NCBI GenBank assembly: GCA_030265395.1
Contig: JARFYF010000007.1
Coordinates: 23,346,755 to 23,410,754 of the forward strand
Origin: Rhina ancylostomus
Taxonomy: Eukaryota
DNA length: 64,000 nt
Direction of reading: 5' to 3'
Shown here: positions 1-64,000 of the stretch, one piece after another
Layout: the number at the start of each line of letters is the position of its first letter
Position numbering within the stretch: position 1 is the first letter of the stretch
Program-made: the position numbers and the translations under genes
Notes under the pieces: generated by a model
Told to the model about the DNA's origin: nothing
The model's input: only the letters and a program-made list of their open reading frames with translations
Databases searched by the model: none

Positions 1-37
1 GGACCATATGTGTTGTTCATCTGGGCAATAATGCCCA

Positions 38-290
38 GGGTGGCACGGTAGCGTAGTGGTTAGCACGATGCCATTACAGCGCCAGCGACTCGGGTTCGAT
101 TCCCACCGCTGCCGATAAGGAGTTTGTACGTTCTCCCTTGTCTGTGTGGGTTTCCTCTGGGTGCTCCGGTTTCGTCCCACATTCCAAAGACGCACGGGTA
201 GGTTAATTTGGGGTTTAAAATGGGCGATGTGGACTCGTTGGGCCGGAAGGGCCTGTTAACACGCTGTAAATAAAATTTTTTTAAAAATTT
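38..290 (+). mobile_element. tRNA-derived V-SINE (HE1-like), near full length
   Basis: Pol III A/B-box head (TAGCGTAGTGG, GGTTCGATTCC), V-domain core GTGTGGGTTTCCTCTGGGTGCTCCGGTTTC..CCCACATTCCAAAGAC, CR1-like tail GGGCCGGAAGGGCCTGT and an AT-rich end. Confidence 0.9.
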
Positions 291-311
291 ACAAAAATAA
301 TTTCCAGCAAT

Positions 312-491
312 GACCCCTCAGTGAGGCTGGTGTGTGTTCTCCCAACTTCTCCTTCCTGAAGTCCACAATTAATTCCTTGGTCTTGCTGATGTTGAGTGCG
401 AGGTTTTGTTACAACACCACTAAACCAGCTGATCTATCACTTCTGTATGCATCCTCATTGCCATCTGAGATTTTACCAACAATGGTGGTGT
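312..491 (-). mobile_element. Rex1/Babar LINE reverse transcriptase fragment
   Basis: Minus strand reads, with frameshifts and a stop, TTIVGKISDGNEDAYRS..IDQLV*WC..NLALNISKTKELIVDFRK, the typical post-FADD segment of Rex1 RT. Confidence 0.85.
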
Positions 492-1549
492 ATTTTGATT
501 CTTATGGGGCAATTTTTGTCTAAACCATCCAGAATGAAATACAAAGCTTTATTCTAGTCACTGGCTGTACTGATTCCATTGGAAAGTAAAATTGGACAGA
601 GAGTAATTCAGGCATCTAACCTGATCCTGCTCTGTTCTCCGAAAGGAGATTATACTGAAGTTATCTGTTGTGTTTATCACTTTTGATGGAGCACACTATA
701 ATGGTAGCTGATTGCCTGATGTAGTGTTGTTTACAAGTACTGTGATAAATCAGTTAGAAGCCACTTAAGCCATGTACACTTTCCCTCACCATCTTTTAGT
801 TGCAAAATACGTGACATTCAAAAAATGTTGAAATGAGAGTCTACTTTTCCTGGTGCTCCAGCTCACCTGCTGACTTGCATAGTTACTGCGATTCATCAGG
901 GATGGCAAAGACAGGAAGGAAAATTAGAATGAACTTTCTCAGCTACAGCTACAATGAACTTTTTCAGCTATCCTGAGATGGGCATGAAACAGACAGGCAA
1001 CTGACATTATTGCCCAGATGAACAACACATATGGTCCAGTTGACAGATCAGTGGTACAGAACTCAGCAGTGTTATGTGACAGTGTGGACACGGGATAGTT
1101 TATCCTCTGTAAATCCTATTTAAGACGTGTGCTGTTGTCTTTTATGTGGCTCTTCCTTCTGCTGTCTCGGTAAATGTAAACATGGAAACTCAAGAGCAAC
1201 AAGTCCAGAAGAGTTTTATTTTTGCAGTCAGGCTAATGTTGAATATTATCTGTTGCAAAATCAGGCATCATTAATTGCTATAAAGCATCTGAATGATTAG
1301 GGTAAATTATGATGTTCCGTGCACAAATCATAGTTATTATTAAGCAGAATAATACCAGAATTACAAGTTCCATAATATTTTATCCCCTGTTTAGTTTTCT
1401 ACACTACACAGAAATGTACTCAGGAAGACATTTAAAGACTATACAGGATCCTGCAGGAACATTTTATCATGACAATGGGAGTTAGAAGCAAGCCTTAAGA
1501 TGCAGGGATGTTTGTGGGTGGAGATTCAATATCCATTTTGTAGAATAAA

Positions 1550-2095
1550 GAAAGACAAACATTTACACAATGCCTTTCACAATCACAGGACATTTCCAAA
1601 TACTTTATTGCGTAAACACAATTGTGATGTAGAAAATGCTGCAGTTAATTTCAATACAGAATACTTTCAAAGAGCAAAGTAACAACAACCAGAAATTCAT
1701 TGACAATTGTGAGTGCTAAATATTTGAGTAAGAACATTAGCAATAAGTTGTAAGCATTTCTCCACATTCATCAATGGAACCAGATGTGTAGGAGGTGAGT
1801 ACAACTGGCGCTGATCCTCTTGCACATATTTTATACTGGAGACGAAACTTAAAATTCACCACCAATGGATTTTAGAGATGCCAACTGAGTGATAAACATT
1901 AAACAGGACACTGAGGACGTTTCTGCAACTCTTCCTCAAATAGTTCTATGAGATTTTCTTTTATCATCTGAGTGAGGAGACAGGGCCCCAGTTTCACGTT
2001 TCATCTGAAAGACAGCATCTGTAACAGTGCAGCATTTTCTTAATGTAGCAACAGAATATCAGTGTAGATACTTTTAGTGGTTGGGCCTCTAGAGA
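1550..2095 (-). mobile_element. Old DeuSINE (SacSINE1/AmnSINE-like), interrupted
   Basis: 1905-2070 matches the reverse of the Deu domain (AGACAGGGCCCCAGTTTCACGTTTCATCTGAAAGACAGCATCTGTAACAGTGCAGCA). 1550-1700 resembles the decayed 3' tail. Confidence 0.7.
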
Positions 2096-3053
2096 AATGC
2101 AGATTACTCTGTAAATTCTGAGCCTCAAAGATAGTTCAAGCCCTTGAATATAACCTGTCCCACTAATTCAATTAAAGAGGGAAAAAAGTTGAAAATCAAG
2201 TTATGAAATTTGCATAATTTCTCCTGCTGTAGGAGCTCCGTCATGTTTTCTGTGTAAGCTAGCGATTGTTTTTCCCTGCAGTCAGCTACTATCAGACCTT
2301 GTTTTGTCAAAACAATTGGTTGTGGAGTTGCCCAAGAAAATAAAATGTGCCTGCCTGAATTCCTTTGCAGGCATGTTGTTACCTATCACAGCACTACCCT
2401 TCAGCACCATGCTGATTGTGATTAATTAAATACACTCACACAGCCTCTGGCAGGTGAGATTCCAGGTTCAGGCAGAAGGTTTGCTAAAACAATCTCATTA
2501 TGAAATGGATTCCATCATGTATTATTCATCAGTTTGGCATGCTCACCAATTTATTCTTGCTTTAATTATATGTAAATAACACCAATTATGTAACTCCATT
2601 TGTTTGCATCCTTTATTGTGATCATGTTGTGACAAAGTATCAAATAAAACCTTATTTGAAACTAATACTCCTTCAAAAAATACAGAGTTGTAGAAGCATA
2701 TTGAAATTTTAAAAGAATCAGCAAAATGGATTGATCCCAGTGGACAATAAGACACCTGACAAATGCATAATAGATGAATGTGGTGGTATTCCTGCTTAAG
2801 ACTGAAGCCAAATCCCCCATTTAATGCCACTGTGTTATGCTTGATGAAACATTACTTTCAGTCTGAAAGCATTTCCCAGGGTGGTCTAACCCTATCTGAG
2901 TGTTTTCAAATCCCTTCATATAGTTTCTAAGTGCTTATTCAGCTCTAAGGTATATGATTCATTGTTATATTTCTTTCCACAATTGTGTAAGATTACAAAC
3001 AGTTACATGCACAATGATTTTAATTTACTATCAAATGGTGCTTTCTCATCCAC

Positions 3054-3245
3054 TCAGTTCACTGGTTCCTCCTGGTCATGTGACATGTGAGCTGGAATTC
3101 TGACATGCGGCTACTCCCCTTTCCTGAAGTCCGCTTCAACTTTTCATAGTTCACAGTGTTTACTGCCTCTCCTCGCCAGCTGCTTAGTCTGTTACCCTGT
3201 CCTTTGCGAGGTGAAGAGAGCTTGTACTCAAACTTTGTTGCAGTT
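3054..3245 (+). promoter_or_regulatory. Putative TSS/5'UTR of the 3246 exon, with upstream ATGs
   Basis: TCAGTT at 3054-3059 is Inr-like, but also reads as a pyrimidine tract plus CAG acceptor at 3057. ATG-TGA at 3078 and 3085, M-box-like TCATGTGA at 3076, and a 14-codon uORF at 3105-3149. Confidence 0.45.
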
Positions 3246-3414
3246 ATGCTCATGGAGGTACCTTTGTCACCAAGCTCAGGCTGTGCCTATCTGAGTTCCC
3301 TGTCACCTCAGGGCCAGGATATGTACCTGAGACTGGATCGGTCACAACGACGATCACCGTACAGGATGAGCAGAATCATTGCAAGACAGCAGCTGCTGAC
3401 TATAATTCAGCAAG
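3246..3414 (+). CDS. STARD8: First coding exon of a DLC-family RhoGAP/START gene (STARD13-alpha-like N-terminus; gene is STARD8 or STARD13)
   Basis: Encodes MLMEVPLSPSSGCAYLSSLSPQGQDMYLRLDRSQRRSPYRMSRIIARQQLLTIIQQ. This aligns ungapped (36/56 identical by my count) with human STARD13 as I recall it, MFSQVPRTPASGCYYLNSMTPEGQEMYLRFDQTTRRSPYRMSRILARHQLVTKIQQ. It ends at a phase-1 donor CAAG|GTATGT where that similarity stops, and there is an in-frame TAG upstream at 3147. The family call is secure. The paralog is not: STARD8 is preferred only because of the exon at 56257, and STARD13 is possible. Confidence 0.9.
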
Positions 3415-5361
3415 GTATGTCTTTCAGTATTTATGAAGTATTTCAGCAGTTGGTTCCTAATTACTGTGAGATAAAAATAAAACAAGTGGCCTTTGTTTAG
3501 GAGAATTCTTTCAACAGCAACTGCATCTTAGCTTACTAATTTGGAGTAAGTTTTATCTTACTAATTTGAAGCCTATAGCAGAAGTTTTGTCTTCCACCCT
3601 TCCTGCTTAAGATAAGTCTATAATAAGAATCTCTTCTCTTTTCAGCATTTATGCTGTTCATATAGTTTAGAGTGAAAATTCTCTTTTGCTGTAACAGGTG
3701 GGAATTATAAGCAATGCATTATATCCATGGCATGGTCAATGTCCAGCAGTCAATATCAATTGTGAAAGCATTAATATAATAACAATATGACATTTATGGA
3801 TAAACGGATCAGTGTACTTGTCAAAAGATTTTTTTTTCCTTTCCATGTTCCCTAATATAATTAGATATCTATAGAAATCATTTTAACATTTTGAACTATT
3901 AAACATTGTTTTCACATGGGAAATTTAGCAATTTCTATTTCATTGCATTACTATTGACAAATCAACAATCTGAATCTTCTTAAAACACAGGTATTTATGT
4001 CTTGAACATATAATAAGGCCCTGCCCCTTTTAATTAAAATACTTAAATTACCTGAATTTCTCATTAATTGAAGTTGTTCTTTCAAAATAGAACATTAACT
4101 AGTTGTGAGTCATCAGCTGTGTACCTTTTGGGTTCCATTGCTTAGCAACAGAGTTTAATCTTTTACAGCAGATCTCATACCAACAGCTTTAATCATCCTT
4201 ATTTAGATTGCAGGAAGATTGACTGTTTAGTAATCATTCCAACCAGCCTCATCTGTTAATCACCCACTGCATTCTGCCGATTATGTGTCATATGAGTTGC
4301 TACATGCTCTATACTTTTGAAACAAAAATTGTTTGCCACAAGCTTTGGACATTTTGCTAACTTGTGTCAATTAAGGAACAATCTATTCAAAAGACCATTT
4401 AGGAATATTTTGTGCAGTTGGAAGTCTGTTTTCATTTGCTACCTATCCTGGGAAAGATTCAAATGTATTATCTACTACTGTGTGATCTATTGTAGGGCAT
4501 TTCTTTTTACCCAAAAGTAAACATTTTGTTAGAAACTATTTAAATAAATGGTGGTACCATCTCTTTGTTGGGTGTGTTAAGCACACTGTTTTGAATCTCC
4601 ATTTACAAAATATTCATTAAAATCATTTTCCTACTAGTTTGTTTGGGGAGTTTAGTAACATGGCAAATAAAACAGTAATGTTTTGATGGAATTGCCCTCA
4701 CCAGAGAAGTGGAAAGTTAGTGGTTTGCAAGCTTATTTATATCACAGTTGATCATTATTCAGAATGTGTTTAAGGTTAAGGTTGTCAATGAGCTGCTTGT
4801 AGATATGTACACCTTTATCTAAAATACTATGTTCACAACATAATTGTCTCTCAATTTATTAGAGCTGCATTTGATCTTGACAGGAACAGTGCTTGTTCTG
4901 GAGCTGAGATGCAAGCTCCAGACTATTCTGAAGACTTCCATTCCACCCCCCCCCCCCAAATTTCTTTTTACCATCAGAATCATAGCTACACTTCCCTACT
5001 CAAGCTCAGGGCCAGTTAAAACAAAAGTTGCCTTGTCTGTCTGATCTCATTAAGTACAGTTACGTGGTAACGGCTATCTAAGAACTGCCTGCTTTATTTT
5101 AATTGGCCTCTTTCTGTTATCCAAGGACAGTGCTCTTGAACAGTTATAAAACAGTTGTGTTTTTTTTGATGATGCTTGCTTTTCTATTCCAAAATTTCTT
5201 TCCTTATTAGCCGGTAAGCATGCAGAATATCTTGTTGCCTTTGTAGTTACTGAAATTTATTGATGTATGTGCAGAATTAAAGTCAATACAGATGAGATAA
5301 TAGGGAGACATTGTATACACATCCAAGGTAAAGGTTTTTCTGCTGCTGTTGTCAGGATTGG

Positions 5362-5412
5362 GATCTTGTTCTTAGGCAGTCCCTCAGAATCAAGGATGAC
5401 TTGCTTCCCAGT
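5362..5412 (-). mobile_element. RTE LINE extreme 3' end
   Basis: TTCTTAGGCAGTCCCTCAGAATCAAGGATGACTTGCTTCC is the reverse of the motif at 6750-6800 and 18260-18300. Confidence 0.65.
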
Positions 5413-6129
5413 CCAGACAGATATTTGGATAGATGTTCCTTAAGACCCATTCACTCTGATGGAGTAGAATTTAACTTGGGTCTTGAAGATTTCTGTAATA
5501 TGGATGATGTAATGATTGGGTTAATAACAATTCCAGGTGCTGTGTTCCTATGAAACTTGTTCCACCAGATAAAAAACAAGTGGCTTGCATGTGCCCTGCC
5601 CAAGTATATCTGAGAGTGTTTTGAAATATTTCCTTAATCTTAGATCTGAAACATGTCCTAACCATGAACCTGGAAAATGTGTCCTATTTATCTGATGTAC
5701 TTCTTTCAAGAAATTTCTCGGTCTCTGAACAATACAAAGAGTTTGTTTTGCTGTGTGAAGTTATGCATTTTTCTTTCTTCTTCATTGTAATGACAGGGAT
5801 TTTTGTTTTGCTTAGCATTTCCAACAAATTTGATTAAACATTTATGCATGACGTTCAACTATATTAATTAATGAAAGAAAATCAGTGATTAAACTGCCCC
5901 CAAGCATCCATTCTTCTTGGCTGCTGAGTCAGGCTACTGACTGGAAACAGTGTTGGAAAGCACATTGAATTGTACTTGCACAATATTTCTCCTTCAAGAG
6001 TTTATCCAATTCCACTATTTTTCCATTGCTGTTCATTACAACTCATGGCATAATTATTTTAATATTGACTTCAGCTCTTTTGCAACTACTTTGCTGGGAA
6101 TGGTCGCTCATCTGCCTAGGAACAAAGAA

Positions 6130-6445
6130 GGCTGAAGAGAGATTTGATAGATGCATGCAAGATTATAACAAGTTTAGAGAGGAAAATACAGAGAAATGGT
6201 TCCCATTAATGGATGGTTCAAGGACCAGGACACACATTTAAAGCGTTAGGCAGAAAATACAAGCAGTATGAGAAGAAATGGAGAGTAGGAGAAGTGGAAA
6301 CAGTCTATCGAGACCTTTTAAATGTGAATTAGATAAACACATGGAGAAAAATATTTGCATGGTAAAAGGAAAGGAATAGAATGGAGATGCTCTACTAAAA
6401 ATAGGCACAGACCGAAACAGATTCTCTATTCTGAGCTCTGTCATG
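6130..6445 (+). mobile_element. Decayed CR1 LINE 3' fragment
   Basis: GAAGGCTGA..GAGATTTGATAGA, SRTRxH-like segment and CR1-type 3'UTR remnants. Confidence 0.55.
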
Positions 6446-6489
6446 GGAAGAGATTATTAGGCGGACAAAGAAAAGTTTCAAGGATGTGT

Positions 6490-6805
6490 AGAAACCCAGC
6501 ATTCCTACTGACTGTTGTAAATCTCTGGCCTATGACTGCTCAATGTGGAGAAGGAGCATTAGGATGCAATTGAGAAGATCAAAGCCATGGCGGAATACAT
6601 AGAGGCCCATGTAAGTGGCAAAAGTGCAAGAGGAGTGAACCACCACAAAAGCTACTCACCTGCCTACCCTGTCAGCCATCACCTCCATTTGTGGAAGAGT
6701 CTGTGATTCTTACAATGGCCTCATCAACCACCTCCAAACCTGCAAGGCTAAGGTGGAAGTAATTCGTCTTCAGTTCTGAGGGACCATGTAAGATGAAGAG
6801 GAAGA
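6490..6805 (+). mobile_element. RTE LINE 3' fragment
   Basis: Decayed ORF end (SLAYDCSMWRRSI...ICGRVCDSYNGLINHLQT, zinc-knuckle-like), then GTGGAAGTAA..TCTTCAGTTCTGAGGGAC..AAGATGAAGAGGAAGA tail. Confidence 0.75.
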
Positions 6806-8544
6806 CAGACTCAATGGCCTAACTGTTCTCCTGCGTGGTGACAATTCTATGATTCTGTCAAAACTCTTTGTGGCTTTGATTTTTGTGGCCTTTTGCTGTT
6901 GTCTCTATATCTAATTGGAGGGTCCCATTGTATTTGCCTTATTCCCATTGTACTGGAAACATGAAATCTTTGTATTGAATTACCAAAATTTAGAGTATTG
7001 ATCAATTTAGGAGATGTACAATGAATTGTACATGCATGCACTCTTTTGGTAAAAATGTAGATTAACCTTCAGTATTCAAGTGAAACAATGTAAAATTGCC
7101 AATATATTGTTTTCTTGCTCCCGATGAAGGATGGCTGAACATCAGTTCGTTAAGGTCTTAGCAGCTTTGAAAGAAAAGCAGATATGCATTGGCTTTATTG
7201 CTGTAGCAAAAGCCATAAAATCAGGCTTTTCCAGTTACTGAAGTACATTTCCAGATGGTGCACTGTGATCCAAGCCATCATTCTGAATACAACTTCTCAT
7301 TTTTTGGTATGCAGGAAAAGAATGCCCAGTACCACTCCTAAAGGTAAAGGGATTCAAAGGACCAAGAGTCATGAGTATTTATAAGGGTAACTACAGCAGC
7401 TATGAGGTCTGTATTCTAGCCACCAACAAAACAGCTTTGTTTTCAAGTTAACTTTGAATCTAACTCACAGATAAGAATAAAATCAGATTAATCAGTAAAG
7501 ACGTGCAAACTTTTGTGCTCAGTTGGGCAATGATGTCATGGTGCTGCAATATTTCTTTCAGAATACATTTGAAACTTTTTTGCTTTGATTTGAAATAAAT
7601 TAGCACAAAGCTCCATTCTTTGCTAGAGATGTAATGTATGTTCTAGCACATGACCTGGTGGCCATTGTGATATGGGAGTGGCATTTAGAGCACAGGATGT
7701 TCCAGACTTGCTTGGTGGGGGTTGTGTCTGTTGTTTACAGTTTGGTTAATTTCTGCCTAGTCTGCAAAATGCTATTTACAGCATGATATGATATCCAGTT
7801 CTGAAGCCTAATGCTTGCAACTCGGGTTATTTCTGTGCATTGCACGGAGAGGTACTTACAGCTCAAGTTAGTTGTAGTTGTTTCAGGTCATTTACAGGTT
7901 ATGAGGGACCATTGCAGCAAATATTGTTTACAGCACAAGTTCTTCCCAAGTTCTTCAAGGAATGATTCTTAAATATCCTAGCAACTGAGCCAACTGCAAT
8001 ATGAAAAATGTATTGAATTTTTTTGTAACATTGGAAGTTTTCACATGGATATAAGCATATCATAATGGTTAAAGAAAAAGATGTTATGAGCTTTCTTATT
8101 ATCCATTAATCAAAACAAGCTGTAAAAAAAAATATATAGTTTAAAATATTCTTCTGACACTTAGTAAAATTGGTTGTTGGGAATAAGCTTAAATGGGGGA
8201 TGTTGATGAGAATATTCACAGATGTGTTACAGACTCCTGGGGAAAGTGTTTGTATTTCCAATGTGTGTCCTTGAGTGCATCAGTAATGGGGTTATTAACA
8301 GGACAAACAAATAGTACAACTTCCCAGGGCCAGCCAAGTCAATCTATAAATGTTCAGCTGAATATAACAAATAAAGCAGGATGATGTTAAGAAAGAAAGA
8401 ATAAAGTGAACTTATGAATCAAAATACTTAATTTAGAACTTATTTTTATTCCCCTTTTATTCCTCAAACTTGGAGGAAAAATTTTTCCGTCCAGGCCGTT
8501 AAGAATTATGGATTCAGTATTGATCCAATTCTGGCCTTGTGCCC

Positions 8545-8800
8545 TCCTGATTTGATTGGACCTCCTGGGAGTTGTGCTTTCAGCTGGGAGAACCTAAATT
8601 CTGAAATGTTCTCCCTGTACCTCTTTGACTCACAGCCTTCCACCTTCCTCCTTTAAGATGGTCCTTTGAACCAAACTTTTGGTTATCTGCCCCATTTCTC
8701 CTGACAGTGCTCAGTGTTGAATTTTCTTTTGTAACTCTCCTATATAGTATCTTGGAATGGTTTACTGTATTAAAGGAATTGAATAAATGCAAGTTATTTT
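8545..8800 (+). mobile_element. L2-type LINE 3' end
   Basis: GCTTTCAGCTG..AAATTCTGAAAT..CTCCTTTAAGA..CTTTTTGGTTATCTG..TAAATGCAAGTT tail, with related copies at 18340, 29035 and 48570. Confidence 0.65.
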
Positions 8801-9063
8801 TTAGGTAGTTTTTATAAGATTTTATTTGTTGAATGGAGCTGCAAAACCATGGCTCTCCTTGGCTAACCAGTTCCAACTCCATAATGTCATGAATAAATTT
8901 CATAAAACCACATTTTTATTCCTGTGTTTTGTTTCTTTATTGTTCATTAAATCTAATTTCCACACAATCTCCAAACATGCTATGAAGGTCACTTGGCTGT
9001 TGTTCTCCAAGATCCTATTGGTGTTAGGCACAGGAGTAACTTGGTTGCAGCAGCATTCAAGTG

Positions 9064-9415
9064 CAGGGGCAACACGGGAGTTAATTCTTGCTGCCTCATA
9101 GCTCCACGGACCCAAATTCATTCCTGATCTCTGGTGTTGTTGGTGTGGAATTTGCACATTCTCCCCATGACTGCATTGGTTCACTCCAGTTGTACCTGTT
9201 ACATCCCAAAGAAGTGCTGGTGGATTGATTGGCTCCTGTCGGTTACCCCTCGGTGTAGGTAAGTGGCAAGAGAATCAAAAGGGGAAGTTGTTAGCCATGC
9301 GAGAGAGAATAAGTTGCAGGGCTACAGGGGAATAATATGAGGGGGAATTGGACTCAGACTGATGGAGGTTTCCCTCTTGGCAGATAAAGGGCTGAATGGC
9401 TTCTATCTGTATTTT
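9064..9415 (+). mobile_element. Old V-SINE
   Basis: Head GCTGCCTCATAGCTCCACGGACCC, core GTGGAATTTGCACATTCTCCCCATGACTGC, CATCCCAAAGA, and tail GGGCTGAATGGC. Confidence 0.8.
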
Positions 9416-10449
9416 AAAATGTGCATCAATATATGTCAGTAAAACATTGTTGTAGTAGAGGAAATGCTACATACAACTACAATTAAGAATCTCAAATGTA
9501 GGGTGTATTAGATCAGAAAAAGCCTTTGGACTTAAAGAATATTAATTTTATTCTGATTATGTTGAGCAGTATAGTCATAGCCAGTTTATTACTATGTTGC
9601 AGCATCTAGAGAACTTTGAATGCTTGTCCTTGAGTACTTCTTTCTTCCCTGATGTAAATGTAACCAGCTGCCTGAGGCTCACTTTGTAGTTTAAGCTTCT
9701 AATCCTTAGTATCAGTTTTAGCTCTGTACTGTACAATCTGCAAGGTCAGAATCTCCTCACGGTAATATAGTAGCAAGAATTGTGTGCAGTATTCCATGTA
9801 GAATTGAACTAGTTAAAATTCCCCCCAAAGCCTTCATGAGAAGGAAGTATGGGTTTAGGTGGTTCATCAGGAAAAATTCTAAGCACGTTAGAAAGCAGTT
9901 TTGGCTTGACAGAAATTATTCTAGCAGCCAAATTGTCCCAAGAAGCTGAATGGCATTTTAAATATGTTAATGAGCTTGACAAAATGGACAGTTTGGTTTT
10001 TTGGGGAAATTTGGCAGCTGAAACTGCTATGGGGCAAAGAAACACCTTTACAGGAGGAACAGGAATGCTATCCCTTGCTACTTGTCTTGCACCCTGCACA
10101 AGAATGATAATGAGCCAGCTCTGTCGGTCAATTTGTCTTTGGGCAGGGAATGTGTAGCCTGTGAAGTTAAATCGCTATTACATATAAGGAAAGCAGAGTC
10201 CCAACTGACACTCTGCCTCCTGCTTATACCACCCACACCAGTAAATATCCAAGTCTTTCTCACCAATGCTAAAATGGAGCGGAAGAGCAAGATGGAAGCA
10301 AAGTATTAGAAAGCAAGACCCGGACATGAGAAACAGAAAAGGAGCATAAAGCAGGAAGAGGTAGAAAGAGTGGGAGCATTTATTAGTCAGGATGAGGCTT
10401 TTTAATTCAGTTTATGCCTAAAAGGACATTAGCCTAAAATTCTCTTTAA

Positions 10450-10950
10450 ACAGCAGCAGGACTGAGCTGAGAGGAAGTTTCTTCACTCAAAGGGTGGCAA
10501 ATCTTTGGAATTCCCTACCTAAGAGGACTGTGGCGGTGGTTCAGTCACTGAATATATTCCACAGGGATTGATAGGTTTTTGGACAATACAGGAGTTGTGG
10601 TATATAGGGTGCTGAGGTCAATGGACGGTCACGATCTTATTGAATGATAGAGCAGGCACAACAGAAAAAATGGCCCACTTCTGATTCCCGGTAGATATAT
10701 TTTTGAAAGATTGCAGGATTGAGGACTGTGGCAATCTGGCACAGGGGAGGCCTGGGGTAGAACAGCTATGATCATATTGAGTGGAGAGGCAGGTTTTAAG
10801 GGACCAGTTGACCTATTCTGGCTTGTGTTTCCTTGTGTGTTCTTATGTCTATTAAAGAAGGTGGTTCACCACCACCTTTGCAAGAGCAGCTTGGAATAGG
10901 CGATAAATGCTGGTCTTGTCAGTGACACTTGCACCCTGAAAAACCAATTG
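10450..10950 (+). mobile_element. CR1-type LINE 3' fragments (composite)
   Basis: TTCTTCACTCAAAGGGTGGCAAATCTTTGGAATTCCCTACC (FFTQRVANLWNSLP), two 3'UTR remnants, and a second family's end (CACCACCACCTT..ATAAATGCTGG). Confidence 0.75.
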
Positions 10951-11984
10951 CAAAAATGTCAAATATTGGTGGTGTAAGGCAGAAGGGATTGCAGTGGGAC
11001 AAGTAAAGCTACAAAAGAGATCCCCAATCAGATTAACCCAAATATTTGTTTTTAGTTCATTACAGATTTAGCAGCCAATCAAACATATTTACTTCACTTT
11101 AACCAACCTCTACCCACAGGCAGGTTTGCAGTATTGGAGTATTGTCGGGGAACTCGGAACTCATTTTCCCAGGACCATACTTCCTGCCAACAACTCAATT
11201 TCCCCCATTTCCACAAAAACCTTGCCTCAGAACAGAATAGTAGCTGTCACATTTTTTTGTTACTGAATGTGAATTCCATACTTCCTTTGTATTGCCTGAT
11301 GTATGAATATTTTGATCTGAACTAAGTCATTTTTTAAGTTAACACTGTCAAAATTGATGAAATATTAAACGTAACCCTTGGGACTCCCGAAAATTCTGCA
11401 AAGAAAGCAAGATATAGAGAGTTTGATTAACTGAATGAATATTGCTGTGTTTATGTACTCTCAAAATCCTTCACATGCTCCCTACTTATCCAGATATTTG
11501 GTTTAGTTCCTGCAATGAATTGACTGTTCATATATTCTAATTAGCATTGTCATGTTATTAAATATTGAGAGCAGTTGCTCCACAAAATACATCCCCTGTT
11601 TAAAAGCTTCCTGAGTTGATAATGTATAATTCAATACTATCTCATTATTATTTATATACTACCATTATGCTTGGGGAGGTTTTACTTCATTTAAGAAGAC
11701 AGCTTTTTTCAATACAAGACAAAATAATACAAACAGTGAAGGAATATTTGTTTTCCTTCATTGCTGTATCAAAGAGTAAAAACTGACCACGTTTATTAAT
11801 GTGTGTCAGTGATGAGTTAATGGGGGACCCCTTGGTCAAGAGATTAAGATTTAATGTTAGAATTTAAAAATAGCCATTGATGCCACTAATCAGTTAACAC
11901 ATAAGACAAAATACTGGAGAGTGACTACTGTCCCATTTCCTGAAGATAGACACTTCTGAAAATATCAGAGTAATTATACAATAT

Positions 11985-12440
11985 GAACATATGAATTAGG
12001 AACATGAATTGGCCACTCAGTCACTCTGCCCTGCTCCACTCCACTATTCAGTAAGATCATGGCTGATCTCATTGTAACCTCAACTCTGTCTTCCCAGAAT
12101 GCACTGCCAGGGATGGTGGTGGAGGTGGGTATGATAGAGGTGTTTAAGAGGTTCTTAGATAGGCACATGAGTATGCAGAAAATGGAGGGATATGGACCAT
12201 GTGCAGGCCGAAGGAATGAGGTATTAGCATAATTAGTTCCGCTCAACATTGTGGGCCAAAGGGCCTGTTCCTGTGCTATACTGTTTTATGTCCCCATCTT
12301 CCCAGGATAACCTTTCACTCCCTGCCTTATCAAGAAGCCATCTCTGTCTGGAAAATATTCAAAACACTTTGCTTCTATTGCCTTTTGAGGAAGAGAGTTC
12401 CAAAGATTCATGACCACCTGAGTGTAAAAAATTTCACCTT
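11985..12440. mobile_element. Nested CR1 3' ends: + strand copy (~12098-12291) inside a - strand copy
   Basis: The outer minus-strand 3'UTR (AAGATCATGGCTGATC..GGAAGAGAGTTCCAAAGATTCA) is split by a plus-strand end (AATGCACTGCCAGGG..GGGCCAAAGGGCCTGTTCCTGTGCT). Confidence 0.75.
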
Positions 12441-12734
12441 GCATCCACCTTAATGAGATTGACAATATATTGCACTAATTTGAAAGCAGTGACTGTCATA
12501 GTCATGTATTTGAGAAGATCCCTATTTGGCATGGTCTTATTATTTACATGTATTATTTGATGCCTTTGTCATGCATTAATGAATCTTCTTTAATGAATCA
12601 AGAAATCATGAATCTATCAAGATAATCCCATGCGCTGTTGTTGTAATATCCTGGAAAGTGAATGGCACAATGCTCATCCCTTTAGTGTCATGGAATCCAA
12701 AGTTGATTTCACCTGGAGTAAATTGTGTTGGTGA

Positions 12735-13630
12735 TCATTTTGGGTGACACAGAAATTGGTTTGGGCTTGAATAGTAAAGAAGATAGTTTCAAGCTACAGA
12801 ATGTTAGCGATCAGCCAGTAAATTAGGCAGAGCAATGGCAGATGAAATTTGATCCTGATAAATGCAATGTGATGCATTTTGGGAAATTAATAAGGATAGG
12901 ACACGTACAGCGTTATAGGGCCCTTCAGAGTATTGAGGAACAGAGGGCTTTTGGCGTATGTCCAAAGATCCCTGAAGCACAGGTAGATAAAGTGGTAAAG
13001 AGGGCATAGAAGATGATCACCCTCATTAGCTGGAGCATAGAATATAAGAGCAGGGAAGTTATGGTGTGGCTTTATAAAACGTTGGTGTGGCCGCATCTGA
13101 AATATTGTGTGCATTTTTGGTTGCCGCAATATAGAAAGGACATGATTGCTCTGGAGAATGTGCAGAAGATATTCACTATGATGTTGCCTGGGATGGAGTG
13201 TCTCAGTCATGAGGAGAAACTGGATAGGCTGGGTTTGTTTTCCTTGCAGCAGACAACACTGAGGGAGGACCTGATAGATGTACAAAAGTATGAGGAGCAT
13301 AGATAGGGTAGATAATAGTAAATATTTCCCCATAACAGAGGAGTCACTAACAAAGAGGGTATAGGTGCAAAGTAAGGAATGAAAAGTTTAGAGGGAATAT
13401 AAATAAGAGTTTTTTTTCACCCAAAGGGTGATTGGAGTTTGGAATACACTACCCGAGAGGATGGTGGAAGCAAACACTCTCACAACATTTAAATTTATCT
13501 AGATGAGCATTTGAATCACTGATACATAAAAAAAACTATGTACCAAGTGCTGATAAATGGGATTAGTATAGATGAGTACTTGATGCAGGGTGGACTGAAG
13601 GCACTGTTTCTGTGCTATATGACTCTATGA
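12735..13630 (+). mobile_element. CR1 LINE, 5'-truncated (RT C-terminus plus 3'UTR)
   Basis: WQMKF..KCNVMHFG, then LYKTLVWPHLKYCVHFWLPQYRKDMIALENVQ..EEKLDRLGLFSL and FFTQRV..WNTLP. Terminal TGTGCTATATGACTCTATGA. Confidence 0.92.
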
Positions 13631-14444
13631 AATCACCACCTTTGTGAAATTGGACCAGGTACTTGTTGTTGGGATCCATGCCAGCAATATGACCTCTAGC
13701 ATCAGACACACATGCCACGGTGCCCCACCATTCACCCATTTCCAACTGAAGTTAAATCTTCTACGCTGAAAGAATGACTGTAGTATAAAAAAAATCACAA
13801 TAAACAAGAAGCATAAACTGCTGAGATCCCCAGCGAGAAGTGAATTAAAGGATCCCGGAAGTGATTTTGATCACAGCATCTGATACATTTTGCAATGGTC
13901 AAGTTATCTGCATGATTTTTCCAAGCTCCATTATTGCGTGCAGCCTTTTTGATTTATGCACCTCAGTACAAACGCTGCCTGACTGGTCGCCTCATTGGTC
14001 ACCTCACACTGTTGTTGGGCCAATCTTGGCACCAAACTCCAGCAGAGCAGTAAGTCGCCCTGCTGAGGGAAAGGGATGGCTACATATGTTGAAAGTTGTA
14101 TTGTCCCTCTCCCTGCCATTTTCCTTCACCTCCATGGCAGGCTTTTGTGCAGTTGGCCTGTGGTTGTCATGGAGAGATGTCCTTTAAGGCTCTCAACCTT
14201 TCCTGCACACAACATGGCAAAGACAAGCTCGTCATGATGATTCTCTGCAGTTCCTGTCAGGAAGTTTGTAACTTGGTACTTGGAACAATGACAGTACAAT
14301 TTCAATGGGCCTTAGAACTAATTTGCAATTTTTCAGAGCATGTAAATGAATCCTCGGCAAATGCTTTCAATCTCCATTCAAACTTTCAAGGTCACTGGAC
14401 CTGTCAGCACAAGCTAACCGAAGCATGAAGTGAAGTGTTGCGAT

Positions 14445-14550
14445 TAAGGGTCTTTGACCTGAAATGTTAACTCTTTTTCACAGACAGTGCCTGCCTTGTT
14501 GAGTGCTTCCACCATTTTCTGTTTTAAATTTTAGATTCCTAGCATCTTTA
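14445..14550 (+). mobile_element. Penelope pseudo-LTR fragment
   Basis: AGGGTCTTTGACCTGAAATGTTAACT..TGCCT..TGAGTGCTTCCACCATTTTCTG, matching the terminus at 27440-27579. Confidence 0.65.
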
Positions 14551-16084
14551 GTTATTTTAATTTTCAATGATTGAAGAATCATTTATTTACGTAGTATTTA
14601 GCAGTATTCCTTTTGAATTCTTAGCTACAAGTTGTATATTTAAGTGTTTCAACCCATTCATCATCCAATTGTGCCTGATAGTTGGGGCAGCAGTTTAAGG
14701 CGGTGGCCTAAATATTCAGTGGTCCTCCAGCATCTAACTTCTTAAATGGTATGAATGGAAAAAGCTGCCTTAGCTAATAGGAATGCTCTTGGCCTAGATC
14801 CGCTCTAACCACAGCCATGGTCTATTATGAGACTGTGGGACCAATTTAAATTTAGATTCCTGACTCTCGTGGTGAGTGAAATGCCTTCAGCATATTTGTC
14901 ACTTCCCATGTCAATGAGTCATGAGTAGAACCATGTTCTGTTCCAACATTTTTTTTATGTGGTTTCACAACTGTAGCAGTAGTAAGTACATTTTGTTATT
15001 TAACTCTTTGGTTAAGCCAAAATAAAGATGTCAAAGATGCAATTTTATTTAGATTAATATTTTTAAAAATGAACTATTGGTTTTCTTGGCCAGAAACTTA
15101 ACTCCCAAACTAAATAGAAGGTTATCCAAGTCAGCCTTGCCTATCGCTCTTAATTTTTTAAAAGAGCTCTTATATCCCTAGCTGGGTTGTGGTTGCTACA
15201 ACTGCTATTGCTTTAGTTTTCAAAGAAATCAGCAGCAAAGTTGAATGCCATCAGCCTTGATGAGTTATGTGCTGTATTTTTCACATGATACACAGAAAAA
15301 TAATTTGCTTTCTCACCCTTTATCAACTAGTTCAGACTAGAAGTGTGTGTGGGTGCAGTACAACATTGCATTGGGCCTTCACCAGAGGTGGGAAACACAT
15401 GAAAATGTTGGTTTAATTTGCTATTGCAACAGTGCTTTATGCTGCATAGTGTTGGAAAAGAACAAGCAATGATGGAATATTATGTTGAACTTAATGCATT
15501 TTTCTACTCCTAATATAGGAAAGAATGACTTTGGTATCAATTTATAACTATTCTTCGTCTTGGTTGCATGAGGTGAACTAGGTATTGGATTCAGAGATCT
15601 TTCAGTTAATTTCAGTTTATTGCTGTTAGCCTGATAAGTGGTGTGAATATTACATATCATAAATGCTTTTATTTGGTGAATTTCAAAGAAAACTTACCAT
15701 TCTAAACCAACATGTATCTTCATTTTTTTTATTCCTTTCCAAGTGAATAATGAGAAATGGAACAATTATTTTGCTAACAGTTGTATAGGCTTAGAAAAAG
15801 AAGGCAGTACAAATTCTAATGCATCCAGACATATGTATTGGATGGTGATAGCTTCACTGGCAAGTCAGCTGTTTCAGTCAGGAGCCCACAAATGCTAATC
15901 TCAGTAATGCTTGAGGCTCAAGAAATGTTGGTGGCTGAAGTTGTGCTGCCCGGTCTTGGGAAGAATCTGGGATTGACGTGAGGGAAGAGAGTTGCAACAT
16001 ATCAAGTTGATGGACAAGTGGGAAGGTCTACAAATGCAAGCAGGGCTGTGGGTTCCAGATCCCCAGGGTGAAGTAATTATTTTC

Positions 16085-16440
16085 ACCTCCCCTCTTATCC
16101 TACCGATTAACTTAAATCTGTGCCGCTAGCCTCTGAGTTATTAAGGAAAATGGGTCCTTACTATTCACCCTATCTAGGCTTCTCATAAGTTTATAAATCT
16201 CAGTAAAATTTCCCCTGGGTTTCTTTCATTCCAAAGAAAACAAGTCCAGCCTAGACAGTCTTTCCTCATTATTACAGTTCTCCAGTCTTGGCAATATTTT
16301 TCCAAATCTCTTAGGCACTCTAATGCCATCACACACTTCCTGTAATGCACTAACCAGAACTGTACTCAGTACCCTAGCAATGGCCTTATAGTGTTTTATA
16401 CAGTTCCAGCATGACCTCCTGGCTCTTGAGTTTATGCCCA
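16085..16440 (-). mobile_element. CR1 LINE fragment
   Basis: Reverse of GLFSLE and YWVQFW motifs (TCCAAAGAAAACAAGTCCAGCC; ACCAGAACTGTACTCAGTA). Confidence 0.75.
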
Positions 16441-17521
16441 GTCCTTTGGTGCATTCACCACTTTCTTCAGACTGTTAACTGTCAAACATCCCCATCTGCT
16501 TTTTGTTAAGTAAAAAAAAAATTAGGGTGTATTTTGCAATGACTATAATAAAGCATATCAACTATGAGAATGTAATAGTTGCTGCATTTGGCATCAGTAT
16601 CCAGGTCTCCCAGATAATGAGTCAGAAACACACATTAATGCTGTACCTCTAACCCAGTTCAGAAAAGCACTCTGTATTAGCTTTTCTTATTTTAGTTGCC
16701 CTCAGGAAAGATCTTAGTGACTCCTCAGAGTACAGTTGCTGCTGTGGTGAAAACTGGAGCTGATTGCGTTCGGTTTCACATTAGAAGCTGGACCCGGCAA
16801 GAACTGCTTTAGGGGAATCCATACTTAATGGTTTTCAGACTTGTGCTTTTCAGTGAAAAGGGCTTTCTTCCAGTTATTCAGGGTTGGTTTAAAATCCAGG
16901 ACTCATAAAATATGCTGCACTGGACTACTTCATCAGCCTATCAGACTGCCCTAACCTTTATACCATCTTCCCATTAAAACTGCTAGTCCATTCATTCTCT
17001 AATCAGGAGTATTTCAAAAAAACATAAAACATTACTTTCTCCCTATAAAATTATTTATTTTTCTTTACATTACCTGGAACCCCTTTTTAAAAAACACATT
17101 GTTAATATCTAAATTGAAACCATTAAACAAAAGCATGTGCAACCCAGAATCACACCATAACATTTTACATAATGATGTTGGGGATGATGTGGTTGCATTC
17201 TTTCCATTATGTTAATGATGACCTTGAGCACCACTTCAAAAACTGGCATAATTAATCTCCTGTGCACACAAGAATACTAAATAAATATTAAAGGAAGTGA
17301 CTGTTATACAACATTGATACAACAACTTGTATGTGCATTGCAACTTCAGTGTAGAAATAGATCTTAACATGCTTCATAAATACAAAATCAGAAATAAATA
17401 TTCCCAGATAAGGCTTTACCATCACTTTAATCCCCTGTGGATTAGGGAATCCTCTTCTCAATCTTCCTTGATGCAGTATTATACTTCCCTCCAACAAGCT
17501 CCCCACTGGAGTAGAGCTAAT

Positions 17522-18300
17522 CTACAGAATGATTGAGAAACTGTTCAACCTTTGTCTTCACATCAGAACCAAGGTCATTCAGACATCAGTTATTGTACTG
17601 CCAAATGCAGGCAACACTCGTGAATGTGTACATGCGGAGGCCAAGCTCCAAGTCATAGTACAAGGGAATGGGCCTGGGACTAGACATTTGTATCACAGAT
17701 TCTCTACTAGTCAGGCCATTCTCCACAGCACTGCCCCCAATAATAAAGGTCCATGACCAGATCCTTGAAAATATGATGACTTTCTATACCCTGGGAGCCA
17801 CTTCTCAGTGAAAACAGATGTTGATGAAATTCATCCCTACCTCCATAGTGTCAGTATGGACTATGGACTTTAACTACTTCAGGAAAAGAATGTTTGAACA
17901 TCCAAGATCTCAAACCTAGCACCCAACTCGTGCTCTACTAGTTAGCAGTGATCCCCACTCTCCTACATGTCTCAGGGACGTGAACAACATACAGCAGATA
18001 TCTTAAAGCACTGGTTAAGTACAACCCTCGCTGCTTCCACAAAATCTTCCAAATCCATTGGCAGTACAAGCTAACCAATGAAAAAGTGATCTCCCAGCGC
18101 AACATCTCTGGCATCAAGGCTTTTTATAGTCAGACACTTCCAATTAGCAGCACACACAAAATGTTGGAGGAACTCAGTAGGTCAGGCAGCATCTCTGGAG
18201 GGAAATAAACAGTTGAGGTTCTGGGTCGAGACCCTTCAGTCGAGACCAATTCACAGAAATGGAGTGGAGGCAGGTCATCCTTGATCCTAGGGGACTTACT
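17522..18300 (+). mobile_element. Decayed RTE LINE, interrupted by a Penelope pseudo-LTR piece (~18146-18240, - strand)
   Basis: KLFNLCLHIRTKVIQTSVI..CVHAEAKLQ (RTE segment around a mutated YADD), FLYPGSHFS.KTDVDEI, and the RTE 3' motif GCAGGTCATCCTTGATCCTAGGGGACT at 18270-18297. Confidence 0.75.
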
Positions 18301-18319
18301 GAAATGAAATATTATAGCG

Positions 18320-18640
18320 ATTGTTGTGCAACAGGGGTACAACAATATGCAATTCTGATCTTGAAATATGACTGCAGATACTTCATGTATGAAAAATGAG
18401 AAATAAATTATGCCAAGCCAAAGACTTGGAACTGGTGGGTGTGATGAAAAGAGGGTGATTTTAAAAAGTTTTTGTTTTAAAGAACAGAGGAGAGGCAGAT
18501 GGATTTGGAAAAATGCAGATAAGGGACCTGGATGACTGAATGCTTGGCTATCAGTGGTGGGATAACAAGAGGGTGGATGTAGAGAAGACCAGAGCTGGAG
18601 ATCTGAGCACATGGCTGCAGACTGAAGAGACTGCAGAGAA
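18320..18640 (-). mobile_element. L2-type LINE 3' end
   Basis: Reverse of the 8545/29035 family (AAGGGACCTGGATGACTGAATGCTTGGCTATCAGTGGTGG). Confidence 0.6.
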
Positions 18641-21457
18641 TTGCGTTGCAAAATTGGTCATACTTCCCATCCGCCCCCCCCCACCCCTTTTCTACCTTGA
18701 AAAGAGAAGCAATTCACTGCTATTTCTTTATTTCTTCTCCCCCTTTGACTCAATACAACATGGGCATAAACCTATAATGAAGGTATGTACCAGTATTGTT
18801 TTTATACCTGTAATATTTGTTGTCAATCCCAAAATGTACCAAAAGTGGTGAGGTCACACACCACATTTCCTTGCATTATCTCCTCAGTAACAGTCAATAT
18901 AACTGTCAGCTGGTGCCTGAAAATGTTTAAATGCCCACATCAGGCAGAATAAAGTGAGCAATCAACTTAAATGCAAATAGTGCATGAGCTTTTATTTAGA
19001 TAGTTATTGGCTGCAGAATTGCCAGCGTGATGAATGATCTGGTTGAATCATAAAACAGACTTGAAGGGCTGAATGGACCAGTCGCAATGCTCCCTGTCCT
19101 TTTTTAAATATTGTAAGCATTTGCATCCTGTTCTGTCTCATTGGCAACCTGTGAGACATAGCCAGAAATACCACTGCCAAAAAAAAGGCAGGGCTTATTG
19201 CCTTAGTCAGGTCTTCTGCATGGTTGCAAATCCTACTCTGCTGCACTTTCCCCTTAGTGATTATGCCACAAAGGGAAGTCTGGGCCTCAGTGCTGAGAAG
19301 GATATTAAAATAAACTTGATTGATTAATGGGTTTGAAATCAATTTACATTTGGCTATAATTCATTCAGTATGAGATTACCATTTATCACCATATATTTTT
19401 CTAACCATAATGCACTTTCCCTCCTCCTCATTCAATGTTGATAATTTGTTGCAAGAAAGGCAAGTGATGCATTGATCTGCTGGGGACATTGAAACTGTCA
19501 CATGAAAATAATTACCTCTGAGAGCGGTGGAATGTCTGAGTGCAGTTATTCACCTCTGAGTTATGGTGCAGTTCCTGTAGTGTGCTTTTGAAGTTACATG
19601 TGTGAGCCAGATTCCCCAGCACACACAGCCCTGCCCCCAGCTGTTTGAACAGCTCACATCATCGACTTCATCAGGAAAAGAATTCCAGTGATGAACTAAC
19701 AGGCCCAGCACAAACCAAGCAGCTGCTTTGGGCAGATGCTTGAAAACACTGCCGCCTATGTTCAAAAATGAATGTGCTATTCACAGGCTTTTTAATGCTC
19801 TTCCTTAGTAATTTCCTGTGATATTTCTGAATTGACTCTGTAATTTCTGCCCTATCTTTAGTTTTTGTTCTGTTTGTATTGAAGATTGTCCAGTAATGTT
19901 GAGGGATGTGATATCTGTTGGTTGACTGAGTAAGATTGCATTCTTTTAAGTTAATCCTGAATTCCAGGCTTCAAAGACATAGTGACACCATTATTAACAG
20001 ATTTGTGGTGCAAAAAGACATATCTAAACAGGGATTCTTTATCTCAATCCATCGTTCCTCAAAAAATGACTTTCAGATTTAATCGGATTAAGAGTTGGGA
20101 GCACTGACATTGCTTTGATGCCCCATGCTATGATATGTTGCATAAAACCAGGGTATTCTATGTGCTCATGCAAGCAAGCAATGCAACTGAACATGTTCCG
20201 AATCTAAAATAAGTAGATGATGATTACATGGATTTGTATGTTGTGATAAAACTTTTGAAAACCATTTGATATTTATAACATAAATTTGATTTGCATATAT
20301 TTGGACAAAAGTGTAAATGGATAAATTCACAGGATAGGAGAAGCTTTATGGAATTTGAGGAAGGTAATTGGGTCTGTGGGGAACCACTCTGTGAATAAGA
20401 TTCTTATCATGAACATCGAGTTAAAACCAGACCGTGGGTGAAGTTTTTAAACCCATTTTACCACAGGAACTTTTAACATTTGGTTAGGAGAATATTTCAC
20501 TTGCGTGGAAAACTAAAAGTCTAGAACCATGTTCAGTTTTCCAGTTCTGCAACTATCGACTACTATTTAACATTTAATCTTATGAAGAATATTTTATGGA
20601 ACTGAATGAGAAAGTGAAAAGAATTGGGGGGAAAAATAAAAAGATGTGGTGCTTGGTTTATCATCACCATTTTGTTGTAACTCCCTGATTTGTTTTCATG
20701 TGATTCACTGGCATGGTTCTTCCAGCCTACATATCTTCTCTTTCAGAGGTCAGATTAGTTTCATTTATTCAATATTTTCCTATGTTAGTAATTTCAATGC
20801 TTGAGGAATTTTCACTTGCATTGATTCATCCAGCCTGCTTCACTAATGATTTTACACAAAAGTTAGTTTCTTATTCATAAGCATATTTGTTGTCAACTTG
20901 TTAATTTCCATTTAGTTATATATTGCTTTCAAACTTTTGAACCTCCGAAATATTAAGATGGAGTGAGATTTATCAATGACATTATTATTCCTAAACAAAA
21001 TAATGGATCAACTGTTTGGCAAAGCCTGTGAGACAAGGGAGAGGTTGAGAATGAGCAAGAAGGAATGAAATTAAGCATTGAGGAGCCATGGCTGAAGTAA
21101 GACAAATGAGCAGATGGGTGACGGGAGGAGGGATTGAGAGAGAAGAGTATTACAGCTAGAAATAAAAATGAGAGAATGAGATGGAGAAACAGAATAGGGA
21201 CTGGCACTTGAAATTAAAATGGGAGAAAGACATAAGGAAGTTTCAGCTGGAATATCTCGGAGGCAGTGCATCATGAGCAGCAACGGGTCAACCACCCATC
21301 TGTACACCCTGCCTAAGTCTCCTTTCATTTGCTTTTATGTGGCTTATCTAAAGTTTTGATTTTTGGAACACTGAGCAAAACTCTATTTTATTCTCAGGAG
21401 ACAAATCACAACTGGAAATGGAAAGGAAAAATTAAAAAAGAGAGAGGAGCTGCATTT

Positions 21458-21706
21458 CAAATTTCAAATTCAAATTTTACTTACAGTGTGGTAACAGGCC
21501 CTTCTGGTCCAATGAGTCCGCGCCGCCCAATTTAAACCCATATTAACCTACCCATACATCTTTGGAACGTGGGAGGAAATTGGAGCACCCGGAGGAAACC
21601 CACTCAGACACGGGAGAATGTACAAACTCCTTACAGACAGCGACAGGAATTGAACCCCGAGTGCTGGCGCTGTAATAGTGTCGCACTAACCACTATACTA
21701 CCGTGC
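21458..21706 (-). mobile_element. V-SINE, near full length
   Basis: Reverse complement of the 38-290 element (TGGGAGGAAATTGGAGCACCCGGAGGAAACCCAC..GCTGGCGCTGTAATAG..TAACCACTATACTACCGTGC). Confidence 0.9.
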
Positions 21707-23275
21707 TAAATAACAGGTATTTAGATAGCTGTGCTAAAAAAATGACTCCATGGAACCACAGCATTCATTCATGGTGGCCCTATTCTCCTGTGCCTACCCT
21801 CTTACTATATATCCCTTTGCTTTTATGTCCGGTAATATATCGTCTAACCTTTAGATAAAACTGGACGTGGCCTAGGCTTAAGCATTTCACAGCTGCATCA
21901 TCTTCTTGTATTTTAAAACAATTTTGATTTCTTCTGTAACTTTATGAAGAGGAGTGCAATGAAGATGTGTGACTAAAACAAGCATTAATGAGCTGCTGTA
22001 CTCCACAGCACTGAAGGAGTAATTTTATTGGTGAAGAGCTGGGGTATGGTGGGGTGGGTGGGAGGAGAAGGGAGCAAGATGGTGCTTGAACGTTTTTACA
22101 GTCTCAACGTGACTTAAAAAACAGATTGCAAGACAGCAATTTTTAGATATAACATTGGATATATTTTGATGCTTCTTTGCAACCTCCACCTCAAAGTCAG
22201 GTTATTTATCATGAAAGTCTATGTTTAATTTTTGTCTACTGAATAAGGAAGTAATTTTTTTTCCTTCAGAACAAACTTACTAACTCTTGCAAAGCTGGTA
22301 GTTCAACCTACACCCCATTCATTGTCGCTGCCGGAAAATAAGAGCTTATGAGCGCCTGGACAGAGCCCTTAAATCATCAATTACTTTGAAATATGTTTTC
22401 ACTGGGAAATATAATTTCCTTTCAATCTCTCTCCACAGATATCATGGCAAGGTTCTCTCCTACCTTCTGCACTTCATTTTGTGTGAGACTGATCTTTCTT
22501 TCTTGCAGTAAAATTTTTGACCACTAAACATGGTCTCACCAGGAAAGCAGTATTAATTCATTATGGGGAGAATCTGAACTAAAATACAACTTAGTGGCAT
22601 AACATTGGCCCCAATACCAACCAATTGTGCTGCCTTAATAGTAGGCCTTGTTTAACTCTTATTAATTGTGGATTGGATGTACACAGGACCAAGCAATTAT
22701 TTTGTTATCACCATTACTATAATGGTAATGATTGAGGGCAAGAGTTAAGTGGTAATTGGACAGGTTTACTTCTAGTTTTAATTTCTCTAGCAAAACCCTG
22801 ATGTAAGGTAGTGCTGCATTGTACCAATGTGAAAATTAAGTATCTATAAACTCATCGTGACTTTCATATGATTTTTGGAGAAGCTAGGAGCAAACAAAAC
22901 TGTTCACAAGAGTCTGAGTTTCATAAATTTTGTGTAACAGATGACTGTTACTATTTGTCATGATTGTGTTTATGGAGATTGGTATGTGGATATCTGCTCA
23001 TGATTAATTAAGAGACCTCTGCCCCCTTGTCATGACTTGTATCCCTATGCAACAAGCCCTCCCCATTCCCTTAGATGGCCTAAACTCTGATCCAGTGTAT
23101 CACCCCTCCTTATGCTGCAAAGACAACTTGTCACATAACCATTGCAAGTGCTTCTAATTCACCATAGAGATTACAACTGATTTAACCATGATTTAGATTA
23201 AAATGGAAATGTTCAACAGGCTTAAAGCATTGTGCAGAAGGTGGTTTAATAGTTGGCCCAAGTGTGGTGAATCTT

Positions 23276-23933
23276 NNNNNNNNNNNNNNNNNNNNNNNNN
23301 NNNNNNNNNNNNNNNNNNNNNNNNNNNNNNNNNNNNNNNNNNNNNNNNNNNNNNNNNNNNNNNNNNNNNNNNNNNNNNNNNNNNNNNNNNNNNNNNNNNN
23401 NNNNNNNNNNNNNNNNNNNNNNNNNNNNNNNNNNNNNNNNNNNNNNNNNNNNNNNNNNNNNNNNNNNNNNNNNNNNNNNNNNNNNNNNNNNNNNNNNNNN
23501 NNNNNNNNNNNNNNNNNNNNNNNNNNNNNNNNNNNNNNNNNNNNNNNNNNNNNNNNNNNNNNNNNNNNNNNNNNNNNNNNNNNNNNNNNNNNNNNNNNNN
23601 NNNNNNNNNNNNNNNNNNNNNNNNNNNNNNNNNNNNNNNNNNNNNNNNNNNNNNNNNNNNNNNNNNNNNNNNNNNNNNNNNNNNNNNNNNNNNNNNNNNN
23701 NNNNNNNNNNNNNNNNNNNNNNNNNNNNNNNNNNNNNNNNNNNNNNNNNNNNNNNNNNNNNNNNNNNNNNNNNNNNNNNNNNNNNNNNNNNNNNNNNNNN
23801 NNNNNNNNNNNNNNNNNNNNNNNNNNNNNNNNNNNNNNNNNNNNNNNNNNNNNNNNNNNNNNNNNNNNNNNNNNNNNNNNNNNNNNNNNNNNNNNNNNNN
23901 NNNNNNNNNNNNNNNNNNNNNNNNNNNNNNNNN
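23276..23933. other. Assembly gap
   Basis: Run of N. Smaller gaps at 33523-33581, 37248-37257, 38436-38447, 44170-44269 and 57600-57609. Confidence 1.
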
Positions 23934-24619
23934 ATAAGTAGTTATTAATAAAGTAGTTTTTAACACTTATACATGTCTCGGTGTGTTTCTGTTGTTGCTG
24001 GTACGTAACACCTCTGACTTCCATCCCAACCTGATCTCAATCCACCCACCCATGTGCTCCAACCTCAGGTCCAACTGTCCCTCCTGAGCTTGGGCTCAGC
24101 ATTTTCATGTACAATTTGCAAGTAAATTTTGATATACCAGTGCAGCAACCAAAATAATTCCAATATATTAACTATTTCAGTGCAGGAGTATAGCTCTATC
24201 AAATACTTCCTTTTTAATTTTAAGCAGCTCAATCAAGTTACAGCTTAACCTATACTGGAGGGAATGCAAGCCATCAGTCTTCATAACTTAACTCTATATA
24301 AACAAAGTTACCAAGCTGCTGAATCTACACAGGACCACTCCAAGGCTAATGTATCTTTCTTCAGTGATATGGCCTGAACTACTCACATGACATCAAGCAA
24401 CTAAAGCATAATCGTCCCCTCCCCTTCTGTATTACCTGTCACAGCTTGTATGGTCATCCACAGTGTCAGCATTCCATACTGTGTTTAATGAAGATAAATG
24501 TCAAAGAAAATGACAAAAGAAATGATTGTTTACAAAATGTAACAGAATTACTACCACATATTATTGTGGTAATTTATCAAAACAAATCTATTAAAATTAA
24601 AAGTGATTGAAAACCAAAT

Positions 24620-25122
24620 TTCCCTGGAAGGCTGCAGAGGAGATTCACCTGGATGTTGCATAGAATGAAACATACTGGTTCAGAGGAGAGACTGGTAGGC
24701 TGGGTTTGTTTTCCTTCGAGCAGAGGAGGCTGAAGGGTGGGGGGTGGTGGGCACCTGATAGGGGTATGCAAAATTATGAGACTCTTGGATAGGGTAGATA
24801 GTAAGAAATGCTTTCCTGTGGTAGAGGTATCCAAGGCCACAGGGCAAAGATTTAAGGTGAGGAGTAAGAAACTTAGGAGTCTGAGGAAGAGTTTTTTTCA
24901 CCCAGAGAGTGGTTGAAGTCTGGAACTCACTGCCTGAGAAGCTGGTGGAGGCAGGTACTCTCACAACATTTAAGAAACATCTGGATAAGCACTTGAATCG
25001 GCAAGGCATAGAAGGCTGTGAAACAAATGCTTGCAAAAAGGATAAGTATAGATAAGTACTTGTGGTCAGCCTAGACATGGTGAGCCAAAAGGCCTGGTTC
25101 TGTGCAGTAGGACTCTGTGACT
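24620..25122 (+). mobile_element. CR1 LINE 3' fragment
   Basis: QRRFTWML..RLGLFSFEQRRL..FFTQRVVEVWNSLPEKLVEAGTLTTFKKHLD, plus 3'UTR. Confidence 0.9.
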
Positions 25123-26571
25123 AAATCTGTGGAGTGCTAATGGCTGAAGCCACTGCTACACACTGCTATTCTCGAGCTGTTGAATGTGAGTTAAAGATTA
25201 TTTAATCTTTAAAAATCTTGTGGAATCCTCTAGGGCTCACAAATGAATCATCATTTATGCAGAATAAATCTGGAATTTGAGTGTGCTTCTGGAAAACAAA
25301 TTAGTGATCTGATGAGTGGGTGAGAAGTAATTTTGTCAAGATTAGTAGACCAATAGAATACTTTCAACATTTAAATTTCTGGTTGGTGTTTTTTCCCACC
25401 TGCGCTCGAGATGCTACAATGATTAATCAAATGAAGCTAAGAAGTATTGTTTAATGTCAAAATGTCTGTCTTTTTTCCAGTTGCGAGGCTGACTTCTTTA
25501 GCTCAGGAACCAGTTCTCCAACAGAGCCAGTTTGGATTTCTTGTTTCTGAGTTTCATGCTGATTTCAAATGGTTGTGATCAGCACTATTGTGTTGAAGGA
25601 AAAAATAATGCAGATTTTCTTTCTCTCTAGATTCTCTGACTGGACAGGGTATGCGGATATATGTGACTTCACTGAGGTTCTAAGTTGCTTTAAACAAATT
25701 CAGCGTAGCCAAGCAACTACATCAAGAGAACATTTTGCTGACTGAGTATTGTGGCATCAAATTGGCCAGTATCTGAGAAGTAAACTGTATGACTGAAGAG
25801 AGAACTTGGCTCTGTTCAAATCTATACTGTTCTCATTCACTTTAGGTTCAAGTTTCTGCCAATTGATGCTGAATCCTAAGTATGCTACCCAGATTTCTAA
25901 ACACAGCAGAACAAACCAGATAAAGAGAGGAAAACATTTTTTTATTTGTGCTGGGCCTGGAAGGTAGTCAAGTAAGATTCATTAATAAATGTACTGGAGG
26001 TAGTGAATCTTTTTCGTTTGGCTGATGTACCAACTCCGTCCCAGAGGATGGATACATGACCAGTCCTGAGGCCTCTTGTCAATATCACACTGTGTAGCAT
26101 CTGGCAGGGCTTCTAAAGATACATGGGACAATTTTTGCTCCAAACATAAACAATGGTTTTGCAGCTGAAAGCACATTCAGCTTCCATTTTCTATCCTGCA
26201 TTGCAACAAGGAGTCTATTTTCTTTTGAAAAATTCATAATACACTTTCATTGCAAATAATGTAGAGCCACATTCAAATTAAATTTGATTTTTAAAATCAG
26301 ATTCCAAATAATATTTTTTCCCTTGCATTACTACCTTGTAATGCATTTTGTTGTTGTCTGTACTCTAATATTGTTTCTTTCAGCTTTCAAAGAAATTAGC
26401 CTGAAGCCACCTGATATTTAGGCAATGCATACAAAATGCTGGAAAAACATTGTTTATGTTTGGAGCAAAAATTGTCCCATGTCTCTTTAGAAGCCCTGCC
26501 AGTTGCTACATAGAGTGATATTGACTAGAGGCTTCAGGACTGCTCAGACAGTATCTACAGAGGGAAATGAA

Positions 26572-26609
26572 CAGTTGACATTTCGGGCCGAGACCCTTCA
26601 TCAGGACTA
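26572..26609 (-). ncRNA. Minimal type-I hammerhead ribozyme motif (inverted pseudo-LTR copy)
   Basis: Minus strand: tagtc-CTGATGA-a-gggtctcggccc-GAAA-t-GTC-aactg, with stem II GGG/CCC intact. Confidence 0.7.
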
Positions 26610-27441
26610 GAAAGGAAGGGCAGAAGCCTGAATAAAAGGGGAGGGGGAGGAGCATGAGCAGGCAAGTGATAGGTGAGTCCCTTGTCCGCTTATCCCTCCC
26701 CACCGATCACCCTCCAGGCACTTATCCCTGCAACTATGCCAAGCGTCACACCTGCCCCTATACCTTCTCCCTCATCACCATTTCAGGGCCCTAAACAGAC
26801 CTTCCAGGTGAGGCAAATCTGTCGGTGTCATTTATTGCATCTAGTGCTCCTGGTGTGGCCTCCCCTACATCAGTGAGACCCGATGCAGATTGGGTGACTA
26901 CTTCGTCAAGCACCTTTGCTCCATCCATCGCAACAACCAGGATCTCCCAGTGGCCAGCTATTTTAATTCCACTTCCCATTTCCACAATGACATGTCTATC
27001 CACGGCCTCCTCTACTGCCACTATGAGGCCAGACGCAGGCTGGAGGAACAACACCTCATATTCCATCTTGGCAGTCTCCAACCTGACGGCATCAACATCA
27101 ATTTCTCTAACTTCTGGTAGCCACTTCCCTCTGTCCCCCCCCCCCTTTTGTTTTCTTTCATTCCTGTGGCCCCCTTCACCCTTTCTCTTTCCCCTCCCCA
27201 CCCTCGTGACTTGCCCACCTCCTTTCCTTTATTCCGTGATCAATTGTCCTCTCCTATTAGATTCCTTCTTCAGCCCTTTGCGTCTTCCATCTATCACCTC
27301 CCAGCTTCTCACGTTATTCCTTTAACCTCAGCCCTCCCCACCTACGTACCTTCCCCCTCTCACCTGGACTCACCTATCACCTGCCAGCTTGTGCTCCTGC
27401 CTCTTCCCCTACCCTTTTATTTGGGCTTCTGCCTTCCTTTC

Positions 27442-27479
27442 CAGTCCTGATGAAGGATCTCAGCCCGAAATGTCGACTG
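27442..27479 (+). ncRNA. Minimal type-I hammerhead ribozyme motif in Penelope pseudo-LTR
   Basis: cagtc-CTGATGA-a-ggatctcagccc-GAAA-t-GTC-gactg. Stem I is cagtc/gactg, the conserved core boxes are present, and the GUC cleavage triplet ends at 27474. Confidence 0.7.
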
Positions 27480-28586
27480 TTCATTTCCCGCCATAGATGC
27501 TGTCTGACTTGCTGAGTTCTTCCAGCATTTTATGTGCGTTGCTCCAGATTTCCAGCATCTGCAGTCTCTCTTGTGTCTCATATTTAGGCACTTTTGAAGC
27601 GTTGTATATTTTTTACATGTCTCCCTTTTATTTCTGTTGGTAGGGTAAAAGGAATGCAGCAAAATTGTTGCAATGGCTACCCAGTAATTCCAGTAAGATA
27701 TAGAAGTATGAATTTGCAACAGTATGTTCATACAGGATTGTTCAGAAATTGTTCCCCTCAGTATGTCACACCTTGATACTCGTGTCTGTCTTTCTCTTGG
27801 CAGATAAAAGCTGTATCAGTGTCTCCATCTGTTGGTGTCTTGACTGATTTTCATTGTATTGTAAGAACTATCCATCATATAACTGTTCAATGCAAAAGCA
27901 CAGTTAGCTAACCTCAATTTGAGATATTTTTGATTGATGCCATCCCTTTACGTTCTCTATTTTCGGCTCACTAGTGATCACCTTTCTGCAACGTCGTAAT
28001 GAAAGCTGAAAGGGAACAAATCTGTTTCCACATGAGATTGGATAACTGAATTAGAGCATAATTGTTTCTCAATTCATTTTGTTCACTGGCCATCAGGAGG
28101 CCTTGTTTTAATTAGCTTCCCCATTCTTCCTTTTTTCTCCATAGGTGCTTGCCTCTACATATTCATTCCTCTACTGTAAAAAAAAACTTGTACTGGAAGT
28201 GTATTCATGCTTGATACCTGTAGTTTTTAAAGAAAAACACACAATAAACTATGAAATAATTTTTAATAATTGAAAATAATTGCCAAACTTCTGTCCCTGG
28301 ACTGCATAATTATTTACAAAGAGCAGAAACATATAGATGGAAGTCAGTAATTTCTAAAGAGAATCCATCGCCATTGGTATATTTATTATTATTTTTCAAG
28401 CAGTAGAGTGGCACTGTATTCAATATGAGAGTGTGCTCTATATTACAATATATTCATAGAAGTTGCACTAAAGTATGGTAGTCTATTAAAGCATTAATGA
28501 AATTATTTCTGTTCACTGTAGATGTTGTTTCTCAGCATTGTTGTTTCATTAAAGGATCATTTTGTGATATTTGCTGCTTGGATATT

Positions 28587-28670
28587 GTTCCTGCTTGGAG
28601 AGTTTGGATCTGTTGTTGGAAAGACCAGGTTCCTGCTTGGAGAGTTTGGATCTGTTGTTGGAAAGACCAG
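28587..28670. repeat. Perfect 42-bp tandem duplication
   Basis: GTTCCTGCTTGGAGAGTTTGGATCTGTTGTTGGAAAGACCAG x2, followed by GTT. Confidence 0.95.
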
Positions 28671-28805
28671 GTTGTGCTGTGTGCCAAATGTTTTCTGCTG
28701 CAACACAGTTTTGTTTTGCACCATTCTAATTTGTTTTTCCAAACAGACTATTAGAAGGAAAGAGAGTCTGTTGTGCTCTGTCCAAGACATGTCAAGTGTT
28801 TATCT

Positions 28806-29030
28806 ATAACAGTGCCAGCAACTGTCTGTAAGGAGTTTGTATGTTCTCCTCATGTGTGTGTGGGTTTCCTCCAGATGCTCCAGTTTCCTCCCACATGCCA
28901 AAGACATACGGGTTAGGAAGTTGTGGGCATGCTATATGGACACTTGTGGGCTGCCCCCAGAACACTCTACGCAAAAGATGCATTTCACTGTGATTCAATG
29001 TACATGTGACTAATAAAGATCTTATCTTGT
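28806..29030 (+). mobile_element. V-SINE with a different (Rex1-like) tail
   Basis: V-core, then GGGCTGCCCCCAGAACACTCTACGCAAAAGATGCATTTCACTGTG..ATGTACATGTGACTAATAAAGATCTTATC. Confidence 0.85.
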
Positions 29031-29034
29031 CTAT

Positions 29035-29360
29035 CAATTCCTTCCACACCTCTCCCTTTCTTTGTAATCTCCTCCTGTTCTCTGAGATTTTTATGCTCAT
29101 CCAATTCTGGCTTCTATTCACCCCTGATTTCTCTGCTCCACCTTATGGCAGTCATACTACCCAACCCCACGTTTTGGAATTTGCTCCCTAAACTGTTCTA
29201 TTCTTTCCTTCTTTATGACCCTCTTTGACCAAGCTTTTGTTCATAAGTTGTAATATCTCTTTTTGGAGATCAATACCAAATTTTGTTTGAGAAATGCTCC
29301 CATGAAGTTCCTTGCAATGTTATACTGCATTAGGAATACCATATTAGTGCAATTTATTCA
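29035..29360 (+). mobile_element. L2-type LINE 3' end
   Basis: CTTTGTAATCTCCTCC..CTCATCCAATTCTGGC..CTCTTTGACCAAGCTTTTG..GCTCCCATGAAG. Confidence 0.7.
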
Positions 29361-30395
29361 TGTGTATGAGCAGTTGTAACTTTTCAGAGATAAGGAGTGT
29401 GGCACTAAACACTTGAAGCTTAGTTCTGATTAAATATGCACTCAGCTAACTCTGTGCTGGAAAAATAGGTTCCAAACCACATGTACATGGTTGTAGCAGG
29501 TCTGCCCCAGACATGCTTTGAGGCAGGCCTGCCAATGTTCATGCCCAGCAGTGTTTATTTGTTTCCTGATTCATTAAAGTGTTTATCTGAGTTCTCTGGA
29601 GCAAAATGCATGTACACCTTTCCCTCTGGGTATCATCACCTCTGGTCTCTTTCTGCTCAGCCACTGCTTGACTTGCTGAGAGTTCTTGGCTATTTGAAAG
29701 CCGAAGGGTACAAGGAAAGTGTTAAGGTGAGGAGAGGGAAGTGGAAGATGCATGCTTTCACTGTCACTAGCTTGTAGATCAAAAGAATATGAGAGCTAAG
29801 GAAGATTACATATGAGAGTGTGTCACCTCTGGCCGTAGGCTCTGTAGTAGCTATTGCGATAACAGCCAAACACACGTACACGAGGGCAGTGAATCCCCGA
29901 ATCTGGAGCTGTCCCCTGCCAGCCTATTGGTGCAATTGTATGGCACCTTTTCCTGCAGGAGAGTGCTGTGAGTTAGTAAATGTAGTGGTTCTGGATTCGA
30001 CATGGATGAAAGCTGGCAATTTTTGGAAGATACGAGTGTGAGGTTTGGAGCATGGGAGAGCAGAAGTGTTGAGCAAAAGTCCTTGATAGATGGAGATAGC
30101 TGTAAGGTGAGCAGTGAGGTGTATGGTATTCAGCAATGTATGAGGTTGGTGATGCAGTTGTTTACTGATAGGATTTCATTATGTTTTTGCTGACCTTAAC
30201 CATGCCTTTGGTGTTCTTCATGACACCATGGTCAATTATTTTTGATGCACCTGGTATTGGCATTGGAGGCAAGAGCTGCCTTGGATAGGTCAAATAAATG
30301 GTGCTTAATCACATCACAATCATGGCACATATTACCGTACTCTCCTGTTTAGCCTCCTGTGTGTATTATATTAAACAAAGGCACCAGATAACTAG

Positions 30396-30625
30396 AGTAT
30401 CAAACAATCTACTGGAGGAACTCAGTGAGTCAAGCTGCATATGCAGGGAAAAGGAATTTTCAGGGCTGATGCAGGGTCTTGACCTGAAATGTTGACAGTC
30501 CCTTCCTCCACCCACCCCCCCACCCCTCCCCCCCCCACACACACACCCACAGTTGCTGCTCAACCCACTGAGTTCCTCCAGCTGATTGTTACTCCAGATT
30601 TCAGCATCTGCAGTCTATTGTGCCT
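30396..30625. mobile_element. Palindromic mini Penelope (two inverted pseudo-LTR ends)
   Basis: Arms CTGGAGGAACTCAGTG / CACTGAGTTCCTCCAG. Flanking 13-bp direct repeat ACCA(G/A)ATAACTAG at 30383 and 30626. Confidence 0.8.
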
Positions 30626-32724
30626 ACCAAATAACTAGGCCTACGTTAATAGCAACCTGATGAGTACTACAGCTTCATGGGGAGAAAATGGCATACAGTT
30701 ACAATTTTGAATGCAAGTTTTACAAAATCCACGTGTATTAGATCTCATTCAAACCCATCAGCAAAATTTCATTGTGACACCTTTTTATATAACCTGTGTT
30801 AAAAGCACTGGCTGAAATTTCTGCAGACGGTGAATTGGTCCTGGACTTAGTGCATTCCTAATTAACTTGTTGAAATGTTAAAATATGAGCAGCAAATCTG
30901 ACACACATTAAAAGTTTACAAACAGGACTTAATCCTGCAACAAATTTATCCCAAGAATACACAACCGTAAAATCTTTGAAGTCTTTCATGATTAGCATGA
31001 CTTGCCATTCACACACACCATTTGCAGATTGTCTTCAGAATCTTTGTGCTCTTGCACGCCCGCATAATTCCTCAAGGCAACTGTTTTGAGTGCTAATGGA
31101 CAAGTCAGTAAACCTGAGATTCATTAAGGACTTCCTTTCCCTGCATTCATTTAGCATGCACAACTACACTTTAGCAAATTCTTGATAATTGCAAAGCCAT
31201 CAGCAATGCCTCACTCTGACAGTGGAAAACGAAACTGAAAAAAGGGAGAAATTGGATCAGAGAGGAAAAAAGCAGCATCTGAGTTTGCTTCCCTACCATA
31301 TCACCTTGCTTGTATTTTCAGAAATTGGTAATGCTGTAAACACCACTGCTGAGAAATTCTAGCATGTTGTAAAGGGTGCACTAGAATTGTGTGGATGTGG
31401 TGGGGCAGTCACCACTTTTGTAGTTATCCCATTGCATCAAAATTCAGCTCTGACTGAGGCTAAAGCTTCAATTCTGAATACGAAAGTTTGTAATGGAAAT
31501 CTCCCAACTCAGGAGGTTGGGGTAAGAAAGAGTGGCGGTGGGGGGGGGGGGTAGGGTGGGTGGGAGCTGCTAACAACAGAGTTGCTGGCATTTATCAACT
31601 GCTGTCTGACTATATTCCTTTGTGTGTGGTTTTTGAGGCCAGAGGAGGGAAGGGATTGTCTTGACATTTGTGTGATGATGATAGGGGGAGAAAGGTGGTT
31701 AAATGGGCAGGATGGGGATTTGGGAGGTCAGCATATATGTAAATGAAATTGGGGAGATCATCATGCAATGGATAAGGAGATAAATGTCACAGGCCAAAAT
31801 GAGGATCGTTTGGGGAAGGTTTCAGAAGCACAGCAAAGGTGAGAGTTTGGCATGGACAGGGCTCACAGATCAAGAATTTAGTGAGTCTGTAGATCAGAAG
31901 TTGTTAGTAGGGGTTGTTTACTGTGGAAGGAGAAAGGGAGTTGAGGATAAAGATATTCCAGGTCATTGTTGCCGGGGTAAGATTAAAAAGATGATCGCAA
32001 AGAAAATTATGTCATCCTATGTGCCCTGACTCTGAGATCTGGCTAGTTCCTTTTCATCTGATATCAGTATGACAGGTCAAATCGCCTCTTCTGCTGCAAG
32101 TTGCTGTTTCATCATATAATGTAAAACCAATGAAATTCAGCGCCACAATACTTGTATTTCTTGCATAATTGTTCATCTGATTTGAATTTTGCCAATCTGC
32201 AGATTTGAAAAGGACTGTTTTCATAGTTGTTTCCACAGCCAGTGAGTACTAAATGAATAGCATCCCTTGAGATGTATATTGACATGACTAAGTCAATATG
32301 ACTTTGAGCTGGGAAGAAGACTGTGACTGGATCAAACTCAGTTCTCGTATTCATAGATTTGCATATGGGAATTAATAGCAATATTGCCTTTGAGCTTTGT
32401 TACCAGTAATTTTCTTAACCACCTGGTTCTCCTCTGTAGCTTAAGTGGATGCTCATCAAAGATACATCAAAGATACTATCAATGCAGCCAAATGGGATTT
32501 CCGTCAAGGTATGATGACAAAGGGGTACGAGGTCACAGGAAACTCCCAGTGTGTATATGGCTGAGTTTTTAAAGTATTCACGAAAGGGACATGAAGGTAA
32601 ATAACACGGTGATCCCAAACTGAGCTTTTTGTACTGCATTTTCAAGATGAGGCTTGAAGACCTTTTACATGAGTGTAGCATACTGGACGTTGTGTGGTAT
32701 GCAGTACAAGCTATGCACTGAGAG

Positions 32725-32895
32725 ATGTAACACAAGAAAAAAGGAGCTACCTGGCCTCTCGAGTCTACACTGCCATTCGCTATGATCATGGCTGAACTAC
32801 CTCTACTCCTCCACTGTACCAGATTCCCATAGCCCTCAATCCCCTGATCCACTTTTAAATACTTTTAAGGAGCTAGCCTCCAAAACTTTCTGGGT
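32725..32895 (-). mobile_element. CR1 3'UTR fragment
   Basis: GCCATTCGCTATGATCATGGCTGA..CCCATAGCCCTCAATCCCCTGA. Confidence 0.65.
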
Positions 32896-33394
32896 ATTGG
32901 TGCAATATTTTCTATGTTTATTATTTATTTTTGTTTCTCATTCCTATGGTCTTGAAAATAGAAATTCATAATGGTGTCTGGTTCCTCAGTCAACAGCCAC
33001 ATTCCAGGACCTGATGTTCCAGTTCTTCTTCATTTGGAATTGATGCCAATAGTTTAACCACAGGAAGCATCTCAAGTGAGTTTGCTGCTGTCCTCAACCA
33101 ACCTCTGTACTTGCACTTTTCAAAAGGAATGACTGAGTGCTGGTCAGTAATTGTTTCCATTAATTTTTCCCTTTGAAATCCTAGGAAGATCCTAAAGCCC
33201 AATTGGTACTCCAACAGAGGGAGCTAAATCATTCCCAATCAGGGCTTTATGACATCCTCATCTGTCCAGGGGCAGTAGTGCCATATTTGTATGAAATGCT
33301 GTGACAGTAGTTGGAAAAATCCTTAACAAAACTCAGGTAAAATACAATGTGATAAGTGCAGTTTCCTTCCACTAAAAGTATAAATTTAATAATG

Positions 33395-34157
33395 GAGACA
33401 CAAAAAATTCTCCAGAAATCTGGAGCAATACAGAAAAAATGCTGGAGGAACTCAACAGGTCAGGCAGCATAAACAGTCGACATTTCGGGCCAAGACCATT
33501 CATCAAAATTGGAAAGGAAGAGNNNNNNNNNNNNNNNNNNNNNNNNNNNNNNNNNNNNNNNNNNNNNNNNNNNNNNNNNNNGAGGGGAGGAATACAGGCA
33601 GGTAGGTGATTGGTGAGTTCAGGTGAGAGGTGAGTCCAAGTGAGGGGGGAAGGTAGGTGCGAGGACGAGAAGATGTAATAAGCTGAGAAGTGATAGTAGA
33701 GGAAGCAAAGGGTTGAAGAAGGAGGAATCTGGTAGGAGAGGGCAGTGGACCATGAAAGGATGGGGGAGGGGAGGAGATGGGCAGGTCATGAAGGTGTTGG
33801 AAGGGAGCCACAGGAATAAGGGAAGACAAAGAAGTGGAGGGGGTAGGAAAAGAAGGGGTGGGGTTACCGGAAGTTAGTGAAATCGATGTAAAGCCATCAG
33901 GTTGGAGACTCCCAAGGCGGAATATGAGGTGATGTTCCTCCAGTCTCAATGTGGCAGTCAAGGAGACCATGGATAAACATGTCAGTATGGGAATGGGATG
34001 TGGAATTGAAGTGGGTGGACAGAGCAAAGGTGCTTGACGAAGCAGTCACCCAGTTTGCATCGGATCTCACCGATATGCAGGAGGCCACACCAGGAGCACC
34101 AGATACAATAAATGACACCCTTGGATTCACAGGTGAAGTGCTGCCTCACCTGGAAGG
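33395..34157 (-). mobile_element. Penelope-like element, 5'-truncated, GIY-YIG remnant
   Basis: SFQVRQHFTCESKGVIYCIWCSWCGLLHIGEIRCKLGDCFVKHL..LEEHHLIFRLGSLQPDG. 15-bp TSD ATAAATTTAATAATG at 33380-33394 and 34158-34172. Confidence 0.92.
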
Positions 34158-34221
34158 ATAAATTTAATAATGTTTGTTCAAGAATTCTGCTTTCCAGGAT
34201 GCCACATTTAGAAACTATTGA

Positions 34222-34360
34222 AAAGAGACTGAAGGTGCTGGAATCGGGAGCAAAAAAAACACTGCTGGAGGAACTTAATGGATTAGACAGCATCTGCAGA
34301 GAAATGGACTGTCAACTGCTGCCTGACCCGCTGAGGTCCTCCAGCAGTTTGTTTTTTTGC
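34222..34360. mobile_element. Palindromic mini Penelope
   Basis: GCAAAAAAAAC-ACTGCTGGAGGAAC.. and ..GTCCTCCAGCAGT-TTGTTTTTTTGC form inverted arms. Confidence 0.75.
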
Positions 34361-34434
34361 ACTGAAAAGGGACCTCCTGACCTGACGGTCATTTCAGCTT
34401 AATCAGAGCTTCAACACTGGCTAACAGCCTCAGG

Positions 34435-34770
34435 TGAGGGTCTTTATCAAATGCCTTCCAGAAATCCACCTTAATAGCAGGCTAGGTATTACCCTGCCTG
34501 TTTCATTATTCACTTCTTCATGAAATTCAGCTGGTCTTGACAAGTTTCACCTACCATTAACAAATCCCTGCTGGCCCTTTTGTTGAACTGAAAATTTTCA
34601 GGTAGTTCAGTTACTTAATTATACAGTCTAGTCGCTTTCCAAAACAGATGTTAGGCTAACTAGTCTATAATCCCTCGTTTTCCCCTTTCACTTTTATGAA
34701 ATGGCAGAGTTTTGTGCATAATTTTCCAACCTAAAGGAATAGTTCCTAAATCAAGAAAAGTTTTGACAGA
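34435..34770 (-). mobile_element. Old CR1 RT-region fragment
   Basis: Reverse of DF(Q/W)KAFDK (CTTTATCAAATGCCTTCCAGAAATCC) and NYRLVSLTSV (ACAGATGTTAGGCTAACTAGTCTATAAT). Confidence 0.7.
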
Positions 34771-35019
34771 TGATAGTTGGTGCATCACATTGTTATCAGC
34801 TATTTTCATTGAAGCTTGGAATGGAAACCTTCAGATTGAGATTTTTCATTCCTTCACTGTTATATTGCCTGTTAATTAGTTTCTTTGAGGTATCTTCATG
34901 CCATCATCTTCTGTAAATACTGACGCAAAGTAATTATTCAACATGTCCAAAGAATTAATAACATACTATTTGCTTACCCACTTTTATAAGTATAATGTAA
35001 AAATTAAATACCTAATGTG

Positions 35020-35570
35020 GGTTCTGAATTCATACAAGTACAGAAGTAATTTTATAGGGCCTTGGTGAGACCACCTGGTGTATTCTATACAATTTTGATC
35101 TCCTCATGTGAAAAGGAATATACTTCTTATTGGGAGTGCAATGAAAATTTGCCAAACTACTTTTTAGGATGGTGAGTTTGCGATCTGAAGAGATTTTGAG
35201 TAGATGAGGGGAGTATTTCAAAATGAGTTCAGAAGAATGAGAGGTCATCTCACTGAAACTTAAAATGCTTACAGTGCTCAAAAGGGAGGATGCAGGGAGA
35301 ATGATTTCCTCAGCTAAGGAGTCTAGAACCAGAGGTCATGGTGTCAGAATAAGGGACGGGACTGAGGAGAAATTGCTTTACCCAGAGGGTGTGGTTCTTT
35401 GGGAATTCTCTATCCCAGTGGGCTGTGTTGACTCAGTCATTGAGCTCGTTCAGAACAGAGATTAGTTTTCTGGATACTAAGGATTTCAATGAGTATGGAG
35501 AGAGTGCAGGAAAATGAAGTAGATAAATGGTGGAGCAGGCTTGAAGGATCAGCTGACCTTACTTCACTCT
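35020..35570 (+). mobile_element. CR1 LINE 3' fragment
   Basis: LY-ALVRPP..IQF-SP, ESRTRGH..RIR and TQRV..LWNSL remnants. Confidence 0.8.
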
Positions 35571-36344
35571 AAATTTTCAGGTTCTCAGGTTCAAATTAAG
35601 TAGATAAACTTTATTAATGAAAAGAGCCTATCAGAATTAAGTTAATTTGAAAGCATGCTGTAGATTTCCAGACTATTTTGTGTGCTGGTAGTAATAACTT
35701 TCCTTTATTAAGTGTGTGTTGATACATTCCAAGTAAACTTTTGTTTTAGCATTACCGCCTTGCTACCTATGTTCCAGCAAGGTACAACCCTCCACAGAAT
35801 TACTGAAAAGAACTTGATTAGTCCTGTTCCCAAGCAACCAGAACAACAGATCAGGAATTATAAACCTGCAAAACCCAATACTTCACACAAGATCCACTCC
35901 TGACCTTTTGGTTCCTCTTGTCAGTTAGTAGTCCAACTATGGCTTGTCTATTTAAAATGAAACTCTTCGAAGATGAATTCAACATGTTATATTTTCTTTA
36001 TTTATAATTGACTCTATTTTAGATGATTATGCTCCATACTTTGTGTTGGTAAAGTTTCTGCAACTTGCCTAGAGACTGGAATATTTTCTAGTGGGACTGC
36101 TAATACATTATATAAATGTTACTGGATTTTCATCATCTTGGCAATTGCTTAATGGTGGAACGGACAGTTTAGGGCACTCCTTAGGGCAATGAAAATGACT
36201 ATGAATTTAAGATTCCTTAGCTAGCACAAACTACACCCATGGGGATTGGTTTGAATATATACTGGTGTAAACAGGCAAAAGTTTGACTAAGTTAATATTT
36301 CAATATGAAGACTTTTAATCAGAACTGATTTTATTCTCAGTTTT

Positions 36345-36470
36345 GAGCTCAGTTCTGATGAAAGATCTTTCACTCAAAAATGCTTCTTTGCACAGATGCT
36401 GCCTGACCTGCTGAGTATCTCCAGCATTTTCTACTTTTATTTCAGCTCTCCAGCCCCTGTAGTTCTTTAC
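36345..36470 (+). mobile_element. Penelope pseudo-LTR fragment
   Basis: CAGTTCTGATGAAAGATC..CACAGATGCTGCCTGACCTGCTGAGTATCTCCAGCATTTTCT. Confidence 0.75.
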
Positions 36471-39384
36471 ACTTCAAAGGTTTAACTAGTCTACAATGAA
36501 AATCTGTGACAGTGTTATGTTCATCAATAACTGAAAATGGATGGCTGAAAAAAATAGCAAAATAGCAATAAAGTCCTCAATGTAGAATCAGTTCTGCGAA
36601 CTTAATTCAAATTATTACCCGAAGACTTGGAATTTTCACTCATAGATGTGCCTGCACCAGTGAACTATTTGTTTGCTCATCAACAATCCATCAATCCATG
36701 CATGTCGGCATCAAGGTGTTTTTGAAGAAATGTCTCTACCATTTGGACCAGTATGTGAAGGGCAATATAGTGGGCCAGCTGTGACAAGAACAAAATTGCA
36801 AACTGAAAAATGGGCTAGGAACAGCATATCTGGTTTCTGCCAGGATCAGCAACTTGCTACGTGGGGATCCTCTGGTAGATTGTGATAACAGTTATGTGGG
36901 CCATAAGTGGAAAATAGTGTCTCTCAGATCAAAAGAAGTGGCGTTATCTTTACAAACTGTGCATTGTTGTTATGAAAATGTTTTTGTTTGTTATGTTAGC
37001 TTGCTTTAAGTTTTATTTCTAGAAAACAGGATTTTATTTAAAAGCACAATCTTACTGTTGTTGTGGAGTTTAGAAACCAGCTTAATCAGTTAAAATGGGC
37101 AAAGTGTATTGATCAATTGATTTACTTGACAGTGTTATCTTGAATTGAGAGGCACCACTGGCATAGGTAGATGGATTGATGTGACATGGTCGCAGTATAG
37201 CTGTAACTGCAATGTACCTCTTCCTCTTTCTAGAGCTATAACAATCTNNNNNNNNNNTTTGTAGAGTTCATTGCTGTGCCACTTGTTCTGTGTCTTGTTA
37301 ATTTGCGATTTACTGATGTGTTGTTTTGAGCCACTGCTACCACAATGATGTGCAGTTCAATAGTTGCAAAGTCTGCTCTTTTGGCTTTTGGGACTAATTG
37401 GATAGCTTTTTCAACGAGCTGGCACAGACATATGGGCTGAATTGTCAATGAAAATGCATACCTCCTTCCATTGCAGTTGACCCTTTGAATCTTTAGAGCT
37501 TGCTGATTGTAGTCTTATCTATTAGATGCCAGTGTTCATAATTGCTTTCTACCAAAAATTGGCTGAAAATGACAACATCAAATTCCACAACCTGCATTCT
37601 GGCATGTAAGGACATGTTTTATATTTGTCTTGAGTCTGTTTGTAATTTTCAAAATCTGCAATTGTAATTGACCTGATTTTCACCCTGCCATTTAGTGAGA
37701 ACAGAATAGGCATGGGGTTAAAATGGTGACCGGATAAGGCCCACGGTATTTCGAGACCTCCTGGGTGTCCTCACCAAGAAAACAATTGTTGAAGGCAAGG
37801 AGGAACTTTGAATATTGGGGGTTCACGTTCCAATCCCAACTGTATTTGGTAAATAACTGAAATGTGTTCAGACTCAAAGATGCTAATAAAAGCTGCATCG
37901 TACCAGAAGATGGGAGAAGTGTGAGTAAATATTTTTAATATTTTCAGATGCTTCTCTGGCCCAGGTAGAGCAGAAATTCACAGTTGCTTCTGCCCCAGCA
38001 TTCATTGTATGGAAATGATGTCTCAACAAAATAGTTGACTGGATGCCTGCTAATTCTTGTCTCATCCCCAGTTTATGTGTGATGTAAGATGCAGCTTCTA
38101 ATATTCAAATTGTTTCTTACACTTAGCACAGTTGCTTTGTTACATCTTTGTATAACAAACATATAAATCAGTCGCCTTAAAGATGTATGTGTGGTGGTTC
38201 TAGGGGTTTCTGTGCAATATTATGAGTGCAAAAGATCCACTTTGTTGTGGGATATTAAGAAGCATTTTAAATATCCAATAATGGGTGGGGTCCAATCCCT
38301 GCATGGTTTGTGGAAGGAGGAAAGCTTCTTGAGTCAGATTATCTTTTATTACTTCATGGGTGGGCTATGTTGGTGGCAATTAGAGTTTTATCTCCGTTAC
38401 ACTGGGGGATGCAGTCAAAGACACTGGATGGTGTTNNNNNNNNNNNNTTTTATAGCAATGCTAATAGCTGTGGAAGCAGATCTTAATTCACAAAGGACAG
38501 ATAGTCCATATTTGGAGCTACAACAGGCATTAACACATCTGGAATTCTGCAGTTATCGGGAAAAGACACTACAGCAGAAAACATTCAGGGAGAAAACTGT
38601 ATAAACAAATTTGACATTTATCACTGGCTAGGGAAATTACTGTGCAATTTGTGGAGCAAGTTTGCTTCCCTGTTTCCTAGGAAAGGCCAGGTGTTCTTGC
38701 TTTTTTTTATTCCTGGTGGCTGACAGTCAAAACTATCAACATATTTGAGTTTTCAAAACAAGTTAATTAGTCTTTGCAGTTTTGTCTGATAGTGTATATT
38801 TCTCACATGGTGGAAATAAATTCTCAGTTAACCAAAGATCAGAGAGCATGTGTACAGGTCTTCGAGTGTTAAGGCTTAGAAGACACCAAATGTGTGATGA
38901 AACTCAGCCAGTTAAAATTGTGGAGCACTTTACCTTGCATGGAGGAAAGAAAAGGTAAAACCTTCAGCTGCCACTAAGTAACCAGGTTGTTTGGTCAAGC
39001 ATTGCTCTGAAGTACTGTGACCTGTCTGGTTCAGTTACTGGTTTGTCTTGGAGTTCCTCGACCCTAGTGAATCACCATGTGCTTGAGTTGCTTGTCTATC
39101 AGCAGAGAGTGAGAAATAATCTGACCACAGGTGTATTGTGAATAATTATTAACTATGTTTTCCAAGTGTTCAAGTTCTTCTTTGAGAACTTTGGTAAATG
39201 TTTCACTAAATAAAAATGACACTTCAATGTATCTGAGCAAGCACTTCAGTCTTATGAGAGAACGGACATCCAATGTTTGGCTCAATTAATCAATCAGGCT
39301 AGTATTTTTGGGGGCTAGTTTAGTGTCTTGCAAAAGTTCTTGACGATTAAACTCATTTAATGTTTGGTTGTGAAATGGAAAACC

Positions 39385-39690
39385 GTATATAGAATTATTA
39401 CAGCACAGGAGGAAGCCATTCAGCCCATTGACACGTTAATTATCTGAGAGCATTTGTTTTATTCTTATTACCATACTCTCTCCCCAAAGCCGTACAAACT
39501 ATTTTCCTTTGCACTTATCCAATTTCTTTTTGAAAGACCTGACTTTATTTTCAGCAGTCTTACAAGCAGTGATTTTCAGATCTCACTACCAAAAAGCAGC
39601 CTCTCCTACAATTCACCCAGTAGCCCACCACTATGAATCTGTGAACCATCTGCCAGCAGGAATTGTTTCTCCTTATTTGTTTCTTTTAAC
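39385..39690 (-). mobile_element. Old CR1 3' end
   Basis: ACAGCACAGGAGGAAGCCATTCAGCCCAT..TATCCAATTTCTTTTTGAAAG. Confidence 0.6.
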
Positions 39691-39741
39691 CCACGCAAAG
39701 GAATAAATTGGCATAAAATAAAATTCCTATGCCAATTTATG

Positions 39742-39799
39742 CAAAATCCTCAGTCCAACATACAAAATTCTCAGTCCCAACATACAAAATTCTCAGTCC
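39742..39799. repeat. 21-22 bp tandem repeat, about 2.7 copies
   Basis: CAAAAT(C/T)CTCAGTCC(C)AACATA units. Confidence 0.85.
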
Positions 39800-40194
39800 T
39801 TGCACTGTGCCAGGTACACAGTTTTGGGCTCTACAATACCTCATCAGTGGTCCTTTAAGTGACAAGACACTGTCTGGAAAGTTTTTGACACATACCAAAT
39901 GAAGGCTTCTGTTAGTCCAGTTTCCCCCATCCCCACCCTCACCCATTTACTCTTTCAAATTCATTCTCCTCAGATTTACATGTGCACGTATCCTGTACAT
40001 AAATTGATTGAAACTCAGTGAGTCCAGAATTGTTTTTATTCACTCTTCTGGATCTGGGTGTTGCTGGCATGGCCAGCATTTATTGTCCATCTCCAATTGT
40101 TCAAGAAGCTGGCGTTGAGGGAGCTACATAGAGACATTCGATTAGCCGTGAGCCTTTCTCTTCCAGCTCTCAAGTTCACATTGTAAGTGAAAGT

Positions 40195-40510
40195 CAAAAA
40201 AATTGCAGATACTCAAAATCTAAAATGAAAAGAGATGCTAGAAATAGAGAAATAAAGGACTAGATGTTGGAATCTAGATGAAAAACACAATGATGCTGGA
40301 GGAACTCAGCAGGCCAGGCAGCATTTGTGGAGAAAAGCAGGTGGTCAACATTTTGGGTCAGGACCCTTCTTCAGGATGCTGCCTGGCCTGCTGAGTTCCT
40401 CCAGCATAGTCATGTTTTAAATGCTAGAAATAGTCAAACCACATCCTTCTCCTCCCATTGATGCAGCCTGACCTGCTGAGTATTTCTTGCATTTTCTGTT
40501 CTTACTCAAG
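40195..40510. mobile_element. Palindromic mini Penelope (40248-40420) nested in an older Penelope-derived palindrome
   Basis: Perfect 32-bp inverted repeat at 40293-40324 and 40376-40407. 13-bp TSD ATGCTAGAAATAG at 40235 and 40421. The outer arms are older pseudo-LTR sequence. Confidence 0.85.
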
Positions 40511-43500
40511 ATCAACAGGCTCTTTTAGTACTTCCTTGAGTCTTTAGCTTTAACTAACCAAAATAGCAGTTGTGAATTTATTAAATGCTTTGACAAGTAA
40601 AGGAGTAAAATATTCATCCAAGGTTCCAGGTTTCACACCTGGTCTTTGTCGAGTTAGGGTTTTCTGGGCTAAATATGAAGCAGTGTATTCATGAGGAAGC
40701 TGATGAGTGTTCATGCAGTTGAATTACCAGAAGGCCTGTAAACTAGGTTTAGAAAATGCACAGTTCATATACTGAGTGGATTCTTGACCACAAACAGGTA
40801 CACATGAGACTTGAGTTCAAACGATACATGCATGGTTTCTTCATGGTTCTTCAGACTGCTTCAGGAACTTTCTACACATATTGTTGCAGCCAAGGAAGCA
40901 GTTAGTCATATGACATAATCTTCAAGGAGGTGACAGTCATTTCTCAATAACTATTGTTCACAATCAATATTATATATTGTCTACAAGAACCAGTGTTATT
41001 ACTTAGGATGCCCCAGAAATCCCAGGATAACATAATTGGGGCAGTTGTAATATACTGTCGCCTAGACATTAAAGAAAGGTGTACATGATGCTGCCAGTAC
41101 ATTCTTTGTCTCTGATGCTGAATTAGATTTGTACTGTATGGGTTTGTTTGACTTTTTTTAGGTGGAAGCTTTTAGTCTCTTTGCCATGTCTTAGGCAATA
41201 ACCAACAAAAATATTTCCGAATCTTTGTCAGTGCAAATTAAATACAAGGGAAGTCACTGATCTATGACTTAATCTACAACCATTATTAACAAATGTAAAT
41301 TAGCAAGACCAAAGATGAATCTTGACAGACCCCCCAAAGTTTATAATGGGCATATTTCCAAATGAAATGGAAAAGTGATGTAATACATAAATACAAAAAA
41401 ACAGTGAAGTAGGAGATATTGTTATGTATTACATTTGGCAGCAATTACAATAGAATAACCACATTTTAATTCTTAATTTAGCTTCATACTTTAATTTGAT
41501 GTTATTATGCAGCAGCTATTATTTCAAATGTTCATAATGGCAATTTATTTTTCTAAAAGAGGATCTAACCTTGATGAGTAGATTCCATAAGTGGTTTGAA
41601 TGACTTTTTCTATTCCAAGAAGAAAGAGTTTGCACTTTTTAAAGTTGTTTTGACTCTGTTGTTAAAACAGCAAATGCAGCAGCTGAAAATGTCAAACTGA
41701 TAGATAGATGGGGCTGGGGTTTAATGTCACATCCAAAATATGGTGTTGAGATGCAAGTTCAATTTTGTGAGTCTGCTGGAAATGAGGCTTTGCTGATCCA
41801 CAGCATTGGTGCAAATGGTTGGGTGGGGGTTTGGGAAAGTAGGGCAGGCTACTCTGAATTTTGCTGTGGTAATCTGGACTAAAGGAAGCCATTAACAGCA
41901 CATGTTTATACACAGACTGCAGAGTAAAAAAGGACATGATAGCAATGGCAGAAAATTGGACTGTTTTCTCTTGAGGGTACAAGAGAGGTATGCACAATTC
42001 TTTTGAATGCCATTGTTTGAGGTGATGCTGAAGGAAAGATTCACTGAAGTGCAATTTACCTGGTGGGAGTGCCATACCAGTGTGATCAATCCAGTTCATT
42101 GGCTCTGGCATAACAGCTACTGGAAATAAGAAAGATGCCTGCCGGCAACTTAATGTAACCGTGCTCCTCATGTCTAGATTATCTTAAGGGGCTTTTCAGG
42201 CCTGTGTACCAAGAAAATAGGGGAAAGGATTGATGGCAACGTATCAAAAATCGAAAGATGTGGGACTAATAAAGAAAATTTCATGCAGGAGCATAAAAAA
42301 TAAACAAATTCCAGGAACCAGTTCCCTTCTAAAAGGCCCATTCAGAATGGCCCAGACCCAGACCATTTCTGCATCTAGTTTTTATTTTGTGGATCATGCA
42401 TTGGGAAAGATCTCTGAAAGTCAAGAAATTTGACAAGATTGTTAGCCATGGGCTTTCAGCTTTTTATTCAAAATCTTCCTTTGGAAAATTGGTCATCCGG
42501 TGAGTTGGTTGCTTAATGCTCAGTTTCTTGTAATCTAATCAACAAATGCCGCCAGTGAGGCTTTCTGCCGCTGGCTCAGTGCATATGGTCAAGGCTATAA
42601 TAATAATCACCACCTCAGCCTGAACACAAATTGCTCAATCTGAGGAGCAAGAATGCCTGATGTCCAGAAATAGTAAAACTGTAGTCATTTTGTTACACAG
42701 TAACTTCCCAAGTTATTGATTTACAACAGTATGAGATTCACTACTATGGAAAGAGCATTTGTCGTGTATGATGCAGACATTTTAAGCCTTGAATCTTGTA
42801 GTTCTTATTTTATACATGAAATTTTAAAAGCTTTCACACCATTTACCTGGCTGATAATGTCCATAGGCAGGCAATCACTGTTCTTGTGATAATCTATAGG
42901 AGGTGTTGAAGAGCAACTTGGTTGCATAACCTTGCGAGGGTTCATTTCTCCTGATATGAGGGCTGTTCTCTGCTTTACTCTTTGCCATGATGACATAGCT
43001 AAGAAAACCCTGTGAGGTATCTCTGACTACATTCAACCATTTTAGTGGCATGTACATTAATATTTCAATCTTTTGTGACCCAGGATAGTTATACTTTAAA
43101 CTTTGACCTCAGTTTGTTATTTCTATAATGATCATTTGACTTTGCCTTATAGGAAAATGGAAAATGCAGGTTTAAAAATAAACCTCCATGGCAATTGGTT
43201 TATTTACTTGTCAGAATCTATAATGCCACTTTAAATTAATAAAATAGATTTCTTGAGGAAAAAACTGTTACTTTTGCTTCTTTATGTTTAACAAACCTGG
43301 GTTATTTATACAGAATTTCATTAAGAAATCAAACATAAACTTTCATAAAGACCTCAAATTGAGTATGTTTCCATAAACAAAAATTAATCATAAAACAAAG
43401 GATAATGTTTTCATAAGCACATGTTTTAGAGCACAAGGAAGTAAGGTGATAAATCTAGAAGACACTTATTGCAGTGATTTTAATAGCCCGTTTCCTTTTT

Positions 43501-44110
43501 AAGAGTCTAAATATGGACTGGGGGAAGCCTCGAAAAAAGGTCCTTTAGACAGTTTACCAGAAAAAGTCCAGACTCATTAAATATCCAATTTGCCGTATAC
43601 ACAACTGGAGCAGAGCAATTTCCACATCGCTGAGTCTATCTCCCCAAGAGAGAGATGAATCATTTTGGGTCTTACCACAAGAAATGAAATAAGGAATTAA
43701 GACAGGAAATTAAGTCAAAATAGTTATACATAGCTGTCTGGAATTTCCAACTATTTGTGTGGTTTGTAGCATCCTTCTCAAAAGAAATTATGAAAATTTA
43801 AGCCACATTCACTAACATTTATTGACTTTCCAGAGATGCATTCAAATAAACAGCTTGAATATACATGTGACGAATTACTTGGGCAGGGATTCCAGTGGCT
43901 GGTTAACAACAGTGATATTTGGACCAGCAATGAAACACTTACAAGGAGTCTATGAAAAGATTATTTCTCTCCCACAAAGATTACATTACACTATGACTTA
44001 AGAAATTTCCCTAAAGTCAAAATTAAAAGCCTGCAAACCAGTTGAGGCCCTCGCACACATTACCAATGCTGAGATGCAGTGAAAGGCCTCAGAGGTAGGA
44101 AATAGGAGGT

Positions 44111-44169
44111 GAGATAGAGTGGACAGCCAGCACCTCTTTCCCAGGGCACCAATGCTCAATGAAAGAGGG
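44111..44169 (+). mobile_element. Young CR1 fragment running into a gap
   Basis: GATAGAGTGGACAGCCAGCACCTCTTTCCCAGGGCACCAATGCTCAAT is nearly identical to 47568-47615. Confidence 0.85.
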
Positions 44170-44794
44170 NNNNNNNNNNNNNNNNNNNNNNNNNNNNNNN
44201 NNNNNNNNNNNNNNNNNNNNNNNNNNNNNNNNNNNNNNNNNNNNNNNNNNNNNNNNNNNNNNNNNNNNNCATTCCGACATACAATACCCTCAGTGCTGTT
44301 TAATAATTCAAAGTGAGATTTGTTGTTATTGCACATCAATGATTATCTGGGCGAAGGAATTAATTGCATTCCATCACTCTAAGGCTCCCAATTCCCTTCC
44401 CGGCACTAATTAATATACTACATTCACTGTGTGCAAAAGGCACGATCCAATCTCTGCCCTGTTAAAGCAGGGGGTGTTTTCATCTTGAATCTGAAGATTC
44501 TGTTTTCCCACCTGCTGGGATTATCAAACGGGAGAAATTGACCGTTTAACACATTGGATCACACATTGCAGAAGATCACGTTTCAATGGCTGTGACTAAT
44601 GCTTCAGCTTTGTTCCAGTGATCCTGAAAATGGATTCAGTTTCCTGGACAGGATACTTGGAAAAGCTGGTGATTTACTCGGCACTCTTTGTTTCCTCACA
44701 TCTACTTCTGTCAGCTCTCCTTTCACTCACAGGGTTTCTTATTTCTCACACAATAACATGAACCTCTGTGATGTGGGAAATAACTCACCAACAT

Positions 44795-45092
44795 TACTTC
44801 CTTTCAACCATTCAGTTCTTGAACCAACCAGCACAACCCTAATCACTGCAGTTTAACAACACTGTTACCACTTTAATCACTTTGCACTAAAATGGTCTTT
44901 GACTTTCTTTTATTCTAATTGTGTTCTTTCTTGTAAAAATTGTGCATAATTTATGTTTAATTTATTCTTTTCTTGTGAATGCTGCTCACATGATGTCAAG
45001 TGCCTGTGATGCTACTGCAAGTAAGTTTTTCATTGCACCTGTGCACACATGTACTTGTGCATGTGACAAAAAACATGACTTTGACTTTGATT
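44795..45092 (+). mobile_element. Rex1/Babar LINE 3' end
   Basis: YF(P/L)STIQFLN-like ORF end, then TTTCATTGCACCTGTGCACACATGTACTTGTGCATGTGACAA and a (GACTTT)n tail. Confidence 0.7.
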
Positions 45093-45509
45093 GTACTGCT
45101 TCATTTGGCTGGAAAAGATTCACATTGAATAAATGCTTCAACATTTAAATGACATCTATAGTGTCCTGACAGCAATGGCTGTCACAAGCTGTGTGAATGC
45201 CAATGTAATAGTTTCCTGTTTTCTATAACTGTTCCTTACATGAAAAGCACTGATTTGAGTTCTGCATGCACTGTGTTCTTTCTGGTGAAGTCTGTTTGTG
45301 TGCTGAGGTGATTCAATGATACACATGCCTGATGTAACCCATCCCATCCCATCATGGAGATGGCCTTATGATAAATACAGCAGATGTGAATAATCAGCTC
45401 TGGGAATGTTTAATTTGGTCAGCCTGCTTTTATAAAATAGTTCATTCACGGTATGGCAGGGCTAAAGCATTAATTATTCCATCCATGTTTTTGTCTGACA
45501 TGCTAATAC

Positions 45510-45715
45510 TCCCAGCTGAAGGAGAATACTGTCCTGGAAAATATTTATTTCTCAATAACGTCACTGAAACAGAGCAAATCTTCTGGCTGTTCCCATGATG
45601 CTGCTTGTGAGGGTGTGCTGTGCACAGGTTGGCTAACACAAGTCTCACAGTGCAACAGAGTATACTCTTCAAAAGCACTTCAATGGTGGGAAAGACCTTC
45701 AGGACAATAAGGTTC
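45510..45715 (+). mobile_element. DeuSINE 3' half
   Basis: TGTCCTGGAAAATATTTATTTCTCAATAACGTCACTGAAACAGA..GCTGTGCACAGGTTGGCT..CTTCAAAAGCACTTCAATGG. Confidence 0.7.
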
Positions 45716-45759
45716 CCAGAGACATGGCATCCTTGTAAGGATTTTATTCACACTTGTGG

Positions 45760-46112
45760 TATTGTTAGAGCACAGACTGCTTAGCAACGCAGCACAATGT
45801 TTGAGTGAACTGTCTATCATTCCTGATATAAACAGCACCAGGGAACCATAGGAAGGAAGATAAACTGCGCTGTCCTTCCACACTGTCCTACAATTCCATT
45901 GAATCAGGCTTCTTGACACAGCATTCAAACCTGCTCTGTCTGTTGACTCACTGGCTCTGAATCCTGGAACATCTAACCCAACAGCACTGTGAGAGCCTTC
46001 CACACACAGACTGGCGCATTAGACACAATGGCTCACCTGCTTCAAGCCACCAGAGGATGCCCATTGACACCTACCTTGCAAATGTCCACCTACATCCTTG
46101 TGAATGAATAAT
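45760..46112 (+). mobile_element. Old LINE 3' fragment (CR1/L2 group)
   Basis: AGGCTTCTTGACACAGCA..AATCCTGGAAC..CCCAACAGCACTGTG..CATCCTTGTGAATGAATAA. Related ends at 10855, ~40035-40120 (-) and ~54400-54660 (-). Confidence 0.5.
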
Positions 46113-46248
46113 AATTTTAAAGAGGTCCTGACCCAATAAAATATATCGAGCTCAGAGCTGAAATCCAGAATTGTTTTGCCACTTAGTTCTTCACCTCCTT
46201 AAGGAAGTTACATGTTTTGTATTGGGTTGTGAGGATACTCAATTAGCT

Positions 46249-46540
46249 GATAAGATAAGATTTCTTTATCAGTCACATGTACATTGAAACACACAGTGAA
46301 ATATGTCTTTTGCACAGAGTGATCTGGGGCAGCCTGCAAGTGTCACCATGCTTCCGGCACCAACATAGCATACCCACAATTTCCTAACCTGTACATCTTG
46401 GAACATGGGAGGAAACCGGAGCACCCGGGAGGAAACCCATGCAGACACGGGGAGAACGTACAAACTCCTTACAGAGGTGGGAATTGAACCCGGGTCACTG
46501 GCGCTGTAAAACATTATGCTAACCGCTACACCACTGTGCC
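46249..46540 (-). mobile_element. V-SINE with Rex1-like tail, near full length
   Basis: Reverse of head and V-core (GGGAGGAAACCGGAGCACCCGG..AATTGAACCCGGGTCACTGGCGCTGTAA), tail GATAAGATAAGA..AGTCACATGTACAT. Confidence 0.9.
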
Positions 46541-47520
46541 TGCTCTTGATCCTCGACCAGGATTGCAGGCCAAAATTGCTGCAGGTGCCTCACCTTCCCT
46601 GGATGTGCAAGGTGGAGTGAGGTGACCTTGCCCACTGAAAGGTCAGAACCACCTGATCCCCTCAGACACAGGACCCTGCAGCTCAGAGAGTGTAGACCCC
46701 CAACTCTCAAAGATCCCAGACGGCTGAAGTGGACTGACTCCCTCCACAGGCAGGGCTTAGCAGGCTGGAGACAGGTGACCCTCCACATCCTCAGGCAACT
46801 GCAGGTCTGAATGAGCTGCCCATTACATCAGCAGGGTACTGAGTTCAGGGGGTGTTGATTTTCTGCACGACAGGGTTGGGTCTGTCAATGCACTGACCCT
46901 CCACACTAACATGGATCAGCATTGACCAGCCTAGCTCGTTGCTGTGAACAGCTCTTTAACTGTTGTTAAATACTTCTAATAGTCAAGTAAATTGATTAGA
47001 TTTAAATAAGCTCATAAATAAATACTCTGAATTTAAATCACATTAGAATACTGACAAATGATTAAAACTATTAAAATAGATTGAGCACTTTCCTACCTTT
47101 TGCTTTCCTATCACATTGATGAGCCCATTCAACAAGCCCTGACCTAAAACCAGGGGGCCGTTGTGTAATGGATCAGACCTCACTTCAGGGAGTCACTGCT
47201 TACTTGCTGGTCCCTTAATCGTCACTCAGCCATGAAGGGACAGTCAGCGACATGAGCTACTGACCACCAGCCCTGCTTGGACTCTCATTGTTCACTGACG
47301 GATGTGTGCTGAGCTATTTGCAGCTGGTGGTCGGTGGTTCTGTTTGGAATTGTTGGCTATTAGCCAGCAGATCCAGGAGAGTTGTGTTACACAGGGCAGT
47401 GGAGCTATGGGACATGTTATCCGGGTGGTGGCTCAACTTGCAGCCAGCATTGCTTGTCTGCTGGAATATGGATTCCTGCAAAAATCACGGATGGGGCAGA
47501 AAAACTGATAATCTGCTACC

Positions 47521-47902
47521 TGATGAGAGGAGACATGATAGAGCTGTACAAAATATTAAGAGGAATAGATAGAGTGGACAGCCAGTGCCTCTTTCCCAGG
47601 GCACCAATGCTCAATACAAGAGGGCACGGCTTTAAAGTAATGAGTGAGAAGTTCAAGGGAGATATCAGAAGAAGGTTTTTTACCCAGGGAGTGGTTGGAA
47701 CATGGAATGTGCTGCCTGGGCTGGTGGTGGAGGCAGGTACATTGGTCAAATTCAAGAGATTACTAGATAAGTATATGGATGAATTTAAAATAGAGGGATA
47801 TGTGGGAGGAAGGGGTTAGATAGTCTTAGGCGAGGTTTAAAGGCTAACACAACATTGTGGGCTGAAGGGCCTGTATTGTGTTGTACTGTTCTATGTTCTA
47901 TG
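47521..47902 (+). mobile_element. Young 5'-truncated CR1 LINE
   Basis: Open frame MRGDMIELYKILRGIDRVDSQCLFP..TRGHGFKV..FFTQGVVGTWNVLP..FKRLLDKYM, 3'UTR and (TTCTATG)2 tail. Confidence 0.93.
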
Positions 47903-47979
47903 AAATGCTAGAAATAACTATTTTATCATTGTCTTGAGGAACCTATGTCAAAAAGACTGACCGCTTTTCCACATTTCCT

Positions 47980-48305
47980 TACAATATAGAGGGAGGCCAA
48001 TTCAGCTCATCCAGTTAATGCTGGCACACAAAGAAATCCTATTCCCACTGTTTTTCCATGTAACCTATTCTCCCTACATTCCCTTCAGCTCCCCACAGAT
48101 TCTTCCACTCACATACAGACTAGGTGTCCAATTAACCTATCAACCTGCATGTGTTTGGAATGTGGGAGGCAACCAGAACATCTGGAGAAAACCCACAGGT
48201 CACAGGGTGACGGTGCAAAGTCCATATAGACATCACTGGAGGTTAGGATTGAACCTTGGTCACTGGAGCGGTGAAGTAGCACTTGCAATGCCACTGTACT
48301 GCATC
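47980..48305 (-). mobile_element. Old V-SINE
   Basis: TGTTTGGAATGTGGGAGGCAACCAGAACATCTGGAGAAAACCCAC..GGATTGAACC..GTCACTGGAGC. Confidence 0.8.
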
Positions 48306-48569
48306 CAAGGGTATTAGGACATCTCAAGGCAGATGATGCCAGATACTCTTCAACTGGTGAAGACACACACCTATGTATTGATTGGGGTCACCTGGCACCA
48401 ACAGCATCTCTGGGTGTTCCCTTCATTATTTTGCGGGGAGTCTAAACGACATCCATCAGCTCACTGCTAATGCAAGGTCCTGACTACCTAACCTAGAAGT
48501 CAACTTGCAAAAGGAACCTTGCTTAGATTTTGCAAATATACTCATGAATAAGTTGGTTGCTAGAATATT

Positions 48570-48830
48570 CTGCCCTAAGATCCTGAGAAGATTGTGTCCC
48601 TCCAACTCTGGCCACTTGGGAACTCTGCCACTCCCTTTGTCTCACTATTGGTGAACATTATTTTCAGTTGCCTGGGCACTGGAATTCTCTTCTTTGACCT
48701 CTGTCCCTCGCTGTCCTCTCAGTATCTCCTCAATCCTAAACCGTTTAGTTGTGCTTCTTTGGCTCAGTGTTGATATATGTCTCATAATGTTATCATGTAA
48801 AACTTTTGACAATTTCTCTAATGTTAAACA
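48570..48830 (+). mobile_element. L2-type LINE 3' end
   Basis: CTCCAACTCTGGCC..TTCAGTTGCCTGGGCACTGGAATTC..TGGCTCAGTGT. Confidence 0.6.
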
Positions 48831-48854
48831 AGCCAGTTAATTGGATATCCAAAA

Positions 48855-49382
48855 AAAACTGCAGATGCTGGAAATCTGAAATAGAAAGAGAAAATGCTAG
48901 AAGCACATAGCAGGTCAGGCAGTAACTATGGAAAGAAAAACAGTTACTGTTTCAGACTTGGTCAGAACTGGGAAAGAGAAAACAAGTTCGTTTTCAGTAG
49001 CAGAGAATGTGGGGGAATATGGGTAAAACCAGTGAATATCTCTGATATGTGAGACCAAATGACTTAAAGCCCGTTATACTTCTTTGTCCATGTTATGTCT
49101 TGCTAATAGCAAGCTGTGGGACATGCCTTGCAGAATAGACTAAACTAATAGAAAGAGAAGAATCTGAGCCAAAATGATGACAGGTAGAAGTGGCCAGTTT
49201 TGATACAGACAGAAATAAATAGACTCCTAAAGTTGAAGAATTCAATACTGAGTTCAGAAGGCTGCAATGTACCAGACAGAAGAGGAGGTGTTGTTTCTGA
49301 AGTTTGTATTAGGCCTTATTCTAATAGTGTAGGAGGACACAGATAGAAAAGTCAAAATTAAGGTGAGATGGGGAATTGAAGT
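48855..49382 (-). mobile_element. Older Penelope-like element 3' part
   Basis: ACTGCAGATGCTGGAAATCTGAAA..GCAGGTCAGGCAG terminus. 49225-49380 is the reverse of the QHL-F-LGTLQPSELSIEFFNF endonuclease end. Confidence 0.8.
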
Positions 49383-50710
49383 TTAATGTATTTATATAAT
49401 TGGAAGTTGTTCATAAAATAATTGAAGATGAGTCAAGTTATGTTGCACTCCTGCTTTTATTTTTGCTGCTGCTTGATGCATTTACCACGTAGTGCCACAA
49501 TTTTCTGAATTACCCATCCAAAGTCAAACATGAGCAAAACATTGCAAGTTTACTGGCAGATTGCATTTTTGCTCCAGAATCTTCTGTGCATCTAACACAC
49601 AGCAGATTCTAGACATGTGCAATAGCACCCAGTGATGCGCATTGCATTTATAGATGTCACTTTTGGGATTTTCATTCATGTATGAGCGGTCTGCAGGCTA
49701 TTAGTGAAATCACAGGTTTGCAACATACCCATGAAGTCTGTCTGAATGATTTAAAGGAGATCTCCCTCAGTAGGTCCTAGCATGGCCTGGAGATGCTGAT
49801 GATTGGCCCCCTTAAGCAAGTTATTTACCCTTCTCCACTTTGGGACCAACTCATCCCCACACACAGATCCTTAAAGCCAACCTGGTAGCCCCACCCCTCC
49901 CCTTCATTAGATGATTCCATCTGACTCCAACCAAAAATAACAGCCCCTGTCACTTAGAATCCTTTGCAACCAACCCTAGTCCCTCTACTTAACGACACAA
50001 TCCATGATCCTTCCCCTTACCTCAGACCCTTCTTTCTCCTCTGATCCAGCCCTTCCCAGATAACATGAAAATGATCTTGCTCTACTCACTTTCTTTCCTA
50101 AATAAGAGAACCCAAGAGAAACTCAGCTTCTTAGCACTGTCTGTTCACCCATCTCATCTTTATATTTAGTTGCCAGGATATTCTTTGAAGTGTCTTAGTA
50201 TTTTAAGCTTTTGGGCATTTCAGAGCATAGCTTCATGGTAATAGCCTGAAAAGGAATGAGCTATGGGAATTATGAGGATAGCCAAAATTTGTCTTCCATG
50301 GCACCTGGTAGGCAATGGAACGAAATTCTGCTGTAACCCATGCATTTATTCTGTCTGAAGTCACTAACATTTCAGAAAAATATGTAGAAACTGTTTTATT
50401 TCCCTGCCGAAATAATTTTTAATGGAATTTATAATGTATGAAAGAAAAGTCTTATTACTAATGCCTTTCAACTCTTTAACGTCTTTAAGTTCACTAGGAC
50501 AAATGTTATGTAACCTAACCTATTTATGAGGCATGATTCGGAGTAGTTGTATGAAAGTGCAGTTGAAGTATGAATGCCCTCTCAGCTTATATATAGTCAC
50601 CTTAGGCATCATAAAACTTGATAAGAGGCACATTGTCTGTAACAAGTGAATCTGAAGGAATTCAAATATTGTCCTGATGCACTATCAATTTGTGTCATAG
50701 TTTGACAATA

Positions 50711-51024
50711 CAGGCTGTTCCCAGGTAATGAATGGGTTCCATTTTTACAGACGTCCATAATTCGATTTTGTTCATAAGTTGGAAAATACACAAAAATCAC
50801 TCAATGTGGTAACTATATTTCCACAGTATTGTAATGACTTGCAGCAAAAACACCCAAGACATAAGAAAGAGCAACTACTAAAAATGGGGGAAGAGAAGAA
50901 ACTAGTTCTGTTGTTTATAGGAATAAGCATATTATGTATGTCGGACTCTTGAATTTAATTATGAGAGCTCAGTCATATGTACAGCTCTCCATAGGTAAGG
51001 AGTTCATAACCTGGGGACAGCCTG
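50711..51024. mobile_element. Tc1/mariner-pogo (Tigger-like) MITE, 314 bp
   Basis: 22-bp TIRs CAGGCTGT(T/C)CCCAGGT(A/T)ATGAA (20/22 match), flanked by TA on both sides, with no coding capacity. Confidence 0.88.
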
Positions 51025-54000
51025 TAACTTCCAGCTTGTATTTAGCATTAAGATCATGCATGAAGTATTCAACTAAAATTAGCCATCCTCTGGAATAAAC
51101 AAATCAACCAATACAGAGGCTTTCAGCTGAGCTATGGTGTCTATTCTTCATTGACAGAAATAAGTATTTGTATAGCAAGTATGCTGTGTTATTTCTTGGG
51201 AGTGCTTTCTGTGTATGTGCTAAACCTTTACTCATCACGTTTCACTGAGACTATGTTAGATACATTTTGTTTTGTTGCTTTGAGAGGATGAGCAAGGAAT
51301 ACAATTATTTTCAGTCTTTTCCAACACTAAAGCAACAGGACATAGATGCCCTGCTCATTGTAATAATCTTGGAAAATTATTCTGTTCGCTAATTGTGGTG
51401 ATGTGTCTAAGAAACATGTTTGCAATTGCAATATAAATAGCCAAGAGAGGAACTCTTACCTTCCTGGCTCCAGATGATATTGTGCAGGATGACTTGCATT
51501 AATTTGTCAATTAGATTTCCAAGTTTGCAGACAGATCTGAGGTTTGGAATTCAGTGCAGTTTCCCATCATCTGAAGGAATGTCTGATGTCCATTCCTTGA
51601 ATATGCTTTTATTCCATCAGCTGGAAAACTCACCATTTACCTCTTTAGGTGATCTCCAGTAATGGCAAATTTGAAGATGAGCAGTGAGTTTAGTTGAGTT
51701 CAAGACTGATTTTCTTCTCGTCCCCAACCAGTGCCGTGCAGAAAGATCATCTGGTCATTCATGTGTCAAAGATGTGGATATTATTTGCTGTTGTTTTCAG
51801 TCAAGAATCCCAAAATAATGCTCCATCATAGCTTCCTCCTGAAGTTACAGCCATCACTAAAGCCAGTCTTCATCCAATTTGATTCTATCCCCATGATAGT
51901 GAAAAATGACTGAGAGCATTGAGAAGGCCATGGAACCAGAACTCATCCCAGTTATGAAGCTGTAGACATGCTCCAGAACAGTATGGTCTCTAGCCAACCT
52001 TTCTCCGTACAGTTACAATACTGGCATCTACCTAACAATGTGGAAACTTGCCCAGGTGTGCCCTGCCCAAATCAGCAGAGTAATGGAAAGGGTCATCAAT
52101 AGTGCTTTTAAGTGACATTTCCAACACACTTACAATGTCCAATGATTCGTAGTTTTGGTTTTGGCAGGACCACTTTTCCCTGAATTCACTACAATCCCGA
52201 TCTAAGCAAAGAAAAAAAACTAAATTCCAGTTCCTGAGACTGACAGCAATTTCCACACGTGCTTAGAAGGCTATACTGCTGATTTTGATTTCTAGTAATG
52301 ACAACTTGCAGTGCAAAATCCTTTAGAAAATTTAAGAACATGTTTAGCTTTAATGAACAGTCAAAGCCATTTGGCAATAAAATTTATACCTGTGCATTAT
52401 ACTTTGTCAAAATTTCACTTTACCATGTTTTGGAGGGCATACATGCACATTTTTGATGCAATAGGGTGAACAGATGCTCACAAGCCCATAACCACCAAAT
52501 CAACTATAAATTGTAGATGGTTACTGGGGAGGGCCATGCCCCTCTTGCCCCTCCCCTGTAGACTCACTGAGGAGAGGACACCCTGGTGTGGCTCATTATG
52601 ATTGGCATAATCAGCACAGTTCTCTGCTTGGGACACTATCCATATCTTTCTTAAAAAGTATTTGGTTGTCCTGAGAGGATCAATTAAAGGAGAAAATATG
52701 AATCAAGAACAGGTGAATTAGGATATTATCCTTCAGTATTGTATTGACTTACAAAATTCTAATGAAAATTTAAATTCGAAAAAGGGCAACATGACTTTAA
52801 TAAAACTTCTAAACTGTTACCAATATTAGGGAATAATTCTTACCTAATGGAGCCCATAAGGAAAATAAGACTAAAACTCAGAAGTAAGATGATTATATGA
52901 ACATTTCTATGGTGCCCATTACACAGCTACAGTGGGAGCCCCAGCTCACTTTTCCAAATTTAAATTAATCTTTTTGCATGTGTGAAGCTTTAGCAAACCT
53001 TTATTTAATTTTAATAGCAGATGGAAAATCCAGTATCCAAAAACAGGCTGTGCCCTAAAGAATTAACAATAAAGCTGTCCTTTACCAAAAATATTTTCAA
53101 CAGTAATGTACTTAAAACCTGATCGAATTTCTCATTTAAATTTATGCACAAGAATCATTAGTGGCAAGAGACAATGCCATTGTTTCCTGTTTATTGTTCG
53201 GTTATTCATGTAATTCAGCTACAGGAAATAGCCAAGGAAACTATCAAACTAAAACAATAATACTTTGTAAAAGGCGGGGCTTTCTTGGAATTCCTTCACA
53301 TTGAGGGGACAGTTTTCCTACACCTCAGCTCTCTGAGCCACAATTTCCCTGAGGTTAAATTTTCTGGGATATTGATTGCTTAGACCTGGTTGATTGTTTT
53401 AATCAGTCCCAAATTCTATCTCTTCAGCGTGGCTGTTGTTCCGTCAAATTAAGATGCTGATATTTTGTTTAACAAGAAGGATGTGATTTGTAAACGAAAT
53501 CAGAAGATTAAACTAAAATTTATATTTTTGGAATTTAATAATGGTCCAGCCTTTGGAACAGATGATGGAAATTGAAGTGAATTAAATTCTTATTCCATTA
53601 TTTCTGAGTATTTCTGAGTGTGTGAGTTACACAATGGTTTTATCACAAGACAAATGAAAATACAGAAACCTTAACTTATTCTTTACTTCAATTTACTATT
53701 TCAAAATTTATATTTTAGAAACAGAGAACTACATTTAAAATTATTAATTGCACAGAAACAACCTGGTACCTTGTTGTAACTGTGTTCATTTTTACAGGTC
53801 CAAATGAACAGTTCATGACAGCCAGTAAAACCAAGTCTGATGCCACCTGCACCAATCAAAGTCTTTATACGTGCACCTCTCTAGGGTGACTGGTGGCAAT
53901 CAGAAGATGAAACTTTTGTATATCCATTAACTGTTGAGGAAAATATCACATTAAGGTTGGGGGTTAAGAAATTAAGCGATGTGCCTGTCTGTTGTAATAT

Positions 54001-54849
54001 TGTTGCACTCTGCTTGCAGCCTCAGTTCAGGTCTGACTGCCAGAGAAAAGGAGTTGTGTTTATTTCCCACTCATTGTCTAAGTGAGTAAATGAATGAAGG
54101 TGATCCTCGGCTCTAGACTAGTTTAGAAGAACCCACGATACACTGCATTAGTGACAAGGCAGAGGTCCTAAATGAAGAAAGTAAGACTTGATGAGTTTTC
54201 AAATTTGCAGAGTTGTAGTGATAAAGAAGGCATTCCGTGAAACGTAAATAAGACAATCATACGCATAAAGGGAACACAAGATAGCACAAAAGGAGTAAAT
54301 AGAAAGCTCTGGAATACCATGAAACACAGAGGCACTTAGTATTTACTTGGAATATTTGGATACATTCTGCAATGATCATATCATTGTTGCCTGAAACATC
54401 TAGAATGCTGAAGAACAAATTGCGCTGATCCATGAGTTAAAAAGGCAAATGTCATTAGTCCAACATTTACACAACATTCTAGTCTTATTGGCATCATGAA
54501 GAACAACCAACATCTCATGATGGAACTCTTATGATGTTGAAAGCACGCTTCAACCCAGCACCATCCAACATTTTGCAGAGTTACACATTCACGATGTACA
54601 AACGATGCTGAGTGGCAAATGGAGATTATGTTGTCAGCTGGGTGAGCCATGTGATTTTTGGAATGTTTCTGGATGGACCGTTTAGTAAGGGGTGAGGGGA
54701 GGTTAAGTGATGAACATGTACAAGTCAAATTGTGTCATACTCAAACCTTACTTCTGAGAAGGCATGAGACCTGGGGTTTTGATGAAAATGCTGCTGGTAA
54801 ATATGAATGTTCCCATTCCATTGTTGAGACATCTAATAGGTCACCACTG

Positions 54850-55050
54850 ACCATCAAATACCCACTTACTCTGATCCTATTTCATTCTTTTCACATTCCC
54901 CTTCTTTGGGATGAGGGAGGAAACCAGAGCACCCAGGGGAAACTTGCACAGACGCGGAGAGAACACCACACAGACAGCAATGGAGATCGCAATTGAACCC
55001 AGGTCACTGGAACTGTGAAGCAGCAACTTTACTAGCTGCACAATTGTGTG
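54850..55050 (-). mobile_element. V-SINE fragment
   Basis: GGGAGGAAACCAGAGCACCCAGGGGAAAC..AATTGAACCCAGGTCACTGGAACTGTGAAGCAGC. Confidence 0.8.
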
Positions 55051-55690
55051 CTTCTTGGACAATTATCAGAATTAAACATTATTTTTGAATTATTTTCCCA
55101 TTCCACAAGTTTTGTTAATATTGTCCAGTAATTTCTTGCCGTTCTGCTCAGAATTGAACATTCCCCCGAGCTCCTCACCCCCATTTCTCGACATTGTTTG
55201 TTAATTTAGAAGTTGTCTTCTTAATTCCAAATATAAATCATTAATGTAAATTGTGAAGAGAAGTGATGCCAGCACTGATCTTTCAGGAACACTACTGCAG
55301 AGCATTTATCATTGAATGCTCGATTTGACCATTGTAGGTCAGCTTTATTCAAATCTGACATTCACTCAAATAAACGCTGTCACATAATCACAGCAAGGGA
55401 TACAATTTGCAGTTGATTTCAATGAAATAGTTCTAGTGTTGTATTAGTGATTCACTGGATGTAATGAGGGATTACTGCATGAGTTGATGTTATTGTTCTG
55501 TAAGCGTAGAATAGTTACGGTTAATTCGGAAGGAAAGTTACAACTTGTTTAAAATTATCCTGTCATTTCAATGAATGCTTGGAACAGATACATTTTCTTG
55601 CCAAAATAAATAAGATAACAAAAGTACAGTTTGGTTTGGTATAGTTCTTTGTATTGCTTGGCAGCCAATTGAAGTTAGTATCAGATTTTC

Positions 55691-56224
55691 NNNNNNNNNN
55701 NNNNNNNNNNNNNNNNNNNNNNNNNNNNNNNNNNNNNNNNNNNNNNNNNNNNNNNNNNNNNNNNNNNNNNNNNNNNNNNNNNNNNNNNNNNNNNNNNNNN
55801 NNNNNNNNNNNNNNNNNNNNNNNNNNNNNNNNNNNNNNNNNNNNNNNNNNNNNNNNNNNNNNNNNNNNNNNNNNNNNNNNNNNNNNNNNNNNNNNNNNNN
55901 NNNNNNNNNNNNNNNNNNNNNNNNNNNNNNNNNNNNNNNNNNNNNNNNNNNNNNNNNNNNNNNNNNNNNNNNNNNNNNNNNNNNNNNNNNNNNNNNNNNN
56001 NNNNNNNNNNNNNNNNNNNNNNNNNNNNNNNNNNNNNNNNNNNNNNNNNNNNNNNNNNNNNNNNNNNNNNNNNNNNNNNNNNNNNNNNNNNNNNNNNNNN
56101 NNNNNNNNNNNNNNNNNNNNNNNNNNNNNNNNNNNNNNNNNNNNNNNNNNNNNNNNNNNNNNNNNNNNNNNNNNNNNNNNNNNNNNNNNNNNNNNNNNNN
56201 NNNNNNNNNNNNNNNNNNNNNNNN
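55691..56224. other. Assembly gap immediately upstream of a candidate first exon
   Basis: Run of N ending 32 bp before ATG 56257. Confidence 1.
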
Positions 56225-56256
56225 GGAAGACAGAAAATTCACAGACAAGAGCAAAC

Positions 56257-56317
56257 ATGTTGGTTGCCTCTTTCTGGAGCTGCTTATTTCGGGTGTACTC
56301 TACATGTCACTGGAATG
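56257..56317 (+). CDS. STARD8: Probable alternative first coding exon (STARD8-like N-terminus MLVASFWSCLFRVYSTCHWN)
   Basis: ATG in good context (gcaaacATG, A at -3), then 20 codons plus 1 nt to donor AATG|GTGGGT (phase 1, same as the 3246 exon). The FWSC-FR motif resembles human STARD8 MPLLDVFWSCFRKVKC as recalled. Promoter and most of the 5'UTR fall in the gap at 55691-56224. Confidence 0.6.
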
Positions 56318-56519
56318 GTGGGTAATTGGAGTTTAATGCCACTGGATGTATCTGTACACTGAAGTGCATTTCATCAAAAAAGTTTAATCAGTGGATCAAT
56401 CAATAAAATTCAACAAATCCAGAAAGACAGAGCTGCCGTTACATTTTTGGCAAAAGAACTTCAACATAGGGTATCATTAATTTTGAGAAAACAAAGGAAA
56501 GAAACTAAAAAGCAAAGAA

Positions 56520-57130
56520 GTTGTATTTAAACCTGACTGGAATCTTGGTTAACCTTCTTGGAGTACCATGAACTGTTTGGGTCTCCAGCTTATAAGAGGA
56601 ATATTGTGATGCTCAAAGTTTTTATTAGAATGATACTTGAACTGAGTCTTTACATCCATTTGGCAAAGTTAATCAGGCAAACACTCATTCTGAAGAAAAG
56701 AGAAGAGTGACTGGATGGACATCTTCAGATTGCACTGCCAGAGAACGTGGTGGAAACAGTGTCTAGACAAGCACTTGAATTGCCTAGACATAGAAGGCTA
56801 TAGATTCAGCATTGACAAAGGTGGGCTGAGTGACTTGTTTCCATTCTGTATGTCTCTAAGAAAGGGTTCAATGAAGTAGATGCAGTTTCTGCTTCTACCA
56901 CTGGCAAACTTTAGATACTTGGTTGAACAGAGAGCATTCAGAATGTGGAACTTGCTACCTTATCGAATAGTTAAGATACATTCAAAGCACAGTGGGTTAA
57001 GCATGGAGGGGAAAAGAAGGAGAAGTACAAAAATTACTGGAGCCATTTGGAGAAGGGTAGAGGGAAATCCATTTTGACAGTGAACTCTTGCATGGGTTTA
57101 TTGGCCAGAATGGACTCTTTGTGCTATAAG
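56520..57130 (+). mobile_element. Decayed CR1 fragments
   Basis: TTGGAGTAC..TTTGGGTCTCCA, CACTGCCAGAGAACGTGGTGGAA, CTAGACAAGCACTTGAAT and GAATGTGGAACTTGCTACC motifs. Confidence 0.6.
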
Positions 57131-57164
57131 TACTTTATATTGTTGTTATCCTTTACAACCTTGT

Positions 57165-57275
57165 TGTGTCCATGAGAAATTTCTCAAAGCACTTACAAGA
57201 TAATACTTTTGCAGTGCAGTCAGTGTTGTTATTATGACTGCCATGACAGCAAATTTGCACACAAGAGCAACAGCA
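57165..57275 (-). mobile_element. DeuSINE 3' tail fragment
   Basis: CTCAAAGCACTTACA..TACTTTTGCAGTGCAGTCAGTGTTG..CAGCAAATTTGCACACA, the reverse of 45620-45700. Confidence 0.55.
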
Positions 57276-57874
57276 TTGGTTGCATCTTTCACCAGCTTGT
57301 GTTCCTTTGAGCTGAGATTCTCTGCAGAGAATGCAGATGTGCCGAATTTAAATCACTGAGTTGATGGTAGCAGTGTGCTGAAGTTGATTAGGAGTTTGAG
57401 ACATGCCTGATTCAGTTCAGTGAACTACAAATGACCTTTCAAGTGTACGTTCTTCATTTTTAGAAATCAACATGCTCATTTTTAACATTTCTGCAGGGAT
57501 GAACAGAAATGCAAGCTTTTTTAAATGTTGGTGCGACCTGAGTTTCTTCTGTGCAATCTTATCTTTGCCAATAGAAGATTTAACAATTAGGGCCCATCTN
57601 NNNNNNNNNAATTATTTTGTTTGTATTAACAGCTACTTGATCAGTCAAGCACTAGTCCAGGATATCAAATTAACTTCTAAGAGTCAACTAATCAGACTGC
57701 ACAATGATTTTAAAAGTCTAGTTTATAAATCCATGAGATGTAAAAGCAAAGCTTTCAGTTATCAATCTCAGCACATGGAAATCAAAACCAAACCAAGCTG
57801 CCAGTAAGTTTGAGCCCTCCTGTGATGCTTTGCACTTGTGAAAATTCATTTAACTGCCCAGTTTGTAATATAAA

Positions 57875-58580
57875 ACCATTGAATTGTTGCAGCACAAAAG
57901 GAGATGAAACAGCCCATCACATCTGTGCTGGCGTTTTGCAGGAAGAAACCTAGTCATTTCCATTAACTATTTTTCCCCCATAGCCATGAAATTTCATTTA
58001 CCGATTTTGTTTTTGAAAGCTTCCAGTCTGTTTACAGCACCCTTTCAAGTGGTAAATTGCAGATTATTACTACTTGCTGCAAGTTTTTTTCCTTGTATCT
58101 ACTTTGGTTCTTTTACCACTCACCTTAAATCAGTACCTTTTGATTGTCAACTCTTTACCAATGGGAATGGTTCCTCTTTATTTACTTTGTCATGATCCAC
58201 ATGATCTCATATGCTTCTATCAAATTTCCTTGCAACTTTCTTTAATGTCATGGAGAATAATCCTAGTTTTTCTAGTCTAGCTATGTAATTTAAGTCCGTC
58301 ATCACTGACACATCTAGAACTCTTTGCTTTGGATGTTCATAATGTTTTTGGATGTTCATAAAGTTTTCACATCTTCATGAAGTAAATCGTGACAAGACTC
58401 TAGTTAAAGCCAATTCATTGTTTCATAGAGTTATAATGTCTTTGTTTTTGTACTTTGTCTCTGTTGATAGATCTCAGGTTCCCTTAAACATTTTTATCTG
58501 CTTTTTCAATATGTCCAGCCACTTTTAAAGATTTCTGAACATGCATCCTCTGCTCTCTATTGCTGCAGTCTCATCAGAAT
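57875..58580 (-). mobile_element. Old CR1 3' fragment
   Basis: GCAGCACAAAAGGAG..CAGCCCATC reverse 3'UTR, and GGAGAATAATCCTAG (GLFS). Confidence 0.6.
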
Positions 58581-59032
58581 TATACCTTTTTTAAAAAAAA
58601 TATTGTCTCCTCTTGTTTATCCTACTAAAAATGTATTATTTTACACTTCCATGCATTACATGTTATGTTACTTATCAACAGGCTTTGAAACCTGCTTGGT
58701 GGGAGGTCAGGTAATGCTGCTGTTTCAAAAATATCCCACAGTAGCATTCTTAAACCAGTACAACTTTCAAACAGTTAAAACTGCATCAAAATTTGCATTA
58801 ACATTCTTTATATTAACATACAGTACATTCGCAGTAACATGCATGAATTGCCAAGTTGATCTCCTATTTATCACACGTGATATTCCACCAATATTTTTAT
58901 ATATAAATTATGTACCAAGGCTCAATAAAAATATAAAGAAAACTTAATGGTGTAATAAAATACTTAGCCCAAAGACCATACAGTTTCATTCTTAAATAAA
59001 AACTGATTGTTGTCTGTTCACTGACAGACTCA

Positions 59033-59157
59033 GTGTGCTGATTGGTACCTGGTGACCAGTGGAGCGTGTGAGCCCATTGATACCTGGTCACTGGCAGAGA
59101 ATGTGAGCCCATTGTTTCCTGGTCACTGGTTGAATGTGTGAGCCCATTGTTATCTGG
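59033..59157. repeat. 35-bp minisatellite, about 3.5 imperfect copies
   Basis: GTGAGCCCATTG recurs at 59068, 59103 and 59138, the first two followed by CCTGGTCACTGG. Confidence 0.85.
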
Positions 59158-60994
59158 CTATTCTGGTTTCCTTCACTGAAAATGTTCACATACCTCTCAA
59201 AAAGCTAACTTAAAGGCAGAAAATAAGAAGAAATACTACATTGCAAAAGCAGCCTGGTACATGTGGTTATCTCCCAATAGTCCACTTTCTCTGCCAATCT
59301 GCTTAAGTAGCCCTCTCTCACCCCAACCCACCAGAGAATCCTCATCACAACACCTGTCAGCCTAACAGAAATGGACATTTACTTTGTAGATTGGGGTCTA
59401 ACCTTCCCTTAGGCAACATCATAGCTACTTTATCCTTTAATGCTCTTAATTTTTCTTCTGACACCAAGTGAAATAACAACTAATCATACATTCCTTTAGA
59501 ATTGTTTTGTCATATTTCAATCAACTTCAAGTCTGTCCCAGGTGAACAATTACATTTTTAAAACTGATAGGTTAAACCTTTAAATACAATTTATTGTGAA
59601 AGTTCTGCATGTCTCTGTTGGTCAGGATGAATTGGAGGAACAGCTGCTCTATGATCGGGGCAACAGGCTGGATTGGAAAGTCACCTGATTGTCCACAGCA
59701 CCTTAATTAGTCAGCAGCTGCTCTTTCTTTCTTTGCCAGTTTGAACACTACAGCTTCCCTCTGAAGTTGTCTTGGGTCAGAAGTTAAGAATGAGTCAGCA
59801 GCTGTAAATAGTGTCCATTTGTAGTGGAAATGAGATGTAATCTGTTCTCCAGATAGACTTCTATTTTGCCCAAATAAATAACATGCAGTTTCCATTTCAA
59901 TGAACCCCATTATCATTACTGAATCATAAACAAGTATAGCATCAAAGGAGATCTTTTGGTGCATTGGAGTATTGAATAAAGGATTTTTTTAAAATCTACT
60001 TTTACAATGAATCTGCAACTGAAAATAGACACTTTTTGAATGACATGTATTTGTCTTGGAGTGTGGTGTTGTTGCTGAAGTTATACTGGCATCTTTGACA
60101 AATTGTTTCAGGTGTCCGGCAATCCAACTGGATAGATGTAACTAGGGTGCCAGGTCAGTGGTCTGATGCTGCCCCATTTTCTATTTGCTTGCAAGTCAGT
60201 ATTTTGAGTTTTATGAATGGCACTTGGAGTTAAGACCAGGTCTTTGTTCCCCCCTAACTAAAAGTAGTTTCTATTATATTGCTTGATATCATCAGAGGAG
60301 TGAGAAACATATAAGCTTGTTTATAGCTTTTATGGTGGTCATTTATATTATGGGTTATATTTGTAAAGCTTTTTAATGGTTTGCAAAGCTGTTTCTCATT
60401 CAATAATTAATATAAAATGCAGAAAGAAGCAGTACAAGGACTAGCCAGAAAGCCTGATGTGAATGTTGACAATTCTGTAGCAGTCTGTTTATCATATGAT
60501 TGACCAACTTGCTTTACATAAACACCATGACGGCAATAGCCAGTATATGCAAAACCAACTGGTTGTGACAGCATGAAGTTAATAAGAATTAGATAAAGCT
60601 CTATCCTGCCTTTAGCATTTTTCATTCTGTGCTGACATGTAGGAGTAATGTCTCTGAAGCCCCACCTCATTCAAACTGATTCCAAGGATTAGCCCAGTTT
60701 AACTGAGTGGGTGGATTTCTTGGTATGTACGTGCTTTAAGTCTGCTTGGATAAGGATGTAGTGAAAAGCTGTGCTCTTCTGCTTTTTAGAGAAACTTGCT
60801 GTTCAGTGGATTGTGAGGCTTCATTTCATAAAAGAGCACCTTCATCTGATTTGTCTGTATCTGACTAATTTTCAGAAAGCACTGACAGATGACTAGATAG
60901 GTCCAATGCTGTCATTTAATAATTTTTAAATTAGATAAAGTTAAACACTGGAATGTGTAGCTAAATTATAAAGCTTATCTGATAAATCAGTTGA

Positions 60995-61031
60995 ATGCCA
61001 AAAGAACCCAACTCCATAATGATTCTACCAA
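60995..61031 (+). CDS. STARD8: Probable alternative first coding exon (DLC1-alpha-like N-terminus MPKEPNSIMILP)
   Basis: 12 codons plus 1 nt, then a consensus donor CAA|GTAAGT (phase 1). Same length and MIL position as DLC1 MCRKKPDTMILT-Q as recalled. The second ATG (61019, MIL) has A at -3. Confidence 0.6.
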
Positions 61032-61849
61032 GTAAGTAATTTTACTTTTCTAATTTTTGCAACAAACTTTTTATTGTTTTATCAAGAGTTACGTTTAAAG
61101 AGAAACATGTTAAATGCTTAAAAGGTGTTAAATTCTCCTGACGTCTGTAATTTTTACGATTACAGTAGTTGCAGCTTTTTTAGTTAGCCCTGCAAATGTG
61201 GCACTCAAAAACTTCTGTAGCAGTCTGCTTAATAGATGGCCGACCAACTTGAACTGTGACGCACATGTTCTACATATGAATGATTGGGGGAGGGAAGGGA
61301 TGGGAAGATAGATAACATTACAAATTATATTATTATCAAAAAATAGAAATTTGATTTTTTGACGATTTCTTAACTCTGTGCATTTGTGAGTAAGCAAAAT
61401 GTGACACTTTTTATTCATGGAGCTTCTCAGTTTTTGTCATCTTTTAAATTTTATTTGGCACTCTTCCTGCCAGCTCTTAGCAGCCATTCAATGTTTTAAA
61501 AAAAATGTAAAAGTGTAAATCCAGGAATGCAAAAGTATAAAAACAGATGTCTGTCCCATTCTGTACTTTTTTCATTCTCTTTGTGAGCCACATGCCAGAT
61601 GCTGCAATTTTACTCTTCCAGGAAGGTGAGATGTTATCTGGCATACCTCCCGTTCTTTAACATCCTAAAAGGTAAAGAATCAACAAGATAAAAAGCTTCT
61701 TGCAGCCAGTATTTTCATTCACTGCACATTGAGAGAGAACACTAATGCTCTATATTTGATCAGCCATGACAATTGTTTCTTTTAGACCACCTTGCCAGAC
61801 TCTGACTTCTGCAAACCCATGGAACTACAGAGTACTGACAACTAGCACG

Positions 61850-61883
<34 letters not shown>

Positions 61884-61892
61884 CCTCTCTCT
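61850..61892. repeat. (CT)n microsatellite
   Basis: About 20 CT units with two interruptions. Confidence 0.95.
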
Positions 61893-64000
61893 GTAACATG
61901 CATATATCCACAACTGACTAGCTATTGACCCTTTCCACTCCAAATAAGAGCCTGAAAAGATTTCAATGTGAGCTAATTACCACATCTATCCAAATTAATT
62001 CTTATTTATTGCAAAAAATTGCTTATTTTTCAGAAGTGAATAAGTCTGAACTTAATTGAAATGCCACTGTCAAGGGTACTGAGCTGAGCAATTTGAACTG
62101 TACAAGTATTCATATTTTGTGGCTTTTGTCAGTTTGTGAAATCCCTCAAAATGTTTGTGCAGAGGTTAACTTCTACTGGGAATCATGATTAATGGACTTC
62201 AGGAGCTGTTTAAATACCAGACGGATGGTGCACTGCATTAATCATCACTTCAAGGAGACTATCCATCATTGGAGTTTTATAAAGTAATGTCTGAAATCCA
62301 CAATTTTTTTGCTACTTCCTCTTAAAAATGAGACCACAGTAAAGGAGATCAGACTCCAGATGGCATAGAAAACTTCTGAAGTTATGGTTCAATTGCAAAG
62401 CACATTTTCCAAATGACTGTAGTTGTGAATTAAGAAAGCGCTGGGCTGACTTTGTACAAGTATTCGTGAAGTACTCCAGCACTGAGTGCAAAATGCCATT
62501 TTAGAATTGTGAGACTGGATACCAGGAAAGACTGTGCTGTTAATAAATATCATATATAATAGCTCTATTTTGTCAGTTGCTTGTATTCCCTATTCACTCC
62601 TGTACCAAGACCACACCATGTACCTGCCTCTCCTTGGGGCAATGCTAGTTTCTTCAGGCACTGCTGTGTAAAGGCAGGCCAGCAGACACATGTTGAGGAC
62701 AACAAGGTGGGAGGCCTGGAACACACCCTCATACCATCCTAAAGCAGAAGTGCTGACATATTGAAGGGAAAATGCAGAGTAGTCAGGGCAGCAACCTGCT
62801 GCTGCCAAAATACAGTACTTGGTGCATTCTTAATTCATAGAATTGAATCCAACATTCATAAATGTAATGGGCAAGTTTTGGAACAGAACCAGCTTATTCA
62901 GAGTAGATTCATTCTGTCTTTCAGTTATTTCTGTTCCATCATTATTAAAACAAATAGCAACAACCTTATCTCTGTAAGGTTCTCTTTGAATAGTTGTTTG
63001 ATTATGTGGGGCCCTACCTGTACATTTAACCCAGAGGTTGTGTCTGTCTCCTCGAGCAACTGTCGTACTATGTGGCAAGTTTCTCCATGAGTGTGAGTGC
63101 ATATCTATCAGTTTGAAACTTTAGATGAGTTTGAGAACAAATCACTTATTTAGCAAGCATGCTAAAATCATTTGTGTTTTAGTGTTGTGAATTTGCTCAT
63201 TGTGATTTATTTTAACTCTTTGTAATTCAAAATCTATCCTATTTATCCTTGGCATAATTTAATGATTTTATTGTTTGCATTATTGTTGTCTTCCTGACTT
63301 AGATTGCCTTATTGACTTGCTTTCAATCTAATACATTGTGTAACAGTTATTTGGCTTTGGTGAGATTATCAAATAGCTCTGACTTGGATCACAAATTATG
63401 AGCAAAGAAACAAAATTAAAGTATACTCCTTGCATCTTTCTGAATCATATTCCTTCTGTCAGGCCCTATTCTTTGAATACTGGAAGTTGCATGTAAATAC
63501 AGCCTCTCTTGTCCCTGTCGGACCTCCCAGGTATGCACTGAGGAAAGATGGCACACTTGGTTGAGATTGTTGTTGTGGAGCAATATGGTTTCATGACAAC
63601 ACCCTCTTTCCACCATCTGCTCCCACCCAAAATATTGATTATTTTCTTCATATTTCAAAGTAATTGATTCTAGTTTTGATAATCTTCCACCAGGCAAAAT
63701 GCTAGTAAAAGTCTCTCTGTTAGTATGGTGGCAAGATTTTGAATGGGCTCCTTCTAGAAGTTGCAACATCTCCAGTGCTGTGTGTGGTTATTGTGCGTGG
63801 TTATGCCTGAGATTACATTGATTGTATTCTAGTGCCCAGAAAATGGATTTTCCCCAATTTTGCTTGGCTTGACAAATATGAAGTCCCCAAAATTCAATTT
63901 GATAAAATGAACCTACATGGTTCCTGACAGGACCTCACCCAAGCTGGAGTTGTTTCAACCTTTAACAATAATGTAAGGCGTGACCCCTTTTGGGCACATT

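Follow-up and report, generated by a model that had tools for sequence, protein, structure and literature searches.

First exons of STARD13 in the batoid fish Rhina ancylostomus: a leader set likely mostly inherited from before the vertebrate genome duplications

The STARD13 locus and its first exons A and C

The DNA analysed here, called the window, is a stretch of 64,000 nucleotides (1..64000, + strand) of Rhina ancylostomus, a batoid fish, and the whole of it is intron in those STARD13 isoforms that start farther upstream. It covers intronic sequence in the 5' region of STARD13 (DLC2), as both the tree and the neighbouring gene indicate: the locus is sister to Pristis STARD13 with a support of 100, and Klotho adjoins STARD13 tail to tail. 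Human STARD13 has KL as its neighbour too. The genome contains four DLC genes, STARD13, DLC1, STARD8 and a fourth gene, whose loci group with the corresponding clades (SH-aLRT 100 each; all tree supports given here come from a quick tree). Exons for SAM, RhoGAP and START map downstream of the window in that order, and Pfam recovers the same SAM-RhoGAP-START arrangement in the Pristis ortholog P0321, which identifies the ray gene as a member of the DLC family of RhoGAPs. The coordinates of the exons discussed are collected in Table 1.

Table 1. Positions of the exons and of segment B. Plain numbers are window positions; prefixed numbers are contig positions in the assembly.
Feature	Gene	Coordinates	Strand	Remark
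Exon L (LDQL exon)	STARD13	from C7:23236679	+	
Exon E (34-nt exon)	STARD13	C7:23283373-23283406	+	
Exon D (RRSFS first exon)	STARD13	G000:C7:23322599-23322719	+	24 kb before the window
Exon A, coding part	STARD13	3246..3414	+	56 codons + 1 nt; donor AAG/GTATGT (exon ends after AAG)
Segment B		56257..56317	+	ATG frame in the intron; an assembly gap ends 32 bases before it
Exon C	STARD13	60745..61031, coding 60995-61031	+	12 codons + 1 nt; donor CAA/GTAAGT (exon ends after CAA)
Common SAM exon	STARD13	G000:C7:23418920-23418991		8 kb past the window's end
L homolog	DLC1	C52:57479877		
E homolog	DLC1	C52:57579529		
E homolog	STARD8	C112:74131430		

A sequence-only reading of the window had singled out three ATG-initiated frames, here A, B and C, as apparent signature first exons of the three human paralogs STARD13, STARD8 and DLC1, each able to splice to one SAM exon. 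The three frames and their phase-1 GT dinucleotides do sit at the coordinates it gave. Such features are common: on the + strand of the window beyond base 3420, 952 combinations of an ATG-open frame and a phase-1 GT occur at 748 donors. With a rough donor matrix, the donors of A and C score 5.9 each and that of B 3.2, a value reached or exceeded on the same strand by 19 donors with frames of at least 10 codons. A and C exceed chance; B does not.

Exon A is a real alternative first exon, found only in STARD13. Its peptide matches the N-terminus of Mobula birostris STARD13 X2 (P0323) at every residue, it forms the N-terminus in 19 of 92 chondrichthyan STARD13 models (RefSeq, sharks and rays), and its junction from position 3414 to the SAM exon is crossed by six raw RNA reads of a related species. 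This splicing, together with the homology to annotated alpha N-termini (those of lizard and bird), bears out its identification as a STARD13-alpha-type first exon. A counterpart was detectable neither in the other three loci of this genome nor among outgroup N-termini, and exon A is likely an addition confined to STARD13. Nothing meaningful was retrieved for it from the PDB, nor any family from Pfam.

The 5' leader of exon C reaches at least to position 60745, according to an RNA-type contig of a related species, which spans 60745-61031 and departs from the genome precisely at the C donor with 14 letters remaining; C is covered in one of the three contig runs. No C-SAM junction appeared among the RNA reads of a related species, whose depth over the SAM stretch is low (14, 3 and 2 reads in three runs). 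Exon C is the N-terminus in 13 of the 92 models, its peptide is identical in Heptranchias perlo STARD13 X4 (P0027), and it is homologous to the first exon of the common short isoform of DLC1 (orangutan P0423), with the M-I-L-x motif, a phase-1 donor and a position proximal to the SAM exon. Twins of it lie 11.4 kb (DLC1) and 13.7 kb (fourth gene) upstream of the SAM exon in this genome. Because the motif comprises only four residues, it is position, phase and donor that carry the homology of C: the four regions contain 15 C-like motifs followed by GT, four of them with a GT[AG]AG donor, and in three of these four a SAM exon follows 11-14 kb downstream. The C-like versions of lamprey and STARD8, which have two extra codons, fall outside this scoring. 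The identification of C as a DLC1-type first exon is thus upheld by the orangutan protein and by the positional twin in DLC1, and its splicing to the shared SAM exon is very likely in this species. The idea of one phase-1 SAM acceptor stands for A, through the six reads, and very likely for C, through the shark and ray models and the contig that ends at its donor; for B it does not. Neither A nor C is new, since both are already annotated as first exons in sharks and rays.

Upstream exons and the four DLC genes

The best evidence on ancestry lies outside the window, in the upstream exons D, E and L, which the sequence-only reading could not see. Exon D encodes a basic and amphipathic leader, RRSFS; one contig of run X3, from a related species, shows it joined to the SAM exon. 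D is present in 18 of the 92 chondrichthyan STARD13 models, and long L/E forms in 24. Searches with D returned no family from Pfam and no usable match from the ESM Atlas.

Relative to the SAM exon, STARD13 has L at -182 kb, E at -136, D at -96, A at -69 and C at -11; DLC1 has L at -256 kb, E at -156 and C at -11; STARD8 has a long exon at -66 kb, E at -52, a diverged D at -39 and a C-like exon at -7; and the fourth gene has D at -94 kb and C at -14. The four ohnologs thus share the order L, E, D, C, with different losses. Exon D was found neither in the DLC1 locus nor elsewhere in the genome as a DLC1 exon, where gaps leave its absence unproven, nor in any of 60 chondrichthyan DLC1-cluster proteins; L and E were not found within 170 kb of the fourth gene.

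It might be argued that A and C are real exons whose likeness across paralogs, as that of the other short exons, arose independently, with only the gene body inherited. The common core of C amounts to just four codons, A lacks a counterpart, and the E exons are barely alike in sequence, all of which would fit this explanation. We nevertheless consider it improbable: it is already contradicted for D, whose score is 75 bits in STARD13 as well as in the fourth gene, and for L, which matches between DLC1 and STARD13, and it sits poorly with the identical 34-nt length and phases of E in three genes, with the placement of three of the four strong-donor C-like matches and with the conserved order.

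Common inheritance is also supported outside the jawed vertebrates. Leader profiles were trained on jawed vertebrates only and compared with shuffled sequences as a null (13,200 for D), the outgroup matches being at the protein level in predicted models. The D profile scores 68-73 bits in hagfish, 20 in lamprey, 17.8 in the tsetse fly and 13.3 in a hemichordate, against a shuffle maximum of 9.4; a scorpion match (7.0 bits) and a D-like match in amphioxus (6.1) do not rise above that maximum. The L/E profile reaches 43-45 bits in lamprey and 18-19 in amphioxus, the highest shuffle being 12.0. As cyclostomes share the first genome duplication, only amphioxus, the hemichordate and the arthropod count as true outgroups. 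Several start exons common to the four sister genes therefore likely predate the vertebrate genome duplications, and the earlier proposal that the multi-first-exon cassette is of that age survives, carried by the shared exons D, E, L and C and by the outgroup matches.

Segment B

Most likely, segment B is an ATG frame that occurs by chance in the intron and is not an exon. It occurs in none of the 92 chondrichthyan models and has zero depth in three RNA-type runs; this lack of cover is weak evidence, since contigs drop rare forms. In the DNA of a related species its ATG reads ATA and two more amino acids are changed, so that the start codon of the frame is lost in a close relative, and the three changes in its 61 bases compare with 33 in 571 for the contig, which is the rate of the flank. 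As a repeat, B gave a single weak second match, outside the frame.

A young or decayed minor start, specific to this species and unrelated to STARD8, would agree with the open frame and GT in this genome, with a promoter side that lies in the gap and with RNA that comes from a related species; given the weak donor, the missing RNA cover and the lack of any conservation, we find it very improbable.

B is the best of 385 ATG frames on the + strand of the window when compared with tetrapod STARD8 first exons, yet the likeness is a short FW-C match that does not exceed background: 6 of 10,318 other ATG frames score as well, and a top frame of this quality among 385 is roughly a 1-in-5 event. The STARD8 peptide that resembles B is 15 residues long, and the 11 that come after it are those with which the long isoform also ends; judged from protein models, it would therefore join exon E. 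The acceptor of exon E is in phase 0, and this exon lies 120 kb upstream of B, which is in phase 1, so B does not have the placement of a STARD8-type exon. When the sequence ahead of E was scanned in all four loci for a first exon of the STARD8 type in phase 0, the best scores were 29-31 and nothing was convincing (7-12 kb of N per range). A real first exon at B, with homology to that of STARD8, by which this gene would keep the signatures of all three paralogs, is exceedingly improbable despite its top rank, its phase-1 GT, the 534-base gap that hides its upstream flank and the low RNA depth, as the lost start codon largely refutes it, no model contains it, background frames reach its scores and the STARD8 peptide belongs with E, upstream of which none like it was found. 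With B the headline of the sequence-only reading, one gene with the first exons of all three human paralogs, falls.

A family of exchangeable leaders

We consider it highly probable that the long 5' region of STARD13 holds a set of first exons, of which A is spliced and C very likely spliced to one SAM exon, likely from separate promoters, with B most likely a chance frame, the leader set likely mostly inherited from a single pre-duplication gene, and A likely restricted to STARD13. All first exons stop after the first base of a codon, so the SAM-RhoGAP-START frame is kept whichever of them is used. The choice of promoter would then set the tissue and the N-terminal leader and leave the enzyme unchanged.

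RefSeq STARD13 models of sharks and rays (Heptranchias perlo X1-X5, Pristis pectinata X1-X6, Mobula birostris X2) have the same A, C, D and L/E exons and the same SAM exon; they do not differ substantively from the ray gene, and none has B. In the dystrophin family, the alternative promoters are internal and truncate the protein, unlike in the DLC genes, where one short leader replaces another and the body stays intact. The alternative starts of dystrophin, utrophin and DRP2 (Dp116, G-utrophin) are likewise described as common to vertebrate paralogs, with lineage-specific additions (PMC1790709). Mammalian DLC1 isoforms are reported to arise from alternative promoters (PMC2839985, PMC3390377, PMC5118400), and passages in print already describe alternative promoters as shared within the DLC family; compared with mammalian DLC1, STARD13 has the additional exon A. 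The DLC1 passages of these three papers contain no matching of exons between paralogs, no dating and no fourth gene. An exon-level comparison or history of DLC-family first exons was not found in the literature apart from supplements (a 2007 DLC-1 review and a 2011 DLC1-i4 paper may contain one), nor was a paper combining "DLC4" with "RhoGAP".

The teleost gene si:dkeyp-23e4.3, or "rho GTPase-activating protein 7-like", named in databases as a DLC1-like gene, groups with the fourth gene of the ray (support 100) and, like it, has leaders D and C. Since a ray possesses it, the fourth gene is a gnathostome-wide paralog, not a teleost duplicate. A wider reading, on which we are evenly divided, is that alternative leaders, all joining one phase-1 acceptor, have been part of the DLC/Cv-c RhoGAP since the bilaterian ancestor, that the RRSFS leader is an unrecognised conserved module of bilaterian age that targets or regulates the enzyme, that L/E is pre-vertebrate, and that jawed vertebrates kept a fourth DLC ohnolog beside arginyl-tRNA synthetase, apparently missing in mammals.

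The outcome tidies up the evolution of a family already known to use several promoters; it reveals no new mechanism, and what was striking in the original claim was wrong. According to passages in PMC5118400, tumours silence DLC1 isoforms separately, and the isoforms are reported to differ in localisation. The homology map of the leaders tells which isoforms of DLC1, STARD13, STARD8 and the fly gene to compare, and the RRSFS leader, being the oldest, is the likeliest to have a function.

Gene identity and the four DLC-family loci

The window spans G000:C7:23346755-23410754. The SAM exon, onto whose acceptor the different leaders splice, is located 8 kb past the window end and is followed by the RhoGAP and START exons and then by Klotho, on the opposite strand. 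The genome of Rhina ancylostomus contains four DLC-family genes. In a quickly computed maximum-likelihood tree with 37 rows (33 hand-chosen from 626 proteins, plus the four Rhina genes), these are placed, with a support of 100 each, with STARD13 (contig C7), DLC1 (C52), STARD8 (C112) and a fourth clade (C74), which contains the teleost gene si:dkeyp-23e4.3. Tree and adjacent Klotho gene, the checks proposed by the sequence-only reading, thus assign the window gene to STARD13; the named proteins closest to it are batoid (Pristis, 95% on one exon). Together with the other three, the C74 gene fits a complete set of four ohnologs; human RARS1 is located on 5q.

Two STARD13 exons lie on a separate chromosome-scale contig, which is likely a misassembly. 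Several apparent STARD8 orthologs carry the database names STARD13 or STARD13-like (proteins P0084 and P0090, and many bird 'STA13' records), and P0084 falls with STARD8 in the tree. The lizard STARD13 sequence cluster also includes bacterial small spore proteins, which is a clustering artefact.

Features of the DLC-family loci of Rhina ancylostomus (L, LDQL exon; E, 34-nt exon; D, RRSFS-motif first exon)
Feature	Position	Distance to SAM exon (kb)	Remark
STARD13 SAM exon	G000:C7:23418920-23418991		
STARD13 leaders	C7	L -182, E -136, D -96, A -69, C -11	
Frame A	window 3246-3414, +		
Segment B	window 56257-56317, +		
Frame C	window 60995-61031, +		
Transcribed leader of C	window 60745-60994		upstream ATGs at 60756, 60889, 60906, 60953
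STARD13 long-isoform exon	G000:C7:23171990-23172856		
STARD13 large serine-rich exon and next exon	G000:C94:95.043-95.048 Mb (loci L023, L032)		7,380-base gap at their C7 place
DLC1 leaders	C52	L -256, E -156, C -11	
DLC1 upstream ATG	G000:C52:57724515-57724545		
STARD8 leaders	C112	long exon -66, E -52, diverged D -39, C-like -7	
Fourth gene	G000:C74:18.17-18.29 Mb (loci L026, L073-L092)	D -94, C -14	tail to tail with arginyl-tRNA synthetase gene
MLLT micro-frame	G000:C74:18266507	-72	phase-1 GTGAGG

First exons A and C, and segment B

The frames singled out as first exons of the STARD13-alpha (A), STARD8 (B) and DLC1-alpha (C) types are present, each with an ATG start and a GT one base into a codon. 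This pattern occurs in 952 combinations at 748 donors on the + strand past base 3420, and by itself is poor evidence for an exon.

Exons A and C are genuine, ordinary STARD13 first exons, already annotated in relatives. Among 92 chondrichthyan STARD13 models (after removal of two N-terminal fragments), the N-terminus is A in 19, C in 13, D in 18 and the long form in 24, while 12 lack the SAM-domain start, 6 fall outside these classes and B is present in none. Of the proposed splicing of all three frames to one exon, the A junction to the SAM exon is seen in 6 raw RNA reads of a related species. One contig there shows the D junction, and the SAM stretch has 14, 3 and 2 reads in three runs. For C, 60745-61031 is covered by a contig, present in one of three RNA-type runs, that departs from the genome at the C donor with 14 letters remaining; the predicted junction codon (A+AG, Lys) agrees with C-type models. 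B is covered in none of the three, which alone is weak evidence.

Exon C ends in ATGATTCTACCAA before GTAAGT in STARD13, ATGATTTTAACAC before GTAAGC in DLC1 and ATGATAATAAAAC before GTGAGT in the fourth gene. All matches of the A profile are STARD13-type proteins, with none at the other loci, which makes a later gain of A likely. The upstream ATGs in the leader of C could reduce translation. The N-terminus of P0332 (Heterodontus STARD13 X5) matches a repeat present at several places in these loci and is likely an exonised LINE fragment.

Segment B is most likely noise. It begins 32 bases past a 534-base gap. In the DNA of a further relative, ATA stands in place of the start codon and two other codons differ, a divergence (3 changes in 61 bases) equal to the rate of the surrounding contig (33/571). 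Compared with the first exons of tetrapod STARD8, B takes 8th place among 167,593 ungapped 15-mers of the C7 region, and gapped scoring places it top of the 385 window ATG frames, which explains the impression of a STARD8 exon; with comparison sequences from non-human tetrapods and fishes, scores as high are reached by 6 of the other 10,318 frames, taken from eight strands, an expectation of about 0.2 per window. In bird, turtle and fish models of STARD8, the first peptide has 15 residues, after which come 11 residues of the kind with which the long isoform closes, so this peptide appears to join E, whose acceptor is phase 0 in Rhina STARD13, DLC1 and STARD8, and which in STARD13 precedes the window by 63 kb and B by 120 kb. 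With ATA for its ATG in a relative, its absence from all 92 models, a background-level score and the wrong exon architecture, B was rejected as a STARD8-type first exon, and with it falls the claim that one gene carries the first exons of all three human paralogs.

Shared leaders and their probable age

D is found in amniote DLC1, whereas it is absent from 60 chondrichthyan DLC1-cluster proteins and from the Rhina DLC1 locus, which suggests loss from DLC1 in one lineage. In the Rhina DLC1 gene, a TGA comes directly after the ATG that precedes the MILT motif, so the short isoform begins at the second ATG, like most shark models, while tetrapods have the longer start. In the STARD13 long-isoform exon, an in-frame stop follows the upstream ATG used by shark models, so translation would begin at the following Met, like that of the Pristis and Mobula models. 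The C-like MLLT micro-frame of the fourth gene is probably chance.

Profiles built from jawed-vertebrate sequences were scored against 66 pre-SAM segments of predicted proteins, each also shuffled 200 times. The D profile reaches 68-73 bits in hagfish, 20 in lamprey, 17.8 in tsetse fly and 13.3 in a hemichordate, and stays under the shuffle maximum of 9.4 in scorpion (7.0) and amphioxus (6.1). The L/E profile gives 43-45 bits in lamprey and 18-19 in amphioxus (shuffle maximum 12.0). In one lamprey isoform, MILP precedes the junction by two codons, a tentative match of four residues. In amphioxus and scorpion models, several leaders converge on the same SAM junction. The idea of a multi-first-exon cassette predating the vertebrate duplications is therefore right in outline, on evidence other than that first proposed, and B is most likely not a member.

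Proposed mechanism and prior knowledge

Alternative promoters are stated for mammalian DLC genes (PMC5118400 and PMC3390377) and called 'common among' family members in the latter; a conserved 34-bp exon is described in mouse and human DLC1 (PMC2839985), and three vertebrate members are counted in PMC9678365. The literature, incompletely covered, yielded neither an exon-by-exon history nor a fourth member under the name DLC4, and prior reports may overlap partly; the fourth ohnolog and the dating of leader D are modest additions, possibly unpublished. Alternative starts common to paralogs, as proposed here, are also described in the dystrophin family (PMC1790709).

Each first exon most likely has a separate promoter. 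All end in phase 1, and therefore the frame of the common body is kept. Promoter choice would set the site of RhoGAP production and the leader in front of the SAM domain. Six of six versions of the D leader are basic, with a net charge of +4 to +10, and contain an amphipathic stretch, and A shares both traits (an uncontrolled comparison); judged by sequence, both would suit membrane or organelle targeting, and DLC1-i4 is termed a putative mitochondrial protein (PMC5118400). C contributes almost nothing to the protein and probably serves as a minimal start. When overexpressed in Drosophila, Cv-c needs its N-terminal third neither for activity nor for basolateral localisation (PMC5854602), and thus the putative function of the leaders would be regulatory.
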